In this document: positions 1-64,000 of the stretch, piece after piece
How positions within the stretch are numbered: position 1 is the stretch's first letter
Layout of the letters: the number at the start of each line of letters is the position of its first letter
Sequence record: OZ346219.1
Source of the DNA: a phage
Strand: one strand, 5' to 3'
DNA length: 64,000 nucleotides
The notes under the pieces: generated by a model
What the model saw: only the letters and a program-made list of their open reading frames with translations
What the model was told of the DNA's origin: nothing
Databases searched by the model: none
Made by a program: the position numbers and the translations under genes

Positions 1-632
1 CCGCCTAGCTTAGAATGCTGTTTACTGTACCCTTTATTAATCTGCAACGGTTTCTTTTCTGGCATTATAAAGCCTTGTCCGGTCCATAAGCAAGTCTTTT
101 TCGGGTACATATCACGGGCGGCGATATACTCAGGAAAAGTAGGATGTTTATCATCTTCCGGCAAATAACCGCCATATTCCCACGGGTGGAACATGTAATC
201 AGGCTTACGCCACATGCTAGAGATAACGCTTACAGGATTCTCTATCATGTAGGGAACTCCTAGCCATTCACCCAAATAAGCGGTTATTTTAGCTGCCCTT
301 ACATCATGAACTTGAATCAATGGTCCTTGTTCTCGTTTCTTTCGTTCAAAGTGTGCAGCGCCACTAACAGCTAAATTGGTGCACGGTGGGAATGCAAAGA
401 TAATATCCGGTTTCCCCCATTCAAGGTCCATTGCTCTTTCCAGCCAGTTCAAATCAATCCAGGTGTTTACATAGGTAATGTTTGGATGTTCAAATCTGGT
501 ATTATACTTTTTGTATGTGCCGTGGTCGCCATCATCAGCATTAAAGCAGATCACCTTATGACCTGCTTTAGCCCATTCTAGCCCCATTATCCCCGATCCG
601 TCAAAGTTACAGAATATTAATTTTTGTTTCAT
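1..632 (-). CDS. putative DNA (cytosine-5)-methyltransferase-like protein, N-terminal part only (gene runs off the window start)
   Basis: Open minus-strand frame from ATG at 630-632 to position 1, over 200 codons with no stop; hand translation MKQKLIFCNFDGSG...FAFPPCTNLAVSG...MIENP shows FxGxG, PPC and ENV-like motifs; not in ORF track because truncated. Confidence 0.45.
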   Translation of the reverse strand, partial: MKQKLIFCNFDGSGIMGLEWAKAGHKVICFNADDGDHGTYKKYNTRFEHPNITYVNTWIDLNWLERAMDLEWGKPDIIFAFPPCTNLAVSGAAHFERKKREQGPLIQVHDVRAAKITAYLGEWLGVPYMIENPVSVISSMWRKPDYMFHPWEYGGYLPEDDKHPTFPEYIAARDMYPKKTCLWTGQGFIMPEKKPLQINKGYSKQHSKLG

Positions 633-874
633 ATACGCCCCTTTAATCCAACACAGATTTTAGAAGGTTCTTTGCCGTGCCACATTAAGTAAAGTCCGTT
701 AATGCGGCCTTGTTTTGTATATGATTCTTTTCTGATCTTCTTATAGTGTCGTGTTTCCTCAACTGATTGTTTAGAATACCAATCATAAAGGAAGAGGCAC
801 AAAGGCCAACCATTAGCGGCCTTTGTGCAGTTATTAAGAAATTCCTTATTGCGTTTAATTAATTTTCTTTTCAC
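629..874 (-). CDS. hypothetical protein (81 aa)
   Basis: ORF in the minus-strand small-gene array; abuts neighbours with 4-nt overlaps. Confidence 0.4.
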   Translation of the reverse strand: MKRKLIKRNKEFLNNCTKAANGWPLCLFLYDWYSKQSVEETRHYKKIRKESYTKQGRINGLYLMWHGKEPSKICVGLKGRI

Positions 875-1122
875 GCTGCCCCCATTGGTTTGATAGTAAC
901 AGAATCTAAAAGACCTTTGTTAGCCAGTTCGCGGCAAGTTTTCAGATCCGCAACTTCCCAGCCAGCCGCAATCAGGTTATCAATGAGGCTGTTAGCAACT
1001 TCTTCGCTCATGAAAGAGCACTGTTTGCCGATGGTGTAGCGTACACGCTGTAATTTCAGTTTACGGAAGCCTTTAACGTTCAGGTCTTTAGCGATTTTCT
1101 TTGCGGTTTCGATGTTAGCCAT
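871..1122 (-). CDS. hypothetical protein (83 aa)
   Basis: ORF directly downstream of promoter cassette 1163-1191; GGAG 8 nt before ATG. Confidence 0.45.
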   Translation of the reverse strand: MANIETAKKIAKDLNVKGFRKLKLQRVRYTIGKQCSFMSEEVANSLIDNLIAAGWEVADLKTCRELANKGLLDSVTIKPMGAA

Positions 1123-1162
1123 TGTTTGATTCTCCTAAGTGGTATCTCGTCTTGATGGTTGT

Positions 1163-1191
1163 ATTGTAGGGGAGTTATCCTCCCCTGTCAA
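1163..1191 (-). promoter_or_regulatory. early-type promoter cassette (sigma70-like) with spacer palindrome
   Basis: Minus strand TTGACA, 17-bp spacer GGGGAGGATAACTCCCC, TACAAT; A-rich upstream; conserved leader with GGAG. Confidence 0.6.
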
Positions 1192-1205
1192 CACTTTTTA
1201 TAAAA

Positions 1206-1373
1206 TTATTTGTTAATTTCCGGTGCGTTGCTCGGATAGTAACCTTCTTTAACACCCAGATATTTTGCAACCATCCCTACAATCTTCTGTGCTACTACAA
1301 TGTCAAATTTCAGATAATCTTCGCCGTGGGTTTCAATGATATATGCTTCACATGCTGCTTTAGTCTCGAACAT
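1206..1373 (-). CDS. small hypothetical protein (55 aa), duplicate copy 1
   Basis: Hand translation MFETKAACEAYIIETHGEDYLKFDIVVAQKIVGMVAKYLGVKEGYYPSNAPEINK; near-identical second copy at 4492-4659; promoter cassette upstream. Confidence 0.4.
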   Translation of the reverse strand: MFETKAACEAYIIETHGEDYLKFDIVVAQKIVGMVAKYLGVKEGYYPSNAPEINK

Positions 1374-1406
1374 TTTGATTCTCCTATTTCGTTTCGTTAT
1401 GTGTGT

Positions 1407-1435
1407 ATTATAGGGGATCTCCCGATCCCCGTCAA
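1407..1435 (-). promoter_or_regulatory. early-type promoter cassette with spacer palindrome
   Basis: TTGACG, 17-bp spacer GGGATCGGGAGATCCCC, TATAAT. Confidence 0.6.
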
Positions 1436-1449
1436 CAACTTTTTTAAAA

Positions 1450-1731
1450 TTATTCGTGATTAGTTTCGATGTTGTGCATTTTGCACCAGTTCAGCCAATC
1501 GCCCAGATCTTGATAGTTGATGCTTTTATCTGCTGCCATCGTTTTTGTCTTGATACCCATATGTGCGTTATGAGTAAGCATTTTTACAGTGAACTCGATT
1601 TTATCGCCTTTAGCTTTAACATCAACCAGTTTTGTCCACTGGCTACCAGCACCGCGAATGTTCATACCAACGATGTTTCCGATGTATGCTTCTTTGTTTT
1701 TCAGGATTTCGGTTGCTTTGATGAATTTCAT
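1450..1731 (-). CDS. hypothetical protein (93 aa)
   Basis: ORF downstream of promoter cassette 1765-1793 with conserved leader and GGAG. Confidence 0.45.
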   Translation of the reverse strand: MKFIKATEILKNKEAYIGNIVGMNIRGAGSQWTKLVDVKAKGDKIEFTVKMLTHNAHMGIKTKTMAADKSINYQDLGDWLNWCKMHNIETNHE

Positions 1732-1764
1732 TTTTGATTCTCCAGTTCGTTTCGGTATGGGTGT

Positions 1765-1793
1765 ATTATGCTATGTTCTTACTTTGGTGTCAA
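1765..1793 (-). promoter_or_regulatory. early-type promoter cassette
   Basis: TTGACA, 17 bp, CATAAT; same upstream A-tract and leader, no spacer palindrome. Confidence 0.5.
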
Positions 1794-1802
1794 CAACTTT
1801 TT

Positions 1803-2072
1803 TTAGATATTTTCAGAAATAAATTTTAAAACTTGACGTAAATGTTTCTCATCTTTGATAGTCGCCGGAAGTTCTTCTTTTACTTCCTGTGCAAGATAGA
1901 TATTTCCGTTCCAAGTGAAAGATCCGTCTTCGTTTACGCGATAGCTGAACATCCACTCGCAATCATTTTCGATTTCATATACACACAGAAGGGTGTAATC
2001 GTTAAAGCTATTGATTTCAAGGTCGAAGCCGTGACGTTTTGCAAAGTTGGTAGTGGTTTTAGTCAGCGCCAT
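1803..2072 (-). CDS. hypothetical protein (89 aa)
   Basis: ORF downstream of promoter cassette 2113-2141. Confidence 0.45.
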   Translation of the reverse strand: MALTKTTTNFAKRHGFDLEINSFNDYTLLCVYEIENDCEWMFSYRVNEDGSFTWNGNIYLAQEVKEELPATIKDEKHLRQVLKFISENI

Positions 2073-2112
2073 TGTTTGATTCTCCTAAGTGGTATCTCGT
2101 TTCGATGGGTGT

Positions 2113-2141
2113 ATTATGCTATAGGCGTGATCTGGTGTCAA
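2113..2141 (-). promoter_or_regulatory. early-type promoter cassette
   Basis: TTGACA, 17 bp, CATAAT; conserved leader. Confidence 0.5.
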
Positions 2142-2162
2142 CAACTTTTTTAATTTTTTGGA

Positions 2163-2190
2163 AATAAAAAAGCCGACACTAAGGTCGGCT
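2163..2190 (-). terminator. intrinsic terminator after ORF 2202-2507
   Basis: Minus-strand hairpin AGCCGACcttagtGTCGGCT followed by TTTTTTATTTC. Confidence 0.6.
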
Positions 2191-2201
2191 AATAAAATCA
2201 T

Positions 2202-2507
2202 TTAGACAAAATAATCATTCAGTGCAATCCGGTCGGCGTATGCTGGTGTTACGTCAATCGCAATCACTTTAACGCGTGCTTTCTTGCGACCTGGGTTTTC
2301 TCGTAACCAGTGCTCATGACCGTGAACATTTTTATACTTTGATGCTTCTTCAAATGTACGGATCGGACCTGGATAATCTGCGTAAAGGATCTCTAGGTCT
2401 TCGGTGATGTAAAAATATACATCATAATTACTGTTCTCTAGTTTAAGCAGAGACTTTCGGAACATTGGGAGATTTTCGCGGGTAAATTCAAAGATATTAT
2501 CTTTCAT
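2202..2507 (-). CDS. small protein, HxHW paralog family member A
   Basis: 101 aa; shares YFYITEDLEILYADY...HGHEHW...VIAIDV core with five neighbours. Confidence 0.5.
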   Translation of the reverse strand: MKDNIFEFTRENLPMFRKSLLKLENSNYDVYFYITEDLEILYADYPGPIRTFEEASKYKNVHGHEHWLRENPGRKKARVKVIAIDVTPAYADRIALNDYFV

Positions 2508-2560
2508 AGTATTATCCTCAATAGTTTGATGAAAAGGGGTGGGGCTTAACGCCCCGTATA

Positions 2561-2848
2561 TTAAAACAGTCCTTCCTGTACACCGTAGTAGAGTTCATCG
2601 CTGATAATTTCATTAATGCGACGGTGTGCATATTCCTGATTTGCGAAGTTATCAGCAAGTTCTACTTTAGTTTCTCCGTCATGAGTCCATTTAGTGATAA
2701 CTTTACCATCTGCAAATTTGAAGTTGAACTCTTTAGCTACTGCATCGCGTACCAGACGTGCGAACTTGTTATTACGGATTGCATTATCGGTTTCGTGTGC
2801 AGCGTGAGCGAATTTGTTAACTTTCAGAGTGATAGTAATGTATGCCAT
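2561..2848 (-). CDS. hypothetical protein (95 aa)
   Basis: ORF behind promoter cassette 2895-2923; shares an AKEFN-K segment with the ORF at 5855-6166. Confidence 0.45.
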   Translation of the reverse strand: MAYITITLKVNKFAHAAHETDNAIRNNKFARLVRDAVAKEFNFKFADGKVITKWTHDGETKVELADNFANQEYAHRRINEIISDELYYGVQEGLF

Positions 2849-2894
2849 AATTTGATTCTCCTAGTTAGAAAGTGTATCTCGTTTCGATGGGTGT

Positions 2895-2923
2895 ATTATG
2901 CTATACACCCGATCTTATGTCAA
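2895..2923 (-). promoter_or_regulatory. early-type promoter cassette
   Basis: TTGACA, 17 bp, CATAAT; conserved leader. Confidence 0.5.
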
Positions 2924-2929
2924 CACTTT

Positions 2930-3223
2930 TTATAAAATAATTTTTTGATATTTTTCTATGATGTTTGTGTAGGTCACGTCAACCGCTAGCACCGTTGCTT
3001 CGAATCCACCGTTTAGCCAATGGCTATGATCATGATCGTGAAAGAAACCAAGACCAGTACGAAGACCTTCTTTATATTCGGCGCGTACATTTAGATCATC
3101 ATCGATAAACAGATAAAACCATGAATTTTTACTAGGATTGATGATACAACCTTTCAGATTAGGGAGAATATCACGACTAAGAATAAACTTATCACCTACT
3201 TTGAACATAATATTAGTCCTCAT
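2930..3223 (-). CDS. small protein, HxHW paralog family member B
   Basis: 97 aa; FYLFIDDDL...HDHDHSHW...VLAVDV. Confidence 0.5.
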   Translation of the reverse strand: MRTNIMFKVGDKFILSRDILPNLKGCIINPSKNSWFYLFIDDDLNVRAEYKEGLRTGLGFFHDHDHSHWLNGGFEATVLAVDVTYTNIIEKYQKIIL

Positions 3224-3533
3224 TTATAAGGTCAAACCAATTGTTTTTCGCATAATGCTTAATGCGTGCTTGATCTGCTTCCGCTGGTGATAGATTCCAT
3301 GCAACCACTACAACTTCTGACGCATCGTCATCCGTTTCTGATACCCAATGATTGTGATTCATACAGTTATTTGCGATCGAGTGAGCAAATGATTTCATCA
3401 CTGGAGACGTATAATCATAGTAACGGATTTTCAGATTTTCATCAACGTACAAATAGATCGTATAAGGTTTATATTCAGTAACCAGTAACAGACAGTTACG
3501 CAATTCTGGGAAAATCTTTTTAGTTAATTTCAT
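3213..3533 (-). CDS. small protein, HxHW paralog family member C (divergent)
   Basis: Start trimmed to internal Met (MKLTKK); IYLYVDENL...NHNHW...VVVVAW. Confidence 0.4.
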   Translation of the reverse strand: MKLTKKIFPELRNCLLLVTEYKPYTIYLYVDENLKIRYYDYTSPVMKSFAHSIANNCMNHNHWVSETDDDASEVVVVAWNLSPAEADQARIKHYAKNNWFDLINED

Positions 3534-3534
3534 T

Positions 3535-3753
3535 TTATAATCCTCGGTCGCGGCTATAGTACACGGTACGCCATACAATTTCATGTTTCGTGTCGCTCCA
3601 GCACACGATCTCATTTACTCTTAAATCTTTGTTATCAACAAAAGATGAACATTGTGACGCTTCTTTCATCATTTTATCTGCTGTTTTCTCATCAAATACA
3701 GCACAGATTTCTTTATACACTCGATAATCTTTGAATTGACTCTGAATACCCAT
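3535..3753 (-). CDS. small hypothetical protein, paralog of 3713-3976
   Basis: FKDYRVYKEICAVFDEKTADKMMKEASQCSSF versus FKEYKAYQQILRVYAPEFAEKMMEDASKCPSF in the neighbour; start uncertain. Confidence 0.35.
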   Translation of the reverse strand: MGIQSQFKDYRVYKEICAVFDEKTADKMMKEASQCSSFVDNKDLRVNEIVCWSDTKHEIVWRTVYYSRDRGL

Positions 3754-3976
3754 AATTAACACCATTCCAACCAATTGTTTTTGAGAAAACGTTTATCCAC
3801 TGTTGAGTGTAACATGTTTCTTTCCATGATACAATACGAGTAGAATAATGGTTTTTGTTTCCAGAAAAGGACGGGCATTTTGATGCATCTTCCATCATCT
3901 TTTCGGCGAACTCTGGTGCGTATACTCGCAGGATCTGTTGATATGCTTTGTATTCTTTAAATTTGCTCATAATCAT
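3713..3976 (-). CDS. small hypothetical protein, paralog of 3535-3753
   Basis: 87-aa ORF; tandem paralog pair. Confidence 0.4.
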   Translation of the reverse strand: MIMSKFKEYKAYQQILRVYAPEFAEKMMEDASKCPSFSGNKNHYSTRIVSWKETCYTQQWINVFSKTIGWNGVNYGYSESIQRLSSV

Positions 3977-4235
3977 TCACTACCTTATCAGCTTCTTTTG
4001 TTGTTTTTACATCAACTGCGATAACTCGTAAAGGTTCGTCATGGTTCCACCAGTGGTCATGAATATCAGCTTGTGATTTATCACCAAAGGAATCACGAAT
4101 ATCATTTTTACATTTATAGCTAATGTGACCTTCATAGTCAACATAAAGGTAATTATCGAAAATCGGCGTTTTTAAGATCATACCGAAAAATCTTTCTTTG
4201 TGTGTCTTATCCAGCGTTGCAGTAATTCGCATCAT
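3957..4235 (-). CDS. small protein, HxHW paralog family member D
   Basis: 92 aa; YLYVDYEGHISY...DIHDHWW...VIAVDV; promoter cassette 4460-4488 upstream. Confidence 0.5.
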   Translation of the reverse strand: MMRITATLDKTHKERFFGMILKTPIFDNYLYVDYEGHISYKCKNDIRDSFGDKSQADIHDHWWNHDEPLRVIAVDVKTTKEADKVVNDYEQI

Positions 4236-4459
4236 AATATATTCCTCTTAGAAAGGGATGGTCATTTCTTGAGCTTGTACGTTCTCGTTAGGATTAAACT
4301 TCATCCAGCCGATATTGTCTACCAGCATATGCACATTTTTATCATATCCTACGTGGGTAGTCAATACTGTATGTGCTTTACCTTCAATGATGAGTTCCAT
4401 GTACTTCTGAACTTCGATAGCTTTCATTTTGATTCTCCGTTTGTTGTCTTGATGGGAGT

Positions 4460-4488
4460 ATCTTACTACTCCCTTTAATCATTGTCAA
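4460..4488 (-). promoter_or_regulatory. early-type promoter cassette with palindrome across the -10
   Basis: TTGACA, 17 bp, TAAGAT; palindrome GGGAGTAgtaagaTACTCCC places the -10 in the loop. Confidence 0.55.
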
Positions 4489-4491
4489 CTA

Positions 4492-4659
4492 TTATTTGTT
4501 AATTTCCGGTGCGTTGCTCGGATAGTAACCTTCTTTAACACCCAGATATTTTGCAACCATTCCGGTGATCTTCTGTGCTACTACGATATCGAATTTCAGG
4601 TAGTCTTCACCGTGGTTTGCTACAATGTATGCTTCGCATTCTGCTTTAGTCTGGAACAT
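4492..4659 (-). CDS. small hypothetical protein (55 aa), duplicate copy 2
   Basis: Same length and near-identical nucleotide sequence to 1206-1373; own promoter cassette 4692-4720. Confidence 0.4.
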   Translation of the reverse strand: MFQTKAECEAYIVANHGEDYLKFDIVVAQKITGMVAKYLGVKEGYYPSNAPEINK

Positions 4660-4691
4660 TTTTGATTCTCCTATCTCGTTGGTATGTGTGC

Positions 4692-4720
4692 ATTATAGGG
4701 GATCACCGATCCCCTGTCAA
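4692..4720 (-). promoter_or_regulatory. early-type promoter cassette with spacer palindrome
   Basis: TTGACA, spacer GGGGATCGGTGATCCCC, TATAAT. Confidence 0.6.
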
Positions 4721-4725
4721 CAACT

Positions 4726-5019
4726 TTATAATGCTTTATATGCGTATTTCATAAATTTGTCTGCCACTTCATTGGCATGTTCAGATTCTACGCCTGATTC
4801 TAGAACAATAGCTAGGTCGGTTTCGTCATTCCCGCCGTACCAATGATTTGATGTTCGATTTTTTTCAATTGGAAATTGGTCACTTTTATCTGTGCGACAA
4901 AATACATCTAAATGCTCGTCGATGTAAAAGATCCAATCTTCATAAAGAATAACGGTATTAGCCAGATTTTTATTGCCTTCAACGAAAGGTTCGGCTACAA
5001 ACAAATTAGTATGTTCCAT
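4726..5019 (-). CDS. small protein, HxHW paralog family member E (divergent)
   Basis: Start trimmed to Met20; IFYIDEHLDVF...TSNHW...AIVLESGVE. Confidence 0.4.
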   Translation of the reverse strand: MEHTNLFVAEPFVEGNKNLANTVILYEDWIFYIDEHLDVFCRTDKSDQFPIEKNRTSNHWYGGNDETDLAIVLESGVESEHANEVADKFMKYAYKAL

Positions 5020-5035
5020 AGTATTTTCCTCAAAA

Positions 5036-5227
5036 TTATACAGCTTCGTAAACTTCCCAATGTCCAACACCAGCACGCTTAACGAAAAGGTTTTCTTTTA
5101 TGTTATTCATAAACGTCTGGATGGATTTAATGCGGTTTGAAGGTTTCCATTCTTCGTTGGCATTGCGTCGATACATCATAACATTACCAGTTCGCTTATA
5201 TTCAGCAACCATTTTAAGACCACACAT
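5036..5227 (-). CDS. hypothetical protein (63 aa)
   Basis: ORF in minus-strand array. Confidence 0.35.
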   Translation of the reverse strand: MCGLKMVAEYKRTGNVMMYRRNANEEWKPSNRIKSIQTFMNNIKENLFVKRAGVGHWEVYEAV

Positions 5228-5283
5228 AATATTATCCTCAATTTGTGGGAGAGTATTACCCTCCCGATTATTGTTATACTACA

Positions 5284-5586
5284 TTACGCAAAATGGCGTG
5301 TCAATGCTTCTTTTGCTGTTCCGCTAAGATTCTCGATCTCTCCTGGCATAACCTCAACCGCAAGAACTTCTACAACATCCTCTGATCCTAACCAGTGAGT
5401 ATGACCTTTGTAGAACTTGATATCCCATTTATCGCTATCGCTAGCCCACCACACATCACCGTCGATAAAGTTGATGTAAAGCACACTACGACACATTGAA
5501 TTAATTACTTTCAATACTGCGCCTTTCATCTCTTCCACGGTATGGTCTTCCATTTTGAAGACCTCGCCTACCTTAACTTTTGCCAT
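5284..5586 (-). CDS. small protein, HxHW paralog family member F
   Basis: 100 aa; LYINFIDGDVWW...KGHTHW...VLAVEV. Confidence 0.5.
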   Translation of the reverse strand: MAKVKVGEVFKMEDHTVEEMKGAVLKVINSMCRSVLYINFIDGDVWWASDSDKWDIKFYKGHTHWLGSEDVVEVLAVEVMPGEIENLSGTAKEALTRHFA

Positions 5587-5603
5587 TTAGTCACCTCTCT
5601 TTA

Positions 5604-5783
5604 TTACATAACAATCACGCCAGCCGTTGAAAGTTGATGTTTCAACTGAGCATTTTCTGCTACCGTCAAATCAATGATTTCTTGTGACGCTGCAATCATA
5701 TAGCCATTGGTGATATTGTTTTGCATCAGTTCAATGGTTTCTTCGTTGTAGCGGATTTTAGCGATGATTTCGTTGAAGTTCAT
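5604..5783 (-). CDS. hypothetical protein (about 59 aa)
   Basis: Start trimmed to Met just downstream of promoter cassette 5818-5846 (ATG at 5781-5783 preceded by GGAGAATCAAT). Confidence 0.35.
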   Translation of the reverse strand: MNFNEIIAKIRYNEETIELMQNNITNGYMIAASQEIIDLTVAENAQLKHQLSTAGVIVM

Positions 5784-5817
5784 AATTGATTCTCCTAGTT
5801 CGTTTCGGTATGTGTGT

Positions 5818-5846
5818 AGTATAGGGGATCGGTGATCCCCTGTCAA
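5818..5846 (-). promoter_or_regulatory. early-type promoter cassette with spacer palindrome
   Basis: TTGACA, spacer GGGGATCACCGATCCCC, TATACT. Confidence 0.55.
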
Positions 5847-5854
5847 CAACTTTT

Positions 5855-6166
5855 TTAAAGTTTTTCCATGATAACGGTCATAATTACATCTTCTGCGCGA
5901 GCGGTCAGATTATCAGCGTCAGCATGTGGGCGGTTGGTTGTTACAGAGATAACACCGTTGCGCACTGGTTTGATGTTGATATCAAGATGATCCGCGAAAC
6001 GTTCGCCAGTTACAGAATGAATTTTGGTGTTAAATTCTTTTGCCAGTGCCTTGCGAACTTCACGAATCAGGGTAGCGTTTTTCAGTTGGTTCTCCGCGCT
6101 CATGGTCTTCTTGGTGTTCATGGTTCCGTCGAAGTCAATCATTGGCAGCGTTACGATGTATTTCAT
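5855..6166 (-). CDS. hypothetical protein (about 103 aa)
   Basis: Start trimmed to Met21 downstream of promoter cassette 6212-6240. Confidence 0.4.
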   Translation of the reverse strand: MKYIVTLPMIDFDGTMNTKKTMSAENQLKNATLIREVRKALAKEFNTKIHSVTGERFADHLDINIKPVRNGVISVTTNRPHADADNLTARAEDVIMTVIMEKL

Positions 6167-6211
6167 TTTTGATTCTCCGTTTAAGAAAGTGTGTTTCGTT
6201 TTGATGTGTGT

Positions 6212-6240
6212 AGTATAGGGGATCACCGATCCCCTGTCAA
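6212..6240 (-). promoter_or_regulatory. early-type promoter cassette with spacer palindrome
   Basis: TTGACA, spacer GGGGATCGGTGATCCCC, TATACT. Confidence 0.55.
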
Positions 6241-6252
6241 CAACTTTTTGAA

Positions 6253-6729
6253 TTATTTTTCTTGATGCTCGCGATCGTACTTTTCGAAATAAAATTCTAC
6301 TGGCTGGTCATGAATTGACAGTAAGCCAAAGCGTTTAGCCGCTCGCAATCCCATATTGCGCTGAATGTACTTCTGGAAGTTCTCGCGTATACACTTACGC
6401 CAGTATTCTAAGCCCATACAGCTTTTATAAAGATTGCATTGCACACACGCCGGATTCATGTTATCAAGTATATCATGTTCCGGTTTATGCATTCCTACAA
6501 CCTTATACTTCCACGATCCATCATCATTACGGGCAATTCGTCCATTTTCATCATAGACTACCTTTGAGCGTCGCAATACTGGTTTGATGTGGTCTGCGTG
6601 CCAGCGATCCCCTAGTTCCTCGCCACAATAGGCACAACGTCCACCATATTTCATTTTCAGGATCTGGCGTTGCTCTTTCTTTGACATTTTTTTAGGTTTA
6701 GGGGCTTTCGCCCCTTCATTATCACACAT
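6253..6729 (-). CDS. HNH-type endonuclease-like zinc-finger protein
   Basis: CAYCGEELGDRWHADHIKP (CxxC...HxDH) plus downstream CVQC; start may be the internal Met at 6687. Confidence 0.5.
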   Translation of the reverse strand: MCDNEGAKAPKPKKMSKKEQRQILKMKYGGRCAYCGEELGDRWHADHIKPVLRRSKVVYDENGRIARNDDGSWKYKVVGMHKPEHDILDNMNPACVQCNLYKSCMGLEYWRKCIRENFQKYIQRNMGLRAAKRFGLLSIHDQPVEFYFEKYDREHQEK

Positions 6730-8224
6730 CGAATACCTCTTTTACTGTATTTGCAGTGGTCTTGTCGTATCGAATACGTTTGATGATCGGGAGAAATAAA
6801 GAGAACTCCGGTTCATCTTCTTTACGTGATTTGCTGCGGATATACCCGTTGCATGTCATCTCAATGACTTTTCCAATCAGGTTATGACGGTCAGCCCATA
6901 ACATTTCTCGGTCGAGTTCATTTCGACGATCGAACGGAATTACACGTTCAGTACCATCATCACCTTTTTCGGTTGTAGTGTCGGTTAATCCCGATCCGGT
7001 GTTAGTCATCATTCGTCCGCACGCACTACGGACAGTAAAACCGCCTACCTTATTGGGGTCTTTACTATGCGGATATACATCAACAATTTCCGCGTCGAAG
7101 TCAATCACTTCTTTAAATTTAACCTGATCTTTACTACGGCGATCTTCAAATACACCATGTAAATTTTTAAGGATAATACCTTCTAAGCCCATGTTGACAT
7201 AACGATGATATACTTCGCGAGCTTCATCGATATTGTTAACTACAGTGTTTTCGATGATCTGAACACGAGGATCGTTAAGTTCTTCAACAATCTGTTTTAG
7301 TTCTTCGAATCGATCTTTATATTGCTTCGTTGCTTTCTCGTTTCCGTAATACACATCACGGTCGATAACATCCCAGACAGTGTAAACAATACATTGGGCT
7401 TCTTCTTTTGGAATAGTTCCTTTCAGTGATTTGTTGAGGATACCATTTCCGGTCTGACGATCTGCAACAACGGATTCTTTTACTGCTTCCGCTACTGGCG
7501 TTAATGGCATTTCCTCTTCTTCAAATATCCATGACAGAGTACCATCATAAACGCTTTCAACGAAGTTCTGCGCTGGTGTTTGCGAAAGGGTAGGCATATA
7601 TACCAATTCCCCATCTAGAACAATTCCACGGCCTCGTAGACGCTCTAAAACCGCAAACAAATCATCAAGCCCTTGATAGGTATTACCTGAGCGGGTATAG
7701 ATTGCTAATGTTTCCCCGTCAATATCAGCCATACCACGAGCGCCATCGCTTTTAAGTTGTGCATACGCCGGATACTTGATATTAGCAATAGTCTTATCAG
7801 AACATGACGATGCAAGGTGGCACGGTTGCTGAGGGATCAGTTTCTTCCATACCTTGTTTGCGGTGGTAGCGGAACAACCGCATTCCAGATCACGATTCAG
7901 GACCATCATTGCAACTTTAGCATCATCCTCTGACAAGCAAGTCAGAGTATCGGTAACTAGCTGTAATGCTGCATTACCAGTTACTTGACGCGTGGCAAGT
8001 TTATTTTTAAAGACCTGTAATGCACCGGATAAAGACAATACAGACGAATAGCGAGATGGTTTATCGTATTTCTTTACGCCAAACGTAACCTGTTTGCAAT
8101 ATGCCAGATAAAAGCATTCTTTCAGCGTTTCATTGCTTGCTGATTCTTTCAGAATCTTTTCTTTCAGCGATGTTTTGTCTGTTGCTGCAAGCTGATTAAT
8201 GATATTAAGAATTGACATTTTCAC
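6722..8224 (-). CDS. 30: ATP-dependent DNA ligase (T4 gp30-like)
   Basis: 500 aa; adenylation motif LKSDGARG; T4-like length and position. Confidence 0.9.
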   Translation of the reverse strand: MKMSILNIINQLAATDKTSLKEKILKESASNETLKECFYLAYCKQVTFGVKKYDKPSRYSSVLSLSGALQVFKNKLATRQVTGNAALQLVTDTLTCLSEDDAKVAMMVLNRDLECGCSATTANKVWKKLIPQQPCHLASSCSDKTIANIKYPAYAQLKSDGARGMADIDGETLAIYTRSGNTYQGLDDLFAVLERLRGRGIVLDGELVYMPTLSQTPAQNFVESVYDGTLSWIFEEEEMPLTPVAEAVKESVVADRQTGNGILNKSLKGTIPKEEAQCIVYTVWDVIDRDVYYGNEKATKQYKDRFEELKQIVEELNDPRVQIIENTVVNNIDEAREVYHRYVNMGLEGIILKNLHGVFEDRRSKDQVKFKEVIDFDAEIVDVYPHSKDPNKVGGFTVRSACGRMMTNTGSGLTDTTTEKGDDGTERVIPFDRRNELDREMLWADRHNLIGKVIEMTCNGYIRSKSRKEDEPEFSLFLPIIKRIRYDKTTANTVKEVFDV

Positions 8225-8684
8225 CTCGTTTTGTTAAACGTTCACGAATATCATTGAGGATACTACAAAATTCCGATTCAGTCAATATAGTCTTTAACGG
8301 ATCAGTTCCACCTATACTATGACGTAATTTCTTATTTCCGGTAGCGAGTAATGCTTTACAAAATTCTGGGTTATTCCGTGCCATCGTAACAAATGCCAGA
8401 TGCACCAGTCTGTAATAATGCTCACTCATTCGATGAATCGGGCGACCCTGAAAATATAACAGGTGATTCTCAATCTTTTCAGTTCTTCCGGTTCTTTTTG
8501 CTTTGCCACCGTGCATCAAAAAGATTTCTCTTTGTCTCTGAGGGTTCTTAAATCTTAGCCCCTGTAAAAATCCTTCTGTGCTGTTAATATCGCAACCAAA
8601 TAAACGGAATGGTCTTTTATTGAAATTACTCAATTCACCCGATGGATAAGGTCCACCCGCATAGATATCAATTTCAGAAGTCAT
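8205..8684 (-). CDS. NADAR/YbiA-like domain protein
   Basis: IDIYAGGPYPSGELSNF...STEGFLQGLRF...ALLATGNKKL resembles YbiA/NADAR signature (FY..G.FSNF...SEHYFQA.KF...LL.T). Confidence 0.5.
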   Translation of the reverse strand: MTSEIDIYAGGPYPSGELSNFNKRPFRLFGCDINSTEGFLQGLRFKNPQRQREIFLMHGGKAKRTGRTEKIENHLLYFQGRPIHRMSEHYYRLVHLAFVTMARNNPEFCKALLATGNKKLRHSIGGTDPLKTILTESEFCSILNDIRERLTKRGENVNS

Positions 8685-8859
8685 TGAAACTAATCTCGCT
8701 AATCAGAGAGAACGGATCATAATCGTCATTAGGAATATCGATAGTAATCGAATGAGGATTTACCCATACACCAAACTGGTCTTCTTCGGTGAATACTTCG
8801 GTATGGATTTCGTGGATGTTTACATTCATAGTTTTCATAATAAATTCCTTAATAATCAA
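8674..8859 (-). CDS. hypothetical protein (61 aa)
   Basis: ORF between NADAR-like gene and gene 31. Confidence 0.3.
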   Translation of the reverse strand: MIIKEFIMKTMNVNIHEIHTEVFTEEDQFGVWVNPHSITIDIPNDDYDPFSLISEISFNDF

Positions 8860-8919
8860 TAACTTACAAAATCATATAGCCAAAATATAGGCGGGATTAT
8901 TTCCCGCCGTTTAAAATCA

Positions 8920-9243
8920 TTAACCGTAAACTACCACAATATTCTGTTTGTGCGTTACAGTCCATTTCAGGTCGATCTCTTCTTCCTTCTTAACGCCGTT
9001 AATAACGTCTGGATGAGGAACTTTATTCATCTTGCCATGTGGCAGTAGAACAGTTTTACCCAGCAATTCTTTATCTACCGTCTCGCCAATATCAATAATC
9101 TTACCTACCAGCGGAATCTCGCCCATAGTGCGCTTTTGCTCAATAATGATCCCAATAGAGCTTTTTACTTCTGTCCCTGCGCTTTCTGCTTTAGCTTCAA
9201 TGATCACATAGTCACCAAGTGCTTTAGGAGTTTTAACGGTCAT
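8920..9243 (-). CDS. 31: co-chaperonin GroES-like (T4 gp31-like)
   Basis: 107 aa; GDYVII...NKVPHP resembles gp31/GroES; T4-like position before cd. Confidence 0.7.
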   Translation of the reverse strand: MTVKTPKALGDYVIIEAKAESAGTEVKSSIGIIIEQKRTMGEIPLVGKIIDIGETVDKELLGKTVLLPHGKMNKVPHPDVINGVKKEEEIDLKWTVTHKQNIVVVYG

Positions 9244-9284
9244 AATTTTATTACCTCTTCAAATCAATACAGTTTAATGATGAA

Positions 9285-9605
9285 TTATTTATAAATTTCG
9301 ACGATCTGCGCTGGAGTCAGCCCGTCTACATTAATCAGAGTATCAAGCCCAAAACTACGGAAACCTTCAACTGCAATTTCATATACTGGCAAAGATGTTT
9401 CTGATTCTTTACGCGGTTTTTCAACATTAGGAACTAACCACTTTTCGTATGTTTCAAACGGCATCAGTGCCGGATCTCGCGTGGCGATCATCTCACGGAC
9501 AGTACCATCTTTCTTAGTAAACTGCAAAGAGTGAGTACCGACCGAAAACATTTTCTTTAGTGCTTCACGAAGTGCGATATTATCAACTTGTTCAGTCATT
9601 ATCAA
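9285..9605 (-). CDS. hypothetical protein (106 aa)
   Basis: ORF between cd and gene 31. Confidence 0.4.
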   Translation of the reverse strand: MIMTEQVDNIALREALKKMFSVGTHSLQFTKKDGTVREMIATRDPALMPFETYEKWLVPNVEKPRKESETSLPVYEIAVEGFRSFGLDTLINVDGLTPAQIVEIYK

Positions 9606-10098
9606 TACCCTTCAAATCAGTCAATAATGCTTTTGGAATACGCGTGATCGTAATATCTGCATTATTCAGAATATCAGCCCAATCACGCCCACCATTTCGG
9701 TCATATGTGTCGCAATAGTATAGATGTTTGATTCCACTGTTTGCAATTGCTTTAGCGCAATCTGGACAAGGTGAAGCAGTGCACCACATACTAGCGCCTT
9801 CAATCGATACACCGCTACGGGCAGCAAACAAAATAGCATTTAATTCAGCGTGGATCTCGTTTTTATGTGACCATGCACTATGCTCTGGCCGTTTTTCTGG
9901 GATCATTTTGCCGTCATCATCCAGCCAACCGCTTTTATGTGCATGACAGCTACAATTTACTTGCCCTGCTGGAGTGCCGTTAAATCCAGTAGAAATGATT
10001 CGCCCGTCTTTTTCAATTAGTGCGCCTACCTTCCACGAAACACATTTAGAGTTCTTTGCGATTAGATAGGCGATCTGCATGTAAGTTTGTGACAACAT
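9592..10098 (-). CDS. cd: dCMP deaminase
   Basis: 168 aa; cytidine/dCMP deaminase zinc motifs HAELNAI and PCPDC. Confidence 0.9.
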   Translation of the reverse strand: MLSQTYMQIAYLIAKNSKCVSWKVGALIEKDGRIISTGFNGTPAGQVNCSCHAHKSGWLDDDGKMIPEKRPEHSAWSHKNEIHAELNAILFAARSGVSIEGASMWCTASPCPDCAKAIANSGIKHLYYCDTYDRNGGRDWADILNNADITITRIPKALLTDLKGIDND

Positions 10099-10119
10099 AA
10101 TATAATCCTCACATATTAA

Positions 10120-10323
10120 TTAACCGTATACGCGAAAGTATTCTACTGATCCGTCGCTATACTGTTTTACATTGAATGTATTCACGCCATGATCATTGCT
10201 CATAATGACATACACACTGCGACGCTCATCACTAAACGGGTTAACTGGTGCTGGTTCAATTTCAACATTAAAACCACGTTTAGCAAGTGCTTCGCCTAAT
10301 TTCTTGAGTTTATCGGTAAACAT
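10120..10323 (-). CDS. hypothetical protein (67 aa)
   Basis: ORF between pseT and cd. Confidence 0.35.
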   Translation of the reverse strand: MFTDKLKKLGEALAKRGFNVEIEPAPVNPFSDERRSVYVIMSNDHGVNTFNVKQYSDGSVEYFRVYG

Positions 10324-11222
10324 TAAAAGTCTCCGTAGTTAACCTGAAAACATTCTACACCAATTGAGCGATACATGTCAACCACTTGATCACGGTCATC
10401 TACCGCCAAAACAACATGATAACGCGGTGCAATTTCAGAGAAGAAGATCTCTTTCTTCACTTCATGATCAGGACGACGATCATTAGTTTCACGTTGAAAG
10501 TGATCACTCGGTTCAATACCCTGTTCACGCAACCATTGCAGAGTATCTTCTTCGCAAACATCCTCACGCCCTGAGCATGTAATGATACGATAACCATTAT
10601 CACGATACAGTTTAAGCATTTCGACCACTTGCGGACGAGGTTTATCTTCTTTGACCTTTGTCCAGTCAAACGGATGACGACCGCCCTTATCCGCTAATGT
10701 CCCATCAATATCAAAGATCACTGCCTTTGGCAGCATGGTATTCGGTTTGTATACTTCTTGACCCATATATTCCTGCATCAGATAAAATTGGTTGCGCAAA
10801 TGAGAAAGTGGAATTGCTTTCTCACCGCGATAGAAATTACGTTTCTTTAGTGTCTCAAATGATTCATTGAACACTTGTTCAGTATACACCGCGTTAAATT
10901 CTTTTGCAAGTTCTTTGTAGAATACACGATGTTTTTCTTTCAGGTTGGTATCAGAGATAATGATACTTAATCCGCGTGATAGAGTCTCACGAGCAATCAT
11001 TCTCTGAATAGACTCTACCAGCTTTTCTTTTTCCTTAGTATACTTGTATTTCAAATGTGAGTCAACACCAAACAACATAAGACGAAGATCATCACGATTC
11101 ACATTACGATAATTACTAAACCGTTTACATGTTTCCATCGCCCATGTAGTTTTACCGGACCCAGAACAACCAACGGTTAAAATCACTTCACATTTCGGCA
11201 TTATTTCTCCTTCGGTTTGCAC
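10323..11222 (-). CDS. pseT: polynucleotide 5'-kinase/3'-phosphatase
   Basis: 299 aa; N-terminal P-loop GCSGSGKTT and C-terminal HAD phosphatase motif VIFDIDGTLAD. Confidence 0.9.
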   Translation of the reverse strand: MQTEGEIMPKCEVILTVGCSGSGKTTWAMETCKRFSNYRNVNRDDLRLMLFGVDSHLKYKYTKEKEKLVESIQRMIARETLSRGLSIIISDTNLKEKHRVFYKELAKEFNAVYTEQVFNESFETLKKRNFYRGEKAIPLSHLRNQFYLMQEYMGQEVYKPNTMLPKAVIFDIDGTLADKGGRHPFDWTKVKEDKPRPQVVEMLKLYRDNGYRIITCSGREDVCEEDTLQWLREQGIEPSDHFQRETNDRRPDHEVKKEIFFSEIAPRYHVVLAVDDRDQVVDMYRSIGVECFQVNYGDF

Positions 11223-11533
11223 CGTTCCTCATTAAGTTCTTTTCGATAATAACACATGATCAACTTACTTTCAAGTGTATATCTCTTAATATCCGCAAGC
11301 CAGACTCTGAATTTTTGGGAGTCCTCCCACGACATAGAAACTCTAGGTTTACCGTCTATTGTATCCACTTTCAGGTCAATGTCAACTTTTTCTATTGGTG
11401 CTGGTAGTGGAGGATGTAATTTCGGTTCCTGTGAATAATGGTCCATTGTACACGAAGAAAGCGCAAATACAATAGGCAAAGCGAAGACATGGATTATGGA
11501 GGTCTGAAAATTCTTATGTGCTTTCTTAAACAT
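11201..11533 (-). CDS. putative o-spanin (outer-membrane lipoprotein)
   Basis: Start trimmed to Met41: MFKKAHKNFQTSIIHVFALPIVFALSSC (signal peptide with lipobox-like LSSC) followed by proline-rich PKLHPPLPAP; T4 pseT.2-like position. Confidence 0.5.
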   Translation of the reverse strand: MFKKAHKNFQTSIIHVFALPIVFALSSCTMDHYSQEPKLHPPLPAPIEKVDIDLKVDTIDGKPRVSMSWEDSQKFRVWLADIKRYTLESKLIMCYYRKELNEERCKPKEK

Positions 11534-11649
11534 CCAGTGTATCACGAAAATTGAAAACACCATCAGGATAATAATGCTTGCACCTATCCACAGATAATCA
11601 ACCAGATTAAAATTGCTTATCTGCTCTTGTGTAGGCAATATTTCTATGC

Positions 11650-11973
11650 TCATTTAGTAGCCTCCTTTAATTCTTCGGTAAACTCCTTAAATGAATCATT
11701 AAGCTGTTTCTCTACCAACTTTGGTTTTTGTGCTACTACATAGCCTCGTGTAGCGTCTTTCATTGCTTTGTTTTGTTCTTCCGCAAACTTAGTTCTTATT
11801 CCATACATCTCCTTTTGTAGTGAGTCTACGACCTTCATCTTTTCATCGGTCTTTTTCTTATACTCTGTAAATTCCTGATTCAGTCGATCTACCTCCTTTT
11901 TATTTTCCCACCACATATTACCACCTACCCCTAGCAACACAGAGATGATAACAATGTATATCAGCTTTGACAT
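11650..11973 (-). CDS. putative i-spanin (inner-membrane anchor plus coiled coil)
   Basis: Start trimmed to Met18: N-terminal TM segment LIYIVIISVLLGVGG then K/E-rich helical region; T4 pseT.3-like position. Confidence 0.5.
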   Translation of the reverse strand: MSKLIYIVIISVLLGVGGNMWWENKKEVDRLNQEFTEYKKKTDEKMKVVDSLQKEMYGIRTKFAEEQNKAMKDATRGYVVAQKPKLVEKQLNDSFKEFTEELKEATK

Positions 11974-11986
11974 ATTACCCCCAACG

Positions 11987-12011
11987 ACAAAAGGCGGGGA
12001 ACTAGCCCCGC
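11987..12011 (-). terminator. terminator-like hairpin after rnlA
   Basis: Minus-strand GCGGGGctagttCCCCGC followed by CTTTTG; intergenic if i-spanin starts at 11973. Confidence 0.4.
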
Positions 12012-12017
12012 TTATTA

Positions 12018-13187
12018 TTACCAATCAATCTTATCAGCCGGAATAAGTTTCTTATAATTCCGTAGATAGTAAGTTTTCATTGAATCCAGAATACGGTCAT
12101 AATCAAGACCATCAAATGCAATCATCAGACACATGAAAATATATGCTTGTGCATCACCATGTTTACGTGATTCGATAGTCGCATTTGATGCATATGTCTT
12201 TCTGTCTTCTCCCGCGTGTGCGTTATAAAATTCTGTTGCTGTCGTGAAGGCATTGCGAAGAATAGACCTGAATGCTTCCTCGAATAGCTCGATTCGTTCC
12301 AGTGCTTCCGGTTCGCCTTCATATGCAGCACGCAAATCATCGGTTTCGCTTTCTACGACATAGTAGATCAGGTTATTAGGAAACATCGATGTGTTTTTAA
12401 TGTTATGCACACCAATATACCATTCACTCTTCACTTTGAACATTTGACCGTCTTTAGTGCGTGCAACAATTCCTTCGATACCTTCTGCGGTCCGAACTTC
12501 ATCAAGAATATTGCTAAAACGCGCTGAATCAACCTGTAACGCATTTACCAGATGAGGACGTAGGATTGCGTCAGAAAATAGCATTTGATGCGGTACGTAC
12601 TCTCCTGTGACGTTATGGCGTACATTCAGAAGTGTTAGCGACGGTTCAGAATATTCTACAACAATTCGGTTGCTGGGCGCTGTATATTCAAAGTTGAAAG
12701 TATAATCAGACCCAATATCAGCAATCTTAGCGCGTAGATCCGCATACTTCTCTGAATACAGAAGACCGTTTGCTCTCTCTGCCTGGCTTGAGTACAAGGC
12801 CGCTTTAGACTTCAACTGAACATAGCCGTTATCAATGTAGGTGCTTACTAGACTACCGTCCATTTTGTCCATGACCATTTCCACATCTTCCGGCTTAAAG
12901 CGAGCGCGATCATTCTCACCCAAATTAAAAAACTTCTCCATAGGACGAGATGCAATGCGGACAGGTCGGTCTTTATCATCGATTTCAAACATGATCCCGC
13001 GACACTCTAACGCATCTGGTTTATTCCACATTTCCGGTTTGCTCAAGTACAGATAACTAAAAATGCGCATACGGGTTTGCATCGCCGTAATTTCATCTTT
13101 GTAATAGAACGTATCAGATCCGTCACATAGTGCCATCAGATTTTTGAACAATGCTAAAACTTTTTTGTTGTTTTCTTTTGTTGACAT
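12018..13187 (-). CDS. rnlA: RNA ligase 1
   Basis: 389 aa; T4 Rnl1-like length and position after denA. Confidence 0.8.
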   Translation of the reverse strand: MSTKENNKKVLALFKNLMALCDGSDTFYYKDEITAMQTRMRIFSYLYLSKPEMWNKPDALECRGIMFEIDDKDRPVRIASRPMEKFFNLGENDRARFKPEDVEMVMDKMDGSLVSTYIDNGYVQLKSKAALYSSQAERANGLLYSEKYADLRAKIADIGSDYTFNFEYTAPSNRIVVEYSEPSLTLLNVRHNVTGEYVPHQMLFSDAILRPHLVNALQVDSARFSNILDEVRTAEGIEGIVARTKDGQMFKVKSEWYIGVHNIKNTSMFPNNLIYYVVESETDDLRAAYEGEPEALERIELFEEAFRSILRNAFTTATEFYNAHAGEDRKTYASNATIESRKHGDAQAYIFMCLMIAFDGLDYDRILDSMKTYYLRNYKKLIPADKIDW

Positions 13188-13584
13188 AATTTGTGTTCCA
13201 TTCTGGTTTAAATTTGGTGATCAAAACAGGTTCTTCGATATCGGCAGTGCTTATAATATCCTTACCCGTTGGATTCTCAATATATAACTCAAAGCACTGG
13301 CGGTAATAGAATGTTACTGTCTTACCTTCCTCTAGCGCCTTATGAATATTCTTACTCTTGCGAGTATCCGCTGTTGGTGTTTGTCTGTTAATGCTAGTCC
13401 GGTAATAATTGATCCGCTTTCTGAGATTGACAGTCTGACCAATATATACCAGTTCATCATCAACAACAATAGCGTAAAGAACATTTAAACGGTTCTTCTG
13501 AGGCGGCAGAATCACATCACCATCTTTACACTCTAAACATGAATATTTAACGAATCCATAGTTTTCTATTAGCTCATTAATCAT
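13123..13584 (-). CDS. denA: endonuclease II (GIY-YIG family)
   Basis: VLYAIVVDDELVYIGQTVNLRKRINYYRTSINR closely matches the T4 DenA GIY-YIG core; 3' end overlaps rnlA start. Confidence 0.8.
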   Translation of the reverse strand: MINELIENYGFVKYSCLECKDGDVILPPQKNRLNVLYAIVVDDELVYIGQTVNLRKRINYYRTSINRQTPTADTRKSKNIHKALEEGKTVTFYYRQCFELYIENPTGKDIISTADIEEPVLITKFKPEWNTNYVNKRKQQKSFSIVQKSDGTM

Positions 13585-13634
13585 TATCCTTTCCTCACGT
13601 CACAACAAAGGCGGGATTTCTCCCGCCCGCCTTA

Positions 13635-14033
13635 TTAACTTTCCAGAATATCGCGAGCTTCGTTACGCTCCTTGATGATTTTCAGGACAAATTCCAGTTT
13701 TTCTTTGTTCAGCGTTCCATTTTCCATTGCTTCTTTGACGGTAAACACTCCGCCACCTTGCCCGTATACAGTGACAGTGATTTCACCTAACATCGTGGTA
13801 TGAAAACCGCCAATTTTCGGTGATTCGAAAGAAACAATTACCTCGCGAACAGTATTACCGTCGTTGATTTCTGAGAGGGTAATGTCGTTTTTGTAGGCGG
13901 TTGCTTTAACCATACGGATCAGCATAGTCTGATCTGGGGAGATGGTCATTTTGTCCATTGCATGTTGCAATGCAGCGTAACCGAAAACTTTAACGAAGTC
14001 CAGAACATCTTTGCGAGTTTGAAATTTAATCAT
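13635..14033 (-). CDS. hypothetical protein (132 aa)
   Basis: ORF behind promoter cassette 14067-14095. Confidence 0.45.
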   Translation of the reverse strand: MIKFQTRKDVLDFVKVFGYAALQHAMDKMTISPDQTMLIRMVKATAYKNDITLSEINDGNTVREVIVSFESPKIGGFHTTMLGEITVTVYGQGGGVFTVKEAMENGTLNKEKLEFVLKIIKERNEARDILES

Positions 14034-14066
14034 CTTGATACTCCTTAGTTGTTTTGGTATGGGAGT

Positions 14067-14095
14067 ATCTTACTACTCCCGTGATATGCTGTCAA
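14067..14095 (-). promoter_or_regulatory. early-type promoter cassette with palindrome across the -10
   Basis: TTGACA, 17 bp, TAAGAT; GGGAGTAgtaagaTACTCCC. Confidence 0.55.
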
Positions 14096-14104
14096 CTGCT
14101 TTTT

Positions 14105-14254
14105 TTATGCAACCGCAAACATCAACATTTGAACATTCTTGGCTGTCTGGCTTTCAAAGTTCTGACATTCTTTGATAATGTCCTCTACTTTCTCGCCGGA
14201 GATCTCCGCGTAAGTTTCGATTGCCATTTTCAGTACCGCGTCAAAGTTGTTCAT
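14105..14254 (-). CDS. small hypothetical protein (49 aa)
   Basis: Hand-called ORF (MNNFDAVLKMAIETYAEISGEK...) behind promoter cassette 14293-14321; below ORF-track size cutoff. Confidence 0.3.
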   Translation of the reverse strand: MNNFDAVLKMAIETYAEISGEKVEDIIKECQNFESQTAKNVQMLMFAVA

Positions 14255-14292
14255 TTGATTCTCCTTAAAGTGTATTTCGTTTCGATGGGGGT

Positions 14293-14321
14293 ATATTACT
14301 ACCCCCGTTTCATGCTGTCAA
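14293..14321 (-). promoter_or_regulatory. early-type promoter cassette with palindrome across the -10
   Basis: TTGACA, 17 bp, TAATAT; GGGGGTAgtaataTACCCCC. Confidence 0.55.
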
Positions 14322-14540
14322 CTACTTTTTAATGACAAGTTCGAATTTTGCTACCTTGCGTCCTCGTTTATTGAAAGCAACCCACGGACGGTTTTCAATG
14401 TAGAACAATTCTTCGCCAATAATGAATACTGGCTGATTGTAAAGGCGACCCATCAGGTCACGCTGGCGAATGGTAGTAGATTCGTATACTTCGCCTACTA
14501 CAAAGTGTTTGCTGATAGAGTCGGTGCAAGTAAATTTCAT
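14322..14540 (-). CDS. hypothetical protein (72 aa)
   Basis: ORF behind promoter cassette 14574-14602. Confidence 0.4.
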   Translation of the reverse strand: MKFTCTDSISKHFVVGEVYESTTIRQRDLMGRLYNQPVFIIGEELFYIENRPWVAFNKRGRKVAKFELVIKK

Positions 14541-14573
14541 TTTGATTCTCCTTTGTTTCGTTTCGATGGGAGT

Positions 14574-14602
14574 ATCTTACTACCCCCGTTATTCAGTGTC
14601 AA
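14574..14602 (-). promoter_or_regulatory. early-type promoter cassette
   Basis: TTGACA, 17 bp, TAAGAT; imperfect GGGGGTAGTAAGATACTCCC element. Confidence 0.5.
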
Positions 14603-14609
14603 CTACTTT

Positions 14610-14828
14610 TTACTTGTTGTATTCATTCCACCACTGGGTGAGCTTATCAATTATTTTTGTGTTTCTATCCAACTTCTCCCACCGTTTTCTAGGGTTTATC
14701 AACCGGAATAGGTAAGGTGTACTTGTTAAGTGAACTCGGTCAATGTAGTGATTGATATACTGCTTTTCAATTCTAAGTTTCATCTTTTTACGATGAAAAT
14801 ATGCAATGACTTGTTCTTCTGTTTCCAT
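14610..14828 (-). CDS. hypothetical protein (72 aa)
   Basis: ORF behind promoter cassette 14853-14881. Confidence 0.4.
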   Translation of the reverse strand: METEEQVIAYFHRKKMKLRIEKQYINHYIDRVHLTSTPYLFRLINPRKRWEKLDRNTKIIDKLTQWWNEYNK

Positions 14829-14852
14829 ATGTTCCTCCGTTTCGATGTGCGT

Positions 14853-14881
14853 ATTATGCTATGGCAAGATCAGATTGTCAA
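14853..14881 (-). promoter_or_regulatory. early-type promoter cassette
   Basis: TTGACA, 17 bp, CATAAT. Confidence 0.5.
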
Positions 14882-14889
14882 CACCCAAT

Positions 14890-14918
14890 AACAAAAAAGT
14901 CGCCACTATGGGCGACTT
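14890..14918 (-). terminator. intrinsic terminator after HAD-like gene
   Basis: Minus-strand AGTCGCCcatagtGGCGACT followed by TTTTTTG. Confidence 0.55.
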
Positions 14919-14928
14919 TGAACAAACA

Positions 14929-15405
14929 TTAATCATGACCGTGATTTGCAATATCCGCTCGCGTCTTATCTTTGTGATTTCCTACGTCAAAGACACGATA
15001 ACCATTTTCACGCAAAACTTTAATCACTTCTGGGTTATCCTCAAAGACTCCGACAACTTCATCTTTATCAAAGGATTTAATTACCTCTAATTTGATGTGA
15101 TAATCTTTACGGGAATCGGTACGGCCTCTCATAAAGATTTTATCAAAACACACCCCGTTAGAAATTAACCAATCAATTGTTTCCATGTAAGCATGTGAAC
15201 TTCGTCCGGTGAGGATGTAAATCAAATGCCCGTTGTCGGAAAGAGCATTGATAACACGGATTACATCGTAAATGGGGGAATCTCCCCCACATGCCTTGTT
15301 ATATTCGATCCATGACTCGACTTTATCAAGATTTTCGGTTGGCATCTTTGCTAGTCGATGCGTTGGATCTGTGATCGTAAAATCTAAATCGACAAAATAT
15401 ATCAT
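14929..15405 (-). CDS. HAD-superfamily phosphatase-like protein
   Basis: N-terminal FVDLDFTIT (DxDxT) motif; 158 aa; 4-nt overlap with nrdB stop. Confidence 0.55.
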   Translation of the reverse strand: MIYFVDLDFTITDPTHRLAKMPTENLDKVESWIEYNKACGGDSPIYDVIRVINALSDNGHLIYILTGRSSHAYMETIDWLISNGVCFDKIFMRGRTDSRKDYHIKLEVIKSFDKDEVVGVFEDNPEVIKVLRENGYRVFDVGNHKDKTRADIANHGHD

Positions 15406-16562
15406 AGATATTTCCCGAATCGGTTGTAGTCATCGTCTGTTAAATCGGTATTAACCTGAGATACCAGATACATAATCTCTACTTCCTGCGCCGCGTTTTG
15501 AACTTCGTCAGAGTTCAACCATTTACGCATCCACGGTAACGGATGACGACGAACACTAAACGGGCTTTTCAGTCCGGCAGCACGCATACGGGAATCTGCC
15601 AGGTATTCTACATAGGTTTTCAGAATTTCCGGTGACAGGTTAGGAATTGCCCCCATTGCGAATAGGTGGTCTACCCATTCTTTTTCTTGCTCGACAACAT
15701 CCAGAAAGATTTTCGTTGCTTCGTCTTCAAGTTCTTCCGCAATCTGTTTCCACTCATCACCATCAGCCCCCGTTTGCCATTGACGAATAATGTATTGTGT
15801 GCCTTTTAAGTGAAGTTGTTCATCACGCGCAATAAATTTCATGATCTTCGCGTTGCCTTCCAGTAAACCACGTTCGGCAAAGCTGAAAGTACATGCAAAG
15901 GACACATAAAAACGAATTGCTTCCAGTGCATTGACGCAGTGTGCACACAGATAAATCGAAGCCATCAGATCTCGTTTTGTATCTTCAAAAAATCTTCTTG
16001 CATCATCTAATGCTGTCTGGTCGTCTCGTTCTTCCCAATAGCGGAGATCTTCTTTTGCATTCTCATACTTACGAATCCAATAAAGAACATCATCATAATA
16101 TTTCCCGATAGATTCCGCTCGCTTCATGATAGCAGGGTTATCGATGATCTGGTCGAACTCACTAGCCGGATCAATGAAACAGTTACGCATAATGTGTGTA
16201 TAGCTTCGGCTATGAATCGTTTCGCTGAATGTCCATGTTTGCAACCATGTATCGAGAGTTGGATCAGATACAATTGGACCAAATGCTGCGGACGGTGCGC
16301 GACCTTGAATAGAATCAAGTAATGTCTGATACTTCAAGTTTTCAGTAAAGAAACGCTTTTCAACGTCACCCATATTAAGATATTGAATGCGGTCGGTTGC
16401 AAGTGAAATTTCTTCGGGGCGCCAGAAAAATGACAATTGCTTTTCGATCAGTTCTTCAAATACTTGATGACGCTGAATATCATAGCGAGCGATACCCAAC
16501 CCACTACCCAGAAACATTGGTTCGTTCATAATATCAACATGTTCGCGGTTAAATACGCTCAT
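15402..16562 (-). CDS. nrdB: ribonucleotide reductase class Ia small subunit
   Basis: 386 aa uninterrupted ORF of NrdB length; paired with nrdA. Confidence 0.9.
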   Translation of the reverse strand: MSVFNREHVDIMNEPMFLGSGLGIARYDIQRHQVFEELIEKQLSFFWRPEEISLATDRIQYLNMGDVEKRFFTENLKYQTLLDSIQGRAPSAAFGPIVSDPTLDTWLQTWTFSETIHSRSYTHIMRNCFIDPASEFDQIIDNPAIMKRAESIGKYYDDVLYWIRKYENAKEDLRYWEERDDQTALDDARRFFEDTKRDLMASIYLCAHCVNALEAIRFYVSFACTFSFAERGLLEGNAKIMKFIARDEQLHLKGTQYIIRQWQTGADGDEWKQIAEELEDEATKIFLDVVEQEKEWVDHLFAMGAIPNLSPEILKTYVEYLADSRMRAAGLKSPFSVRRHPLPWMRKWLNSDEVQNAAQEVEIMYLVSQVNTDLTDDDYNRFGKYL

Positions 16563-16577
16563 TAATTCACCTCACTA

Positions 16578-16745
16578 TCACTTTTTAACACAAAAGAACT
16601 TAGTATTTCTGTTAACTTCGATATCCTGCTGCAATTCCTGCACAGCTTCAAAACAATTTTGATGTGATGAAAACTCTACGCTGGTAACAGTTCCTTTATT
16701 ATATGATCCTACGCTAACGGAAAGCAATAACCATAATGTAGCCAT
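16578..16745 (-). CDS. small hydrophobic-N-terminus protein (55 aa), tandem paralog
   Basis: Hand translation MATLWLLLSVSVGSYNKGTVTSVEF...FFCVKK; start overlaps upstream stop as TAATG. Confidence 0.35.
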   Translation of the reverse strand: MATLWLLLSVSVGSYNKGTVTSVEFSSHQNCFEAVQELQQDIEVNRNTKFFCVKK

Positions 16746-16918
16746 TAGTTCACCTTTTGTTTTTCAACGCAATATAGATTCATAAAGCGTTTATTGTCTT
16801 CACGGATAATCTCGCGAGCTTTAACGCAATCCTGCTTTGTTGCAAACTCAATGCTTGACATATTTCCGTAATTATACATTGAATTGCTGATTGCAATCAA
16901 TAACCATACAGTAGCCAT
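16745..16918 (-). CDS. small hydrophobic-N-terminus protein (57 aa), tandem paralog
   Basis: Hand translation MATVWLLIAISNSMYNYGNMSSIEF...LYCVEK; TAATG overlaps both sides. Confidence 0.35.
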   Translation of the reverse strand: MATVWLLIAISNSMYNYGNMSSIEFATKQDCVKAREIIREDNKRFMNLYCVEKQKVN

Positions 16919-17085
16919 TATTCGACAACCTCAAAGCATTTATCATCAGGAAGAATAGCCCATTCTATGCCGTATTCATCCTCAACGTAGTAGCAAGTCC
17001 CGTCATGTCGAGCATCATATACATCACCAACAACAAAGCTATCAGCTAGCTCAAAATCTACAGCAACACATTTTAATTTGGTCAT
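16918..17085 (-). CDS. small hypothetical protein (55 aa)
   Basis: Hand translation MTKLKCVAVDFELADSFVVGDVYDARHDGTCYYVEDEYG...; behind promoter cassette 17118-17146. Confidence 0.35.
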   Translation of the reverse strand: MTKLKCVAVDFELADSFVVGDVYDARHDGTCYYVEDEYGIEWAILPDDKCFEVVE

Positions 17086-17117
17086 AATAAAATCCTCACT
17101 TGTTTTTTGATGGTTGT

Positions 17118-17146
17118 ATTATAGCGGGGATTTCTCCCCGCGTCAA
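17118..17146 (-). promoter_or_regulatory. early-type promoter cassette with spacer palindrome
   Basis: TTGACG, spacer CGGGGAGAAATCCCCGC, TATAAT; precedes the three-ORF small-gene operon. Confidence 0.55.
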
Positions 17147-17154
17147 CACTTATT

Positions 17155-19398
17155 TTACAGCTTGCAAGATGAGCACTCGCTAGCGTCTTCCGTACCATCT
17201 GCACCATCACGCACGTTAGCGTAATACAGTGTCTTGAGGCCGTAATATTGAGCAAACAACATATCATCTAAAACATCAGCAATATCGACTTTACCAGTCT
17301 TATAAGTGCTTGGATCGTAGGATGTGTTGGAACTAATCGCCTGATCTACAAACTTCTGCATGATCGCTGCCAGTGTCAGATAAGGCTTGTTACCTTTCTT
17401 GATCAGTGTCCAAAGCAGGTCAATAACATCAGCATTATTCTCTACGTTCGGAATGACCTGATTAAATTGCCCTTCTTTCGATCCTTTAACCGATACAATC
17501 CCGCGAGGCGGTTCAATACCGTTTGTGCTGTTAGATACCTGAGAAGACGACTCACACGGCATCAGCGCCGAAAGTGTACTGTTACGAATGCCATATTTTT
17601 TCAGGTCTTCGCGCAGTTCTTCCCAATCCATCTCATACACCGGATCAACCAGTTCATCTACTGTCTTTTTGTACCAGTCGATAGGCAGTTCACCGCGACC
17701 ATAGCGTGTTTCGTGCATCAGTTCGCAAGCACCCTTCTCTTTAGCCAGTCGCACACTAGCCTTAATCAGAGCATATTGCAAGCGTTCAAACGTTTTATGC
17801 GTAAACTCGTTAGCGTCTTCATATGTGAAGAAATTATCTGCTAGATATGATGCAAAGTTAGTAACACCAACACCCAGAGAGCGACGTTTTTTGGCTGTCA
17901 GAGCTTGTTCTACAGGATAATCCTGATAATCTAACAGGTTGTCAAGTGCACGCACCATAACCATAGCAATGCGTTCTACTTCTTCCATATTTTCGATATC
18001 GAAATTACCTAAAACATATGCTGCCAAAGTACATAGGCTAATTTCTGAATCATCACGACCCATCGGTTTAGTAGGCAGTGCAATTTCACAACACAGGTTA
18101 GATTGTTTAATCGGTGCTACATTACGAATAAACGCCCCGTGATTGTTCATGTTGTCTGTGAACGTTGGGTAGATTCGACCAGTGTTAAAACGTTCAATTG
18201 CCACCGCTAAAAACAGGTCTTCGGCTTTAACACGAGTTTTACGAACACTCGGATCTTTTTCCAGTTTTTCGTAAAGTTGGCGGAAACCTTCCTCATCTCG
18301 GAAGTATAGATCCCACAACAAGCCACCCGCAACATCTGGACTAAACAGAGTAATGTAATCCCGTTTAAGGAATCGCTCTACCATCAGGTTATTAATCTGT
18401 ACGCCGTAGTCAAGATGGCGAATGCGGTTATCTTCCACGCCCTTATTGTTCTTTAACACAATCAGACTTTCAAACTCTAAATGCCACATTGGGTAATAGA
18501 GTGTCGCTGCCCCGCCACGAATACCGCCTTGTGAGCATGACTTAACGGCAGTCTGAAAATGTTTCCAGAATGGGATAACGCCAGTATGACGAACTTCACC
18601 ATGCCCGATCTTAGATCCTTCCGCGCGAATCATGCCAGCGTTGATACCGATACCAGCACGCTTGCTAATATACTTAATGATTGCATTTGCGGTTTCATTA
18701 ATACCCTGCAATGAGTCATCACTTTCGATCACCACACACGAACTAAATTGGCGTGTTGGGGTACGCACACCTGCCATAATCGGAGTAGGCAGAGAGATTT
18801 GCTTATTCGCAACCGCATTATAAAAATCAATCACATGTTCAAGTCGATTTTCGGTCTCTTCTTGATGCAAGCACATACCGATCAGCATATACGCAAATTG
18901 CGGTGTTTCGATGATTTTCTTAGTGCTGCGATCCTGAACAAGATATTTCTCTTTTAACTGCATCGCACCAGCATAGGTCATTTTAAAATCAAGTTTATGG
19001 TCGATGAATTTCTCCAGATATTCCACTTCTTCACGGGAATACTTTTGCAGAATTTCGCGATCATATTTTCCGGTTGCAATATTACGCTCAATATGGCTGT
19101 AAAAATCAATCGGTTGGAATTGACCGTATACTGATTTGCGAAGCGCGAACATTGCAAGGTTACTTGCTACATATTGATAATCGGGTGTTTCTACAGTAAT
19201 GTTATCTGCTGCGACCTTAATCAATACTTTCTGGATATCGTTGGTAGACATACCTTCTGTCAGAAGTGGTTCAACCATATCAAACAATTCATATGGATCA
19301 ACGTTATGACCTTCGGCTGCCGCTTCCAGAATTTTCATTACTTTTTCTTTTTCAAAAGGAACAGTCAGACCGGAAGACTTAACAACATTTTTAATCAT
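17155..19398 (-). CDS. nrdA: ribonucleotide reductase class Ia large subunit
   Basis: 747 aa; ATP-cone N-terminus, C-terminal CSSCKL-type Cys pair. Confidence 0.95.
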   Translation of the reverse strand: MIKNVVKSSGLTVPFEKEKVMKILEAAAEGHNVDPYELFDMVEPLLTEGMSTNDIQKVLIKVAADNITVETPDYQYVASNLAMFALRKSVYGQFQPIDFYSHIERNIATGKYDREILQKYSREEVEYLEKFIDHKLDFKMTYAGAMQLKEKYLVQDRSTKKIIETPQFAYMLIGMCLHQEETENRLEHVIDFYNAVANKQISLPTPIMAGVRTPTRQFSSCVVIESDDSLQGINETANAIIKYISKRAGIGINAGMIRAEGSKIGHGEVRHTGVIPFWKHFQTAVKSCSQGGIRGGAATLYYPMWHLEFESLIVLKNNKGVEDNRIRHLDYGVQINNLMVERFLKRDYITLFSPDVAGGLLWDLYFRDEEGFRQLYEKLEKDPSVRKTRVKAEDLFLAVAIERFNTGRIYPTFTDNMNNHGAFIRNVAPIKQSNLCCEIALPTKPMGRDDSEISLCTLAAYVLGNFDIENMEEVERIAMVMVRALDNLLDYQDYPVEQALTAKKRRSLGVGVTNFASYLADNFFTYEDANEFTHKTFERLQYALIKASVRLAKEKGACELMHETRYGRGELPIDWYKKTVDELVDPVYEMDWEELREDLKKYGIRNSTLSALMPCESSSQVSNSTNGIEPPRGIVSVKGSKEGQFNQVIPNVENNADVIDLLWTLIKKGNKPYLTLAAIMQKFVDQAISSNTSYDPSTYKTGKVDIADVLDDMLFAQYYGLKTLYYANVRDGADGTEDASECSSCKL

Positions 19399-19445
19399 AT
19401 TACCTCACTTCATATTTTAGCAGGAACAAGTTTATCCTCCATATT

Positions 19446-19461
19446 GGGGGCTTTCGCCCCC
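19446..19461 (-). other. GNRA-tetraloop hairpin GGGGGC-GAAA-GCCCCC in the td-nrdA intergenic transcript (no U-tract)
   Basis: Perfect 6-bp GC stem with GAAA loop in mRNA sense; identical element at 31693-31708 (plus strand) and a 5-bp version at 6701-6714. Confidence 0.5.
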
Positions 19462-19466
19462 TTTGT

Positions 19467-20699
19467 TTATACTGCCATTTGAGCGGTGATTGCTGGATGG
19501 CTTTGATAGTTGTGAATTTTAAAGTCTTTCGGAGTCTTTGTCAATACCTCATCTAAAGATTTAAATTCCGGCAACTCAATCGTTGGTTTATCAAACGGAA
19601 CACGGCTTAACTGTTCCATAACTTGATCAAAATGGTTTTTGTAAATGTGAGTATCTCCACCAGAGAAAATCAGTTCTCCTACCTCAAGATCACACATTTT
19701 CGCTATGATGTGAGTTAACAGCGCATAGCTGGCGACGTTAAAGGGCAAGCCTAAAAAGCTGTCTACGCTTCTCTGAAACCACATACAAGACAGTTTACCT
19801 TCATTGACGTAGAATTGCACGAAAGGATGACATACACCCAATACAGCATTATGTGTTCCTTGTACGTTCCATGAGTCAATAATGATCCGGCGATCCGTTG
19901 GATTGTTTTTAATTTGTTCAATCACGTTTTGTAACTGGTCTTCCCAAATCTTCGGGCGATAGACATATTCTTCATCGTCTTTAGTGCTCGATGTGTCTAC
20001 GTCCATACTAGCAAAGATCGTGGTATCTGGTGCTAAAATATCCCCACCCAGATAATCACTATCAAGCAGATAACCGAAATAACCATCATCTACCCATTCC
20101 TGGAATCCCCACAAGCAATATGCATCATTAACAAAATTAGATTGAGTCTTCCAGTGGTCTGCTACTAAGAATAGATTATACTCAGAATCAAACTCTTCAT
20201 AACGCATACCACGCCAGATAGCACATAAACGGTCTTCTGTTTCATTGGTTGGCGTAAAGTCTTCTACCCACGGGTGCTTAAATGTATGTGCATATTTGCT
20301 CTTAACGCGCTTAATTTTGATTTCACCGTGTGGATGAATCGGTTTGCGTCGCCATGCCATACCATACATATTGCCGACATTATAACCATTGAATCGCAAA
20401 GGATTCTTTTCTTTCATATCAAGACAGTTGCCGCGCCAAATGTCGAAGGCTTCTTCGTCAAACTTACCGCGTGTAATTTCCTGTAAGCGACGGCGGTCAA
20501 GTGATCCCTCCATAAACCATAGCAATTCGCCAATTACAGAGGCTGTAGCCATCTTTTTAGTGGTTAGTAAGGGGAAACCCTTGCTTAAATCAATTCGCAT
20601 CTCTGCGCCGAATTTAGAGAGCGTACCTACCCCCGTGCGGTCTTCACGAGGCCAGCCATTATCAAGAACATCACGCAATAGTTTCAAATATTCTTTCAT
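19467..20699 (-). CDS. td: thymidylate synthase with a large internal insertion
   Basis: N-terminal DRTGVGTLS...GFPLLTTKK and C-terminal DSFLGLPFNVASYALLTHIIAKMCDLEVGELIFSGGDTHIYKNH match ThyA; 410 aa instead of about 265-290. Confidence 0.9.
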   Translation of the reverse strand: MKEYLKLLRDVLDNGWPREDRTGVGTLSKFGAEMRIDLSKGFPLLTTKKMATASVIGELLWFMEGSLDRRRLQEITRGKFDEEAFDIWRGNCLDMKEKNPLRFNGYNVGNMYGMAWRRKPIHPHGEIKIKRVKSKYAHTFKHPWVEDFTPTNETEDRLCAIWRGMRYEEFDSEYNLFLVADHWKTQSNFVNDAYCLWGFQEWVDDGYFGYLLDSDYLGGDILAPDTTIFASMDVDTSSTKDDEEYVYRPKIWEDQLQNVIEQIKNNPTDRRIIIDSWNVQGTHNAVLGVCHPFVQFYVNEGKLSCMWFQRSVDSFLGLPFNVASYALLTHIIAKMCDLEVGELIFSGGDTHIYKNHFDQVMEQLSRVPFDKPTIELPEFKSLDEVLTKTPKDFKIHNYQSHPAITAQMAV

Positions 20700-20940
20700 C
20701 CCACTTCACCTTTTTCTTATTGATTGCTTTCTTACGCAGTTTTGCTACTGTCTCGTCAATGTCTATAAAGATAACACCACGGTCGAATACAGTAGCAGGT
20801 CTTGAGATATCGCTATTTTCTTGCACAGGAAGCCATGATGCGCTCGCTTCATCATAGAGATATTGTAAACCGTAATAATCTACGGCTACTGCGTAGTTTT
20901 CACTGGTAGCTGACCATAATTGAATAATACCGACTTTCAT
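20671..20940 (-). CDS. hypothetical protein (about 89 aa)
   Basis: Start trimmed to Met10; 3' end overlaps td start by 29 nt. Confidence 0.4.
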   Translation of the reverse strand: MKVGIIQLWSATSENYAVAVDYYGLQYLYDEASASWLPVQENSDISRPATVFDRGVIFIDIDETVAKLRKKAINKKKVKWDERIFETIA

Positions 20941-21033
20941 TATTGCTCCCGTCCACAATGTAAACACCGACTACCAGCAAACATCAAAGATTCACCACAA
21001 TGTTTGCACTCATAATCTGTCAGAATTTTCATG

Positions 21034-21603
21034 TTACGCCTTCTTACGTTCTAAAATTTGTTCGCTGATCAGGTAATTATCAAGGAAGTGATTATGTTCT
21101 TCTTTGGTTACAAAGTCAAAATATAATTCCTGAATCATTTCCTTAGAGATACCAACATCATATTCAAATGGATCGTTGACCCCTGAACGTTGAACATACG
21201 TTAACACAATACGGTCCGCAAAGTCAACCGCTTTTTCAATCAGGGAAGGTCCGCCGATAACACTTACCAAACCTTGCGTTTTCTCCAGGACTTTTAACAG
21301 ATCCTTTAATTCAATTCCAGTATACACATTAGGCTGGTCGCCGTTTTTGGCTTTCGGTGTCGGCTTGCTGGCATCGGTACTAATAACCACATTAAGACGA
21401 CCTTCCAGTGCTTTAGGCAGACTTTCAAAGGTATTACGTCCCATTACAACAGCCGCAAGTTCAACATCTCCCATAGTGCGCATTTTAAAGTTTTCCATGT
21501 CCTTTTTGATTGGACGCCCCCACGGTAAACCGCCTTTAAAACCAAAAGCCCAATTTTCATCTGACATTTTAGTGTCACCAATCGCAAATACACATTGAAT
21601 CAT
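21034..21603 (-). CDS. frd: dihydrofolate reductase
   Basis: 189 aa; DHFR-like sequence; T4 position next to td. Confidence 0.85.
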   Translation of the reverse strand: MIQCVFAIGDTKMSDENWAFGFKGGLPWGRPIKKDMENFKMRTMGDVELAAVVMGRNTFESLPKALEGRLNVVISTDASKPTPKAKNGDQPNVYTGIELKDLLKVLEKTQGLVSVIGGPSLIEKAVDFADRIVLTYVQRSGVNDPFEYDVGISKEMIQELYFDFVTKEEHNHFLDNYLISEQILERKKA

Positions 21604-21618
21604 AATATAAATCTCCCA

Positions 21619-21948
21619 TCAAATCAGTTTGAAATAGTTTTCGTTTACATTTTCTTCTGTGATTGCTGTCTTAAATTCTTGACCGTTATCCGGTGTGATG
21701 AAATAACGGTCAGAATAATCACGAAAACGTTTTAAGTGAGATACCCCAACATTAACACCATTTTCCCAGAAACGAAAGGTAATCATTTTTGGTTCATATC
21801 GATAATCGCTGGTTAACACAGTACCATCCCCGCGACGGGCTTCATAAACCGTAATACATTCACGATTAGCGGCTTTAAGGCATTCTTCAATAGTGCCGCA
21901 CGAGATAATACTTACTTTTTCATCTACGATTTGTTCTACAGTCCACAT
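21619..21948 (-). CDS. hypothetical protein (about 110 aa)
   Basis: Start trimmed to Met12 downstream of promoter cassette 21980-22007. Confidence 0.4.
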   Translation of the reverse strand: MWTVEQIVDEKVSIISCGTIEECLKAANRECITVYEARRGDGTVLTSDYRYEPKMITFRFWENGVNVGVSHLKRFRDYSDRYFITPDNGQEFKTAITEENVNENYFKLI

Positions 21949-21979
21949 AATATAATACTCTCTTTGTTTCGATATGTGC

Positions 21980-22007
21980 ATTATACACTATTGCGTTACG
22001 CTGTCAA
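21980..22007 (-). promoter_or_regulatory. early-type promoter cassette
   Basis: TTGACA, 16 bp, TATAAT. Confidence 0.5.
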
Positions 22008-23180
22008 CTCTTTTTCAAAAGATTTTACAATATACATGATAGTGCTCAATTCAGACGGCGCTACTGTCTCTGTGTAGCCGTCCGGCATATCTTCTTTTGA
22101 GATATAGGAAGTTTTACCTTTCATAGCTTCCTTGATCTTGTTCTCTAATTCTAAGATCTTTTGACCATCTTGTAAAGTCAATTCATAAAAGATCTCGTGG
22201 TCGAACTGAGATTTACTGCTTTGTTGTTTTAGTCTTTTGGTGGTATTAGAATTTGTGACCCCAAATTTTACCCCGATTAATAAATGCTCTTTTATTAATT
22301 TTTGAATATACAGAGTTCCTTTTTTTAATGGATTGTACCCATATTTTGCACATTTAGGACATCGAGTTCCGTTCTGAAAATCAGTTATTCTAGGACTAAA
22401 TCCATGTCCATGATCACATAACAACTTTAATCTTGTATTCACACCTTTCCATTCATCTACAAAACCATTACATGTTATATTTTCTTCAACGAAAATTGGT
22501 TTAAGTCTTTCAAGATATTCTTCTTTTGAACGAGCATAGTTTTTTGCACACTTAAAACAACGTCTTCCCGCTTGAAAACTAGATATAATTGGATTAAATT
22601 CATGACCATACTCACACAATAAATTCATTTTTGTTTTGTTGCCGTTCCATTCACCAATAAATCCGTTAAAAATTATGTTCTCTTTTATGAAAATTGGTTT
22701 AAATCTTTCAAGATATTCTTCTTTTGATAAAGCATAATTATGTGCGCATTTAGGACATCGAGTCCCTCTCCGAAAATTTGTTATTGTCGGTGCAAATTCG
22801 TGTCCTTCACAACACACTAAATCTAACTTTGTGAATACACCTTTCCATTCATCTACAAAACCATTACATGTTATATTTTCTTCAACGAAAATTGGTTTAA
22901 GTCTTTCAAGATATTCTTCTTTTGATAAGGAATAATTATGTGCGCATCTAGGGCAACGTTTACCTTTTTGAAAATCTGATATTCTTGGTGTAAATTCATG
23001 TCCTTCACAACACACCAAACCCAATTTTGTTACGTTGCCTTTCCACTCACCAACAAATCCATTAAATACGATATTTTCTTTTTCGAAAATTGGTTTAAGT
23101 CTTTCGTAATATTCCGTAGGACTAATCGAGTTGTATTTTTTCTTAACCCATTCAATCTCATGAGCTTGACGTACTAACAT
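21996..23180 (-). CDS. tandem-repeat zinc-ribbon protein with T5orf172/GIY-YIG-like C-terminal domain
   Basis: Four repeats of about 62-66 aa (EEYLERLKPIF...NGFV.EWKG...CxxGHEF...RCPxCA) then GTLYIQKLIKEHLLIGVKFGVTNSNTTKRL; 85-bp exact DNA repeat at about 22438 and 22847. Confidence 0.6.
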   Translation of the reverse strand: MLVRQAHEIEWVKKKYNSISPTEYYERLKPIFEKENIVFNGFVGEWKGNVTKLGLVCCEGHEFTPRISDFQKGKRCPRCAHNYSLSKEEYLERLKPIFVEENITCNGFVDEWKGVFTKLDLVCCEGHEFAPTITNFRRGTRCPKCAHNYALSKEEYLERFKPIFIKENIIFNGFIGEWNGNKTKMNLLCEYGHEFNPIISSFQAGRRCFKCAKNYARSKEEYLERLKPIFVEENITCNGFVDEWKGVNTRLKLLCDHGHGFSPRITDFQNGTRCPKCAKYGYNPLKKGTLYIQKLIKEHLLIGVKFGVTNSNTTKRLKQQSSKSQFDHEIFYELTLQDGQKILELENKIKEAMKGKTSYISKEDMPDGYTETVAPSELSTIMYIVKSFEKELTA

Positions 23181-23209
23181 ATTTTATCCTCCGTTGTTTC
23201 GATGTGTGC

Positions 23210-23237
23210 ATTATACATTACAGCATCAGCATGTCAA
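23210..23237 (-). promoter_or_regulatory. early-type promoter cassette
   Basis: TTGACA, 16 bp, TATAAT; downstream of gene 32 terminator, upstream of zinc-ribbon repeat gene. Confidence 0.5.
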
Positions 23238-23262
23238 TACATTTTCATAAAATTTTAGGCAA

Positions 23263-23290
23263 TAAAAAAAGCCTCCCCGAAGGAAGGCTT
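23263..23290 (-). terminator. intrinsic terminator after gene 32
   Basis: Minus-strand AGCCTTCC-ttcg-GGGAGGCT (UUCG loop) followed by TTTTTTT. Confidence 0.65.
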
Positions 23291-23299
23291 TAAAATTCA

Positions 23300-24274
23300 T
23301 TACATCCCTAACAGAGCGTCAAGATCATCCAGATCAGAAGCGGAGGAAGTACCGCCACCCAGGTCCAGAGATGCCATCAGATCATCAGCGGAAGAATCTA
23401 ACGCCGTGCTAGCTGCGTTAATACCAACTACAGTGCTAGCTGCGGTAGTACCAGCGTCGAATGCATTCATCTGTGCGTCAAAATCATCAAGCTGGCTGTT
23501 AATCGCTGCCGCAGCACTGGAAGCCGCCGCACCAGCTACCATAGAAACGCCCATAGTTTTCTTAAATTTGGTTTCCAGTTCATCGAACGGTTTAAACTGG
23601 CTAGGCGCTACAATCTCACTCAGATCAACCATGTTTTCCATCAGATATTTCTGATATGCTTCGTCTTCAATTTTCGGAAGCTGTGATTGCTGCATGAAAC
23701 GAGAATCGTCATAGTTCTGGTGTTTATCAACCTTCTTAGCTTTCAGGAGGAAGTTAGCACCGGAGAACACACAAGTTACATCTACCGGAACTTCGCCCAT
23801 GTCGGTATTCACGTTCACCATTGCAACGATCTTATCATAAATTTTCTGACCGAAGCGGAATTTGAATACCTTACCTTCATTTTCTGGTGCTTGAGGATCT
23901 TTCAGTACCAGAATATTTGCGTAGTAAGAGGCTTTACGCTTAATCAGTTGCCATTCTGTTTTATCGGTATTGTACAGGTCTTTTTCGTTAATATATTTGC
24001 ACACAGGGCAAGAATCAAAATCACCGTGGGTGCTTGAGCAGTTTTCCCAATACCATTTACCATTAACTTTGAAGGAATGGTTTACCAGTTTCACAATCGG
24101 CAGACCGTCTTCTGTCTTAGACGGCAGGAAGCGAATCAGGGCTTCACCGTTACCTGCTGCATCAGTCTTAATCTTCCACTCTTTCGGATCTTCTTTGGAG
24201 AAACCGTTGCCACCTTTCAGTGCGGCCAGTTGAGCTTGCAGTTTGGAAGAATCTTGACGACGAAACATGTTCAT
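23300..24274 (-). CDS. 32: single-stranded DNA-binding protein
   Basis: Strong match to T4 gp32 ([11 protein letters not shown]..., zinc site [12 protein letters not shown], acidic C-terminus); start may be Met3. Confidence 0.95.
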
Positions 24275-24334
24275 AATTATACCTCTTTATACATTAACTA
24301 TTGATTAATTTACGTTTTATACTATATCAGATAC

Positions 24335-24931
24335 TTAATTGCTTGTCAATACTTTATCAATTATATCTAACAGTTTTGGCTTTCTATTTTCAAATTCTAA
24401 CATCTCTTCGGGAGAAATGTCAACTACTTCTGTTTTGTTGAAAAAGTTTGGGTCTATAGCATCAGCAACAAAGTTTCTCGCAAGTGCTGCCGCTTTCTCA
24501 TGGACATATATTCCCAAATATATCAACTTCTTTCTTTCGACCTGAATATTGGCAACATATTTACCATCTCGTTTATAAAGACTAACACCGATATATTCAG
24601 ACGATCGACCTTTCTGTTTACCCATATTTCTTGAGTTTTGTTGCTCGTTCGCATCTCTCAAGTTTTCAATCCGATTATCTGTTATAATTCGGTTAACATG
24701 GTCAACGTATTTTGGCATGTATCCATGATGCATAAAGAAAATTATTCTATGCTCTTTATGATGTTTACCATCGATACACACCAATCTGTATCCATGACTA
24801 GGATTAACTCCACCCGCTCTAGATCCGACTTTATGCTTTCGGTTTGTCGATATCTTGCGAATCAGCTTACCGTTATCATATTTAAAGAGTTCATGACAAC
24901 GAGCATACAATTCAGGATCATATGTTTTCAC
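24335..24931 (-). CDS. free-standing HNH homing endonuclease with AP2-like DNA-binding domain
   Basis: HRIIFFMHHGYMPKYVDHVNRIITDNRIENLR (HNH) followed by SEYIGVSLYKRDGKYVANIQ (AP2-like); inserted between genes 32 and 59. Confidence 0.75.
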   Translation of the reverse strand: MKTYDPELYARCHELFKYDNGKLIRKISTNRKHKVGSRAGGVNPSHGYRLVCIDGKHHKEHRIIFFMHHGYMPKYVDHVNRIITDNRIENLRDANEQQNSRNMGKQKGRSSEYIGVSLYKRDGKYVANIQVERKKLIYLGIYVHEKAAALARNFVADAIDPNFFNKTEVVDISPEEMLEFENRKPKLLDIIDKVLTSN

Positions 24932-25595
24932 CTTTTAACCTCGATATTTCTTTACACTCTTTAACTACTTTAACAAATAATGCTCTTGCTTTTGCGGCGT
25001 CAATAACAAGTAGTTTCTTGTACGCCTTCATTTTAACACTATAAGTTTGCCAAATCAAGTCTTTGGCTACCTTGTCGTGTTCGTCGATTATATTTAGAAA
25101 GCTATCTAACAACATAAACGACTCAAACGATATAATCCGATTTTGCAGTAGTTTAAAGATACCGCTAGTTTCGGTTGCGGGATTGTATGTAATTAGCTCT
25201 TTAAGAGTAACCCCGCGTTTCTCGGAGAAGTATACCAGACTTTTAATGTCATCGTCAAATCGTGTTGCTGCATCGGTTATCTTTCCTATGTATTCCATAT
25301 AAAAGCCGTATGCGTCAACATCAGTGATTTCACCTACCCATGCATCGGTATTAGCTACCAGATTGCTTAGGAATAGGAAGTATAATTCTCTTAGATTGTA
25401 CTTTTCCGCTAATTTCGCGAAATAATACTTATCTCTGCGTTTATTGAATGCGGCATCAGATAACCGCATCCTCCAATTGTATTTTACGCAATCATAACGC
25501 CCGTTCATATGAGCTTTCATCATGCAATATAACATATACACAGATTTAGCATTAATTCGCATATCTGGATCTGGAGGAAGACGGTTTCTGATCAT
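24918..25595 (-). CDS. 59: helicase loader (T4 gp59-like)
   Basis: KSVYMLYCMMKAHMNGRYDCVKYNWRMRLSDAAFNKRRDKYYF closely matches T4 gp59. Confidence 0.9.
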   Translation of the reverse strand: MIRNRLPPDPDMRINAKSVYMLYCMMKAHMNGRYDCVKYNWRMRLSDAAFNKRRDKYYFAKLAEKYNLRELYFLFLSNLVANTDAWVGEITDVDAYGFYMEYIGKITDAATRFDDDIKSLVYFSEKRGVTLKELITYNPATETSGIFKLLQNRIISFESFMLLDSFLNIIDEHDKVAKDLIWQTYSVKMKAYKKLLVIDAAKARALFVKVVKECKEISRLKGENI

Positions 25596-25604
25596 ACATA
25601 CCCC

Positions 25605-25874
25605 TTAAATATCGAGAGTGTTGGTCGGTTCGTCGATCACTCCCTTCCTGAGCGTTCTATTTACTATACATTCTTGTGTGATCTTGTCAATAATGGACAC
25701 CGGAATATATTTCTGATAGTGACAATATTCTATAGAGTTTTCCTCTACAAACTGAGTTGTCGCTTCAAGATAAGTCAATCCCTCTTCAACAACCAGTTTT
25801 TCGATTGCAAGACCGTTTGCTGTTTTATTCGCGGCTTTTACCGCATGTTCATTAAGCATTGAACACCCGATCAT
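25605..25874 (-). CDS. 33: late-transcription accessory protein (T4 gp33-like)
   Basis: GLTYLEATTQFVEENSI...PTNTLDI resembles T4 gp33; T4 position. Confidence 0.7.
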   Translation of the reverse strand: MIGCSMLNEHAVKAANKTANGLAIEKLVVEEGLTYLEATTQFVEENSIEYCHYQKYIPVSIIDKITQECIVNRTLRKGVIDEPTNTLDI

Positions 25875-26127
25875 AGAGTTCTACCGCTTCGTCGCGTTCT
25901 GCTTCGAAGGTTTCGCGCTGTTGCTGGTGATACAGTTTAAACAGAATGCCCCACATTTTACCATCTACGCCTAATTCTTCTTTAGCACGCTGTTTGATCT
26001 CTTTGATCTTATCGCCATATGCTTCTTGAATGGTTTTCTGATCGCTGGCTTCTTTAATCAGTTGCGCCAGGGTATTTCCGTGTACATTTTCATCGAATAC
26101 TACTTTTTCTTTTTTCTGTTCAGTCAT
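25852..26127 (-). CDS. dsbA: DsbA-like dsDNA-binding protein (by position and size)
   Basis: 91 aa; sits between 33 and rnh as in T4; no motif checked. Confidence 0.45.
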   Translation of the reverse strand: MTEQKKEKVVFDENVHGNTLAQLIKEASDQKTIQEAYGDKIKEIKQRAKEELGVDGKMWGILFKLYHQQQRETFEAERDEAVELYDRVFNA

Positions 26128-26132
26128 AATAT

Positions 26133-26729
26133 TTAACCCTCTTTCGTCATTAATTGAAAACCACGTTCAGCTTTTGAAATTTCGCTAGGACTTAAATCGT
26201 CACCAACATATTCTAGCATCATTTCTCGGATAATGTCAAGTGCTTTTTCATCACCTGATTTTAACTCGAACTCAAGTTCATAGTGAGCCTCTCCCATTCT
26301 TTCGCCGACTTTGCAATAATAGAAAGTGTCTTTGCACATTTCCACTATAGCACCCTCAAGGTCAAGTGTCAATGACTTGCGGTATGTCATTACTTGCAAT
26401 AAAGGAACGATAAGGTCGGAGTTTACGCCTAGACTATCAACATAATGATAGAAATCATCCATTGTTGAAAAAGTAATTTCTTCTCGGTTGAAGAGTCCAG
26501 ATTCACTATCACCTATTTTGACCATGATCAATGATCTATTAACGTCAAGTCGAGCATAAATTCCTTTTCGACGCAGTGCATGATCTTCGGTATCATAATA
26601 AAATTCGTGTTTTAGAGTGTTAGCACGATCTACTAGATTGTACCCGTCATACATTGCTACCCACAAATCACAGATTGTTTCGACGCCAATTTGTGAGTGT
26701 GCATAGTATTTTAATTCAAGTTCTTTCAT
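26133..26729 (-). CDS. CYTH-like (triphosphate tunnel metalloenzyme) domain protein
   Basis: N-terminal ELELKYY (ExExK) and C-terminal ELEFELK acidic motifs; 198 aa; no counterpart at this position in T4. Confidence 0.5.
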   Translation of the reverse strand: MKELELKYYAHSQIGVETICDLWVAMYDGYNLVDRANTLKHEFYYDTEDHALRRKGIYARLDVNRSLIMVKIGDSESGLFNREEITFSTMDDFYHYVDSLGVNSDLIVPLLQVMTYRKSLTLDLEGAIVEMCKDTFYYCKVGERMGEAHYELEFELKSGDEKALDIIREMMLEYVGDDLSPSEISKAERGFQLMTKEG

Positions 26730-26739
26730 ATATCAACCC

Positions 26740-27687
26740 TTAGAACTCACCAATTTTCTGCAACATTTTAACTAACGCATTTGTTACAAAATAGTTATAA
26801 ATTTTACCGCGTGGTGCTGGTTTAGATTTCTCCCATGCTAACAAAATTTCATATTCGATGTTATCAGGAATAAATTCAAAATCAATAAGTTCGCGGTTTT
26901 CGTCAAAGCGTCGTGCTTCTTCCTCTGTCATCAAAGACTTTGGATCTTCGGCATCGAAAATTTGCTCTAACCATTTGGTTGCAATTGGTTTAGCTCGTTC
27001 TCCTTCCAGTCGTGAGATAATGAAATCACTACGGCACTTGATCGAAGCTACACCGTCTTTTGCGTCACCCTTAACACATTTTACCATAAGGTCTTTGTAA
27101 GGGCTACCATATTTGCATTTCTTCCATGCTTTCTGTACTGGTGCCCACTGTTTCACATTTTTGTATTTGTGCAACTGTGTGTAGTCACCATCGCCGGAGT
27201 TGATTAGCACCTGGCGACCTTCTACAGAAAACTTTTTAGTTAACACAGCGATTATATCATCCGCTTCAACTTTGTCAACCTTAATAACGTGATAAGGCAT
27301 GTTCTCTTTAAACTCTTCGGTGATCTTATTGATCGCAGAAAAGATCATCTCCCAATCACGCGGATCTGCGTCTCGTTTTTCCTTACGGTTGCGTTTATAG
27401 TAAGGTGCGATATCACGTCGCCAGTAACCTTTGCTTGAATCAAAGGCAAGTACCGTAATTGGGTATTGCTCTTTGAATTTTGTCATATTATAACGCATGG
27501 TGTCAAGGATAAGATGACGGATCATGCCTTCATTAATAGGATCTTCCGGTTTAAAGGTATGTGAGATAGTAGCAATCATAAGCTGCGACATATCAATCAA
27601 ATGCACACCTTCCGGCAGTTTATCTTCTGGATCATCAAAGAAATCATTAAGTGTAGCGGTAGTTTTTGTAAACGGGTTATACGTCAT
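26740..27687 (-). CDS. rnh: RNase H / 5'-3' exonuclease
   Basis: 315 aa; matches T4 RNase H (GYWRRD, EADD, SGDGDYTQL, RGKIY). Confidence 0.9.
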   Translation of the reverse strand: MTYNPFTKTTATLNDFFDDPEDKLPEGVHLIDMSQLMIATISHTFKPEDPINEGMIRHLILDTMRYNMTKFKEQYPITVLAFDSSKGYWRRDIAPYYKRNRKEKRDADPRDWEMIFSAINKITEEFKENMPYHVIKVDKVEADDIIAVLTKKFSVEGRQVLINSGDGDYTQLHKYKNVKQWAPVQKAWKKCKYGSPYKDLMVKCVKGDAKDGVASIKCRSDFIISRLEGERAKPIATKWLEQIFDAEDPKSLMTEEEARRFDENRELIDFEFIPDNIEYEILLAWEKSKPAPRGKIYNYFVTNALVKMLQKIGEF

Positions 27688-27689
27688 AA

Positions 27690-27875
27690 TTAAGTTCTCT
27701 CCACTCTCACAACAACATATTCGCCAAACGAGTTAGATACTTCACGATCATACCCGTACTTCTCCATAACTCGCAGAATTGCATTGTTTAATTCAGCACG
27801 GAAATAATTATAATCCTTATCAGGGATTCTGTCAACTACCCATTTTGCACCTTCTGACAAATCAACTTTAACCAT
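27690..27875 (-). CDS. hypothetical protein (61 aa)
   Basis: ORF between rnh and the plus-strand gene 34. Confidence 0.35.
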   Translation of the reverse strand: MVKVDLSEGAKWVVDRIPDKDYNYFRAELNNAILRVMEKYGYDREVSNSFGEYVVVRVERT

Positions 27876-27913
27876 AATTTATCATCCTCTTTTGTTTCTA
27901 TCAAGCCTCATTT

Positions 27914-27921
27914 TATAAATA
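27914..27921 (+). promoter_or_regulatory. T4-type late promoter motif TATAAATA upstream of gene 34
   Basis: Exact TATAAATA about 29 nt before ATG at 27950; AAGGAG ribosome-binding site at 27936-27941. Confidence 0.6.
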
Positions 27922-27949
27922 TGAACATACTATAAAAGGAGACCCAATA

Positions 27950-30900
27950 ATGGCAGATTTTTCTCAACATTTCAAGGCCACATTTGGCTTTGACGCTGGT
28001 AATGAAAAGGTCGTCAATGTAGCATTGGCTGATAAGAATGTCAACACCGATGCGGTCAACGTTGAATTTTTCAATTACCATAATGGTATTACTCAGTATG
28101 ACACAACTCGCGGTTATGATCAATACGGAACTACAATCTATCAAAACCGTCCGTATTATGCAAAAGAAGATATCACAAAGCCAGCAGGAGATTTTGACCC
28201 GACTAAATGGCAAGCACTGCGCACGGACCCACGTTGGGATTATATTGCAGCAACTTCCGGTGATACTCCTTTACAGTCTGGCGATTATATCGCAGCAGAT
28301 GGTCAATTTGCAAACTTGACTTTCTCTATGCCAACTAAACCAGCAGAGGGAGACACTATAACAGTAAAAGATATCGGTGGCAAGTGTGGTGTTAACGAAT
28401 TATCGTTCTTGAGTACAGGACATGAGTTTTACCATAATGGTAATGTGTATAACAGAAAATGGTATTGCACTACCCCGTATGCAATGAACTATTTCATCTT
28501 TGTTCGGAATCGTTGGCATGTTTATCAGACAGGAACAGAGCCACGCGGTGTGTACGCACAGCCAGCGATTGATGCTATTCAAATGCAGAATGGTGATCAG
28601 GTATTTCGTCGTAGTTCGTTGGGTAATATTACCTTAGTGCTTCCTAAGTTTGCCAACAATGGCGACATGATCCAGACTACAGACCTTGACGGATTAACCG
28701 CAACCAACCACGTTACGGTTAAAGTTCATGAGCACGCAGAAGAACAATCAATTGGCACGTCCGGTCTAAAAGAGATTATCGGTAAGCGTAGCGGTCATGG
28801 TGTATTCATCTTTGACAAGACGGAAAACTTATGGCGTTTGTGGGATGGTGATCAGTCTGTTCGTCTTAAACCGATCATCAATGACACTCGCTTGCAACCT
28901 AATAGCTATGTTGCTGTATTTGGTGGTCGTGATGTTACTCTGACGCTGCCGACCAATGTCGAGCCGGGTGATCGTATTCAAGTTTCTATGCAGTATATGC
29001 ACGGAAACCAGACTTGCCGAATCATTACCTCAGAAGAGGATACAAAAATCCTTATGCAGAAAAACATGGTTCAGTTTCCTAAGCGTAGCGAGTACCCATT
29101 CAATGGGACCGATACATGGACTGGAGTGTCTGAATTGTCTTTCAACGCTGCAAATGATTATGTACCTTATCTGGAGTTCTCTTATTCAGAAGGTGATGAT
29201 GGTAAGAAATACTGGTTGGTGGCACATGCTCACCCGATTGTAGAACGAGTAGATCCGACTCGTAAAGATCGTGTTGGTGTAATTGCACTGGCTACCCAGA
29301 CTGAAACGAATAAAAACCATGAAGAGAATCCTAGCGACGAAGTTGCTGTAACACCAAAAATGCTGGCTAATAAAACAGCCAACGAAACTCGACGCGGTAT
29401 TGCTCGCATTGCGACTCAAGCGGAAACGCATCAAGATACTGGTTCCAACTTCCTGGATGATGTTATCGTTACACCCAAAAAGTTAAATGACTGTGTTGCT
29501 ACCGAAGCCCGTCGTGGTGTGATGGAAATTGCAACCCAGCACGAAACCAATGAAGGTTTAGACGATACCCGCGCTATTACTCCTAAGAAATTAGAAGAAC
29601 GTCGCGCTTCCGAAGATCTAGCTGGTATTGCTGAAATTGTTCAGGCTGGCGGTAGTGCTGCCGCTCGACGTGGCGAAGCTGGTACAGGGATCTATAACAT
29701 CAACGACCATGCTAAAATTGTTACGCCACAAAACATCAACGAAGTCAAGGCGACCGAAACTTCCCGTGGTGTTGGCTATCTGGCAACTGACGCGGAAGTG
29801 CAAGGGGCTACAGAATCAACCCCGCAAGATGCTTTACTAATCACGACTCGCACGCTAACGAAACGTACTGCTACCGAATCGCGCACTGGTATCGCTGAAA
29901 TTGCAACTCAGGAAGAAACAAACTTAGGTCAAAGTGATAACCATATCATCACGCCTAAAAAGCTGCATACTCGCCGCGCAACTGAAACTTTACATGGTTT
30001 AGCAGAAATTGCAACTCAACCGGAGTTTGACGCAGGTCGTGACGATTCTCGCATTTCTACCCCATTGAAGATTAAAACCTTCTTTGAGAATGCACAGCGT
30101 TTGAAAGTAGATCCGACTCAGGGGCTTAACCTTACTGGTGATTTGTGGCAAGGTATCATGATCAGCGGTCTGGATGCAACCGAAGACACAAAAGGTGTCG
30201 CTAAAGTTGCGACTACTCAGCTTACTGACGCTGGTCAAGATGATACTACAATCATCACGCCTAAAAAGCTGCAAGGCAAAAAGGCCACCGAAGGTAAAGA
30301 AGGTATTATCCGAGTTGGTACTCAAGCCGAAACCGTGGCTGGTATTATGGACAATGTAGCAATTTCTCCGAAGAACTTCAAATATGTTGTTCAGACAGAG
30401 GATACATGGAAAGCAACCGAAGCGCGTCGTGGATTCTTGAAAGTTGCTACTCAGGAAAACTGTTTTGTTGGTGATAATCTGCAAGGTTCTACTCAAGAAC
30501 TAGGAAACTACCAGCATGACGGAATTGCTGTTACCCCTAAAGGATTAAACTACGCACTTGCTAATTTCTTACCTAAGATGGCAACCGCTCAGAATAGTTT
30601 GAAATTGGGTAACGTAGAGGCCTCTAAATGGGCGCGTAGAGACATTGACCAGACCATTGAGAGCAATTACACGTTTAATAAAAACGTTAACGTGAAGGGC
30701 GATTTAGAGTGCTTAAAATCTGGTTCCTTTGAAACTCTGTCTGTGACTAAGAACTCGACCGATGTTCCGAGTAATGGTCATCTGGTGTTGGGTGAGCGTG
30801 GAGTTGACGGTCACACCGGAATTACTCTGCATGGCACAACCGCATCGGAAGGCATGAAAAACTCTTGGTCTATTATCGTTGGTGGTACTGGAACAGCGCA

Positions 30901-31690
30901 AGTTGTTGATAGTGATGCTATCGCTTTCGGTAAAATCAATGATGGTGGAGTCGTTGAGCATTACGCCTTTGCTATGAAACACAATGGCGACGCGACAGCA
31001 TATAGAGACTTTATTGCAGGTCGTAACCTGTATGCGAAACAAGGCGGTTTATACATTGTTGACCAGTCTAATCCGGCAATGACTCGTTCCCCAGATGGTA
31101 TGCTGAATATCGGTCACGGTGGAAGTGTTAACATCAAGGCAGGGCATCAAACGTTAACTACAGAGATCGCCGGACAGAAGTATCAGATCGTACACGCAGG
31201 AAACGCTGACGAAGTTCTTAACCGTCAGTTTGTTAAGAATGCTGGCGATACAATGGTCGGTAAGCTGACTATGGATAATGCGCCTATTGTTTCTGTTAAG
31301 CATGAAGCTAGCGCGGCAACCGCTCCGGCAATCGGTAACATCGGTTTCTGGAATATGCGAGTTACTACCCAGAACATCAAAGAAACTTATCCAGAGAAGA
31401 AAAACGGTACTCTGATGCAATGGGGTACTGACGCGGACGGGCTTACCCAGCTTTGGTCCCCTGATGGTACTCATAAACATTATATCCGTTCCGGTACTGG
31501 TGGTCAATGGACCGCATGGGGTGAAATTTACACCAAACAGAACAAGCCTACCGCTCAGGAAATCGGGGCAGTAGTTGCAGAAGGTGGTTTAATGAACTCT
31601 ATGACGGTTCGTGATTGGATCAAAGTTGGTAATGTTAAAATCATCGCCAATAATCTGACTCGTACCGTAGACTTTATCTGGGAAGACTAA
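27950..31690 (+). CDS. 34: long tail fibre proximal subunit
   Basis: 1246 aa; T4 gp34-like N-terminus and repeated ATExRRGIAxIATQ motifs. Confidence 0.9.
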   Translation: MADFSQHFKATFGFDAGNEKVVNVALADKNVNTDAVNVEFFNYHNGITQYDTTRGYDQYGTTIYQNRPYYAKEDITKPAGDFDPTKWQALRTDPRWDYIAATSGDTPLQSGDYIAADGQFANLTFSMPTKPAEGDTITVKDIGGKCGVNELSFLSTGHEFYHNGNVYNRKWYCTTPYAMNYFIFVRNRWHVYQTGTEPRGVYAQPAIDAIQMQNGDQVFRRSSLGNITLVLPKFANNGDMIQTTDLDGLTATNHVTVKVHEHAEEQSIGTSGLKEIIGKRSGHGVFIFDKTENLWRLWDGDQSVRLKPIINDTRLQPNSYVAVFGGRDVTLTLPTNVEPGDRIQVSMQYMHGNQTCRIITSEEDTKILMQKNMVQFPKRSEYPFNGTDTWTGVSELSFNAANDYVPYLEFSYSEGDDGKKYWLVAHAHPIVERVDPTRKDRVGVIALATQTETNKNHEENPSDEVAVTPKMLANKTANETRRGIARIATQAETHQDTGSNFLDDVIVTPKKLNDCVATEARRGVMEIATQHETNEGLDDTRAITPKKLEERRASEDLAGIAEIVQAGGSAAARRGEAGTGIYNINDHAKIVTPQNINEVKATETSRGVGYLATDAEVQGATESTPQDALLITTRTLTKRTATESRTGIAEIATQEETNLGQSDNHIITPKKLHTRRATETLHGLAEIATQPEFDAGRDDSRISTPLKIKTFFENAQRLKVDPTQGLNLTGDLWQGIMISGLDATEDTKGVAKVATTQLTDAGQDDTTIITPKKLQGKKATEGKEGIIRVGTQAETVAGIMDNVAISPKNFKYVVQTEDTWKATEARRGFLKVATQENCFVGDNLQGSTQELGNYQHDGIAVTPKGLNYALANFLPKMATAQNSLKLGNVEASKWARRDIDQTIESNYTFNKNVNVKGDLECLKSGSFETLSVTKNSTDVPSNGHLVLGERGVDGHTGITLHGTTASEGMKNSWSIIVGGTGTAQVVDSDAIAFGKINDGGVVEHYAFAMKHNGDATAYRDFIAGRNLYAKQGGLYIVDQSNPAMTRSPDGMLNIGHGGSVNIKAGHQTLTTEIAGQKYQIVHAGNADEVLNRQFVKNAGDTMVGKLTMDNAPIVSVKHEASAATAPAIGNIGFWNMRVTTQNIKETYPEKKNGTLMQWGTDADGLTQLWSPDGTHKHYIRSGTGGQWTAWGEIYTKQNKPTAQEIGAVVAEGGLMNSMTVRDWIKVGNVKIIANNLTRTVDFIWED

Positions 31691-31692
31691 TT

Positions 31693-31708
31693 AAAGGGGG
31701 CGAAAGCC
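31693..31708 (+). other. GNRA-tetraloop hairpin GGGGGC-GAAA-GCCCCC between genes 34 and 35
   Basis: Identical 16-mer to the minus-sense element at 19446-19461; no U-tract. Confidence 0.5.
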
Positions 31709-31723
31709 CCCTATGGGGTTATT

Positions 31724-32863
31724 ATGACACAAGATATAGAATTACGCAACACTGGAATTAGGTTTGCGCATTTCGACGAAGACTCTGCGACATTTACCAG
31801 CATTTCAGAAAATAACTCTGTGATGTATAAGCTGGAAGTGCGCGGATCTAATGCGGATTCTACCAAACCAGCAAGGATTAGATTTAATGGAGTGGAGATC
31901 GTTGGCACTGGCTATGAAAATGGCCTAAATTTTAAAGTTCTTACTCCAACTGGACAACTACACGAAGAAAAGGTATTCTATGGTCGCGGTGCTGTTTTGG
32001 CAATGCGTGATTATCTTTCTTTGCTGAAAGGTGATTATATCATTGCGATGGCAACTCATGGAGAATTGTTTGCAGATCCGATAAGTGATGTTGTATTTTC
32101 TAAGATGGGATCGGTATCATTCCCGAATCACATTTTGTTACAGCAAATGCCTCGTGTATCATATGCAGCAATTTATTCTACTAAAATGGGTAAAATTGTG
32201 TGCGAAGGGATGCAAGCAACTCACGGGGAAGGACAAGATTCATCTATACAAATTGAGAAAGTCTATGATACTATAGATGATCTTGCTATAACAGGAACAC
32301 CACAACGATTTTTAGATTATCCGGTTGAGTATGTTAGCGAAGATGCCGAACATTTCGAGCTAATACAATGGCCTCGTGATGAGACCAGCGCCCCACTTGA
32401 GGATTTTAACATAAAGACAGGTGACAAACTATCAATATCCTTTGAATTGTTCCGTGATAGTGCCGCAGCCGCAGCCAACGTAACAGCGCGTTTCTATCAC
32501 AACTACTTCACCGATGGACAATATCAAACTGGTGTTCGATACAATGCCAGCAAAAAAGACCAATGGGAAAAGTTTGAAGCCGTCTATACCGTACCGGAAG
32601 GAGTTGATAGTGTAGTAACTGGTTGTATCAGATATCCAACCAACTCCAATGAAGGTATTGTTAAAATTAGAAACATACTAATAACGCCGATCAGTGGAGT
32701 CGTCAAAACTACTGGTCCTACTTCATTTGGTGTTAATGGTGTTAGAACAACTCATATTCAGGATAACGGTGATTTTACTAACCCTGTAATGAGTCTTCTT
32801 AAACTACCCAGAGATAATAAACACATCACATCCAACAACTTTAAAGAGTTTGATGTTGATTAA
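31724..32863 (+). CDS. 35: long tail fibre hinge protein (gp35-like)
   Basis: 379 aa, T4 gp35 size and position. Confidence 0.6.
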   Translation: MTQDIELRNTGIRFAHFDEDSATFTSISENNSVMYKLEVRGSNADSTKPARIRFNGVEIVGTGYENGLNFKVLTPTGQLHEEKVFYGRGAVLAMRDYLSLLKGDYIIAMATHGELFADPISDVVFSKMGSVSFPNHILLQQMPRVSYAAIYSTKMGKIVCEGMQATHGEGQDSSIQIEKVYDTIDDLAITGTPQRFLDYPVEYVSEDAEHFELIQWPRDETSAPLEDFNIKTGDKLSISFELFRDSAAAAANVTARFYHNYFTDGQYQTGVRYNASKKDQWEKFEAVYTVPEGVDSVVTGCIRYPTNSNEGIVKIRNILITPISGVVKTTGPTSFGVNGVRTTHIQDNGDFTNPVMSLLKLPRDNKHITSNNFKEFDVD

Positions 32864-32874
32864 CATTTTTAACA

Positions 32875-32903
32875 AGCCGATCCATGTGGTCGGCTTTATT
32901 TTT
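32875..32903 (+). terminator. intrinsic terminator after gene 35
   Basis: Hairpin AGCCGATC-catgt-GGTCGGCT followed by TTTATTTTT. Confidence 0.6.
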
Positions 32904-33024
32904 ATACAGTTGGTTAAATTGTAACCAAAACGAAGAAAGATCTTTAGAATAATAGAAAATTTGTTTCGGTTAAAAATTAGTCAGTGCCTACGGCACGTCG
33001 CGAAGCGATATTTTGTTAACATTC

Positions 33025-33032
33025 TATAAATA
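33025..33032 (+). promoter_or_regulatory. T4-type late promoter motif TATAAATA upstream of gene 36
   Basis: Exact TATAAATA about 35 nt before ATG at 33067. Confidence 0.55.
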
Positions 33033-33066
33033 CTCGGAACTATAACTAATTTTTTGAGGTTACTTT

Positions 33067-34557
33067 ATGGCAGATTTGAAATATGGATCTACTGTAGGTG
33101 GATCTCCCATTTGGACGCAAGGAAATTTGACGATCCAGCCAGCGGGGGATCAGCTTTTCTACAAAGGTCATAAAATCTATACCGCTTTTGATAGACCTTC
33201 GGCTACCGATTTTGATGCTGTTAGTGCATCCGAAGGTGGCACATTTCAAAAGCAAGTTCATTTCGAGGAAGGTTTAAGCGTAGGTAGCGCATCGGCTGGA
33301 GAAACCAAAAAGAATGGTATCTTTAAAGGTCAGAGTGACGCTGCTAATTTTGACGGCGTAAGCTGGGGTTTGCATTCATGGAAGTCAATCGGCTTTGTTA
33401 ATGCCCGTGATGGCGTTATTATGGCGTATATTGACACCACAACGGGCGAATTTAAGTCTAAAGGGACTATCGAAGGGACAACCATTAAAGACACAGGTCA
33501 ACGCGTCTATAGCCCTGTTAATAAACCAACGAATAATGATTTGGATTTAGTTTCCCGTCGCGGTGATACTCTCACAGGAACATATAATTTAAACACTGTC
33601 ACTGTTAAACTATCGGTTGATTCGAAATTAATTGCAAGGGAACGTGATTTAATTAATTTTGATGCGACTAAGATCTATTATGGTAACGTTCTTGATACGT
33701 TGGTCTTCCGAAGTAAAGATGAGCCTACCATTTTTGTTAATGGCAAAGAAGGTCGTTTTTATCACACCAACAATAAACCAACTAAAGCCGATGTTGGGCT
33801 AGGCAATGTCACCAATGATGCACAGGTTAAACGTGCTGGTGATATTATGGAAGGTAACTTGCAAGCGCCTAGAATGTTGGCGACAAACGATCCTGCTGGT
33901 CCTAATGAATTGGTTCGTTTGAGCTACTTTGAGAGAAAATCAATGGTAGCAAATCCAACCATCATTGGAAACGTTGATTGGAACACTCTTATTAATCGCG
34001 GTATCTATCGTGTGGAAAATGCTGGATCAGGTACTAATAAACCGTCTGATAGCTATTATAACGGCGTTTTGATGGTATATCGCCCAGAAGATGCTGTTGG
34101 TACTCGTCGAATTGTTCAGGTGTATTATCCTGAATCTATTGACCATCCGATGTGCTGGCGTTCGTGTTCTAATGAATCATGGACTGCATGGAACTATGTA
34201 GATCACCGTAAATTAGCCGATATTCGCTATGTTAACGTCACTGGCGATACCATGACAGGACCGTTAACTGTTCCTGCTGCAAATGGCGTTAGAACAGCTA
34301 AAACTAACTATAACGGGGATAACTGTTATGCGGCGTTAAGCGGTGCTGATGGTACTGCTATGATTCACCGCATTAGTGATATTAAAGGGACCGAAAAGCT
34401 GGGGATCACCCACGACTCAAAGGTCGTGTTTTTCCGTTCTAGAAACAATACTCAAACCGTGGACCGCTATCAGCTTTATCATGAAGGTAATAAACCTACT
34501 CCGGCTGATGTTGGAGCGGTTCCACTTAATGCGGTGATTGATTTTGGTACTTTCTAA
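33067..34557 (+). CDS. 36: long tail fibre distal-proximal connector (gp36-like, extended)
   Basis: 496 aa; MADLKYG N-terminus and NKPT.ADVG motifs shared with gene 37. Confidence 0.6.
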   Translation: MADLKYGSTVGGSPIWTQGNLTIQPAGDQLFYKGHKIYTAFDRPSATDFDAVSASEGGTFQKQVHFEEGLSVGSASAGETKKNGIFKGQSDAANFDGVSWGLHSWKSIGFVNARDGVIMAYIDTTTGEFKSKGTIEGTTIKDTGQRVYSPVNKPTNNDLDLVSRRGDTLTGTYNLNTVTVKLSVDSKLIARERDLINFDATKIYYGNVLDTLVFRSKDEPTIFVNGKEGRFYHTNNKPTKADVGLGNVTNDAQVKRAGDIMEGNLQAPRMLATNDPAGPNELVRLSYFERKSMVANPTIIGNVDWNTLINRGIYRVENAGSGTNKPSDSYYNGVLMVYRPEDAVGTRRIVQVYYPESIDHPMCWRSCSNESWTAWNYVDHRKLADIRYVNVTGDTMTGPLTVPAANGVRTAKTNYNGDNCYAALSGADGTAMIHRISDIKGTEKLGITHDSKVVFFRSRNNTQTVDRYQLYHEGNKPTPADVGAVPLNAVIDFGTF

Positions 34558-34561
34558 TTTT

Positions 34562-34587
34562 AGCGGGGATTATCTCCCCGCTTTTCT
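34562..34587 (+). terminator. terminator-like hairpin after gene 36
   Basis: AGCGGGGAT-tatc-TCCCCGCT followed by TTTTCT; a CTAAATAA late-promoter-like motif follows. Confidence 0.45.
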
Positions 34588-34627
34588 AAATAATATTATT
34601 CTAACAACCGTTTAAGGATTTTATAAA

Positions 34628-37564
34628 ATGGCAGATTTAAACAGAATCCAATTTAAACGTACTAGCACGAAAGGTCGTAAACCTGATGCTACTACAATGA
34701 CGCAAGGTGAACTTGCTATCAACCTGCATGATTATTATTTGTTTACAAAAAATGACTCTGGTTCTATTATTAACTTAAGCTGTCCTCCGATCTATGACCG
34801 CGATGTTATCATGGCTGGTAAAGTAAAGGGAGATTATTACATTTTAGGTAAAACCGCCAATTATCTTGAAGATCAGACAGCGAGAGACCTTAACCGTTTT
34901 GGGGCATTCCGTACCAACGGTCTAGATGGATTTTTAGATTTGACCTTGCATGTTCCTCATTCTGGTGGCGTTCAACATGGTCGAGGATTTACTTTCAATT
35001 ATGGACACACAGGACCGCGCGTAGAAACTTATGGATATAATGCACAGGGACAAAAAGCATTTAGTTATAAAATGTATCACGAAGGTGATAAACCAACTCC
35101 AGGAGAATTGAACGTCTATAGCAAACAAGAAGTAGATAGAATGTTTGTTAAGAACGTTAAACTTTCTACAGGTTCTGGTGATATCGTTGAAGGTTATTTT
35201 AAATTAGCGACTGCGATGATTCCACAAGACGGTCGTAGTGTATTTTTTCGTATTCATGGTGGTAACGGATATAACGTTACTGCATACGATCAAGTTGATA
35301 TTGTAGAAATTGTTATTCGCAGTGGAAATAATCGTCCTAAAGGTGTTAACGTTATTGCATACCGCCGAAATACAAACAAAGCATTTGATGTTTTGGCTGT
35401 TAATACTTCTGGTGATAACTATGATATCTACGTGAAATATCAGCGTTGCACTGATAACGTTATTGTTGAATTTGGTAAAAGTGTTGATGTTAATCTGGTA
35501 GTTCATGACGTTCCAGACTTTGTTGTTGATCGTCCTGTTGGCGATAATGTTATTGGCGGTCGCGCGGTAACTCTTTTCAACACCGAAAACAAACGAGGTG
35601 TGTTGAGTTTTGACGATAACACACAAAATAGTTATGATATTGTTCACTTGAGTAATGATAAGGGTACTGGACGAAAATATATTCGTAAATTCCGTAGTAA
35701 CTATAATGAAACGATCTGGCATGAGACGGTTCAAGGTAACGTATATCGTTTAGCTACTGGAACTACCGACGCAAACGAAGTTCTCAAAATTACCGACCGC
35801 ACGTTGCAAACTGGCAATGCTGTTTTTGATGGTGGTAATAATAATGTTCGTTTACATCGTAAAACCGGAAAAAGTAACTATCTGGAATATTATGATGCCC
35901 GTAACGGAGCAAATAAACGTCAGGGATATATTGGCTATGGTGATGCCACAACTAACCAGTTGTCAATTATTAACGAACTCTCCGAAGGTAATAACTCGAT
36001 TTTCTTTAACGAGACAGGTCAAATTTCACTTAACGTAGGAAAGACAAAAATTGTTCATAGCAACGGACAATATATTTCTACTAACGCCGATAACTATCGT
36101 ATAATTTATGGTAATTATGGAACATTCTGGCGAAATGATAGCGTTAAACTTTATCTCATGTCCACTGCCGAAAATGATAAATGGGGTACTTGGAATAGCT
36201 ATCGACCATTCATTTACAACCTAACCAACGGCGATGTTCAATTGGGTGGTGATGCCAATACAACCGTATTGACCTTAGAAGCAGCAAGCAAAATCTCAAG
36301 ATTTGGTGGTTCTGTTTATAGCGGTGGCGATTTTTATAATAAAGGCCAGTATATCATAATGGAAGCTGGGCGCGCTGGATCTCGCGATTATATTCGATTT
36401 AATCATTGGGGTGATAGTAATAATGCCCGTGATAACGTTTTGTACATAGAAGATAGTCAAGGCCGACATTTTAGCACAGAACGTGCGATGGGTACTGGTG
36501 CTCTTAAAGCATACTTCTTAGGCGATCTTGAAGTCGGTGGTAAGTTTACTTGGGGTAAAAATACAGCTACATCTAGCTTTAATATTCGTGCATGGGGTAA
36601 TGATTCCCGTAAACAAGTATTAGAATGCGCGGATGAAAGTGGGTGGCATTGGTACACACAACGAACGGGCGGTCCTGATACTTCTGCAATTGATTTTGCC
36701 ATCAATGGTACTGTTAGGCCTCAAGCAATTCACACTGGCGGTAATATCACGCTTAACGGTGCTGATATTGAATTTAAACGAAGCGGTAACAAGCATTTAT
36801 GGTTTAGAGATCCGAACGGCTTAGAGTTGGGTCTGTTGTACTGCGATGATGCTGGTGTTATGCGTATTCGTGGGGAGAAATCGACCGAAGTATGGAAATT
36901 CTCAGCAAAACAGATTCATCTGGAAACTGGTACTGCCGGAAATGGTGTAGGCTTGCTTCGTGGTGCTGTAGGTGGTGGCGCATGGACTCAATGGCGAGAT
37001 CGTGGCACTGGCTTGCAGGTTGATTGTCAGCAATCTGAAAACTCAGCGCATAACGTATGGAGAGCTACGCATCAAGGAAAATACCACATCGCGGCAATGG
37101 GTGTACACGTTCCTGGTGGTACTATCGGAAATGCTATGGTGCGTATTCACGTACACGATGCAACTTTTGACTTTAGCGCAACTGGTGATTTCCAAGCAGG
37201 TCGTAACGGTAATTTTAACGATGTGTACATTCGTTCTGATGCTCGCCTGAAAATCAATAAGGAAGAGTATAAAGAGAATGCTACCGATAAAGTTAATCGC
37301 TTGACGGTATACACCTATGACAAGGTTAAATCTTTAACTGACCGTACTGTCATTGCTCATGAAGTTGGTATTATTGCTCAGGATCTTGAGAAAGAATTGC
37401 CAGAAGCAGTAAAAACCTCGAAGATCGGCGACGGTGATACACCAGAAGAGATCTTAACAATTTCTAACTCTGCTGTCAACGCTCTTTTAATTAAGGCGTT
37501 TCAGGAAATGAGTGAAGAACTTAAAGCCGTTAAAGCTGAACTAGCGGAACTTAAAAAGAATTAA
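34628..37564 (+). CDS. 37: long tail fibre distal subunit with C-terminal intramolecular chaperone (peptidase S74-like) domain
   Basis: 978 aa; C-terminal SDARLKINKEEYKENATDKVNRLTVYTYDKVK...AHEVGIIAQDLEKELPEAV is characteristic of self-cleaving tail-fibre chaperone domains. Confidence 0.8.
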   Translation: MADLNRIQFKRTSTKGRKPDATTMTQGELAINLHDYYLFTKNDSGSIINLSCPPIYDRDVIMAGKVKGDYYILGKTANYLEDQTARDLNRFGAFRTNGLDGFLDLTLHVPHSGGVQHGRGFTFNYGHTGPRVETYGYNAQGQKAFSYKMYHEGDKPTPGELNVYSKQEVDRMFVKNVKLSTGSGDIVEGYFKLATAMIPQDGRSVFFRIHGGNGYNVTAYDQVDIVEIVIRSGNNRPKGVNVIAYRRNTNKAFDVLAVNTSGDNYDIYVKYQRCTDNVIVEFGKSVDVNLVVHDVPDFVVDRPVGDNVIGGRAVTLFNTENKRGVLSFDDNTQNSYDIVHLSNDKGTGRKYIRKFRSNYNETIWHETVQGNVYRLATGTTDANEVLKITDRTLQTGNAVFDGGNNNVRLHRKTGKSNYLEYYDARNGANKRQGYIGYGDATTNQLSIINELSEGNNSIFFNETGQISLNVGKTKIVHSNGQYISTNADNYRIIYGNYGTFWRNDSVKLYLMSTAENDKWGTWNSYRPFIYNLTNGDVQLGGDANTTVLTLEAASKISRFGGSVYSGGDFYNKGQYIIMEAGRAGSRDYIRFNHWGDSNNARDNVLYIEDSQGRHFSTERAMGTGALKAYFLGDLEVGGKFTWGKNTATSSFNIRAWGNDSRKQVLECADESGWHWYTQRTGGPDTSAIDFAINGTVRPQAIHTGGNITLNGADIEFKRSGNKHLWFRDPNGLELGLLYCDDAGVMRIRGEKSTEVWKFSAKQIHLETGTAGNGVGLLRGAVGGGAWTQWRDRGTGLQVDCQQSENSAHNVWRATHQGKYHIAAMGVHVPGGTIGNAMVRIHVHDATFDFSATGDFQAGRNGNFNDVYIRSDARLKINKEEYKENATDKVNRLTVYTYDKVKSLTDRTVIAHEVGIIAQDLEKELPEAVKTSKIGDGDTPEEILTISNSAVNALLIKAFQEMSEELKAVKAELAELKKN

Positions 37565-37598
37565 GGAAACTCCCAGGGAAGGGAACTACTAAGGAGAA

Positions 37599-37844
37599 AT
37601 GGCTATGGTCTATAATATCGTCATTGGTGCTTTATCTAATTTCGGAATGAAATTATTGTCAAAGTTAATTAGTGAAAAGATGCTCACTAAAATTTTCTTC
37701 TATTGCGCTCGTCGTCTTGCGGCTTATACCAATACACCAATTGACGATCGTTTTGTGGAAGAACTTTATAAGGAGTTTAATAAAGACCAGTCAGAAGATA
37801 GTAACGAGCAAGATAAACCTAGTGATAGTCAACTACCTAAATAA
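37599..37844 (+). CDS. hypothetical small protein (81 aa) in the position of gene 38
   Basis: ORF between gene 37 and t; hydrophobic N-terminus, acidic C-terminus. Confidence 0.35.
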   Translation: MAMVYNIVIGALSNFGMKLLSKLISEKMLTKIFFYCARRLAAYTNTPIDDRFVEELYKEFNKDQSEDSNEQDKPSDSQLPK

Positions 37845-37877
37845 GAGTACACTGTCATAGTTATCTTAGGGCATTAT

Positions 37878-38534
37878 ATGCAAGTTTCTGAAAAAGGGAA
37901 AGACTTTGCTATCTCAAATGTCCTGCGCGCTATTTTCACAACTAAAAGCACGGAGTTGCTCGTACTTCGTGTTTTTGCTGCCGTCGTGTTGTCCATATTG
38001 GCATTTGTCGTTTATAGTAAAAACGAGTTATTTGCGCTTTATAAAGAGACTCGTTATGAGACTTATGCTCACATTCTCCAGGTAGAGAAAGACCGCAATT
38101 TTGATAATGCAGCACAGGAGCAGTTACAGATAGTTCATGTGTCGGCTGATGCCGATTTTTCTGCTGTTTTTAGTTTTCGTCCGAAAAACCTAAACTATTT
38201 TGTTGATTTGGTGGCATATGAAGGAAAGCTACCACACACAATCGATGAAAAAAATTTAGGCGGATTCCCTATCAATAAAACGAGTGAAGAATATCGTAGG
38301 CATCTTTTAGGTAAATCATATTTTACCGATAAAGATTTCCAGTATATTCCATCAAGAGAAAAGAAATTAGAGAATATCGATATAGGTTTCATGTATTCTT
38401 GTCCTATATTCAATCTCGATAATGTCTATTCTGGTAGTATCGCCATTTCATGGAAGAATAAACCGGATATTGACATTGAGAATTTAGATACTCTTTGCAA
38501 TCAATCTGCCAGAATCCTCGGAAGGATTAGATAA
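37878..38534 (+). CDS. t: holin
   Basis: 218 aa; FSFRPKNLNYFVDLVAYEGKLP and MYSCPIFNLDNVYSG match T4 holin T. Confidence 0.9.
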   Translation: MQVSEKGKDFAISNVLRAIFTTKSTELLVLRVFAAVVLSILAFVVYSKNELFALYKETRYETYAHILQVEKDRNFDNAAQEQLQIVHVSADADFSAVFSFRPKNLNYFVDLVAYEGKLPHTIDEKNLGGFPINKTSEEYRRHLLGKSYFTDKDFQYIPSREKKLENIDIGFMYSCPIFNLDNVYSGSIAISWKNKPDIDIENLDTLCNQSARILGRIR

Positions 38535-38540
38535 CTTAAA

Positions 38541-38570
38541 GGGGAAGCCTTTCGGCCTCCCCTTCTTTTT
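38541..38570 (+). terminator. intrinsic terminator after holin t (possibly bidirectional)
   Basis: GGGGAAGCC-tttc-GGCCTCCCC followed by TTCTTTTT; the convergent minus-strand gene ends at 38569. Confidence 0.6.
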
Positions 38571-38817
38571 ATTGGCGCATAGACGCGCCTGAATCGCATT
38601 TTGACGCTGTATGATGAAAACAGGTAGCGTACCAGTCATCGGCTTGTTTGTCTTCGTCAGAAAACGCGTAATTGCGTTGTATGCCGTTTTCTACTTTGAC
38701 CAGTGCAATAGCTGTTTCTGGAAGATCAATCAATCGAACAAAATCACCATCTTCCCACTCTACACGAGCAATATCATAGCCCATCTCAAAGTATACAATC
38801 GCTTGTTCTAATTTCAT
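38569..38817 (-). CDS. hypothetical protein (82 aa), possible DUF2829-like fold
   Basis: N-terminus MKLEQAIVYFEMGYDIARVEWEDG loosely follows the EAL..lK.G..v.R..W pattern; weak. Confidence 0.35.
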   Translation of the reverse strand: MKLEQAIVYFEMGYDIARVEWEDGDFVRLIDLPETAIALVKVENGIQRNYAFSDEDKQADDWYATCFHHTASKCDSGASMRQ

Positions 38818-39143
38818 TCTGGAAACTTCCCGTAAACATTCTCTGCCAGCTTACGTGCATCTTTTACAATATCTTTCATGTAATGACTATAATTTTTAGC
38901 TAGATCAATTATGCAATCAACAAAGAAGTAATAGCGTCGCAGTGCTACCAGCTCAACATCTTCAAGATGACCATTTTCTCCAATCGCTGAAATATGTTTA
39001 AATTCCTTTCGGATCGCGTCCATCGCTACATTAACTTCTTTTATAATATCTTTCGTATTATATGCACCTCGACTAATCAAAATTTTGGTTAGGTCTTCTG
39101 CTTTTTCGTGAAAGTTGTCAATTTCAAACTCGATCATAATCAC
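38814..39143 (-). CDS. hypothetical protein (109 aa), tandem paralog
   Basis: Shares C-terminal ...AENVYGKF with 39252-39584 (...TENIFGKF). Confidence 0.45.
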   Translation of the reverse strand: MIMIEFEIDNFHEKAEDLTKILISRGAYNTKDIIKEVNVAMDAIRKEFKHISAIGENGHLEDVELVALRRYYFFVDCIIDLAKNYSHYMKDIVKDARKLAENVYGKFPE

Positions 39144-39251
39144 CTCTCATAATTTCACGCTGTTGTTTCAACATTTTTTCGTGGTTTGCTAATTCTATAC
39201 CTTGTAATAGCATAACCAGTGCAATTTTCAATGATTCATCATCTTTCATAA

Positions 39252-39584
39252 TCAAAATTTACCGAAAATATTCTCTGTCATAATTCTTGCTTCGTCGATT
39301 ATTTTCGTCATGTTCATGGTGTAGTTATGATCATTTAGTGCCTTAATGACAACGAGCAAGGAATCTAAAAACACTCGATACCGGGTATATTCTACGCTAT
39401 TTGTGAATACCGATGTTTTCTCTACTTTATCGATCAGATAGCCTAAAGCCGATAGCGCCTCGTTTACTTCCCTTGTTACTTTATCGGCGCTAAACAACAC
39501 CGGATAAAGACGCGGTGTGATTAACCGCGCTGCCTCTTTCAATTCGGTCGCTTTCCATGATTCATATTTGTCATAGTTAAACAT
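39252..39584 (-). CDS. hypothetical protein (110 aa), tandem paralog
   Basis: Paralog of 38814-39143. Confidence 0.45.
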   Translation of the reverse strand: MFNYDKYESWKATELKEAARLITPRLYPVLFSADKVTREVNEALSALGYLIDKVEKTSVFTNSVEYTRYRVFLDSLLVVIKALNDHNYTMNMTKIIDEARIMTENIFGKF

Positions 39585-39596
39585 TGTATAATCTCC

Positions 39597-39929
39597 TTAC
39601 AGATGAAAACCTGTTACGATCACCGCATCGATCATACCGCTAGGAATAAACGGTTCGCCCTCTTTTATTTCAACTTTGAATTGATGCCATTTCGCTAATA
39701 CTTCTTCCGGTACACCCAGCGATTCGGCGTCTGCTTTAGTTTCATCCATAATCCAACTAGGCTGCATGAGAGCATAGTTTACATAGTCCATTTCTGGGGT
39801 CATGTCATCAATGTTAATATATTTGCAGTTGACGCGTTTCAGAATTTCAAATTCTTTATTGTCAACCTGTACCATGTATAATTCAGTAGTTTCTGGAATC
39901 AGTTCCCACACAATCAGTACATTTTTCAT
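39597..39929 (-). CDS. hypothetical protein (110 aa)
   Basis: ORF in minus-strand array. Confidence 0.4.
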   Translation of the reverse strand: MKNVLIVWELIPETTELYMVQVDNKEFEILKRVNCKYINIDDMTPEMDYVNYALMQPSWIMDETKADAESLGVPEEVLAKWHQFKVEIKEGEPFIPSGMIDAVIVTGFHL

Positions 39930-39937
39930 AGTTCACC

Positions 39938-40306
39938 TCACTTAACAAAGATTTTCTTTAATGCTTTCAGGATCGTTGCTTCCGGCGCTTCTTCCGGTGG
40001 AGGAAGCAATTCTACCACTTCCTCTTCCAACTCGATATAGTCTACCAGATATTCTACATAGAATGCAAGTGCTTCCATGAAATTAGATGCTACATCCGAT
40101 TCACCACACGCGCCCACATGCATTGTATAAACATCACTGCGATCAAGTTTGTGGATACTGCCTAGATAGTTTCGGTTATACCAGACTTCCCACACTTTCA
40201 ACTTTCCGGTTTTGGTTGCTGTTTTATAATCGGTTTCGTAATGATGCAATTGACGTTGCAAATCATTGATAATAACACATTTTTCGTAATTGCTTTGAAT
40301 TTCCAT
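39938..40306 (-). CDS. hypothetical protein (122 aa)
   Basis: ORF in minus-strand array. Confidence 0.4.
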   Translation of the reverse strand: MEIQSNYEKCVIINDLQRQLHHYETDYKTATKTGKLKVWEVWYNRNYLGSIHKLDRSDVYTMHVGACGESDVASNFMEALAFYVEYLVDYIELEEEVVELLPPPEEAPEATILKALKKIFVK

Positions 40307-40316
40307 GATGTAATCC

Positions 40317-40508
40317 TCACTTATCGTTAAGAAGTTCTAAAACTTTCTGTCGTACTTTGTCGATATTAGTTGATTCAAAAACTGTACGGTATCCCCAGCT
40401 TTGACCGTATGAGCGGTTGCAATCTCCATATCCCCATTGTTCAACCTGATAATATTCAAGGAATGGGTGCTGCCGAACTATGATACCATCTCTATTAAAA
40501 ATTACCAT
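40317..40508 (-). CDS. hypothetical protein (63 aa)
   Basis: ORF in minus-strand array. Confidence 0.3.
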   Translation of the reverse strand: MVIFNRDGIIVRQHPFLEYYQVEQWGYGDCNRSYGQSWGYRTVFESTNIDKVRQKVLELLNDK

Positions 40509-40530
40509 AATATGATCCTCAAGTCAAAAC

Positions 40531-40812
40531 TTATCTTCGGTTGTACTTCTGCCACTTTCGGTAATACTGCTTGTAAACCTGTCTTGCGTTTTCACCATCT
40601 TTACTATACATGTTATCTACCATCAAGTCAATAAGACCTTCCGGTGTCTGGTAGTTCCCCGCTCGGATAAGTTCTTTAATTAAAGTGTCCTGATGATCTT
40701 TGTATACCACGTTAATGATGGTCTTTTCTGCTTTCTTCGTCCCGATCATCCGGTGGTTAGCTTTCATCGCATCCCACCAATCTTTTGTGATCTTCATGTT
40801 ATTGAATTGCAT
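40531..40812 (-). CDS. hypothetical protein (93 aa)
   Basis: ORF in minus-strand array. Confidence 0.4.
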   Translation of the reverse strand: MQFNNMKITKDWWDAMKANHRMIGTKKAEKTIINVVYKDHQDTLIKELIRAGNYQTPEGLIDLMVDNMYSKDGENARQVYKQYYRKWQKYNRR

Positions 40813-40823
40813 AATTTAACCTC

Positions 40824-41582
40824 TTACTTGCAAACGTATTGATCTACATCAATTGCGCCACCGAATGTAGGATGACGTTTTTCAAATCGAATAGTTCCGT
40901 CGTTTGGTTCGAAAACGGAGTATTCATATAGATCTTTCTTACCAACATTCTTATAAAACCCGCCTTTAGTCATAACGGTTTCTTGTACGTTTGCTTTGTG
41001 TACGTTGTATTCATCAATGTATACAAAATCAACCATCTTCCCATTTTTAATGGTTACTTTAAGATCTCCTGGTTGATTTCCATATTTGGCATACAGTGGC
41101 GCTTCTTTAATTTTTGTGGAAATTCCATCTTTCATACTCCACTCATAACGAACGGTGCATTGATAGGTAAAAGTTTCGACCTTCGGTTCTTCTACCACTT
41201 TTGCTTCCTGTTTCGGTTGTTCTTCTTCAACCTTCGCAGAAGTCTCTGAATCGCTTTCTGACGCGGTTTCTTCTTTAGGTAATACATTCATCAAGTTTTG
41301 GATTTGAGCGTTGTATACAGCCTCCAGTGGCTGAATCTGCCCGATATTGATCATTGTGTCACGAACAGTTTTATTCCAGTTTCGTTGCTCTTGTTTCAGA
41401 GACGGATCAATCTTAACAGCCTTAACATACACCTCATGAAGTTTAGAGTCCAGTGCGGAGATAGACTCATTAGCACAAATAAACTTCTCTGATTTGGTAG
41501 TAGCTTTAGCGCAATCAAAGGACGCAGCGTTAGCACCGAAAGCAGTAGCAGAAAGAACGATAGCAGCGATAATGTTTTTCAT
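40824..41582 (-). CDS. secreted protein with LprI/DUF1311-like N-terminal domain
   Basis: Signal peptide MKNIIAAIVLSATAFGANA; then CAKATTKSEKFICANESISALDSKLHEVY...QRNWNKTVR; E/K-rich linker; C-terminal domain ends in Cys. Confidence 0.5.
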   Translation of the reverse strand: MKNIIAAIVLSATAFGANAASFDCAKATTKSEKFICANESISALDSKLHEVYVKAVKIDPSLKQEQRNWNKTVRDTMINIGQIQPLEAVYNAQIQNLMNVLPKEETASESDSETSAKVEEEQPKQEAKVVEEPKVETFTYQCTVRYEWSMKDGISTKIKEAPLYAKYGNQPGDLKVTIKNGKMVDFVYIDEYNVHKANVQETVMTKGGFYKNVGKKDLYEYSVFEPNDGTIRFEKRHPTFGGAIDVDQYVCK

Positions 41583-41616
41583 AATATATTCCTCAGTGTT
41601 TTGTCTTGATGGGAGT

Positions 41617-41645
41617 ATCTTACTACTCCCTTAATCCGGTGTCAA
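41617..41645 (-). promoter_or_regulatory. early-type promoter cassette with palindrome across the -10
   Basis: TTGACA, 17 bp, TAAGAT; GGGAGTAgtaagaTACTCCC, identical core to 4460 and 14067. Confidence 0.55.
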
Positions 41646-41652
41646 CTACTTT

Positions 41653-41808
41653 TTAAATTTCTTCTACAGTAAAGTCTTCAATGTTGTTGTGCTCGGAGAA
41701 CGTTGCCAGACCAGCATTCCATGCATCATCCTCAGAGAAGAATACACCGTAACGTTCATATCCTTTAGCGCCTTCAAATTTAACCATTAATTTGTGAGTA
41801 TGTTTCAT
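41653..41808 (-). CDS. small hypothetical protein (about 51 aa)
   Basis: Start trimmed to Met30 downstream of promoter cassette 41840-41868. Confidence 0.3.
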   Translation of the reverse strand: MKHTHKLMVKFEGAKGYERYGVFFSEDDAWNAGLATFSEHNNIEDFTVEEI

Positions 41809-41839
41809 TTTGATTCTCCTTCGTTGTCTTGATGAGTTT

Positions 41840-41868
41840 AGTATAGGGGATCGCCGATCCCCTGTCAA
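41840..41868 (-). promoter_or_regulatory. early-type promoter cassette with spacer palindrome
   Basis: TTGACA, spacer GGGGATCGGCGATCCCC, TATACT. Confidence 0.55.
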
Positions 41869-41882
41869 CCAGTTTTTAGAAA

Positions 41883-42143
41883 TTATTTTCGCCATTCACC
41901 TGAAACAATGAAGTTTGTAAAGTGATTGTGGTCCGTGATAATGTCATTAAGTACCATATGCGGATATGCTTTAGTGTAATCACGTTTACGATCAGTCATC
42001 CAACCAACGAAAGTCGGTGCAAAGTACGGCACACCGTCAGACGATGCCATATTAAACCCTTTGTCAGCCATAAATGCAGCCGCCCTAAGATTTTTAATTG
42101 AAGTAGTGCGACTAATTTCAAAAACTTTATCGGTAAAATTCAT
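41883..42143 (-). CDS. hypothetical protein (about 86 aa)
   Basis: Start trimmed to Met8. Confidence 0.35.
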   Translation of the reverse strand: MNFTDKVFEISRTTSIKNLRAAAFMADKGFNMASSDGVPYFAPTFVGWMTDRKRDYTKAYPHMVLNDIITDHNHFTNFIVSGEWRK

Positions 42144-42144
42144 T

Positions 42145-42354
42145 TTAAGCCCCCGCTCGTGCATTAATACGCATTTTCTGCATAGCCATGATCTGGCTTA
42201 CTGCTTCTTCTTTACGTTCTTGCGTGATAACGTGACCAGATTCCGCAAACTCTCCCGCAACTTCTTCTACAATCTCGCGAACTTGAGAACGTCCAAAGAT
42301 GCGGTTTCCTTCGTAGCTCATAAATTCAGTCACTACTTGCTCAATAGATTTCAT
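42145..42354 (-). CDS. hypothetical protein (69 aa)
   Basis: ORF behind promoter cassette 42387-42415. Confidence 0.35.
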   Translation of the reverse strand: MKSIEQVVTEFMSYEGNRIFGRSQVREIVEEVAGEFAESGHVITQERKEEAVSQIMAMQKMRINARAGA

Positions 42355-42386
42355 GTGATTCCCCTTCTTTCGTTTGGTATGGGAGT

Positions 42387-42415
42387 ATATTACTACTCCC
42401 GTTTCTTTACGTCAA
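42387..42415 (-). promoter_or_regulatory. early-type promoter cassette with palindrome across the -10
   Basis: TTGACG, 17 bp, TAATAT; GGGAGTAgtaataTACTCCC. Confidence 0.55.
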
Positions 42416-42422
42416 CTCGTTT

Positions 42423-42665
42423 TTAGAAATTTTTCGCTTCTTCTTCGGTCATCATAACCGCGCATTCGTGCATAACTTTGAAAACCGGATCAATCATGTC
42501 GAATGCTTCGCGGGACAGTTTACGAGAAGCGATTTTGATTGCTTCTACGTCTTCTACTACAGGAACAAAAACAGTTTTCAGTTCGTCGAGGACGGCAGCT
42601 TCTTTTTCATTCAGGAAGATCCCAGCGTCGTACAGTGCAACTTCGATAACATTAACTTTAACCAT
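42423..42665 (-). CDS. hypothetical protein (about 80 aa)
   Basis: Start trimmed to Met22 downstream of promoter cassette 42700-42728. Confidence 0.35.
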   Translation of the reverse strand: MVKVNVIEVALYDAGIFLNEKEAAVLDELKTVFVPVVEDVEAIKIASRKLSREAFDMIDPVFKVMHECAVMMTEEEAKNF

Positions 42666-42699
42666 TTTTATTTCCTCCAGTTCGTTTCGGTATGGGAGT

Positions 42700-42728
42700 A
42701 TAATACTACCGATGACCTTTGGCGTCAA
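42700..42728 (-). promoter_or_regulatory. early-type promoter cassette
   Basis: TTGACG, 17 bp, TATTAT. Confidence 0.45.
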
Positions 42729-42930
42729 CTAGTTTTTTGTTATTTTCGTGAAATTTTTTCGTCGCCTCATGTGCTTTTCGCTGGGCTTCTTGTTGTGCTT
42801 GCTGGCGTGCTGCCTCTTGCGATGCCATAACAGACGCATTTGCAGCAGTTACAGCCGCGACCATCGCTGCGGTATTAGCATTTACCGTACATGCACTAGC
42901 CAGCAAAGCAATCGCAATCATTTTCTTCAT
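42706..42930 (-). CDS. small secreted protein (74 aa)
   Basis: N-terminal signal peptide MKKMIAIALLASACTVNA; Q/A-rich helical remainder. Confidence 0.4.
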   Translation of the reverse strand: MKKMIAIALLASACTVNANTAAMVAAVTAANASVMASQEAARQQAQQEAQRKAHEATKKFHENNKKLVDAKGHR

Positions 42931-43097
42931 AGTTTCCCCTTTAGGTTATCTTCGACCTTCACCCATTCCGCGTATTCTTGCGCGGCTACTTTCGGATTTA
43001 GGCCATCTTCGTACATTGCATCAAGTAATTCTTTGTCGGTTGGCTTATACCCTAGATAAGCCTCCACCTGATTTTTCCAAATTTTATACCAGTTCAT
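42927..43097 (-). CDS. small hypothetical protein (about 56 aa)
   Basis: Start trimmed to Met24 to remove overlap with upstream ORF. Confidence 0.3.
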   Translation of the reverse strand: MNWYKIWKNQVEAYLGYKPTDKELLDAMYEDGLNPKVAAQEYAEWVKVEDNLKGKL

Positions 43098-43101
43098 ATT
43101 A

Positions 43102-43374
43102 TCACCAATCAAGAGCGCGTGTCCCTGCGTCTTCCCATGCTTGATCCATAACAGCCTTGAAAACATATTCTAGAGTATCATCTTTAGAGAATCCGAAGAC
43201 TTTAGACGGAATATCTTCGATTGCTACTCCCGCAACTTCTGCATTACGCGCTTGGCAATAATGCAACTCTAAGTTATCGAGATAGCGACCGCCTAATTTC
43301 TCCATATCATCCCAGCATTTCCAGTAACCTACTTTATCTGCAATTGCCAACACTTTGCTGTTTTCGTTGTTCAT
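43102..43374 (-). CDS. hypothetical protein (about 90 aa)
   Basis: Start trimmed to Met22 downstream of promoter cassette 43406-43434. Confidence 0.35.
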   Translation of the reverse strand: MNNENSKVLAIADKVGYWKCWDDMEKLGGRYLDNLELHYCQARNAEVAGVAIEDIPSKVFGFSKDDTLEYVFKAVMDQAWEDAGTRALDW

Positions 43375-43405
43375 CTTTGATTCTCCTTTTGTTTGGTATG
43401 GGTGT

Positions 43406-43434
43406 ATTATGCAATGTTGGATTCTGTAAGTCAA
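43406..43434 (-). promoter_or_regulatory. early-type promoter cassette
   Basis: TTGACT, 17 bp, CATAAT; directly downstream of terminator 43450-43476. Confidence 0.5.
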
Positions 43435-43449
43435 CAACTTTTTAAAATA

Positions 43450-43476
43450 AAAAAGCCGACCACACGGATCGGCTTA
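43450..43476 (-). terminator. intrinsic terminator after ORF 43485-43880
   Basis: Minus-strand hairpin AGCCGATCCGTGTGGTCGGCT followed by TTTTTTATTTT; same hairpin as the plus-strand terminator at 32875. Confidence 0.55.
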
Positions 43477-43484
43477 ATAATCAG

Positions 43485-43880
43485 TTACTTACTAAATTTC
43501 TTTTTGGCTTCGTCTACTGCATGAGATGCCAGCACCGCTGCCGCATGTGCACTTTTATCTGTGTTGCATAGAACACCCAGATAAACATCACGCCAAAGTT
43601 TAATCATCTCGTAGATCATATCAATATCATTTTCTTGTTTGTTGGCGATACTATTCGTCGTTATCTGGTAAGGCAACGGCTTGATCTGTACTGGTTCCGC
43701 CATCGGGCTAATCGGTTTAGGATCAGTCATAATAGGTGCTGTTGTTGGTGGTGTTTTCCATACGCCATTATTCCACGGTTTAATCGTTGTATCGTAAAGT
43801 TTATAAGGATTTTTGTCTGGGTCAACCATCCATGCATGATGAGTACCCAAACCATTTGAAGTAATGCGTCGTTCAGTCAT
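43485..43880 (-). CDS. hypothetical protein (131 aa)
   Basis: ORF downstream of gene 52. Confidence 0.4.
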   Translation of the reverse strand: MTERRITSNGLGTHHAWMVDPDKNPYKLYDTTIKPWNNGVWKTPPTTAPIMTDPKPISPMAEPVQIKPLPYQITTNSIANKQENDIDMIYEMIKLWRDVYLGVLCNTDKSAHAAAVLASHAVDEAKKKFSK

Positions 43881-44082
43881 ACTTTCCCTCCAAAAATTCT
43901 TTCATCAAATAGTCTATCGTTGCTCTGTGTTCTGGTGTGTTTGTTATCTCTGCTAACTTGTTCAGAGATTCAATAGTGATCCGGTTGGCTTCTTCCATAG
44001 TCTCAACGACCATCGGTACAATCTTTTTATTGTTGTACACGAAAGCCACATAACCGCCTTCTGGATATTCTTTCATAATCAA
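43873..44082 (-). CDS. hypothetical protein (69 aa)
   Basis: ORF overlapping gene 52 stop by 4 nt. Confidence 0.4.
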   Translation of the reverse strand: MIMKEYPEGGYVAFVYNNKKIVPMVVETMEEANRITIESLNKLAEITNTPEHRATIDYLMKEFLEGKYD

Positions 44083-45440
44083 CCCTTCTTAAGTTCTTTA
44101 AGATCTTTCTTATATTCCTTCATTGCGGTCGTCTTTGTCCAATACTCATATTCACTATGATGTTTATCGGCATCTTTGACCAGTCGATCATACTCTTCTT
44201 GAGTAACGCTATACAATGGCATAGAAACGAGCTTATCGGCATATGGGCGAAGTTTTTCATGTTCATTGATGGATTGCATTACCTCGGCCTTTTTCTTGCC
44301 CTGTAGCTCGATTTCGCCCTTAATTACGCGGTCTATAAATTCAGCTTTAGCCATTGCATAATTGTATGCTTCCAGTGTTTCCGCTTGCATCAATTCAATG
44401 CGTTTATCTACATAGCCTAATCGGATTTCGACGAATCGACGGATCAGATCGCTCGCTTTCTCGAATACTTCTACTAAACCACGTTCGTTAACTACTACGA
44501 TATTCTGGGCTACTAACTGCGTTAGTTTAAAATCCTTCATGATTTGCTCATGTCGAGCGGATTCATCTTCGCTTTTGAAATAATCGCGTTTCAGTGTTAC
44601 TTCAAATCTGAATCCGTCCTTAGAGCAACGGTCATTATACGATACAATCAGATCTTTTTCTTCCAGTGCATCCAGTACCGCTACATATTCTTCACGGTCG
44701 AACTTATAAGGAACTTCTGATATTGTCAGCTTAGTCTTGCCGTTTAGTTCATATGTACCCTCAAGAATCACACCATCGCGGTCATCACGAGGGATAACTT
44801 TACCCGTGAATTTCGGGAATTGAACACTAGGTTCTTTATCCAGTTTTCCGGCAAGTGCTAGCTCTGTGCATTCAATAAGGCTTTCCAGTGAATGCGGTAA
44901 AATGTCAGTTTTATACCCTGTAGCAATACCACTAATACCATTAGCCAATACCATTGGCACAACTGGCAAGTAGAACGCTGGCGGGATGTGTTCCAGATCT
45001 TCGTGCTTAGGTGCGCAATTCATATCTTTATAGATTTTAAAGAAGTTTTCATGCACACGAGCAAAGATATAACGTGCTGCACCTGCTTTCTGGACTAAAC
45101 GAGATCCGAAGTTACCTTGACCGTCAAGCAGTGGAGTATTATTGCTCCATGTATTCGCCATGAGTGATCCGGCTTCTACGGCATTAGTTTCCCCGTGGTG
45201 ATACCCCAACTCAGCAACACCAGATCCAATATCTGCCATCTTACGGAATTTCTTACGGTCGCCTTTACTCTTTTGAAGTGCGCACTCCATAACAAAGCGT
45301 TGTACTGGTTTAAGCCCATCTACCAATTGAGGAATCCCGCGTTCCTCGGCAGAATAGATCGCATATTCCTTAGCTTCATTATGTACAATGCTTTCAAGGC
45401 TGCGGTAAGTAACTGATTTATTCATCTTCACCTCATACAC
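44079..45440 (-). CDS. 52: DNA topoisomerase II medium subunit (GyrA-like)
   Basis: 453 aa; GyrA/ParC-like N-terminal region with active-site Tyr context; T4 position. Confidence 0.85.
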   Translation of the reverse strand: MYEVKMNKSVTYRSLESIVHNEAKEYAIYSAEERGIPQLVDGLKPVQRFVMECALQKSKGDRKKFRKMADIGSGVAELGYHHGETNAVEAGSLMANTWSNNTPLLDGQGNFGSRLVQKAGAARYIFARVHENFFKIYKDMNCAPKHEDLEHIPPAFYLPVVPMVLANGISGIATGYKTDILPHSLESLIECTELALAGKLDKEPSVQFPKFTGKVIPRDDRDGVILEGTYELNGKTKLTISEVPYKFDREEYVAVLDALEEKDLIVSYNDRCSKDGFRFEVTLKRDYFKSEDESARHEQIMKDFKLTQLVAQNIVVVNERGLVEVFEKASDLIRRFVEIRLGYVDKRIELMQAETLEAYNYAMAKAEFIDRVIKGEIELQGKKKAEVMQSINEHEKLRPYADKLVSMPLYSVTQEEYDRLVKDADKHHSEYEYWTKTTAMKEYKKDLKELKKG

Positions 45441-45795
45441 GCTTACAAATCACATTCTTTACTTTATCAGATTTATCCGCCCAATCCAATAGCCATTTTA
45501 ACGGAAGGATTGAAACAATAAACGGGGCAGCAATCAAAGCAAACATGATACACCTGATAATCAGGAAAACGCAAGTGACAAAACTAGCGATAGTGATCCC
45601 GACAAAACAAAATACCATAGAAAACAGAGTAATGATATAGAAAGGCCAGAATACCCACTCCCGCATCTTAACGCCTTTGTATTCTCTGAATTGCTTAAAA
45701 TCTACAAACAACTCTCGGATAGACGCGTACAGGACCGAAAAATCATCTTTCATTGCTCTGAATGAGCAATCTTCTATTTTAGAATGACCTAGCAT
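45433..45795 (-). CDS. integral membrane protein (120 aa)
   Basis: Two long hydrophobic segments (FWPFYIITLFSMVFCFVGITIASFVTCVFLII and FALIAAPFIVSILPL). Confidence 0.45.
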   Translation of the reverse strand: MLGHSKIEDCSFRAMKDDFSVLYASIRELFVDFKQFREYKGVKMREWVFWPFYIITLFSMVFCFVGITIASFVTCVFLIIRCIMFALIAAPFIVSILPLKWLLDWADKSDKVKNVICKRV

Positions 45796-45797
45796 TA

Positions 45798-46091
45798 TTA
45801 ACCGCCTTTCATCATTGATACTGGAATTGTTTTCTGATTTGTGTATAACTGGCCTACTTCAATTTTTTCTTGAATCACCACGACGTTACAATATCCACTG
45901 TCTTTAAGTTTTCTGATAATGTCTCGCTTTTGTTCGTCGGTGATAGGATTGACGGTTCTCACCAATTCACCGCAAATAATAGCACCATCTTTACAATTAC
46001 CAGTAACTTTCATGCTACGACCGTGAACAACAACCACATCACCGTAAATCACATTTTCGTCGTCGTATTTGGTAATAATCGTGACCGTCAT
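45798..46091 (-). CDS. hypothetical protein (97 aa)
   Basis: ORF between rIIB and gene 52. Confidence 0.4.
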   Translation of the reverse strand: MTVTIITKYDDENVIYGDVVVVHGRSMKVTGNCKDGAIICGELVRTVNPITDEQKRDIIRKLKDSGYCNVVVIQEKIEVGQLYTNQKTIPVSMMKGG

Positions 46092-46137
46092 AATGTTATT
46101 CCCTCTAAGAAAGGCCGCGCAAAGCGGCCTATGTTTA

Positions 46138-46470
46138 TTATTGTTCTACAGTATAGCCGTTGTTTTCAAGCCATGCAATAACAATCTTTTCGCCAATTTC
46201 ATCGAGCATTTCATCAGCGCCATATTCTTTAATGAAAGTCGATGGATCATTATTGCTTACTACGTGCTGGATCACAACATGTTCAGGAATTGCGTCTAGC
46301 AGTTCGCTATGATCATACTCATTAACGATATCTTCAACACTAACATTATTAACCAAATCAACATCATCCATAGTCACAGTAACGCGACCGGACGGACGCA
46401 ATGAATATTGGCTACTTTCAACTTCAACATGTGCACTTTCGCAAGTAACTTTCATATCAACCATAATCAA
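46138..46470 (-). CDS. hypothetical acidic protein (110 aa)
   Basis: ORF between rIIB and gene 52. Confidence 0.4.
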   Translation of the reverse strand: MIMVDMKVTCESAHVEVESSQYSLRPSGRVTVTMDDVDLVNNVSVEDIVNEYDHSELLDAIPEHVVIQHVVSNNDPSTFIKEYGADEMLDEIGEKIVIAWLENNGYTVEQ

Positions 46471-46478
46471 TTCCTCTG

Positions 46479-47480
46479 TTAGTAATGGCTAAAACCTTCG
46501 GTCACATCTTCAACCACATAGTAACGATGACAGCGCATTTTGGCATTCGCATAATCTTTCGGGATACTTACAACGTGACGCGGATCAACTTTGCATTTAA
46601 TGATTCGGCCTCGCCCACCGCCATAGTGCGGAATGTAGTGTTTCGCTGCAACGTGGAGGCCATTAGAGCAAGTGCGGTCATCATCTGGGTCCACGTCTTT
46701 ACGCTTCATTTTAACCGTGCGCCCTGGGCTATTATCAAACGTATGCGTAAAGAAATCTTTATAATCAACATCAACACGTTTCCATGCATAGAAACAACCG
46801 TCTTCCACGATCTCAATGTCGTTGTGCTCTAAGAAGTCAAACAGACGATCTACCGCCTTACGGCTAGGGTTTTTCTTGCACTTCTCAAAGAAGTTCAGAT
46901 AGTGCGTATATGGCTTATTCTCTTTAATCGACTCCACAACTCGACGAGTCAGATTATTATCAAGAACAATATTATGATAATACACAATACCATTTTCGAT
47001 ACGGAAAGCGCCGTGATAATATACTTCAACCGCTTTCTTAATGTCAATCAGCGTAATTGCTTTAATAAAATCATTCTTCTTAACTGCTTCCAGTGCTTCC
47101 TTAAAGTTAACATGTGATGGATCAGCAGTATAAACAATGTCACCACATGTAATAGTAATAAACTTAGTTGAGGCTATGGCTACGATTTTTGAGGAAGTAG
47201 TCACGGGCTTTTTTGCGCGTTCACCGCCTTTTCCTTTACTGGTTTTACGGCGTGCTTTACGTTTTTCTAGTGCCTTGCGACCTTCCGCTACTGCGTCTTT
47301 CTGAATCAGTAATACACGGGAGGCAGTGCGACGAGATACACCAAATGCTGCCGCAAGTGCTTCGCGGGTAGTAAACTTACCTTCTCCCCACTGTTTAGCC
47401 AGTTTGATTTGTTTCGCAGAATCCAGACATTGAACGTTACGGTCAGAGACGGTGATTTTTGCTTTAGTCATAGTATTCAT
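46479..47480 (-). CDS. rIIB: rIIB-like membrane-associated protein
   Basis: 333 aa; N-terminal helix-turn-helix-like segment; directly downstream of rIIA as in T4. Confidence 0.6.
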   Translation of the reverse strand: MNTMTKAKITVSDRNVQCLDSAKQIKLAKQWGEGKFTTREALAAAFGVSRRTASRVLLIQKDAVAEGRKALEKRKARRKTSKGKGGERAKKPVTTSSKIVAIASTKFITITCGDIVYTADPSHVNFKEALEAVKKNDFIKAITLIDIKKAVEVYYHGAFRIENGIVYYHNIVLDNNLTRRVVESIKENKPYTHYLNFFEKCKKNPSRKAVDRLFDFLEHNDIEIVEDGCFYAWKRVDVDYKDFFTHTFDNSPGRTVKMKRKDVDPDDDRTCSNGLHVAAKHYIPHYGGGRGRIIKCKVDPRHVVSIPKDYANAKMRCHRYYVVEDVTEGFSHY

Positions 47481-47532
47481 TCCTCTAATAGTGGGCGACT
47501 CTCGCCGCCCGATTCACATCATTATACCAGAA

Positions 47533-47664
47533 TTATTTTGCTTCTACAACCTTGCGGATTGTGCGGTCTGATACATTATAGATTCGTGCCAGTTCGCCTT
47601 TAGTCAAGCCGCGAGCGTATTGTTTACGGATGGTTTCTTTCTGGATAGCGGTCAGTTTAGTCAT
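47533..47664 (-). CDS. small helix-turn-helix protein (43 aa)
   Basis: Hand translation MTKLTAIQKETIRKQYARGLTKGELARIYNVSDRTIRKVVEAK; in the rIIA-rIIB gap. Confidence 0.3.
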   Translation of the reverse strand: MTKLTAIQKETIRKQYARGLTKGELARIYNVSDRTIRKVVEAK

Positions 47665-47675
47665 AATATCACCTC

Positions 47676-49784
47676 TTAAAATTTAACATTCTTAACCAGT
47701 TTCATAAAGTCTTGTGCGCGTTTGTCATTATGCAGAATACGATACCAGTTATCGACAATATCATACAGTAACGGGCTATTCTCTTTAAACTTCGCACAAA
47801 CTGCTTTAATTCGTTCGTTTGCTGCCGTGAATTTTTCATCACAGATCTTTTTAGTTTCTTCGTCCATAATCCAACGAGTACGAAGGAGTAACTTGGAAAC
47901 CTCTTTATTATAATGACGACCGTACAGTCTGTCAATAAATTCTGGAACACAGCGTTCTAGTTCATCGTCATGAAACAACATAGTGATCACACCCAGATAT
48001 TCGCCATACCCCAGATGATTGGTCTTAACCTTCTTAGCCAGACCAGCCAGCTTACCGCGAACAAATTCTAGCGCACATTCCAATTGTTCGTCAACGAGAT
48101 ATTTTTGTGTCTCATTACGGGTAATAATATACTTTGTTACCCCGAAGTAGTCAAGCGCCGTGTGTAATGTATTTTCATTATAGATCGATTGACGGCTACG
48201 GCTTTCGAATGCATCACCCACGCGGAACATGTGCAAGCCTGATAACTCGCGAATCTCTGCCGCTTTCATGTGATGGCTGGTTTTATGCCAACTGTCACCA
48301 ATCTTTTCCATGATATACACGTTAGGCAGCTTGGGAGTAGCTTCACGTTGTGTACGCTCGGTCTTTTCCGGTTTAACTGCTTTGGCACGCAGATCATCTG
48401 CCTCGGATACCTTAATCACGGTCATTTCAGATTCATCATAATACTGTTTGATGTACTCGAAAGTCTCCATATGTTTTTCGTTGCGCTGACGGAACACCAA
48501 TACCTTTTTATTGATTCCGTATTCCTGGACCATGCCGTTAAGAGTCAGTGCACGCAGTTTCGGTTTATCGGTATCATCAATAAGACACGTAATATCTTCT
48601 TTATGCATCCATACAAAATGCGTAATGTTGTATTGACTGCTAACGAAAGCAGGGCGCAATTTACTGATTGTGTGACGAGTACGATACAGAGTATACACCT
48701 GACCTTCTACGTCATTTGGCGAATCTTTACCCGCATTCACAAACTTATTATAGATTGCTACCGGATCATCCCACTGCCCGATCTTACCCATCTTGCTAAT
48801 AATATTGCGTTGAGTCGATGAATACTCGCTCATAAATTGCGCAAGTTTACGCTCTGTTTTAATGTTGGCGATCTTCTCTTTAACCTTTTCCAACATCATT
48901 TCATTGATTTCTGCAATGCGTTTTTCGATGTTCGCTTTAGTCTCAATTGACAAGTGAACTTCTTCACGCGATGGCATCAGGTCCAGATCACCCAACTCAA
49001 AATTAATGTAAATTGTCTGGTGCTGGCGGTTTACAGCTTCTAACCATGTTCCGCGAACATATTCATACGGGATCGGATACTGGATCTTACCCATGATTGC
49101 ATATACTACATAGGAATCGTTATCGCGCCCATTACACACATAATAATTATCAAAGCTAGGAAAATAATTAATTTCGATTGCGTTGATATTCGGTTTGTGT
49201 TCCCCAAAATGACGCAGTACAAATTGTGCTTCTCGATGCCATGTCTGAATGTCTTTTTCTTTCACCGGAATAGTGATTTTCAGACCATTGTCTTCATAGG
49301 TCGGTTCGTCGAAAATCTGCACCATTTTCGGCATAGAGTTTTGCACAAATGCAGTAAAGCCATAAGCGCGACCATTGTAGTAGTTTACGATTGTAAAGGT
49401 GTCAGTATAGCTATAAGCAGACTTCGCACCTAAACCAAAAGATCCGATATAATCATTAGTCTGGTCTTTTGTTGATTCAAAGTAAACCGTAAACAGTTGT
49501 TCTAATTCTTTCTTAGACGGAATACCCGTACCATAATCACGCACAGAAAAATACGGTTCGATTGCAGTCGGTAAATGAATATCAAACGGACGATCTAAGG
49601 TTCCGGCTTCTTTGTGAGTGTCGGTAGCATTGCACGAATACTCACGGACGCAAGCACGCTCACAATATTGATAAGTGTTCTTAGAAAGCACCATAAAAGC
49701 CTTGCTACTTGCTTTCAGTGAAAAATCAACCGCACCGCTCAAGTCACTGCCAAATACTTCTTCATTATCAATATGCATTTTCAT
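47676..49784 (-). CDS. rIIA: rIIA-like protein with GHKL-type ATPase-like N-terminus
   Basis: 702 aa; DYGTGIP and GSFGLGAKSAY motifs; between gene 39 and rIIB. Confidence 0.65.
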   Translation of the reverse strand: MKMHIDNEEVFGSDLSGAVDFSLKASSKAFMVLSKNTYQYCERACVREYSCNATDTHKEAGTLDRPFDIHLPTAIEPYFSVRDYGTGIPSKKELEQLFTVYFESTKDQTNDYIGSFGLGAKSAYSYTDTFTIVNYYNGRAYGFTAFVQNSMPKMVQIFDEPTYEDNGLKITIPVKEKDIQTWHREAQFVLRHFGEHKPNINAIEINYFPSFDNYYVCNGRDNDSYVVYAIMGKIQYPIPYEYVRGTWLEAVNRQHQTIYINFELGDLDLMPSREEVHLSIETKANIEKRIAEINEMMLEKVKEKIANIKTERKLAQFMSEYSSTQRNIISKMGKIGQWDDPVAIYNKFVNAGKDSPNDVEGQVYTLYRTRHTISKLRPAFVSSQYNITHFVWMHKEDITCLIDDTDKPKLRALTLNGMVQEYGINKKVLVFRQRNEKHMETFEYIKQYYDESEMTVIKVSEADDLRAKAVKPEKTERTQREATPKLPNVYIMEKIGDSWHKTSHHMKAAEIRELSGLHMFRVGDAFESRSRQSIYNENTLHTALDYFGVTKYIITRNETQKYLVDEQLECALEFVRGKLAGLAKKVKTNHLGYGEYLGVITMLFHDDELERCVPEFIDRLYGRHYNKEVSKLLLRTRWIMDEETKKICDEKFTAANERIKAVCAKFKENSPLLYDIVDNWYRILHNDKRAQDFMKLVKNVKF

Positions 49785-49798
49785 AATATAATCCTCAC

Positions 49799-50056
49799 TT
49801 AATTAAAATCTTCTTTGTCCATCTCTGCGTAAATTACATCCCACGCCCATAAATCAATAAACGCATTATATGTCACGGTGCAATCGTTGTCAATCACTTC
49901 TTTCGCATATTTCTTGATGTTTTCGTAGGAAACTTGCGGATCAATTTTGTGTTTACGAAGATGCGCATATTCATACCTCAAACACTCCATAAACAGGTCC
50001 ATCGATTTCTTTTCTCGATGACACTTGGCGATCAGAAAATCAAAACTTCGACTCAT
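49799..50056 (-). CDS. hypothetical protein (85 aa)
   Basis: ORF between gene 39 and rIIA. Confidence 0.4.
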   Translation of the reverse strand: MSRSFDFLIAKCHREKKSMDLFMECLRYEYAHLRKHKIDPQVSYENIKKYAKEVIDNDCTVTYNAFIDLWAWDVIYAEMDKEDFN

Positions 50057-50066
50057 TTTCTACTCC

Positions 50067-50261
50067 TTATACATTTTCAATCACCCATTGCAGATGGGCT
50101 TCTGCGTCAACCAGTTCAGCGCGGCTTTTCTCTAAGCACTTGCTGTATTCTTTACGTTCCCAATCAGCAATTTCGTTTTTCAGGACTTCTTCATAGTAAG
50201 CAATTACGCCTTTCAGGTCTGAAACTTTACGGCTTGCCAGTTCGATGTAATGGTTACGCAT
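50067..50261 (-). CDS. hypothetical protein (64 aa)
   Basis: ORF between gene 39 and rIIA. Confidence 0.35.
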   Translation of the reverse strand: MRNHYIELASRKVSDLKGVIAYYEEVLKNEIADWERKEYSKCLEKSRAELVDAEAHLQWVIENV

Positions 50262-50457
50262 TTTGATTCTCCTTTGTTACTAGATAACGAATTTGGTCTT
50301 GCATTGCAATCAGTTCCCAGCGTGCTACTTTCATCATGGAAACTGCCTCTTTGAACATAATATTAGCCTTTTCCTTCTCTCCTGTCAAGTAGATTTCTGC
50401 AATTTTTTCACAAAATTTTTGAGTTTCTTCATTCTTAAACGGTTTCATATAAGTCAA
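50254..50457 (-). CDS. hypothetical protein (67 aa)
   Basis: ORF behind promoter cassette 50479-50507. Confidence 0.35.
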   Translation of the reverse strand: MTYMKPFKNEETQKFCEKIAEIYLTGEKEKANIMFKEAVSMMKVARWELIAMQDQIRYLVTKENQNA

Positions 50458-50478
50458 CCTTTTGTTTTCGATGGGGAT

Positions 50479-50507
50479 ATTATTCTATATCCCCTATCTG
50501 GTGTCAA
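50479..50507 (-). promoter_or_regulatory. early-type promoter cassette with palindrome across the -10
   Basis: TTGACA, 17 bp, AATAAT; GGGGATATagaatAATATCCCC. Confidence 0.5.
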
Positions 50508-50514
50508 CAGATTT

Positions 50515-50895
50515 TTAATCTTTTTTCAGGGCATCCATTACTCGCTCTGCGATCAGTTCTCGTAAGCACTGATAGCCATGATATTTGATGGCAATGTCAC
50601 GCAGATCATTAACCAATTCCCGTACTTCATGGTCTTTCAAATCGTCTCTGTATTTCGATTTAACCGTGTCTTTAGGTGGATTGTGGATAACCTGAAAACC
50701 TTGTTCTGCAATCACTGCGGCTTCGCGCTGGCGTTCATGCTGTACTGTATTTTTGATCAGGTCTGCTTCCATGAACTTTGCCATACTCATCATCATGTTA
50801 TTCTTTTTGCTCATTATTAAATCCTCATAAAAGAAAAGGGAGACTCCCATTATAGAGAATCTCCCTTGTATGTCAAGTGTTATGATTGCATCCAA
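50515..50895 (-). CDS. hypothetical protein (126 aa)
   Basis: ORF overlapping gene 39 stop. Confidence 0.4.
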   Translation of the reverse strand: MDAIITLDIQGRFSIMGVSLFFYEDLIMSKKNNMMMSMAKFMEADLIKNTVQHERQREAAVIAEQGFQVIHNPPKDTVKSKYRDDLKDHEVRELVNDLRDIAIKYHGYQCLRELIAERVMDALKKD

Positions 50896-52703
50896 ATTTT
50901 GCGCTGATCTGCATCTTCACTATAGAGCAAATCGAATAGCTCTTTATAGTTTTCCGGTAACGTGATGATCTCCATTACAGGATCGTTGATCACGCGATGA
51001 TAGTCTGATTCTGTGAGCGATGCTAAACCTTTGATATATCGAATATTATAACCTTTGATATTATCTCGATCGTTCTCGAAATCTTCTAGGTCATAATACC
51101 ATCGAACATCATCACCTTTCTTTGGTTCAGCAATGATAATAGGTGTTTTGATAAACCGGATTCGTCCATCTTCGAACAATTCAGGCCAACGTGCAAAGAA
51201 AGAGATCAGACTAGGCTTAATAGACCCGATCCCGTCGGTATCAGCGTCTGTCATAATCGCAATATTTTTGTATTGCATAACTTCCAATGCATCAACACCA
51301 AATTGCAAACCAGTGATCGCCATGATGTTAAAAATTTCGGCGTTCTTAACGATCTTTGCCTCTGGTTGCTCCCACGTTGTAAGAGTTTTACCTCGCAACG
51401 GGAAACCGCCATGTAAATCTTGATCACGTACAGAGATCAGATAGTTGATTGCGGAATCACCTTCCGTCAAAAACAGGGTAGTTTCTGCGTCAGTTCCAAT
51501 AAGGTTAGCTTTAACGTGCTTTGCTACCTTAGCCCGTTTTGCTGCCTTTGCTGCCTTAGTCGCTGCCGCTTTATCTGCTGCCTCTTTGCGTGCCAGGACG
51601 ACAGCAATAATAGGCATGATAATGTTTTCTTTCTTCGCAATGACTTTAGCCAGTTTTTTAAAATCCAGATCAATGTGTCGCTTGATATCACCAGTTGGGT
51701 TAGTCAAGCGTTCTTTTGTCTGTGAATCAAAACGAAGGTTAGGCAATTCACGAACAATAAGAATACAGGTCAATCCAGATTTAACCGCAGCTTTAGTAAC
51801 ATCAACCTTATATTCTTTCTTGATTCGTTTTACAATCTCTTCACAAAGATCATCTGTCACATAATCAACGTGTGTTCCCCCGTTTTTGGTAAACAGACCG
51901 TTAGCAAAGGATACTGATTTAAAACCTTCTCCCTCGACCGCCGGAACTAGGGCAAGTGAAAAGTTTTTATCTTCAATGACAAACGGATCATCATTGTATA
52001 GTTTAGCATAATCCTTGAACTTACTAACAATACGTTTACCATTAAACTTAAACGTGATCTTAGGAAATATTACGCTCAATGATTGCAGACGATCATGAAC
52101 AATATCTAAAACAGAGTTGTCCATCATATAACCTTCGAAGTGGTCGAAGTCTGGGCAAAATGTAACCTTTGTTCCCTTCAATTTTGATGGTTTTGATGAC
52201 CATGTGATATTTTCAGCACCGTTTGTGCATTGAACGGTCATTTCTGTTTCGCCGTCACAGGTCACACCAGTAAACCAATCGCTAAAGAAATTTGATAACG
52301 ACGACCCAACACCGTTCATCCCTTGCGTTAATCGATTGGTATCATCAAAGTTAGACCCTGCTTTTGTTCGTGTCCATGCGGCTACAGGTTGCGGAATCTG
52401 CGTGCCCTCTGGGGTAGTAACCATATGTTGAGGAATACCGCGACCATTGTCTGTTACCGTAACAATATTGTTTTGGATATCGACGCTAATCACATTGGCA
52501 AATTCAAAATTAGTGCGGATCGCCTCGTCTACAGAGTTGTCGATGATCTCATCAATGATTTTCACCAGTCCAGGAACATATGAAATTTTTGTCCATTTAC
52601 CGAACAGGAAACGTTGATGTTCTTCGTAAGTTGTTGATCCTATATACATTCCTGCACGCTTAAGGACATGCTCACGATCAGATAAAATGCGAAACTCACT
52701 CAT
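50880..52703 (-). CDS. 39: DNA topoisomerase II large subunit (GyrB-like ATPase), uninterrupted
   Basis: 607 aa; N-terminal ILSDREHVLKRAGMYIGS, ATPase and TOPRIM regions in one ORF. Confidence 0.9.
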   Translation of the reverse strand: MSEFRILSDREHVLKRAGMYIGSTTYEEHQRFLFGKWTKISYVPGLVKIIDEIIDNSVDEAIRTNFEFANVISVDIQNNIVTVTDNGRGIPQHMVTTPEGTQIPQPVAAWTRTKAGSNFDDTNRLTQGMNGVGSSLSNFFSDWFTGVTCDGETEMTVQCTNGAENITWSSKPSKLKGTKVTFCPDFDHFEGYMMDNSVLDIVHDRLQSLSVIFPKITFKFNGKRIVSKFKDYAKLYNDDPFVIEDKNFSLALVPAVEGEGFKSVSFANGLFTKNGGTHVDYVTDDLCEEIVKRIKKEYKVDVTKAAVKSGLTCILIVRELPNLRFDSQTKERLTNPTGDIKRHIDLDFKKLAKVIAKKENIIMPIIAVVLARKEAADKAAATKAAKAAKRAKVAKHVKANLIGTDAETTLFLTEGDSAINYLISVRDQDLHGGFPLRGKTLTTWEQPEAKIVKNAEIFNIMAITGLQFGVDALEVMQYKNIAIMTDADTDGIGSIKPSLISFFARWPELFEDGRIRFIKTPIIIAEPKKGDDVRWYYDLEDFENDRDNIKGYNIRYIKGLASLTESDYHRVINDPVMEIITLPENYKELFDLLYSEDADQRKIWMQS

Positions 52704-52802
52704 TATTAAACCTCTTCATAACATAACCATAACTTACTGCAACCGCCACAAAGACGGCTGCAACAATCATATTAAAAATTGAGTGATTGTCAAGTATATG
52801 AC

Positions 52803-52976
52803 TCATGACACGCGCACATTTTTATCATAGTACCCGCCATTAATACCGCGCGGGGCAGTTAATCCCTGTTTGCATTCTTTACCACATTCAGGGCATTCTG
52901 CCTTTTCACGTTCGGAAATTTTGCGGATTTTCTGAAATTGACCGTGTTCTTCACAAGAATAATCATATAATGGCAT
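52803..52976 (-). CDS. small zinc-ribbon protein (about 57 aa)
   Basis: Start trimmed to MPLYDYSCEEHGQF...CPECG (two CxxC pairs). Confidence 0.4.
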   Translation of the reverse strand: MPLYDYSCEEHGQFQKIRKISEREKAECPECGKECKQGLTAPRGINGGYYDKNVRVS

Positions 52977-52977
52977 A

Positions 52978-53718
52978 TTATCCCCTTTGTTTCTTAACTG
53001 AATTTGGATCTGGATTTTCTGGCAAGTCTTCCAGACCCATAGCATAACGTTGTGCATAGATTAGCATAAGAATATCGCGAGCGCAATCATGAATTGCGTC
53101 ATGCGCGATAAATCCGTCTAGCGTACCCATTGGTAACGGGCATTCACACATACCACGATGCATCAATGTACGCTCAATGGCGGTGCGAACATCTCGGATA
53201 TTCCAGAATCGCACAGGTTCAAGGCTGAACGTCTCTCGTGTATTGTGTGCACGGCGGATCATATCAACTAGTAACGGAATATCAAACGCATTACCGCGTG
53301 ACCACATTACGGATTTAACCGGATCTACTCCTACGGCTTCACAGAATGCGTTAAAACGCGCTAAACCTTCTTTAGTTGATACTTCCGTACCATTTGTGAT
53401 TAATTGCTTTCTCATGCCTTCTGAGGTGGTATTCTTCCACCATTCAACCACACCATGATCAAACACCCTTACACCTTTCTGGGAAGGAATATCAAATTTT
53501 ACCAGAAAGGAATTGTCAACCAGTTCTTTAAATGTAGGTGGATTGTGCGGATCTTCTTTAAATCCGATTGCCGCCATATTGATAACCGCCCCATCAGGCG
53601 GATAACCTAAACTTTCAAAGTCAATCATTAAATCCACTGGAAGCATTTTAAATATCCTCCGCGATATGCCGGAACAACTCCAGATCGTTTTTATCCAGAA
53701 TGAAACCGCTACAATCAA
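52978..53718 (-). CDS. dexA: exonuclease A
   Basis: 246 aa; FWNIRDVRT and TLDGFIAHDAIHDCARDILMLIYAQRYAMGLED match T4 DexA. Confidence 0.8.
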   Translation of the reverse strand: MIVAVSFWIKTIWSCSGISRRIFKMLPVDLMIDFESLGYPPDGAVINMAAIGFKEDPHNPPTFKELVDNSFLVKFDIPSQKGVRVFDHGVVEWWKNTTSEGMRKQLITNGTEVSTKEGLARFNAFCEAVGVDPVKSVMWSRGNAFDIPLLVDMIRRAHNTRETFSLEPVRFWNIRDVRTAIERTLMHRGMCECPLPMGTLDGFIAHDAIHDCARDILMLIYAQRYAMGLEDLPENPDPNSVKKQRG

Positions 53719-53890
53719 TAATCCCGTTACCGTAATTATCGGTTAACAGTCGTTCCGTTGCCATGTATGCGCGTACTTTGTTGTTAAAATTCATTACATG
53801 TTGTGCATAGTCACAATGAATCTTTTGACGGTTCCACGCGACAATTGATTGTAGATGTATTACATTAGCCACATTATTAATAACAACCAT
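53648..53890 (-). CDS. hypothetical protein (80 aa)
   Basis: ORF between dda and dexA; overlaps dexA start. Confidence 0.3.
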   Translation of the reverse strand: MVVINNVANVIHLQSIVAWNRQKIHCDYAQHVMNFNNKVRAYMATERLLTDNYGNGIIDCSGFILDKNDLELFRHIAEDI

Positions 53891-54069
53891 ATCAAAACCC
53901 TCGCTTAGTGAAATGCTCGATCATTTTATTGATACATGCAGCTTCACTATCGCCGGACACGTTCCAGCCGTATAGACCCCATCTAAAGCACATGGTAACA
54001 GTTCCATTGTGACGGCTTACCGTCACATCATTAAATTCTGGGATACTTCGCATAATCATAATAATTTCC

Positions 54070-55461
54070 TCAAATATAGTCTACTCGATACCGCGCACGG
54101 GTAACACCCACATATAATAACTGCATTGCCAATTCAAAGTCAACATTGTCTGTACACATGCAAGGAGTATACAGGAACACGCGGTCTACGCTGATCCCTT
54201 GTGACTTATGAATAGTGCAAGCTGGTAATGCTTTTACATTTAAAAACATACGTTTCATCGTCCAGAAAGAGTCCCAATCTGGTTTAAATTTTGGATTCTC
54301 TTTCTTCATTTCGCGATAATGTCCGGCGACCGTATTCAGATAGATAGAGAAAATGTTCTTCTGACGTTGTTCTGTCAGAATGTTGATTTCTACCAAATCC
54401 GGTTTATCTGTAGTGATTCCGACTGCATCTAAACCGACTTTCTGATTTAGGATTTCTTTGTCTTCGTCATCATCGACGCTTTCCACTTTCAGAGTATAGC
54501 CTAAAACTGGTTGCGGATCTACCCCCGTGCAACGTAATGTAAATTCACGCGGTATAACCTCTTTAACTCGGATCATCTCGCCATTGTTAAAAATAACATT
54601 GGGAATCTTCTTTCCGCGTTCATCTCGCAGATATTCGATTAACGGTTCCTGAGTAACCAGAATTTCATCTACAATCACTGGTTCATCGGTGTTATAAACG
54701 CGCTTGCGCACAATTTCATTGAGTTTTTCGACGCTCTTGTTAGTGTAAGCCAGAATACGGTTTTCTAGAAGGTCTTCCGGCGTTTTAACTGTTTCGAAAT
54801 AATGCTTCATAAACTCCGGCAGAGTTGAGCTATGGAATACACCCTCGTTGCCGCACTGCTTTTCGAATACCCATTTACCATTACGGACAGCGGTCGCCAC
54901 ATCAATGATCGGTGCATTAGATCGTTTAATTTCTGTCAACTCCACGTTTTGAAAATTTTCGTCCGTGAAGAAAGGAGAAATTGACGTTGCACCGCTCGGA
55001 TCAACTGGTCGTAACTGGTGTGGATCGCCAACTGCAATAACAACAATTCGACCATTGATACTCTTCATGAGAATATCAAATAGTTTCTTATCGACCATAC
55101 TCGCTTCATCAACAATGATGATCTGAACATCATCTAGCTTAGGAGTATCTTTTTGCTCAAATACTTGAGTATCTTCATAGTTGGTCGGGTTAAGACGCAA
55201 TAAAGCATGTAAAGTAAATGCTTGACGACCTACCGCTTTACTCAAAACTTTTTTAGCCTGGTGGGTAGGCGTTGCCAAAACCACACCAGTTACACCACGG
55301 CGGACCATTTCCTGAACAATGAATTTCATCATTGCGGTTTTACCAGTACCCGCCGCACCACGGACAGTTGTATGCTTCTTTTGTTCAATGCGTTTCATTA
55401 GAACATCAAAAGCATGTTTTTGTCCGTCTGTCAACATATCGAAAGTTAATACTCTGCTCAT
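54070..55461 (-). CDS. dda: DNA helicase Dda (SF1)
   Basis: 463 aa; Walker A GAAGTGKT, Walker B IIVDEASM. Confidence 0.85.
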   Translation of the reverse strand: MSRVLTFDMLTDGQKHAFDVLMKRIEQKKHTTVRGAAGTGKTAMMKFIVQEMVRRGVTGVVLATPTHQAKKVLSKAVGRQAFTLHALLRLNPTNYEDTQVFEQKDTPKLDDVQIIIVDEASMVDKKLFDILMKSINGRIVVIAVGDPHQLRPVDPSGATSISPFFTDENFQNVELTEIKRSNAPIIDVATAVRNGKWVFEKQCGNEGVFHSSTLPEFMKHYFETVKTPEDLLENRILAYTNKSVEKLNEIVRKRVYNTDEPVIVDEILVTQEPLIEYLRDERGKKIPNVIFNNGEMIRVKEVIPREFTLRCTGVDPQPVLGYTLKVESVDDDEDKEILNQKVGLDAVGITTDKPDLVEINILTEQRQKNIFSIYLNTVAGHYREMKKENPKFKPDWDSFWTMKRMFLNVKALPACTIHKSQGISVDRVFLYTPCMCTDNVDFELAMQLLYVGVTRARYRVDYI

Positions 55462-55775
55462 TATCCTAAAATCCTCACCTTGCGAACACAGATAGTATTG
55501 AGTTCTCGCCGTACCCGTTCTTTTTCATATTCAGGAATTTTATATTCGATACCATCCCGAACAATTTCAGAAGACCGGATTATACCAAATTTTCGTTTAG
55601 GCACAACCTTGTATTTCGGTTCACCTGCCAATAGACTCTCACAATAATCTATCTGATCACACATTGACGCTAACGCAGCATCATGTGTTTCGCAAGTTAG
55701 GACGCGACCTTTCGCGTCCACTGAGTATTGAAAGAATCCGTCTTTATCACGATAACATACAGCAAATACATGCAT
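55461..55775 (-). CDS. hypothetical protein (104 aa)
   Basis: ORF upstream of dda. Confidence 0.35.
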   Translation of the reverse strand: MHVFAVCYRDKDGFFQYSVDAKGRVLTCETHDAALASMCDQIDYCESLLAGEPKYKVVPKRKFGIIRSSEIVRDGIEYKIPEYEKERVRRELNTICVRKVRILG

Positions 55776-56530
55776 TATAAACCTACCTTAGCTTTCATCA
55801 ATTCAATCCACGACGCATCAATCGGAAGCCCGTATTTCACGCGTTCTTTTTGTGCTGGCGTTAAGTTCTCATACTTAGAAAGAGATTCAATCAAAACGCT
55901 GGTATATTTTAGCACGATTTCGGTATTGTTTGCAATAGCCTTTAGTTTTTCCTCTTTCTTGTTGATTTCGCTAAGGGCTTGCTTGAGATCTGCAATTTTC
56001 TGATAACGTTCTTCCATACGGAAGAGAGTATTTTTAATCGCTCGCTCTGCTGCCTCTGCTTTCTCCGGTTCGTTGTGCTTTTTGTGGCGCTCGATTGCTA
56101 ATTTCTTTTCTTCGATTGCCATTTCCTGATTTTTGATGCGATTCTCGTTAAGTTCGATCCACTCGATGTACTTCGCACGTAGGGCAATTTCATCATCAGA
56201 AAGTTTACCGTTAGTTCCTAGTTCCTGGATCTCTTTAAGAGATTCGATAGTGTGATTGCCACGGAAAGAATTGTATTTCAGTTTAACCGGAATTACATTG
56301 CCATCAACATATCCCAGATTGCAATCAATGCGCTCTAAGGAGAGTCCGTCATCACCTTCACCGAAAGCCTCACCTGAATAGGCACAATGAGTCTGGCGGT
56401 AAATGTTACGAACAGTGACTAAGCTCATAGAGAAGTCTTTGTTGCGACGTGAAGCACCAGCCATGATAGAGTTCAGCCGGAAAACAACCAGCGCCAATTC
56501 TTCGTTAGATTTAAAAGCAAACAGTTTCAT
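55775..56530 (-). CDS. hypothetical protein with C-terminal coiled coil (251 aa)
   Basis: ORF behind promoter cassette 56560-56588; K/E-rich heptad-like C-terminal half. Confidence 0.4.
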   Translation of the reverse strand: MKLFAFKSNEELALVVFRLNSIMAGASRRNKDFSMSLVTVRNIYRQTHCAYSGEAFGEGDDGLSLERIDCNLGYVDGNVIPVKLKYNSFRGNHTIESLKEIQELGTNGKLSDDEIALRAKYIEWIELNENRIKNQEMAIEEKKLAIERHKKHNEPEKAEAAERAIKNTLFRMEERYQKIADLKQALSEINKKEEKLKAIANNTEIVLKYTSVLIESLSKYENLTPAQKERVKYGLPIDASWIELMKAKVGL

Positions 56531-56559
56531 AATTGATTCTCCTTAGTTGGCATGTGTGT

Positions 56560-56588
56560 ATTATTGTCTATCTGGTTTGTGCTGTCAA
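56560..56588 (-). promoter_or_regulatory. early-type promoter cassette
   Basis: TTGACA, 17 bp, AATAAT. Confidence 0.45.
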
Positions 56589-56591
56589 CAC

Positions 56592-57095
56592 TTAAATTAA
56601 AGAAAATTTGTAAATCTCTATCAGATCGCCATTACACGCGTAAACTTCCTCGATCTCATCAAGGATCATGGTCGTCCCTGTCTTGTATATGCACTCGCGC
56701 TCATCTGCCAACATAGCATACAAAGACAGTCGAGTAGTCGGATTGTCATACTCTTTAGACACCACTCGGTCAATAGCATGTTCGTAATAATTCATGCAAG
56801 GCTTGGTAGGTTTTATTGCAATAATCTTTCCTGTTGCATAAACATCGGTTGCAAAGTCCTCTGCTGTTGATTGCAGTGGCGTAAAGCTCATAGGACGCTC
56901 TACAACGAAAGAATCACCCACAATTAAGGTATCCAGCTTACGGCCTTCTCTTTTTCTCACACCGCGATACAAGGCTTCATGATGCACTAACCGCTCAGTC
57001 TTTTCAATCAATCCATTAAGGATCGACATATCGATATTTTCTTTAGAGTTCATCACTTCATCAATGATGTTAAGTTCTTCTGGTGTAAATTGCAT
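56592..57095 (-). CDS. putative mono-ADP-ribosyltransferase (ModA/ModB-like)
   Basis: Ordered R-S-E-like motifs (LYRGVR ... STAED ... ERE or EIEEV) with typical spacing; T4 mod genes lie between dda and 56. Confidence 0.35.
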   Translation of the reverse strand: MQFTPEELNIIDEVMNSKENIDMSILNGLIEKTERLVHHEALYRGVRKREGRKLDTLIVGDSFVVERPMSFTPLQSTAEDFATDVYATGKIIAIKPTKPCMNYYEHAIDRVVSKEYDNPTTRLSLYAMLADERECIYKTGTTMILDEIEEVYACNGDLIEIYKFSLI

Positions 57096-57100
57096 AATAA

Positions 57101-57128
57101 AAAAGCCTCCAATCTTTCGACGGGAGGC
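57101..57128 (-). terminator. terminator-like hairpin in the leader of 56592-57095
   Basis: Minus-strand GCCTCCCGTCGAAAGATTGGAGGC followed by TTTTTTATT then ATG; the GGAGG in the 3' stem is the only Shine-Dalgarno candidate. Confidence 0.5.
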
Positions 57129-57164
57129 ATAATAAAACCATTATAGAGTAGTGTCAACTAATTT

Positions 57165-57689
57165 TTAGTAGCCGCGTTCTTGACGGGCGAAGTTTTCAGC
57201 ATTTTTCAGATAGTACAGAATAAAGAGTTCTTGAGCGTCAATACCCAGCGGGATCATCTTTGACAGAATGAAGTGGATCGCGTCCACAAATTCAAATTTC
57301 ACTTCAAGCTGATCTTCCGGTGACAGTTCAGAGAATTTACGCGCTCGCGCTTCTCCGTGGTTCTTTTTCCACATTTTCCAGATTGCACTTGCATCTTTAC
57401 CATTGGACATTCCACCCAGCGATGTGTAAAGCTCTCGTGTTTCGTCTGCGATAGCGTCATCCATCCGTTGCATCCAATCCAGCATTTCACCGCAAGTCTC
57501 TAGCTTAGTTGGATTTGGGACCCAATCAAATTTTTCGGATAATGCAACCTGCAAACCAGTTTGCATTTCGAGCATCACCTGAAACGGATCTTTACCTTCT
57601 GCAATCGCGTGATGATATGCGGCGATAGCCGCGTTAATATCTTTTTCGTTAACCAGACCAGCACAAGAATTAAATTCTGACATATTCAC
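57165..57689 (-). CDS. 56: dCTP pyrophosphatase
   Basis: 174 aa; C-terminal SPEDQLEVKFEFVDAIHFIL...LYYLKNAENFARQERGY closely matches T4 gp56. Confidence 0.85.
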   Translation of the reverse strand: MNMSEFNSCAGLVNEKDINAAIAAYHHAIAEGKDPFQVMLEMQTGLQVALSEKFDWVPNPTKLETCGEMLDWMQRMDDAIADETRELYTSLGGMSNGKDASAIWKMWKKNHGEARARKFSELSPEDQLEVKFEFVDAIHFILSKMIPLGIDAQELFILYYLKNAENFARQERGY

Positions 57690-57697
57690 CTCATTAA

Positions 57698-58726
57698 TTA
57701 AAATTTACAATATTTCATAAACCGCATTTTAGCCATCAGACCTTGTACGGTGTTCTCTTTGATATATTCCATGATCTGGTCGCGTGTAGCGCCCTCGTCC
57801 TGAATCATGGCGTTAACGTCTTTAGAATGCCACGGGCAACGGTCCCACAAAACAATCTTTTCCCCTGCATTGATAAACTTTTCCAGTCGGTGCATTGTAT
57901 CGGCAGACCGTGGTTCCGCATCAAGTACAAACACTCGCTGATCAGGGAAAGGAATTTCATCTAATCCCAAAGTACCGCCAGTAATTGCACACCCGTTATC
58001 AATAAACAATGAATCGATCGGACCTTCTAAGAAATACACTGGTTTACTCGGATCGGCGCGTTCAAGACCATAGACCTTACTCGCTAACTCATGAGTTTTA
58101 ATCGTCATATATTTGGTCTTTCCGTAGTCCTTTCTCAATGCTCGCCCCTGAATGGATTCTATCTTGTTCTCGCGGTTAAAGATAGGAATCACTAAACGCG
58201 GTTCAGGTTGTGGATTCTTGAAAGTATCAGCCTTAATGTGATTTGCTACCTTTTGCCATTCTCTCGTGAAATACAGAAGATCCCATTTATCGTGGGGAAT
58301 GCAACGATCACTGACATACTTTATTATAGGATGATTAGCCGGAAGAGTATCTAATCTCTCGCAGAAAGGCAATGTTTGCACTTTCTTAATCTCCGGCTTT
58401 TCTACCTTTTTCAGTGGCTTGAACGTGGTGTTCTTGTGGTCTCCTTGTTCCTTCCGTCGTTCCATAAGCCATTCCCTGAATAGGTCTGGCTTATATTGTT
58501 TAAGAAATTCACCTAACGGCTGATTGTAGTTACAGTTGAAACACGATGCGCGTAACGAGTCTTTATAAGTGTAGATTCTGAAACGCGCCATTGTGCTATT
58601 CTTTTTGGAATCTCCGCAGATCGGACATGAGCATACCAATGTAAATGATTGAGTGTGTAGGCGTTTAAAGTTTCTCTCACCATATATCGCCTTCTCTGCA
58701 ATCTCACAATCTGCGTAGTATATCAT
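57698..58726 (-). CDS. 61: DNA primase
   Basis: 342 aa (same as T4 gp61); N-terminal zinc ribbon CSCPICGD...CFNC. Confidence 0.85.
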   Translation of the reverse strand: MIYYADCEIAEKAIYGERNFKRLHTQSFTLVCSCPICGDSKKNSTMARFRIYTYKDSLRASCFNCNYNQPLGEFLKQYKPDLFREWLMERRKEQGDHKNTTFKPLKKVEKPEIKKVQTLPFCERLDTLPANHPIIKYVSDRCIPHDKWDLLYFTREWQKVANHIKADTFKNPQPEPRLVIPIFNRENKIESIQGRALRKDYGKTKYMTIKTHELASKVYGLERADPSKPVYFLEGPIDSLFIDNGCAITGGTLGLDEIPFPDQRVFVLDAEPRSADTMHRLEKFINAGEKIVLWDRCPWHSKDVNAMIQDEGATRDQIMEYIKENTVQGLMAKMRFMKYCKF

Positions 58727-58730
58727 AATA

Positions 58731-59285
58731 TCACCTCTCTTTATATCGTGATGTTCTGGTCTGACTCTTCCATATTCTTCTTATGGTTATCGTGTGCACT
58801 CCGTATATTATAGCAAGTTCTTTTACAGACGCAACACCCTGTTTAGACCTGATCTCTTCTACTTGATGGTCAGTTAACTTTGCGTTTCCGTGTGTTTCTC
58901 CATAGTTTTTGTTCAATCCTTCTTCTTTAGCGTGTATAAGATTTTCTCTTTGTGTTGTCCACTCAAGGCCATACAGATCAAAATCCTTTTTATCACCAAA
59001 TTTGTGATTTACTACAGGGTAGTTGTTTGGATTTGGTATAAATGCTTCTGCTAATGCCCTATGAATATAAACGCCGACGGTCTTTGGCTTGCCCGACTTT
59101 GTTCTGTTGGCGTAATCTCTTATATTACAAGAGACATAACCTTTTGTTATTTTAGTTGATCTGACCTTGCCAGTGGCTTTATTTCTTAGTTTACCATAAG
59201 AACTAATTTCATATTCTGGATACGATACGCCCATATAAACAAGGTCTTTCCATTCTTCTGGATGTTCATCACAATACCGTTTCAT
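58731..59285 (-). CDS. free-standing HNH homing endonuclease
   Basis: YEISSYGKLRN (NUMOD4-like) then HNH-like core VGVYIHRALAEAF...NHKFGDKKDFDLYGLEWTTQRENL. Confidence 0.7.
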   Translation of the reverse strand: MKRYCDEHPEEWKDLVYMGVSYPEYEISSYGKLRNKATGKVRSTKITKGYVSCNIRDYANRTKSGKPKTVGVYIHRALAEAFIPNPNNYPVVNHKFGDKKDFDLYGLEWTTQRENLIHAKEEGLNKNYGETHGNAKLTDHQVEEIRSKQGVASVKELAIIYGVHTITIRRIWKSQTRTSRYKER

Positions 59286-59300
59286 GATGTTATTAACCTC

Positions 59301-59504
59301 TTATAGCTCAAATTTCATGAAAGTTCCTACACTTTCATTTTCATTCTCTCCGTTTTCATCTAAGCCAAATTTGTAGACACTACCATCTGGCGATGTGTAA
59401 GAGAATACACGAAAACGGCCTACCGAATCAAGTTCTGTAAATTCATATTCTTTTCCGGCTTCAAAAAGTGCATATGTGCTTTTAAGACATTTCATCGTAA
59501 TCAT
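59301..59504 (-). CDS. hypothetical protein (67 aa)
   Basis: ORF upstream of HNH gene. Confidence 0.35.
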   Translation of the reverse strand: MITMKCLKSTYALFEAGKEYEFTELDSVGRFRVFSYTSPDGSVYKFGLDENGENENESVGTFMKFEL

Positions 59505-59824
59505 TTAAGCGCCACCGACAACAGAATGAGAACTACACCAACATACATTGTGATCTCGGATAACTTTTCTGTTTTTGTTTTGTGTCCAGATAATCCGAAA
59601 ACAACAACACCGATAATAGCGGACAGCAAGCCAACGATAAACATGATGATACTAAGCACCGTCTTTCTCCTTTTTGCGTTTTTCTTTACCCGCTACACTA
59701 GGTCCACGATTGGTAATAGATCCGCTCGTTTCACCTGCTGCGATCTTCTCAGGATTGCCGCCAGCATCGCCAGCGGTCATATCTTCTTTGAGTTTATTTT
59801 CTTCAACAAACTGTTTAAAGCCAA

Positions 59825-60202
59825 TCATAGAATAATCTCTTTCAGTAAGTCAACAATCTGGTCTTTCGTCAGTTTATCCTGATTCTCTACAATCTTGATA
59901 ACACAAGCGTTAACATCTTTTCGAGTAACGCGGGAGATCGTTTTAATACGATGAAACGGTTCGTAGAAATATACTGCTTCATTATAGAGCGCAGCAATTT
60001 TTCGACGCATTTGATCTTTATCTGACAAGAAAACAAGTGCTGTTTTATGACCTTCTACACCCGCCACGTTATATAGTTCAGCAACACCCCAGCGACCTTC
60101 CGGTTCAATCATTCCGGCGTGTTTACCGTCGATAAAAATAAGAATATCTCCGTTGAATGCGGTTTTGAATGCTACATCTTCCGGCGTAATCATATTTTTC
60201 AT
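59825..60202 (-). CDS. hypothetical protein (125 aa)
   Basis: ORF between genes 41 and 61. Confidence 0.4.
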   Translation of the reverse strand: MKNMITPEDVAFKTAFNGDILIFIDGKHAGMIEPEGRWGVAELYNVAGVEGHKTALVFLSDKDQMRRKIAALYNEAVYFYEPFHRIKTISRVTRKDVNACVIKIVENQDKLTKDQIVDLLKEIIL

Positions 60203-60232
60203 AATATAGTCTCCTTAGAGTTTCATTATAGA

Positions 60233-60868
60233 TCAAGCGAATGTAGAAAGCAAATGTTTTGTTTCTTTCAGTTGTCGTTCAAGATCTTTGCGTTTCTCTT
60301 TAAGTTGCATTTTAGCATTATTTCGCTGTTTTTCAACATCTTTATCAATGCTCTTATTCCAGTTATCAATATCAGAATAAGTTGGCATACCCAATTCTAG
60401 ACCTAATGCGGTTGGATACAGGGTAACAGTCCATAAACCGCTAATCTTCTTAAATAGGTCTGGGTGTAGTGTACTATCTACATCTTCTGGTGTCAACTCT
60501 TTTTCTTCTTTCAGTGGTGGGATCTCGTCATATGGTTCCAGTGCATTTACTTTAATATCAGATACCTCATCAAAGAATCCGCGTACATCCGCAGGAAATA
60601 CACAAGCAATTTCCCAACCGTGATCACGCAGAGAAGTAATATTTTTCACTCCCCCACCATGTGTGATGATTGATGTGACATTGCCATCAAGGTCCACCGA
60701 ATTTACGAGAAATGGCTTATCGTCTGTCAGATCATTATAAAACTGTGCTTCGGCTGTAGTCATCTCCAGAAACAGATCTCGGATCGTACGACCATCAGGT
60801 GCGTTACCTTCCTTGAGAGTATAAAAGCGACTTACGATCCATTTTGGCGGTAAAGCATTAGCGATCAT
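60233..60868 (-). CDS. hypothetical protein (211 aa)
   Basis: ORF immediately downstream of gene 41. Confidence 0.4.
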   Translation of the reverse strand: MIANALPPKWIVSRFYTLKEGNAPDGRTIRDLFLEMTTAEAQFYNDLTDDKPFLVNSVDLDGNVTSIITHGGGVKNITSLRDHGWEIACVFPADVRGFFDEVSDIKVNALEPYDEIPPLKEEKELTPEDVDSTLHPDLFKKISGLWTVTLYPTALGLELGMPTYSDIDNWNKSIDKDVEKQRNNAKMQLKEKRKDLERQLKETKHLLSTFA

Positions 60869-60918
60869 GTTATATCTCCTATCAAATCATTCACCAGCGC
60901 CCCGCAGGGCGCATTTTA

Positions 60919-62331
60919 TTAGAAAGTCATGTTATTTGCTAGCTCGTCGAGTTTTTCTCGTTTCTCGGCTTGCTGTGCGCTTTGTGGTTTAACTTGTGCA
61001 TTCTCCTGATCTGCGATCTGGTTTGGTACTTCATACCAACGCTGATTGCCTTTTTTCACACCAACGTTAAACCGTGAATAATAGTTCTTATCACCGTAAC
61101 GAGACTTGATCTGCTTCATGAGTTGGACGCCCATTTTAGCCAGGTCTTCGGTTTCGATAACACCCAACATAAAGTCGGCAGTAGCCGGAAGACCTGCTGA
61201 TTCAGCGGTATCACTCATGTTAAGGTCGGAAGCATCCCAACCCGCGCGGGTAGTCTGTGCCGCAGTCCAACCAACAACATCCCACTTAACAAAAAATCCT
61301 CGCAGTTCTTCCGCAATCGCCTTAACTAGTGTGTAACTATTTTCAGAGTATACACGCAAGCGAGACGATGCGCAAATCCCCAGATAGTCAACAATCACAA
61401 CATCAGGTTTAAACTGTTTCTTGAGTCGCAATTCATTCATTAACGCCTCAAAGTGATTGGAGTTCGCGCCACCAGTCGGATACTGCTTGATCATCAATTT
61501 TCCAACCGGACGATCTCCGATCTTCTTATTCTTAACACGCTTCATACGTGCGGAATATTCCGCAAAAGAAACATTACCATTATCCAATTCATCTAATGTA
61601 ATGTCAAGCAAGTTTGCGTCGATACGTTTGGCTACGACATGCTCTGCCATCTCCATTGAGATATACAATACATCATAACCACATTCCATATAATCCGCAG
61701 CAAGAGAACATAATCCAAGCGATTTACCAACATTTACACCAGCAAGCAACACATTTAGCGTTTTTCTTTCCGCACCTCCTTTCGTGATTTTATTCAACAT
61801 CGGCAGCTTAAACGGGATCTTATTCGCCTTAGTCTGATATAGCAAGAATCGTTTTTCAAAGTCATTAAACCAGTCATGACCTACATCAGAATCAAACGTA
61901 ATGGATAGTGCTTCCTGCATGATCTCAGGAATAGCACCCTCACTCGGCAATTTCTTATTCTGTTTCTCTTTTGGTAGTTGTGCGTTCGCCTGAATCTCTA
62001 GCGCCCGTGACATTGCATTATACATGGCACGGTCACGAATAAATTTTTCGGTTTCCTTCATTAACCAATCAAGGTCTTCCGGTGTATTCTCCAGCGAATC
62101 GAGAAGAGTTTTCGCCCCTTCATATGTTGTCTGATTGCCTCTCTCCTTGTCTAAAGCAATCTGTAATGCTGTTGGCGTAGGAATATTGGAATATTCGTCT
62201 ACGTGCTTTTTAATCAGCTTATAAATCAGTTTTTCTTCGTCTTCGGTGAAGTAGTCCGCTTTAAGGTGAGGCCATACATTCGTAAAGAATGCGCCATTGT
62301 AAATCAACTGTGAAAAGATAGTTTTAATCAT
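60919..62331 (-). CDS. 41: replicative DNA helicase (DnaB-like)
   Basis: 470 aa; Walker A GVNVGKS; T4 gp41 size. Confidence 0.9.
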   Translation of the reverse strand: MIKTIFSQLIYNGAFFTNVWPHLKADYFTEDEEKLIYKLIKKHVDEYSNIPTPTALQIALDKERGNQTTYEGAKTLLDSLENTPEDLDWLMKETEKFIRDRAMYNAMSRALEIQANAQLPKEKQNKKLPSEGAIPEIMQEALSITFDSDVGHDWFNDFEKRFLLYQTKANKIPFKLPMLNKITKGGAERKTLNVLLAGVNVGKSLGLCSLAADYMECGYDVLYISMEMAEHVVAKRIDANLLDITLDELDNGNVSFAEYSARMKRVKNKKIGDRPVGKLMIKQYPTGGANSNHFEALMNELRLKKQFKPDVVIVDYLGICASSRLRVYSENSYTLVKAIAEELRGFFVKWDVVGWTAAQTTRAGWDASDLNMSDTAESAGLPATADFMLGVIETEDLAKMGVQLMKQIKSRYGDKNYYSRFNVGVKKGNQRWYEVPNQIADQENAQVKPQSAQQAEKREKLDELANNMTF

Positions 62332-62645
62332 ACATAGCCCCCAACTACACGCATAACAAAGGTCTTGAGTTTATACCAGAAAGTTTCTTTTTTCAACTTT
62401 TCTTCTGCTTCTTTGATCTGCGCGGTTAACGCCTTAATGACGTGTGGATATACCACATCACGATCTGACGGCGTGGAGTAGTCGACCACAATACCTTTAG
62501 TGTCTGGATCGTATTCAACATTATGAATATAGACAATATGATGTTCTCCCTCTTCATCAACAATTATCAATTCCTGAATAACTGTCTTCATTGCTTCTTG
62601 AATCAAGCCGTGTGCTTCTTCTAAACTTGTTGGCTTCTTATCCAT
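62328..62645 (-). CDS. gp40-like protein (by position)
   Basis: 105 aa between uvsX and 41 as T4 gene 40. Confidence 0.35.
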   Translation of the reverse strand: MDKKPTSLEEAHGLIQEAMKTVIQELIIVDEEGEHHIVYIHNVEYDPDTKGIVVDYSTPSDRDVVYPHVIKALTAQIKEAEEKLKKETFWYKLKTFVMRVVGGYV

Positions 62646-62700
62646 AATATAATCCTCTCTAGATATGAAAAAGGGGCACGTAGCCCCTTTACTACCATTG

Positions 62701-63771
62701 TTATGCTAACATATCTTCGATTTCTTTGTCAACTGATTCGTCGCTGATCACTTGCCCCAGCTTATAATGATCGTTGATCGCTTCGTTAAACTTATCGTTT
62801 GTCAGAAGTGGTTTCCAGAACTCAACGCTATTGGTTTCTTTAGCACGGAACTTGCGTTCTTCGGTTTCCATCTCTCCGGTCTCAGTATTCAGGATTGAAC
62901 GAGAATACCAGCCGTTTGACGGTTTCACTACCCAACCTAACTCTACAGCCAATTCCAGCAAGCCAGAATAAGGATCGATGCCACCGCTAAATGTTACGCT
63001 AATCGGGAACTTAGATTTTTCTTTAACGGTTCGTGATTTTTCCGCATTCAGGATAAAATCATAACCAGTAATTTCGGTTCCTTCTTTCTGCTGACGACGA
63101 CCAATAATGAAAACTTCATTGGCTGAATACATCGCGCCCGTACCGCCGGACATAACGGTCTTACTAAACATTTCTTGCGTTTCGTAAGTGTGGTTAATAG
63201 CGATGCACGGGATATCATTCATAGTCAGATACGGCGTAACCATACGGAACAAGCCTTTAAGTGCTTTAGCTCGCGTCATATCCTGTGCGGATTTCTCATT
63301 AATCGCGTCTTCAACTTCTTTTTTACTTGCTAAGTTACCGATTGAGTCAATAAAGATGATCACTTTATCTTCACGGGTAATTTGCTCAAGCTGGTTCATG
63401 ATTTCAAATTTAAGTTCTTCGATGTTCTTGATTGGAACATGCACCACGCGATCAGGATCTACACCCATAGATTCAAGATAAGCGGATGTAATACCGAACT
63501 CAGAATCAAAGAACAAACACGCCGCATCAGGATTCTGTTTCATGTATGCACTAACACAGGTTAATCCCATGTTTGATTTAAAGTGCTTAGACGGACCAGC
63601 AAAGAAAATCAGACCAGATTGAAAGCCTTTTTTAAGATCACCCGAAAACGCAATATTCAGCATCGGGATCTTAGTGCGAGTATTTGTTTTTTCGTTAAAG
63701 AAGCTGGATTTAGACAGTACCGCAGTAGTTTTCAGGGTAGAGTTCTTTTTCAGTTTTTCCAGTACAGACAT
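62701..63771 (-). CDS. uvsX: RecA-like recombinase
   Basis: 356 aa; TKIPMLNIAFSGDLKKGFQSGLIFFAGPSKHFKSN and DSEFGITSAYLESMGVDPDRV closely match T4 UvsX. Confidence 0.9.
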   Translation of the reverse strand: MSVLEKLKKNSTLKTTAVLSKSSFFNEKTNTRTKIPMLNIAFSGDLKKGFQSGLIFFAGPSKHFKSNMGLTCVSAYMKQNPDAACLFFDSEFGITSAYLESMGVDPDRVVHVPIKNIEELKFEIMNQLEQITREDKVIIFIDSIGNLASKKEVEDAINEKSAQDMTRAKALKGLFRMVTPYLTMNDIPCIAINHTYETQEMFSKTVMSGGTGAMYSANEVFIIGRRQQKEGTEITGYDFILNAEKSRTVKEKSKFPISVTFSGGIDPYSGLLELAVELGWVVKPSNGWYSRSILNTETGEMETEERKFRAKETNSVEFWKPLLTNDKFNEAINDHYKLGQVISDESVDKEIEDMLA

Positions 63772-63782
63772 TATTAATACCT

Positions 63783-63974
63783 CTATTCAGTTAATCCGTA
63801 ATACTTTAATTGCTTCATTGTTATTCGATCTTTGTAGTGCTCTTGAATTAACTTTTTCATCGCATCAACATCGATCGTCACAAATACTTCGTTGCTGTGA
63901 TTTCCGTGAACTTTCTTGAAATGCTCTATGCCTTCCTCACGTTCACGTTTAATCTTTTCAATGTCTCTCATCAT
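63783..63974 (-). CDS. hypothetical protein (63 aa)
   Basis: ORF upstream of uvsX. Confidence 0.3.
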   Translation of the reverse strand: MMRDIEKIKREREEGIEHFKKVHGNHSNEVFVTIDVDAMKKLIQEHYKDRITMKQLKYYGLTE

Positions 63975-64000
63975 ATATTTCTCACGTTGGCGGGTATCGT

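Follow-up and report, generated by a model that had tools for sequence, protein, structure and literature searches.

In this work, we present an analysis of a methyltransferase-like gene cut by the edge of a 64,000-nucleotide stretch of phage DNA (record OZ346219.1, referred to below as the window), whose product belongs to PHROG 757, a compact and phage-specific protein family that, as judged from sequence comparison, appears to descend from, or to be sister to, the DNA cytosine-C5 methyltransferases (C5-MTases). The pattern of its motifs indicates that the protein probably retains the chemistry-bearing half of a C5-MTase without the parts that read the sequence and close the cofactor pocket. 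With roughly even confidence we regard it as a stand-alone orphan C5-transferase, which would employ Cys84/Glu131 covalent catalysis with SAM, act sparsely on DNA and serve as a mobile accessory with an anti-restriction or epigenetic role. Databases and literature already contain the gene with its annotation, as well as the question of modification that it raises, and in the window it is a routine accessory of RB49-like phages, annotated before, with no sign of an exotic cytosine modification.

An earlier note on this DNA had described more than 200 stop-free codons on the minus strand from 632 to 1, and this was confirmed, since the translation gives 210 codons without a stop and contains all three motifs quoted there (FCNFDGSG, FAFPPCTNLAVSG and MIENP). 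The truncation was also correctly recognized: the gene is cut solely by the edge, and relatives encode an intact protein, the full-length homologs being of 717 nt and 238 aa, so that the window copy is devoid of the last 28 C-terminal codons. The accompanying advice to recover the whole ORF by extending the window "upstream" needs to be reversed, as the missing part is the 3′ end of the gene, located past the low-coordinate end (coordinate 1). The start codon is the ATG at 632–630 (minus strand), which is preceded, 5 nt upstream, by the Shine-Dalgarno-like AAAGGGG (644–638) and overlaps the TGA stop (631–629) of an upstream 81-aa ORF in the form ATGA. The gene and its motif-like segments are located as follows:

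1–632, minus strand: C5-methyltransferase-like gene, codons 1–210 of 238 (translation, PHROG 757, full-length homologs)
591–614, minus strand: motif I-like FCNFDGSG, residues 7–14, putative cofactor-binding loop after strand β1 (hhalign to the canonical LFaGiGG)
360–398, minus strand: motif IV-like FAFPPCTNLAVSG, residues 79–91, with the putative nucleophile Cys84 at nt 381–383 (conservation, Cys-to-Gly spacing)
234–248, minus strand: motif VI-like MIENP, residues 129–133, with Glu131 at nt 240–242 (aligned to the canonical ENV)
78–113, minus strand: motif VIII position DMYPKKTCLWTG, residues 174–185, strand β7 (D-x-Y-x-K-x-T-x-x-W in place of QxRxR)

By its sequence the window can be assigned to Krischvirus (RB49-like, Straboviridae, T4 superfamily), and its first 3 kb is 96–98.6% identical to dozens of Krischvirus genomes. 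The translated fragment is 99% identical (E 1e-147) to a 238-aa protein cluster (P0001), and the gene was found, at a coverage of at least 80%, in 57 of the 62 matching Krischvirus-type records, with RB49, Phi1, JSE, GEC-3S, TB34 and SAP among the carriers. The window and TB34 copies differ by nine synonymous codons and a single nonsynonymous one (1/210 residues), which points to purifying selection on the gene within Krischvirus; on such sequence grounds the frame is a real, selected gene and no chance ORF. In GenBank its relatives are labelled "DNA methyltransferase", "putative C-5 cytosine DNA methylase" or "Dcm".

The locus is situated in the minus-strand early region, between alt-type ADP-ribosyltransferase genes and the DNA ligase gene, among many small ORFs, each preceded by a sigma-70-like promoter. 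Counting from the nearest promoter-like site, two such ORFs lead to the methyltransferase-like gene:

1163–1191, minus strand: sigma-70-type promoter-like site, TTGACA / 17-nt spacer / TACAAT (11/12 matches; a consensus match only)
871–1122, minus strand: 83-aa ORF, first gene of the putative early transcription unit leading to the methyltransferase-like gene (no Pfam match)
629–874, minus strand: 81-aa ORF directly upstream of the methyltransferase-like gene, a hypothetical protein in relatives (no known domain)

A terminator-like hairpin (828–797) is placed within the 81-aa ORF. In the relatives, past the window edge, the gene is followed by an overlapping 110-aa zinc-ribbon ORF and then by a gene for a 172-aa GmrSD_N/DUF262 protein.

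The description "C5-cytosine MTase-like" given in the earlier note holds with respect to the hhalign alignment of motifs I–VI and to the invariant Cys and Glu, but the protein is not a canonical member of that class with respect to PF00145, QxRxR, the target-recognition domain (TRD) and motif X. The Pfam profile PF00145, with a curated gathering threshold of 22 bits, scored 13.3 bits with the fragment and 15.6 bits with the full-length protein, in a match limited to residues 10–100, and when it was compared with 60 divergent family members, E<1 was obtained in five of them and the cutoff was reached by none. A weak PADLOC MTase_II match covers the same region. No match was returned by an NCBIfam search with the protein, and PDB sequence searches, performed with the single protein and with two family profiles, gave nothing significant (HaeIII, E 1.1). 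Alignment by hhalign of the 60 members with seven canonical C5-MTases (E. coli Dcm and six phage enzymes) covered motifs I–VI over 116 columns (E 9e-5, probability 59%), and a second local match, a short one of 10 columns with E 0.11, joined TKTIRSLTPR to QHRPRRLTPR of Dcm, which is motif IX.

The AlphaFold2 model, obtained from 45 homologs (pLDDT 91, pTM 0.90), shows a class-I methyltransferase core of seven strands, after which come three short helices at the C-terminus, with a strand at residues 180–185, in the motif VIII position. Foldseek gave DNMT3B as the top match and DIM2 as that of the highest TM-score (0.50), and it also returned other class-I MTases, including the Cys-dependent RNA m5U enzymes RlmCD and RumA (E ~2e-4 to 2e-3). 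In the BFVD viral structure library, viral cytosine methyltransferases made up most of the named matches outside the family. The predicted fold is thus that of a class-I methyltransferase, nearest, as far as the model can tell, to the catalytic domains of C5-MTases.

Residue conservation was determined in the set of 60 divergent homologs, with identity down to 34%, while motif IX, which in this gene falls outside the window, was read from homologs 98–99% identical to it. Ten residues are invariant in all 60: C84, G91, E131, P133, P150, K178, T180, W183, P191 and R220. The motifs expected to carry the chemistry are well preserved. Motif IV takes the form FPPCT, with P82 in 56/60 and the canonical Gln replaced by Thr in 56/60, and the distance from its invariant Cys to the invariant Gly is the same as in the canonical PCQxFSxxG; motif VI is ENP, which aligns to ENV, with N132 kept in 57/60 between the two invariant residues. 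Motif IX reads I-R220-S-L-T-P-R-G, and besides its invariant Arg it has P224 in 56/60 and G226 in 59/60. The conserved residues of the cofactor site are F10, G14, D/N31 and D60. In motif I, canonically F-x-G-x-G-G, the window protein has F10-D-G12-S-G14, where the family shows F/Y10 in 55/60 and G14 in 47/60, and position 12, the first glycine of FxGxG, is variable across the family (Y/F/E/R/H). The acidic residues of motifs II/III are kept, D31 in 57/60 (Asn in the window clade) and D60 in 47/60. Within PHROG 757 it is the clade of Krischvirus and T1-like phages that has N31 for D31, together with a genuine G-x-G in motif I.

The remaining parts depart from the canonical pattern. At motif VIII, QxRxR, present in all seven canonical controls, is absent, and D174-x-Y176-x-K178-x-T180-x-x-W183 stands in its place, with Y176 found in 59/60 homologs. 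From motif VIII to motif IX there are 38–59 residues (median 42, 59 members) versus 69–173 in the seven canonical enzymes, so in the compact family the TRD would be almost missing. Motif X, G-N-(S/A)-V, was found in 0/59 members, in which the stretch after the motif IX Arg is only 16–44 residues long (median 20), versus at least 51 in the canonical enzymes; in the latter this motif touches the cofactor (HhaI N304; PMC12783734). According to the earlier note, a full-length protein without the remaining MTase motifs would speak against the assignment, and this applies in part, as the protein has neither QxRxR nor motif X nor a genuine TRD. SAM binding and cytosine specificity are therefore treated here as putative and unproven properties, since motif X is absent, the first FxGxG glycine is not conserved and QxRxR is missing.

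Compared with the PF00145 enzymes (M.HhaI, M.HaeIII, E. coli Dcm), the compact protein shares the class-I fold, the order of motifs I, IV, VI and IX, the invariant catalytic Cys and Glu and the identical motif IV Cys-to-Gly spacing, but it is smaller, 238 aa versus 269–472 aa, and it has PCT and ENP where they have PCQ and ENV. Its identity to the catalytic domain of DNMT3A/DNMT3B is 13–17%, and DNMT3 possesses motifs VIII and X, a CpG-reading TRD loop of ~50 residues and an oligomeric mode of action with DNMT3L, none of which was seen for the compact protein. CmoX, a phage DNA cytosine C5-carboxymethyltransferase (PDB 8yf3; PMC12783734), is in turn a full-size enzyme, with a 372-residue chain, a TRD and motif X; an arginine of motif X gives it selectivity towards Cx-SAM, and its gene is accompanied by those of CmoA and CmoY (PMC12783734), neither of which is annotated near the Krischvirus gene. 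CmoX-like carboxymethyl transfer via R225 of the "TPRGFA" stretch was considered and rejected, because this stretch aligns to motif IX (RRLTPRE). As motif X is absent, the CmoX determinant test does not apply to the compact protein.

The family is large and widespread. The fragment matched the PHROG 757 profile, named "DNA methyltransferase", with E 1.4e-74 and 251 bits, residues 1–210 being aligned to positions 12–193 of 247, and the window protein is a member with nothing substantive to set it apart from those of T1-like, rV5-like, Webervirus and RB49-like phages. More than 6,300 clusters were counted at 90% identity and 1,163 at 50%, nearly all of 210–260 aa, and the family occurs in 1,525 phage records, with Escherichia, Klebsiella, Salmonella, Campylobacter, Vibrio and others as hosts. 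The lineages include Krischvirus, Tunavirus, Webervirus, Vequintavirus, Seunavirus, Agtrevirus, phiKO2 and phages of Campylobacter and Vibrio, and the window protein is 47–63% identical to those of Tunavirus, Seunavirus, Vequintavirus and Webervirus. Across seven phage lineages carrying the gene no common neighbour was detected. The 81-aa, 110-aa and 172-aa ORFs were considered as conserved adjacent partners and rejected, as none has a detectable homolog beside the gene in the six other lineages checked (Seunavirus SSE121, Tunavirus pSf-2, Webervirus NJS1, Vequintavirus slur16, phiKO2 and Agtrevirus EspM4VN). Ten longer family members contained no informative domain fusions. The gene thus appears, from its genomic surroundings, to move as a solitary cassette. 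In BFVD the compact MTase domain was found in two giant helicase-fused phage proteins, which hints at DNA as the substrate. In the literature we found no biochemical or methylome characterisation of the PHROG 757 family or of its host phages.

Since the window encodes further enzymes of cytosine metabolism, the earlier note had taken a dCMP deaminase and a dCTPase as a clue to modified cytosine. Genes of both types are indeed present, the second as a gp56-like NTPase, but they are ordinary T4-type metabolism genes. The two are listed here together with the thymidylate synthase gene:

9595–10098: dCMP deaminase
19470–20699: thymidylate synthase (ThyA), the sole thymidylate-synthase-superfamily gene of the window-equivalent region
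57168–57683: gp56-like all-alpha NTP pyrophosphatase (dUTPase_2, 24.8 bits)

Neither dCMP hydroxymethylase (gp42) nor DNA glucosyltransferases are annotated in the region of the Krischvirus Delraymugoa that matches the window, and an annotation check of the window-equivalent region, which was not an exhaustive profile scan, gave no TET-like dioxygenase or glycosyltransferase. The neighbours of the methyltransferase-like gene, which are small hypothetical ORFs, the zinc-ribbon protein and the GmrSD_N protein, are not of the TET-pathway type. The Krischvirus genus is known to be devoid of dCMP hydroxymethylase and glucosyltransferases (PMC13390438, PMC4041780), and homologs of dCMP deaminase and gp56 are core genes, found also in phages with canonical DNA (PMC8056088). 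The combination of DenA, dCTPase-dUTPase homologs and a cytosine-methyltransferase homolog in RB49-group phages, without genes for non-canonical bases, was described in a 2021 study (PMC8056088), in which the question of cytosine modification in this group was already posed.

The special cytosine modification implied by the earlier note is not supported, as TB34 and RB49 carry the gene and their DNA is essentially canonical (PMC13390438, PMC4041780). HpaII and NheI, two enzymes that 5mC blocks, cut the DNA of RB49, which served as an unmodified control (PMC4041780). TB34, grown on DH5α, yielded no detectable modified nucleoside in HPLC/MS, and BrxU, whose substrates include 5mC DNA, did not cut its DNA (PMC13390438). 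The BASEL study of Drexlerviridae, which commonly carry the PHROG 757 family, found methyltransferase gene content to be uncorrelated with restriction resistance (PMC8594841). The sensitivity of the TB34 measurement deserves a separate remark. DH5α is a dcm+ strain. HPLC nevertheless gave no report of host Dcm methylation in the TB34 grown on it (PMC13390438), so there is still room for sparse site-specific 5mC in TB34.

In SAP, a phage 99.96% identical to TB34, the presence of 5-hmdC and gentiobiosyl-mdC was reported, with the pathway described as unknown (PMC13390438). A sequence difference at the gene was considered as the cause of this disparity and rejected, since a 1,501-nt region that includes the methyltransferase-like gene is identical in SAP and TB34, and the gene cannot account for the difference in modification. 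Seven Tequatrovirus phages from the same collection show the same modification profile as SAP (PMC13390438). This is compatible with a mixed DNA preparation, an interpretation that comes from the present analysis and not from the authors of that paper.

In the stand-alone orphan transferase that we favour, Cys84 would attack C6 of a flipped-out pyrimidine, Glu131 would protonate N3, and a one-carbon group from SAM would be moved to C5, in the manner of C5-MTases. Such an enzyme would mark phage DNA sparsely, as an orphan accessory that moves horizontally and has an anti-restriction or epigenetic role. With ~42 residues in the place of the TRD (canonical 70–170) and no motif X, its target rules should be minimal or unconventional, and it would not take part in wholesale cytosine replacement, as phages with the gene package essentially canonical cytosine. 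As counting against this explanation we recorded the sub-threshold Pfam score, the empty NCBIfam result and the insignificant PDB ones, the losses in motifs I, VIII and X, the failure to detect 5mC in TB34 DNA or to cut it with BrxU, and the non-correlation in Drexlerviridae.

The more unconventional readings owe their standing to the negative 5mC data and to what the protein does without, namely the TRD, the motif VIII arginines and motif X. It is possible, if rather unlikely, that the substrate or the transferred group differs from that of a classical dsDNA m5C enzyme, the candidates being RNA, single-stranded or replicating DNA, a free nucleotide and a carboxymethyl group. Models for an RNA substrate, to which we attach a similarly low likelihood, would be DNMT2 and the m5U enzymes RumA/RlmCD, and for a non-methyl group CmoX with host Cx-SAM. 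Besides the losses just named and Y-x-K-x-T in place of QxRxR, the Foldseek matches to RlmCD and RumA favour a departure of this kind, and a non-DNA target fits the absence of detectable 5mC in TB34 and RB49 (PMC13390438, PMC4041780); yet the longest and best structural matches are DNA C5-MTases, the motif IX-like RSLTPR is kept, and the domain is fused to helicases in giant phage proteins. Carboxymethyl transfer in particular is opposed by the absence from the family of motif X, the location of the CmoX determinant Arg (PMC12783734). That TB34 showed non-canonical nucleosides of no kind (PMC13390438) also counts against a different substrate or transferred group. In its family-wide form, which we consider doubtful in equal measure, PHROG 757 would be a pyrimidine-C5 transferase devoid of TRD and motif X, directed at RNA, ssDNA or replication intermediates, host DNA or a nucleotide, or dependent on an unusual cofactor. 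If true, the unconventional target or cofactor would explain both the carriers without detectable 5mC and the failure of MTase genes to predict restriction resistance.

The absence of the TRD and motif X would also be accommodated by a two-part enzyme, in which a separate phage or host protein gives target recognition and possibly motif X. We find such an arrangement improbable, and the same low weight goes to its conceivable analogues, the split M.AquI and M.EcoHK31I and DNMT3A/3L. The Krischvirus gene does overlap both its neighbours (the 81-aa ORF upstream and the 110-aa zinc-ribbon ORF downstream, with GmrSD_N/DUF262 behind it), and DNMT3, the best fold match, is oligomeric according to textbook knowledge, but these Krischvirus neighbours have no detectable homolog beside the gene in six other lineages and the longer members carry no informative fusion. 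That the protein does nothing but bind, for example by sequestering SAM, posing as a DNA-binding decoy or inhibiting a nuclease or a defence of the host, is in our opinion decidedly improbable: Cys84, Glu131, K178 and T180 are invariant in 60/60, as is typical where chemistry and not mere binding has been retained, and within the genus purifying selection acts on the gene, despite a degenerate motif I, the loss of motif X, a location among the clustered host-takeover genes of the hyperplastic early region, and the lack of modification detected in TB34 and RB49 DNA (PMC13390438, PMC4041780). A role in genome-wide cytosine modification, leading from 5mC to 5hmC or glucosylated bases with the help of the dCTPase and dCMP deaminase, is scarcely credible. 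It could draw on the bases reported in SAP, a member of a genus without hydroxymethylase and glucosyltransferases (PMC13390438), and on phage TET pathways, which begin with a C5-MTase (PMC8256090). It is contradicted by the identity of SAP and the unmodified TB34 over the 1,501 nt with the gene, by the unmodified DNA of TB34 and RB49 (PMC13390438, PMC4041780), by the lack of an annotated TET-like oxygenase or glycosyltransferase in the window-matching region, by the agreement of the SAP profile with seven Tequatrovirus phages, which we read as compatible with a mixed preparation, and by the occurrence of dCMP deaminase and gp56 homologs in canonical-DNA phages as well (PMC8056088).

For the Krischvirus genus, the result removes the gene as a simple explanation of the SAP/TB34 modification puzzle. 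Of modest interest at the level of the family is that a very abundant protein, with thousands of metagenomic clusters besides its phage records, receives the name "DNA cytosine methyltransferase" as a matter of course, although the TRD, the motif VIII arginines and motif X, which define such enzymes, are missing from it. Its real substrate, once known, would correct a widespread annotation, inform the predicted sensitivity of phages to restriction, Type IV, BREX and similar defences, and show what the minimal functional core of a C5-MTase is.

A minor observation concerns Delraymugoa, which encodes, between nrdA and nrdB, a second and canonical C5-MTase (CDS0088). We considered its presence in the window and rejected it, as the gene is absent from the window and from RB49, TB34 and SAP. 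The enzyme comes from the same genus as the compact gene and has the same predicted chemistry, but its match to PF00145 is a genuine one (69.8 bits), and this accessory type was found in four Krischvirus records only.

The region of the methyltransferase-like gene is the same in TB34 (locus L004) and SAP (locus L005) over 1,501 nt, without any difference, while the published contrast has SAP DNA modified and TB34 DNA unmodified (PMC13390438). The contrast is therefore not attributable to this region, which the identity rules out as its cause. Seven Tequatrovirus phages belonging to the same collection have a nucleoside profile equal to SAP's (PMC13390438), so that a mixed DNA preparation, in our own reading, seems worth excluding.

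In Delraymugoa, Aragogtheria, KMB43 and LF73P4, a further C5-cytosine methyltransferase is inserted between nrdA and nrdB; it is 279 aa long and a bona fide member of PF00145 (69.8 bits). This accessory gene is absent from the nrdA-nrdB interval of the window, RB49, TB34 and SAP, where three small ORFs occupy its place.

L006 (related Krischvirus locus) 8553-9392: accessory PF00145 C5-cytosine methyltransferase
Window 15402-16562: nrdB
Window 16563-17154: nrdA-nrdB interval
Window 17155-19398: nrdA

Directly 3' of the methyltransferase-like gene and tightly packed with it, Krischviruses carry two genes that fall just outside the window, past its position 1, and are listed here by their coordinates in the related locus L001; the linkage of the three is Krischvirus-specific.

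L001 5587-5919, minus strand: 110-aa zinc-ribbon protein
L001 5067-5585, minus strand: 172-aa GmrSD N-terminal protein

The latter consists of the GmrSD N-terminal (DUF262) domain only (Pfam 72.7 bits; PADLOC NsnA 6e-20), a domain known from Type IV restriction enzymes but here unaccompanied by any other. Just upstream of the methyltransferase-like gene, the annotated 81-aa ORF (629-874, minus strand) contains a strong terminator-like hairpin.

797-828, minus strand: 12-bp stem with 7 GC pairs, followed by a T-rich tail

Either this hairpin attenuates read-through into the methyltransferase-like gene, or the 5' part of the 81-aa ORF is non-coding.

The match of the thymidylate synthase to its Pfam profile is broken into two segments; in the second, residues 254-410 align with profile positions 110-266.

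19470-20699, minus strand: thymidylate synthase, 410 aa

This split match implies that the central part of the enzyme carries a predicted in-frame insertion of about 140 residues, for which no match was found in Pfam.

Small early ORFs (92-133 aa), read by eye, repeatedly show a signature of H-x-H-W followed by V(L/I)A(V/I)DV near the C-terminus, and their run suggests a paralog family amplified in tandem.

Signature-bearing small ORFs, all minus strand:
2202-2507
2930-3223
3213-3614
3957-4235
4726-5076
5284-5586

Four near-consensus sigma-70-type promoter-like sites of the window hold a GC-rich palindrome of 6-7 bp within the spacer, as in TTGACAGGGGATCGGTGATCCCCTATAAT; the remaining 15 promoter-like sites have no such palindrome.

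Promoter-like sites with spacer palindrome, all minus strand:
1163-1191
1407-1435
about 4692-4720
about 17118-17146

ORF translation also revealed a near-identical pair of 55-aa ORFs.

1206-1373, minus strand: 55-aa ORF, MFETKAACEAY...
4492-4659, minus strand: 55-aa ORF, MFQTKAECEAY...

Sharing 49 of 55 residues, separated by 3.3 kb and each with a palindrome-containing promoter-like site just upstream, they look like a local duplication within the early region.

Follow-up and report, generated by a model that had tools for sequence, protein, structure and literature searches.

Promoter and stem-loop cassettes in a 64-kb window of a Krischvirus genome and their relation to the PeSLs of phi1 and RB49

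We catalogued 23 full-architecture promoter cassettes by motif and profile searches of the window, the whole 64-kb stretch of DNA analyzed. All are on the minus strand, between 1123 and 56608. They are almost certainly the PeSLs (promoter-early stem-loops) already described for the RB49/phi1 group, where they have been partly tested by experiment. The sequence-only reading of the window had proposed about 23 minus-strand promoter-plus-palindrome cassettes, with limits that fit the catalogue: 1123 is the base before the ATG of the first cassette, and 56588 is the first T of the last -35. The count is exactly 23. That reading had also likened the cassettes to PeSLs and tied them to modular shuffling. 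It was correct, and they are orthologs of phi1/RB49 PeSLs, which is more than resemblance.

The window belongs to a Krischvirus (an RB49/phi1-like T4-type coliphage). It is 98.8% identical to phage kaaroe and 93 to 97% identical to phi1, RB49, GEC-3S, and JSE. The gene order is colinear with phi1 ORF189 to ORF274, followed by rIIA to uvsX. Both phi1 and RB49 are colinear with the window, with 94 to 98% identity over the same intergenic sites. In a motif search of related T4-type genomes, as suggested in the sequence-only reading, the cassette profile matched 16 copies in the phi1 locus and 16 in the RB49 locus, on one strand throughout. The GEC-3S record has promoters annotated at the homologous sites.

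Positions 1 to 6400 correspond to phi1 ORF190 to ORF212, which is hyperplastic region HPR3 of Arbiol et al. (2010, Genome Biol Evol 2:140; PMC2839356). PeSLs were defined there in coliphages phi1 and RB49. They contain an upstream stop codon, an AT-rich tract, sigma70-consensus -35 and -10 elements, a stem-loop, a Shine-Dalgarno sequence, and an ATG. The polyG...polyC stem-loop is in one of five positions, mostly between the -35 and -10 or over the -10. The authors counted 52 PeSLs for phi1 and 51 for RB49, the majority of them upstream of ORFans within hyperplastic regions (PMC2839356).

Architecture and catalogue of the cassettes

Each cassette contains, in order, an A-tract, TTGAC(A/G/T), a 16- to 17-bp spacer, a -10 hexamer, a leader of the CATCGAAACGA type, GGAGAATCAAA, and an ATG. 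It is directly visible when 1000 to 6400 is read on the minus strand, for example as AAAAAGTTGTTGACA-GGGGATCGGTGATCCCC-TATACT-ACACACATCAAAACGA...GGAGAATCAAAAATG. The spacer is 17 bp in 21 of the 23 cassettes and 16 bp in 2. TTGAC never varies, and upstream of it is an A-run (about -40 to -45). Every one of the 23 is flanked by minus-strand ORFs, with its A-tract adjoining or overlapping the stop codon of the upstream gene. They cover about 3.6% of the window and precede about one gene in five. No Pfam family was found in 18 of the 20 downstream ORFs tested.

The cassettes cluster at 1.1 to 6.3 kb, 14.0 to 14.9 kb, and 41.6 to 43.5 kb. The leftmost cluster contains nine of the 23 (1123 to 6260), as had been noticed from the sequence alone, and a tenth, looser copy is present at 5304 on the minus strand. 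The profile search of the window found no cassette in the tail-fibre block (27.9 to 38.5 kb). The number in each cassette name is the position, in plus-strand numbering, at which the -35 has its first T, so the 23 names below also give the -35 positions. Three looser variants (c5304, c50876, and c57157) are listed beside the 23.

c1191: 1123..1211, minus strand. Spacer palindrome GGGGAG-gataa-CTCCCC, -15.7 kcal/mol; drives an ORF190-like gene (871-1122).
c1435: 1374..1455, minus strand. Class A, GGGGATC-ggga-GATCCCC in the spacer; drives a 55-aa ORF191-like gene.
c1793: 1732..1813, minus strand. Degenerate class C copy, stemless.
c2141: 2073..2190, minus strand. Degenerate class C; canonical hairpin-plus-T-run terminator (2190-2171) in the upstream AT-rich tract.
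c2923: 2849..2943, minus strand. Class C; stem GGGTGTAT-agcata-ATACACCC around the -10 (CATAAT).
c4488: 4428..4508, minus strand. Class B; stem GGGAGTA-gtaaga-TACTCCC around the -10 (TAAGAT).
c4720: 4660..4740, minus strand. Class A; perfect 12/12 sigma70 consensus; ortholog of PeSL206/205 (PMC2839356).
c5304 (looser): 5228..5324, minus strand. Stem-loop GGGAGgGTAaTACtCTCCC downstream of the -10; leader differs.
c5846: 5784..5866, minus strand. Class A, loop ACC.
c6240: 6167..6260, minus strand. Class A, loop GGT; ortholog of PeSL211/210 (PMC2839356).
c14095: 14034..14115, minus strand. Class B.
c14321: 14255..14341, minus strand. Class B; compensated stem GGGGGTA/TACCCCC.
c14602: 14541..14622, minus strand. 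Class B; G·T intermediate stem GGGGGTA/TACTCCC.
c14881: 14829..14919, minus strand. Degenerate class C; canonical terminator upstream (14919-14896).
c17146: 17086..17166, minus strand. Spacer palindrome GCGGGGA-gaaa-TCCCCGC.
c22007: 21949..22027, minus strand. Consensus promoter, 16-bp spacer, without a strong stem.
c23237: 23181..23257, minus strand. Consensus promoter, 16-bp spacer, without a strong stem.
c41645: 41583..41665, minus strand. Class B.
c41868: 41809..41888, minus strand. Class A, loop GGC.
c42415: 42355..42435, minus strand. Class B.
c42728: 42666..42748, minus strand. Degenerate class B; within a block (42434-42940) absent from phi1, KFS-EC, and kvi.
c43434: 43375..43475, minus strand. 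Degenerate class C; hairpin-plus-T-run (GCCGATCCGTGTGGTCGGCTTTTTT) immediately upstream.
c50507: 50449..50527, minus strand. Class C variant; stem GGGGATAT-agaata-ATATCCCC around the -10.
c50876 (looser): 50815..50896, minus strand. Consensus promoter; 13-bp stem GGGAGA..TCTCCC around the -10, then TTTTCTTTT; -21.3 kcal/mol; without the leader common to the other cassettes.
c56588: 56531..56608, minus strand. No palindrome; drives an srd-like gene (55775-56530).
c57157 (looser): 57096..57177, minus strand. Hairpin-plus-T-run GCCTCC..GGAGGCTTTTTT between the -10 and the ATG of a modB-like gene.

Expected numbers of motifs and sigma70 sites were taken from dinucleotide-preserving shuffles. CATCGAAACGA was found 49 times with up to 2 mismatches (24.4 +/- 4.7 expected), and GTTGTTGAC 33 times with up to 1 mismatch (16.8 expected). 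GGAGAATCAA was found 17 times with up to 1 mismatch (5.7 +/- 2.2 expected), always on the minus strand. Exact copies number 15; each is on the minus strand, 3 to 5 nt 5' of an ATG, the placement of a Shine-Dalgarno sequence. Sigma70 sites matching at least 11 of 12 hexamer positions were confined to the minus strand, with 33 there against 0 on the plus strand (1.5 +/- 1.2 expected, maximum 5). A profile built from 16 copies recovered the remaining cassettes, and all of its matches at E <= 1 were on the minus strand.

Probable promoter function and gene exchange

Early genes are transcribed leftward in T4-type genomes (PMC1524935), and each cassette fills the gap between two such genes. The A-rich, UP-like tract and the near-consensus -35 and -10 would bring in the host's unmodified sigma70 RNA polymerase as soon as infection begins. 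The probable start site is the conserved A in "CAT," some 7 nt past the -10. We propose that the small downstream ORF would be strongly expressed because the leader is short, A-rich, and unstructured and the GGAG Shine-Dalgarno sequence is strong. Promoter activity has been shown in the literature for orthologs and would be expected of the cassettes here. The RB49 early-promoter consensus agrees with 5'-end mapping (PMC1524935). A lacZ fusion of PeSL206/205, the ortholog of c4720, gave about 13,000 Miller units (PMC2839356). The mapping and the active fusion answer the objection, raised in the sequence-only reading, that there might be no transcription starts.

We compared the window with 11 relatives and curated about 25 indel events by hand. 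Cassette-flanked ORFs do differ in presence among relatives, as that reading had suggested checking. ORFs were inserted, deleted, or replaced, some with junctions inside cassettes. At least one junction was in a cassette in about 10 of the roughly 25 events, and both junctions were at equivalent cassette positions in 4. About 15 events had no cassette at either junction; 6 of these are HNH/NUMOD4 homing-endonuclease genes. Enrichment of junctions at cassettes is modest relative to "any gene boundary."

Positions 4671-6164 are deleted in phiS, with the crossover inside the GGAGAATCAAAAATG common to c6240 and c4720. The ORF between c23237 and c22007 is replaced in ECD7, and the ORF between c14321 and c14095 is replaced in JSE and phiS. 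ORF211 is inserted at the c6240 A-tract in RB49, JSE, and G37-3. Presence and absence are nested at 41660/41884-42152 and 42434-42940, with junctions in A-tracts. One module, "cassette + 55-aa ORF," is duplicated (the c1435 module and 4491-4727). Its homology starts at the A-tract/-35 and stops at the stop codon. Mini-circle recombination products have been reported by inverse PCR for phi1 and RB49 (PMC2839356).

The cassettes (about 90 bp, dozens of copies, one orientation) may be substrates for phage homologous recombination. We propose that crossovers between them are possible because the repeats share an orientation and phage homologous recombination is efficient. Such crossovers would delete, duplicate, insert, or swap "cassette + ORF" modules.

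It is plausible, though somewhat less than probable, that the cassettes are ordinary strong early promoters whose similarity reflects shared descent and selection for promoter strength. On this view they play a passive part in shuffling, which any short repeat could do as well, and they are not dedicated "mobile" elements; the mini-circles then arise as by-products. Crossovers do fall in whichever stretch both partners share (the Shine-Dalgarno-ATG segment or the A-tract), and many indels in the same genomes have no cassette. No integrase or recombinase is associated with the cassettes, and the authors of PMC2839356 leave the question open. However, the leader CGAAACGA and the sequences on either side of GGAGAATCAAA, which have no known role in promoters, are conserved as well, and whole modules are duplicated. 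Both features suggest homogenisation or spread of the cassette. This account and the PeSL explanation are largely compatible and differ in emphasis.

Stems and their possible roles

A GC-rich G-run/C-run stem of -11 kcal/mol or stronger (-11 to -16) is present in the spacer or around the -10 in 15 of the 23 cassettes. The earlier wording that "most" copies carry a palindrome was thus fair. Fourteen of these stems are perfectly Watson-Crick paired, and one has a G·T pair. The stem search of the spacer and around the -10 found no in-core palindrome in the other 8 of 23, so the stem is not needed for promoter function. Hairpins are present instead in the upstream AT tract at 2141 and 14881 (canonical terminators by scan) and at 43434 (by eye). 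Hairpins lie downstream of the -10 at 5304 and 57157. No convincing stem was found in five cassettes (1793, 22007, 23237, 42728, and 56588), which correspond to the "degraded" PeSLs of PMC4122927.

The stems have at least five unrelated arm sequences: GGGGATC; GGGAGTA/GGGGGTA; GGGTGTAT/GGGGATAT; GCGGGGA; and GGGGAG. Their loops are 3 to 6 nt long, and they sit in the spacer, around the -10, downstream, or upstream. The class A stem is a 7+7 bp perfect palindrome that is identical in 5 cassettes. Compensatory double changes were found at three stem positions. Class B has an AU<->GC change with GU intermediates, and class C has GC<->UA and AU<->GC changes. In the class B and C sets, 98% and 96% of cells are paired, compared with 45 to 74% and 32 to 63% when the partner is slid; the stems were picked for pairing in that register, which inflates the paired percentage. 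Single-mismatch stems include 6 distinct sense-strand G·U variants and 1 terminal A·C, an asymmetry of 7 variants from related sequences (one-sided p ~0.06). These substitution patterns show selection for pairing, with a G·U bias indicative of the sense RNA.

The G-run/C-run stem in the spacer or around the -10 would end at about -1. The cassette's own transcript would therefore lack it, and only RNA reading through from the gene upstream would contain it. Its proposed role in that RNA is termination or attenuation, and possibly also protection as a 3' hairpin. It would insulate each small ORF as a separate transcription unit. The stem-loop of PeSL211/210, the ortholog of c6240, cut lacZ expression like rrnB T1 (PMC2839356), a drop in which termination is not separable from other effects. 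The reported terminator activity concerns this one class A stem only (PMC2839356). The class B and C stems are putative terminators. Among the 23 cassettes, no in-core class A, B, or C palindrome has a T-run 3' of the stem. The intrinsic-terminator scan called 0 in-core palindromes on the sense strand. The sequence 3' of the stem is UAUACU in class A and AUCRAA in classes B and C.

The stems might instead act in RNA other than as terminators, either as 3'-terminal hairpins against 3' exonucleases or as processing-site marks. We consider this possible but unlikely. It fits especially classes B and C, which have no U-tract. The lack of a T-run after any in-core stem agrees with it, as do the tolerance of sense-strand G·U pairs with A·C nearly absent and the stem end near -1, which confines the stem to transcripts from upstream. 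In addition, cassettes without an in-core stem often have a true hairpin-plus-T-run upstream, which suggests that the two kinds of element are perhaps not equivalent. However, in the published reporter assay the loss of downstream lacZ expression caused by the PeSL211/210 stem (class A) equalled that caused by rrnB T1 (PMC2839356).

The sequence-only reading had considered a binding site for a dimeric regulator. It is very improbable that the palindromes are operators at which such a sequence-specific regulator (phage or host) switches early promoters off or on. The stems are unrelated (at least five arm sequences), stand in three positions with respect to the promoter, and have loops of differing length (3 to 6 nt). 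Their arms vary by compensatory changes that pass through G·U, keeping pairing and not base identity. One third of the cassettes also have no palindrome. The dyad symmetry does lie in the promoter core, so that a protein bound there would obstruct RNA polymerase, and the class A palindrome is perfect and invariant across its five cassettes. The authors of PMC2839356 speculate that GGGG...CCCC is the target of a DNA-binding protein, though for recombination. A further suggestion, that the palindrome modulates sigma70 use, is neither supported nor excluded.

Comparison with known systems

Nothing essential differs between the cassettes and the PeSLs of phi1 and RB49. They are from the same genus and the same loci. 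Both contain an AT-rich tract, TTGACA-N17-TATAAT, G(n)-loop-C(n) in the spacer or over the -10, a Shine-Dalgarno sequence, and an ATG. Both are tied to ORFans and to indels between relatives. The window has its own set of cassette-flanked ORFs; for example, it has an extra block (42434-42940), whereas ORF192 and ORF211 are missing. Some individual stems also differ by single bases or in the orientation of the loop.

The PeSLs and PmSLs of T4/PST and KVP40/nt-1 (Comeau et al. 2014; PMC4122927) are likewise composites of promoter and stem-loop that occur in hyperplastic regions and adjoin indels. Their promoter consensus differs (TTTACW...TAYWAT and TTGYVH...TAWWAT), as does their stem consensus (AGNA...TCNT and A3-4G3...C3T3-4). 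Their stems are usually upstream of the promoter and not inside it.

Lambdoid morons are also autonomous transcription units, each consisting of a single small accessory gene between a promoter and a terminator-like hairpin. The flanks of a moron are neither conserved repeats nor considered agents of their own movement (PMC2839356), whereas the flanks here are a repeated homologous cassette in a single orientation. Integron gene cassettes (attC) share small promoter-adjacent ORF modules, imperfect palindromes, and reported circular intermediates. In contrast to integron cassettes, there is no integrase here and each module has its own promoter. Exchange here apparently occurs by general homologous recombination at identical stretches.

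Cassette architecture and count

The Krischvirus relationship of this genome is clear along the window. Over positions 1000-9000, identity is 98.8% to Escherichia phage kaaroe and 93 to 97% to phi1, RB49, GEC-3S, ECD7, and others, all of them Krischvirus. Segments 1-25000 and 39001-64000 give the same picture. Colinearity with phi1 extends from ORF189 to uvsX by way of gp30, gp31, nrdAB, gp32, the tail fibre genes gp34-37, and rIIB/rIIA. The minus strand carries all the early genes, and the plus strand carries the late tail-fibre genes.

Cassettes are named by the plus-strand coordinate of the first T of the -35 (c6240, for example). On the minus strand of window 1000-6400, the unit reads as an A-rich tract, (G)TTGAC(A/G), a 17-bp spacer, the -10, ACAC(A/C)CAT(C/A)..AACGA, GGAGAATCAAA, and ATG. 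We catalogued 23 full cassettes in the window, the number proposed by the sequence-only reading. Nine of them lie within 1123-6260, as it had also stated for the left end. Its limits for the series, 1123 and 56588, are the ATG-proximal base of the first cassette and the -35 of the last. Three looser variants are present at 5304, 50876, and 57157.

The component motifs exceed the expectation from dinucleotide-preserving shuffles. The leader 11-mer occurs 49 times with at most 2 mismatches (24.4 +/- 4.7 expected). With at most 1 mismatch, GGAGAATCAA occurs 17 times (5.7 +/- 2.2 expected), all 17 on the minus strand, and GTTGTTGAC occurs 33 times (16.8 expected). Near-consensus sigma70 sites, with 11 or 12 of the 12 hexamer positions matched, are confined to the minus strand (33 versus 0; 1.5 +/- 1.2 expected from shuffles). 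A cassette profile was built from 16 copies, and it recovers the remaining copies. Its matches at E <= 1 in the window are on the minus strand only. Across the window and 13 loci of relatives, 147 of 147 matches are on the same strand. The cassette observation is accurate and far above chance. The strand bias follows from the leftward transcription of T4-type early genes (PMC1524935).

About 10 of the 33 near-consensus sigma70 sites are inside coding sequences of early and replication genes, outside the intergenic cassettes. These may act as internal early promoters of the kind found in T4, or may be nonfunctional.

Examples of sigma70 sites within coding sequence
27835, minus strand
27278, minus strand
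26372, minus strand
26239, minus strand
47935, minus strand
47047, minus strand

Stem classes and base pairing

Of the 23 cassettes, 15 have a GC-rich stem in the promoter core (-11 to -16 kcal/mol), in line with the earlier claim of a palindrome in most copies. These in-core stems fall into three classes by arm sequence.

Stem classes and their degenerate copies, minus strand
Class A, fills the spacer: GGGGATC-N3/4-GATCCCC; c1435, c4720, c5846, c6240, c41868
Class A variant: GGGGAG..CTCCCC; c1191
Class A variant: GCGGGGA..TCCCCGC; c17146
Class B, -10 in the loop: GGGAGTA-gtaaga-TACTCCC; c4488, c14095, c14321, c14602, c41645, c42415
Class B, degenerate copy: c42728
Class C, around the -10: GGGTGTAT-agcata-ATACACCC or GGGGATAT..ATATCCCC; c2923, c50507
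Class C, degenerate copies: c1793, c2141, c14881, c43434

Several of the cassettes that lack an in-core stem carry a classical hairpin plus T-run directly upstream (2190-2171, 14919-14896, and also 5' of c43434).

Stem pairing was analyzed in the unique cassette cores of the window and relatives. Compensatory double changes occur in the stems of both class B and class C. In class B, AU<->GC changes pass through GU intermediates (GGGAGTA/TACTCCC to GGGGGTA/TACTCCC to GGGGGTA/TACCCCC). In class C, the changes are GC<->UA and AU<->GC. Paired cells make up 98% (class B) and 96% (class C), compared with 32 to 74% with slid partners, and these are small numbers of related sequences from sets selected for pairing. 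Among stems with one mismatch, a fixed-register count gave 6 different variants with G·U on the sense strand, 1 with a terminal A·C, and 5 with transversion mismatches. A scan of IMG/VR for further class B cassettes returned 110 stretches, most of them chance matches in unrelated contigs. Cassettes are present in only 9 IMG/VR loci, with 1 to 4 each, and these loci hardly enlarged the set of stem variants.

These stem data favor a hairpin, whether of the sense RNA or of the same DNA strand, rather than a sequence-specific operator. The sequence-only reading had offered a binding site for a dimeric regulator as an alternative, which would account for a palindrome at the promoter core. The stem sequences are diverse and their arms covary, which makes one dimeric regulator an unlikely cause of the palindromes, and this alternative was rejected. 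Dam methylation was also rejected as the purpose of the class A palindromes, because the GATC excess is window-wide and class B and C stems contain no GATC. The window contains 356 GATC sites, compared with 255 +/- 14 in dinucleotide-preserving shuffles. Promoter cores contain 13 of these sites, with 2 per class A palindrome.

In class B and C stems, the 3' arm reaches about -1 and adjoins a near-invariant CAT. The hairpin is therefore absent from the cassette's own transcript and is possible only in RNA arriving from upstream. No in-core stem in the window is followed by a T-run, and an intrinsic-terminator scan of the sense strand called none of these stems. A terminator role is thus experimentally supported for one class A ortholog only, PeSL211/210 (a promoter-early stem-loop), whose stem-loop lowered downstream lacZ expression like rrnB T1 (PMC2839356). 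The hairpins would act on read-through transcripts of the upstream unit; their pairing is under selection, and termination proper has been shown for one class only. The GC hairpin GGGGGCTTTCGCCCCC at 19446-19461, between nrdA and td, is a conventional terminator-like site. It has T-runs on the plus strand and is unrelated to the cassettes.

The palindrome GGGGATCnnnGATCCCC has GGT as its central 3 nt in some copies and the reverse complement ACC in others, and the rest is perfect. Such flips are also seen between orthologous cassettes of close relatives. They fit either palindrome inversion or gene conversion between cassettes.

GGT/ACC loop sites
6212-6240, window
5818-5846, window
4692-4720, window
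L002:4793, phi1 locus
L009:6835, phiS locus

A further, doubtful reading has two parts. The class B and C stems, which have no U-tract, could be sense RNA hairpins that stabilize the 3' ends of upstream mRNAs or mark them, and are not terminators. Separately, the perfect class A palindrome could undergo inversion in vivo through hairpin-mediated template switching; the GGT<->ACC flips between orthologs suggest this. If this inversion occurs, the DNA palindromes would be active hot spots of recombination or replication slippage and not passive homology patches.

Indels at cassettes and neighboring genes

The window was compared with loci of 11 relatives, and about 25 indel events were curated by hand. 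Automatic BLAST chaining gave spurious multi-kb gaps (9266-14243, 14331-16917, and 50876-53887, for example) caused by paralogous cassettes and overlapping segments. Only clean junctions were taken from BLAST segments, and several were checked by eye.

The junctions of small-ORF indels are repeatedly in cassettes. phiS does not contain 4671-6164, and its junction is a full c6240-type cassette fused to an ORF205-like coding sequence, which places the crossover within the shared GGAGAATCAAAAATG. The ORF between c23237 and c22007 differs in ECD7. The ORF between c14321 and c14095 differs in JSE and phiS. ORF211 of RB49, JSE, and G37-3 and a 312-bp JSE ORF are at the A-tracts of c6240 and c1435. 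In the 41.6- to 42.9-kb region, the states form a nested series, and their junctions fall in the A-tracts of c41645, c41868, and c42415.

A module of a cassette plus a 55-aa ORF is duplicated at 1205-1446 and 4491-4727, with 90% mean column identity by direct alignment. Each copy is 84 to 86% identical by BLAST to the phi1/GEC-3S ortholog of the other copy. The homology runs from the A-tract/-35 to the stop codon.

The sequence-only reading had suggested checking relatives for cassette-flanked ORFs. This comparison gave indels or replacements with cassette junctions in about 10 of the 25 or so events, with cassettes occupying about 3.6% of the sequence; relative to any gene boundary, the enrichment among these hand-curated events is modest. 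The other events are mostly HNH/NUMOD4 homing-endonuclease genes. Inverse PCR has detected circular recombination products between neighboring PeSLs (PMC2839356). The shuffling of ORF modules by homologous recombination between repeated cassettes is supported by the junction sequences here and by these published mini-circles.

Two ORFs look like homing-endonuclease insertions. They are missing from every relative compared at each locus, including phi1 and RB49, and no cassettes are present at their junctions.

24335-24931, minus strand, HNH_3+AP2 ORF between gp32 and gp59
58731-59285, minus strand, NUMOD4 ORF adjoining the primase gene gp61

Six small ORFs (about 92 to 106 aa) in the same hyperplastic region resemble a diverged paralog family. 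They have Y.Y(I/V)D...HW...V.A.DV in common, with H, W, and V invariant, and are 15 to 32% identical.

Paralog-like ORFs
2202-2507, minus strand
2930-3223, minus strand
3213-3533, minus strand
3957-4235, minus strand
4726-5022, minus strand
5284-5586, minus strand

In the ORF240-like protein (394 aa; 21996-23180, minus strand), four stretches have CapR homology (PF21817, E = 1.5e-20), and there is also a treble-clef zinc-finger match. The gene for this protein is cassette flanked and variable among relatives, and ECD7 has a 330-bp ORF instead. The ORF262-like protein (252 aa; 40824-41582, minus strand) is cassette driven and matches the LprI lysozyme-inhibitor domain (PF07007, E = 1.4e-5).

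Relation to published promoter-early stem-loops

Arbiol et al. (2010) described PeSLs in phi1 (52 copies) and RB49 (51 copies). A PeSL combines a sigma70-consensus promoter, preceded by an AT-rich tract, with a polyG...polyC stem-loop and ends in a Shine-Dalgarno sequence and ATG. The stem-loop can take five positions, of which the most frequent are in the spacer between the -35 and -10 and over the -10 itself. PeSLs cluster in hyperplastic regions, 5' of ORFans (PMC2839356). Comeau et al. (2014) widened the concept to T4/PST and KVP40/nt-1 (PMC4122927).

The cassettes are members of the PeSL family and were already known as such. Window 1-6400 corresponds to HPR3 (phi1 ORF190-212) of PMC2839356, c4720 is the ortholog of PeSL206/205, and c6240 is the ortholog of PeSL211/210. 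The main interpretation of the sequence-only reading, T4-type early stem-loop cassettes, is right, and the elements are orthologs of the founding members. Their activity as strong sigma70 early promoters is well supported. A fusion of the whole PeSL206/205 to lacZ gave about 13,000 Miller units, and most other clones acquired -35 or -10 mutations (PMC2839356). The RB49 early-promoter consensus is consistent with 5'-end mapping (PMC1524935), and the GenBank record of GEC-3S annotates promoters at homologous sites.

PeSLs give T4-type phages a simple, integrase-free means of acquiring, losing, and exchanging small accessory genes that bring their own strong early promoter and insulating hairpin. 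This bears on host-range adaptation, turnover of antidefense genes, and the genome stability of therapeutic RB49-like phages. The new points are modest: the absent U-tracts, the stem covariation and G·U bias, and the class A loop flips. The result for the window is confirmatory and adds one further genome with the published elements and visible cassette-bounded indels.

Follow-up and report, generated by a model that had tools for sequence, protein, structure and literature searches.

An old pair of small early genes in a Krischvirus genome, probably made alike at the 3′ end by gene conversion

In this study, we analyzed two closely similar small genes in a 64,000-nt stretch of phage DNA (record OZ346219.1; the window), which belongs to Krischvirus (RB49-like T4-type coliphages) and is 98.9% identical to Krischvirus phage kaaroe. 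Sequence comparison across the genus places the pair before any of the sequenced Krischvirus genomes diverged from one another. The segment over which the two copies are identical is very probably a derived state, in which the 3′ third of copy A in the lineage of the window was overwritten by copy B through non-reciprocal interlocus gene conversion of 46–73 nt. The copies would look almost identical in the window because this third of copy A took on the copy B sequence. The initial annotation had regarded the pair as direct evidence that whole cassettes are copied within the genome; what the pair shows instead is recombination between old copies.

The locus lies in the hyperplastic region bounded by DNA ligase (gene 30) and alt, and the part that holds both copies is syntenic with RB49, Phi1 and GEC-3S. 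Both 168-nt ORFs are present as first described, each encoding 55 aa. Collapse or expansion during assembly was rejected as a source of the pair, as more than 50 independent assemblies carry the same two loci. The copies and their parts are as follows:
1206..1373, minus strand: copy A, a 55-aa early ORF, orthologue of RB49/Phi1 ORF191, phrog_8009
4492..4659, minus strand: copy B, a 55-aa early ORF, orthologue of RB49/Phi1 ORF205, phrog_8009
1275..1373, minus strand: 5′ 99 nt of copy A, differing from 4561–4659 at 20 sites fixed genus-wide
4561..4659, minus strand: 5′ 99 nt of copy B, where the copies have diverged
1206..1274, minus strand: 3′ 69 nt of copy A (ORF nt 100–168), 100% identical to 4492–4560, the putative converted tract
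4492..4560, minus strand: 3′ 69 nt of copy B, the putative conversion donor sequence

Together the copies form a 172-nt direct repeat with 88% identity, and their proteins (89% aa identity, E=9e-35 in BLASTP) are the closest paralog pair within the window. The other paralog pairs named in the initial annotation are indeed more diverged, with 40% aa identity (E=1e-16, BLASTP) for 3535–3753 and 3713–3976 and 26% for 38814–39143 and 39252–39584; no significant BLASTP match was found between 2561–2848 and 5855–6166, which have only a 24-residue motif in common (Smith-Waterman z about 6.5; 0 of 2000 shuffles). The near-identity over the whole length that had been claimed for the pair does not hold. 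All 20 mismatches fall within ORF nt 1–99 (79.8% identity), 13 of the changes being synonymous and seven non-synonymous (Nei-Gojobori), and the remaining 69 nt are the same in both copies. With 20 randomly placed mismatches, a run of at least 69 identical bases has a probability of P=0.00026, or P=0.006 when only third codon positions are considered. Similarity ends downstream at the stop codon, and upstream the 88% identity persists through the RBS and the promoter. The pairwise alignment that had been proposed for delimiting a duplicated unit covers ORF, RBS and promoter, but inclusion of the promoter in the unit is unprovable because a cassette unrelated to the pair (5784–5858) is equally similar (88%) to the copy-A promoter.

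About 52 of 59 Krischvirus records contain both copies, among them RB49, Phi1, JSE and GEC-3S. An identical set of ~20 A/B differences in nt 1–99 is fixed in all genomes examined, with distances of 0–8 among A copies and among B copies and of 11–22 (mean 19.5) between A and B. Comparison of the A and B consensus over codons 1–33 gave pS=0.645 (dS about 1.5) and dN=0.095, and orthologue dS across the genus is 0.03–0.2. Because the two copies occur in so many genomes with the same fixed 5′ differences and a pS of this size, we conclude from these alignments that the pair predates the radiation of the genus. The coding sequences of both copies are under purifying selection.

A different picture emerges for the 3′ tail, for which the states of 19 A copies were compared using phage records from GenBank. 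The tail is short, with 69 nt and six informative sites. In most genomes it carries five to six synonymous A/B differences. The state GCCATA (nt 108/114/117/120/141/153) is found in 11 of the 19 A copies, which come from the species RB49, georgiaone and gec3s and from several genomes without species assignment; the JSE A tail is a partial mosaic (GTCATA). In the window, the A tail reads ATGTGG at these sites, the same as its own B copy, so all six ancestral A-type synonymous states (G108, C114, C117, A120, T141 and A153) are now B-type, which sets the minimum tract in the window at ORF nt 108–153 (1221–1266). In the A tails of the window and kaaroe the B-type states are contiguous over nt 108–141, and in kvi over nt 99–120. 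The window, kvi and kaaroe form a clade by the 1-kb flank downstream of copy A (divergence ≤0.6%), and the converted tract is common to all three. No 100% match to the converted A tail together with its A-specific flank was found among phage records; about 10 records lie within two mismatches, and most have six.

Thus, paralogs are closer than orthologues inside a contiguous tract and not outside it, the pattern of interlocus gene conversion. The sequence closest to the A tail of the window is its own B tail (0 differences, against six sites for Phi1 A), whereas the 5′ part of the same gene shows 0–3 differences to orthologous A copies and at least 14 to any B copy. The tract stops at the edge of homology, which is the stop codon, and a classical two-sided conversion would have to place its 3′ junction in about 15–19 identical bases; the route may have been a double crossover, a template switch or an exchange between co-infecting genomes. 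The pS of the ancestral tail is 0.37 as compared with 0.65 for the 5′ part, and earlier conversion events or a constraint on the nucleotide sequence may account for this lower value.

Related genomes carry further tracts and deletions at the same locus. B-type tracts were seen at nt 114–141 in Cognac and FL37 and at nt 7–24 plus the 5′UTR in copy A of PTE-Eco09; copy B of PTE-Eco09 carries the A state at nt 51–75, i.e., the reverse direction. Deletions involve the block between the copies:
1374..4491, minus strand: inter-copy block, orthologues of ORF193–ORF204, about 3.1–3.3 kb

This block is lost in Cognac and FL04, leaving a single copy flanked by ORF206 and ORF190. The single copy of Cognac combines a B-type promoter and 5′UTR with an A-type ORF, which puts the crossover in the 5′UTR, and in FL04 the crossover is located inside the -35/stem. 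In JK32, cassette A alone was cleanly excised and the junction is a chimeric PeSL (promoter-early stem-loop); further PeSL-bounded deletions are present in MIZ4 and PTE-Eco09. The slot adjoining copy A holds different ORFs in RB49/FL38 and in JSE. The two repeats and their flanking PeSLs are recombination substrates in nature. T4-type homologous recombination and replication functions of the phage itself, which work on short homologies, would probably make these exchanges.

PeSL cassettes were defined by Arbiol et al. (2010; PMC2839356) in this same hyperplastic region. Promoter-plus-ORF cassettes of the region were excised experimentally as mini-circles, one of them carrying ORFs 191–194, and terminator activity was measured for a PeSL stem-loop; RB49/phi1 yielded no integrase or dedicated recombinase in that work (PMC2839356). 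There are 10 promoter cassettes in positions 1–6300 of the window, the region between dcm and ligase, and the PeSL cassettes have one shared orientation. Those next to the two copies are:
1374..1449, minus strand: PeSL driving copy A, with AT-rich tract, promoter, stem-loop, then SD AGGAG
4660..4725, minus strand: PeSL driving copy B, orthologue of PeSL206/205, with promoter, stem-loop, then SD
1123..1205, minus strand: PeSL immediately 3′ of copy A, serving the ORF190 orthologue (871–1122) as promoter
4428..4491, minus strand: PeSL immediately 3′ of copy B, serving the ORF204 orthologue (4248–4427) as promoter, its stem-loop overlapping the -10 (GGGAGTAGTAAGATACTCCC)

Each ORF lies behind its own promoter cassette, as the initial annotation had it. 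The copy-A promoter, TTGACG-17-TATAAT at 1435–1407 (-35 at 1435–1430, -10 at 1412–1407), has 11 of 12 matches to the sigma-70 consensus, and the copy-B promoter, TTGACA-17-TATAAT at 4720–4692 (-35 at 4720–4715, -10 at 4697–4692), is perfect at 12 of 12. Both have an A/T-rich run upstream and a stem-loop in the -35/-10 spacer (GGGGATC-GGGA-GATCCCC at 1413–1430 for A; GGGGATC-GGT-GATCCCC at 4698–4714 for B), with predicted folding energies of -14.9 and -15.2 kcal/mol for the A and B cassettes including the hairpin, and both ORFs are preceded by AGGAGAATCAAA(A)ATG. Promoter activity of PeSL206/205 was about 13,000 Miller units (PMC2839356). The PeSL downstream of copy A is of a different stem-loop subclass, and its 63% identity to the region 3′ of copy B is background between non-homologous sequences. 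Both copies are PeSL cassettes: each combines a promoter, a G(n)-loop-C(n) hairpin, an SD and a small ORFan in the hyperplastic region, with indels that cross over in PeSLs.

How the genome came to hold two copies is a separate matter. Cassette copying mediated by PeSLs may have given rise to the original second copy, or this copy may be a diverged homologue gained at a PeSL. It is possible, if rather unlikely, that two diverged homologues came in independently, for instance as PeSL mini-circles of different phage origin, and exchanged sequence afterwards. PeSL-mediated insertion is the published model (PMC2839356), the slot neighbouring copy A does take different ORFs, the 5′ synonymous sites are near saturation, and homologues exist elsewhere (in the unrelated siphoviruses Swiduovirus swi2 and Skatevirus SeSz-2, 70% aa, and as P0003, 83% aa, on an unclassified 7.6-kb contig). 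However, A and B are mutually closest relatives, just three 50%-identity clusters were found in 1.84 billion representative proteins, the PeSLs upstream of A and B match each other best or tie for the best match, and no donor lineage is known. P0003 is of no help in dating the duplication because its contig is unclassified and its gene abuts the upstream gene with no intergenic space, leaving no room for a promoter cassette. Speculatively, and with doubtful standing, the pair could instead be the footprint of integrase-free, integron-like copying, in which a PeSL mini-circle with the gene on it re-inserted at another PeSL 3.3 kb away and both copies were then kept, their N-terminal helices diverging (specificity) and their C-terminal motif being homogenised by conversion. 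If true, this would be the first natural case of intragenomic PeSL cassette copying, in contrast to cassettes being gained or lost from one genome to another.

The encoded protein belongs to a narrow family. Neither ORF has a match in Pfam, and both fall in phrog_8009, a PHROGs family of unknown function. An exhaustive HMMER search of the 1.84 billion representative proteins returned the three clusters (at 50% identity), a word-indexed search of 5.8 billion proteins returned four matches, and a scan of IMG/VR with the protein as query gave two loci only. The cassette is absent from E. coli complete genomes, and for this reason a reading as a prophage or host gene was rejected. The predicted protein consists of two helices and a disordered tail (AlphaFold2, 5-sequence alignment, mean pLDDT 67), a model of too low confidence to support a fold search. 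It ends in the C-terminal peptide KEGYYPSNAPEINK, with an invariant tail, KEGYYPSNAP. The ORF191/ORF205 protein would act during early infection, with a probable target in the host; with a family too narrow (four matches; three clusters), functional inference is unsupported.

Residues 34–55 are invariant in all copies, KEGYYPSNA is retained even in the siphovirus homologues, and the next -35 begins 4 nt past the copy-B stop, so that the end of the ORF falls where an UP element would be expected. Purifying selection at the nucleotide level, on the invariant peptide plus an overlapping UP element or on an RNA element, might thus be invoked for the identical tail. We consider this very improbable: synonymous tail sites are polymorphic across genomes, 5–8 tail differences are tolerated in most of them, and at six of the seven polymorphic A-tail sites the other allele is precisely the B state, in contiguous tracts. 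An Rfam search of 800–6400 (E≤1) gave only a sub-threshold chance match outside both ORFs, hence no family at the tail. Conversion of copy A by copy B remains the preferred reading of the tail.

The proposal of the initial annotation, that the whole cassette was recently duplicated in this genome, can practically be dismissed: the pair is the most similar in the window (89% aa), with an identical 69-nt tail and 88% similar promoters, but about 52 of 59 genomes of the genus have both copies at these positions, close relatives among them, the identity is uneven, the 20 differences in nt 1–99 are fixed genus-wide at pS 0.645, and the identical tail is derived and limited to a few close relatives.

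The closest known system is the PeSL ORFan cassettes of RB49/phi1 (PMC2839356; Comeau et al., 2014, PMC4122927), which come from this very locus in phages of the same genus. ORF191, of which copy A is the orthologue, lies within the sequenced 191–194 mini-circle; the layout is the same (AT-rich tract, consensus -35/-10, G(n)-loop-C(n) hairpin, SD, small ORFan) and natural indels likewise cross over inside PeSLs. Unlike in the published picture, coding sequences also act as recombination substrates here, not PeSLs alone. Text searches of these two papers and of a review of T4-related genomes (PMC2993671) turned up no description of ORF191/ORF205 paralogy or of exchange between ORF bodies. As in interlocus (ectopic) gene conversion and concerted evolution, paralogs within a genome are nearer than orthologues over a tract, and the tracts are contiguous, run in both directions and leave mosaic divergence; unlike the usual cases, they measure about 20–70 nt in a 168-nt gene of a lytic phage and abut the end of homology. 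Like integron cassettes and lambdoid 'morons', an analogy also drawn by Arbiol et al. (PMC2839356), PeSL cassettes are small and self-contained accessory genes that bring their own promoter and come and go as units; unlike morons, they are proposed to move by means of homology supplied by the conserved promoter cassette.

No general concept is changed by the A/B pair. Cassette mobility in general is compatible with published work, and the pair itself is no demonstration of it. For genome scanning, the pair is a caution that high identity between dispersed phage repeats need not date a duplication; here identity would date gene conversion between copies older than the genus. What it adds to the PeSL system is that promoter cassettes and paralogous ORF bodies are both recombination substrates in the best-studied hyperplastic region of RB49-like phages, with conversion tracts tens of bases long and repeated loss of 3 kb as the outcomes. 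The two genes are a convenient natural marker system for ectopic recombination in T4-type phages, as their 168 nt hold 25 diagnostic sites.

Every gene in window positions 1-8224 lies on the minus strand, including the two small ORFs considered here and the DNA ligase gene beyond them:

1206-1373, minus strand: copy A ORF, 55 residues
4492-4659, minus strand: copy B ORF, 55 residues
6722-8224, minus strand: DNA ligase (gene 30), by synteny with RB49 and Phi1

The initial annotation had read these ORFs as near-identical over their whole length, each behind its own promoter cassette, and as a recent duplication. Both ORFs and both cassettes were found: the copy-A promoter matches the sigma-70 consensus at 11 of 12 positions and the copy-B promoter at 12 of 12, and the 17-nt spacer of each contains a GGGGATC-loop-GATCCCC hairpin. 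The whole-length near-identity did not hold. Copies A and B form a 172-nt direct repeat of 88% identity, but compared base by base all 20 mismatches fall within ORF nt 1-99 (79.8% identity), whereas nt 100-168, the tail, are 100% identical. With 20 mismatches placed at random, an identical run of that length has P = 0.00026 (P = 0.006 when restricted to third codon positions). Similarity ends immediately past the stop codon and extends upstream, at 88%, across the ribosome-binding site and promoter. The promoter element, however, is one of a repeat family represented many times in the window, and the copy-A promoter resembles an unrelated family member at 5784-5858 as closely as it does the copy-B promoter. 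For that reason the duplicated unit that can be demonstrated is the ORF; that the promoter was part of it is plausible but unproven.

Window 1-8000 matches 65 phage records, mainly Krischvirus (RB49-like T4-type) genomes; its identity to Escherichia phage kaaroe is 98.9%. Synteny with RB49 and Phi1 identifies copy A as ORF191 and copy B as ORF205, flanked by ORF190, ORF193, ORF204 and ORF206. Promoter-early stem-loop elements (PeSLs) were defined in this same hyperplastic region by Arbiol et al. (2010; PMC2839356), who measured about 13,000 Miller units for PeSL206/205, the element before ORF205, showed terminator activity of a PeSL hairpin and sequenced a mini-circle with ORFs 191-194. The window carries two transcriptionally self-contained early cassettes with related 55-aa products; strong early promotion, hairpin termination and mini-circle excision have each been shown for orthologous or neighbouring elements (PMC2839356).

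The gene was found by tblastn at 118 places in 66 phage records, with two copies in about 52 Krischvirus genomes and one copy each in seven further Krischvirus genomes and seven siphoviruses (about 70% aa identity). The copies compared, 19 A and 21 B, come from 22 genomes: the window plus 21 further Krischvirus loci, of which 19 are GenBank records and 2 are IMG/VR contigs. Every one of these genomes shows the same ~20 A/B differences in nt 1-99, where A-A and B-B distances are 0-8 versus 11-22 for A-B. Between the A and B consensus, codons 1-33 gave pS = 0.645 (dS about 1.5) and dN = 0.095 (Nei-Gojobori), compared with orthologous dS of 0.03-0.2 across the genus. A and B thus separated long before the Krischvirus radiation, and a recent duplication is refuted. 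Both copies are under purifying selection and hence real genes. The second copy may have arisen by intragenomic copying or through acquisition of a diverged homologue: A and B are mutually closest known relatives, but their synonymous sites are near saturation.

Old paralogs with recent gene conversion account instead for the identical tail. In 11 of the 19 A copies the tail reads G108, C114, C117, A120, T141 and A153; these GCCATA-type tails come from the species RB49, georgiaone and gec3s as well as from several unassigned genomes, and that of JSE is a partial mosaic (GTCATA). At the same sites the B states are A, T, G, T, G/A/T and G/A, and the two tails of one genome typically differ at 5-8 of 69 nt. 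Copy A of the window shows the B state at each of the six sites, and its tail matches that of its own copy B throughout. When tracts were scored at 25 consensus-diagnostic A/B sites, other-copy states formed contiguous blocks:

Diagnostic sites (ORF nt) in the state of the other copy
Window A and kaaroe A: 108-141 in B state
kvi A: 99-120 in B state
Cognac A and FL37 A: 114-141 in B state
FL38 A: 117-120 in B state
PTE-Eco09 A: 7-24 in B state, with B-type 5′UTR
PTE-Eco09 B: 51-75 in A state

Several B copies also have A states at 141 and/or 153, and at six of seven polymorphic A-tail sites the alternative allele is the exact B base. Most of the window's tract (minimum 46 nt, 1221-1266; maximum about 73 nt) is common to kvi and kaaroe, the window's closest relatives by downstream flank (at most 0.6% divergence). 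A 100% match to the converted A tail plus A-specific flank was found in no phage record; about ten records have two mismatches or fewer, and most have six. The pattern is one of repeated interlocus gene conversion in both directions. The T4-type recombination and replication machinery, for which less than 50 bp of homology is needed (Arbiol et al., PMC2839356), would carry out the exchanges. Because homology ends where the window's tract does, the 3′ junction of the tract would lie within the last ~15-19 identical bases, or a template switch may have occurred. In the copy-B 5′UTR (4660-4691), the window and kaaroe have two bases fewer (GAGATAGGAG vs GAGATATAGGAG, the latter in 18 of 19 other copy-B genomes examined), which shortens the leader directly ahead of the Shine-Dalgarno site.

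The 55-aa protein has no Pfam match and falls in PHROG 8009, a family without assigned function; only three clusters were found at 50% identity among 1.84 billion representatives. A low-confidence AlphaFold2 model (pLDDT 67) has two helices (residues 5-16 and 18-39) followed by a disordered tail, in which KEGYYPSNAP is invariant and kept even in siphovirus homologues. Promoter type and protein size prompt our guess of an early host-directed function. The occurrence in siphoviruses indicates that the gene family moves between unrelated phage groups. In swi2 and SeSz-2, siphoviruses of 45-48 kb from Escherichia and Salmonella, homologues of 51 aa (about 70% aa identity; 2501-2656 of either comparison locus, L011 and L012) adjoin the gene for the large terminase.

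The window holds other paralogs, among them a ~100-aa family in which a 'V(I)A(V)DV' segment comes after a histidine-rich H-x-H-W motif:

2202-2507, 2930-3223, 3213-3614 and 3957-4235, minus strand: H-x-H-W paralogs (BLASTP, 27-32% identity, E 6e-4 to 8e-12)
4726-5076 and 5284-5586, minus strand: possible members, by eye only
22475-22615 and 22871-23008, minus strand: small-ORF pair, 62% identity over 42 aa
16578-16745 and 16745-16918, minus strand: small-ORF pair, 38% identity over 55 aa

The last two pairs, each close together, were absent from the initial annotation, which had listed 2561-2848 and 5855-6166 (minus strand) as paralogs. BLASTP between the latter was not significant (E = 7.9); they have a common 24-residue motif, R-x-VR-x-A-x-AKEFN-x-K, and a Smith-Waterman score of 57 versus 26.5 ± 4.7 in shuffles, which points to a distant relationship or a common motif only.

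Spacer palindromes occur in two mirror forms that are exact reverse complements, GGGGATC-GGT-GATCCCC and GGGGATC-ACC-GATCCCC (window 4698-4714 and 6216-6232 vs 5822-5838; copy-B PeSL of comparison loci L019, L018, L020, L001 and L005); loops TGT (011D4) and ACA (SFHK24) are likewise mirror forms. Even genomes whose flanks are nearly identical, such as the window and kvi (about 0.2% divergence over the 1 kb downstream of copy A), differ in loop state at the same PeSL. This suggests that hairpin-loop inversion or PeSL-to-PeSL conversion is frequent.

Cassettes are also lost and gained. Cognac and FL04 each keep a single copy, with ORF206 on its upstream side and ORF190 on its downstream side, and have thus lost the 3.1-kb block ORF193-204. 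The Cognac copy joins a B-type promoter and 5′UTR to an A-type ORF, placing the crossover between the Shine-Dalgarno region and ORF nt 7, whereas that of FL04 lies inside the -35/stem; the different sites indicate independent deletions. JK32 lacks cassette A, and one chimeric PeSL (A-upstream -35/stem, A-downstream 5′UTR) joins ORF193 to ORF190; MIZ4 lacks ORF188-191 and PTE-Eco09 lacks ORF206-209. One insertion hot spot is the PeSL slot immediately upstream of copy A (window 1374-1449): empty in the window and Phi1, it is filled by ORF192, a signal-peptide protein, in RB49 (L002 1849-2465) and FL38 (L010), and in JSE (L016 5563-6000) by a signal-peptide ORF that is rich in lysine/arginine and unrelated to ORF192.

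Cassette mobility, the wider idea behind the initial annotation, is already published for this locus. No mention of ORF191/ORF205 paralogy was found in a text search of PMC2839356, its sequel (Comeau et al., 2014; PMC4122927) and the 2010 review on genomes related to T4 (PMC2993671), and none of A/B conversion in the first two. What is new here is limited to one previously undescribed case of conversion, between paralogs in PeSL cassettes. The indels and conversions fit the published PeSL shuffling model and extend it, since the bodies of paralogous ORFs recombine as well.
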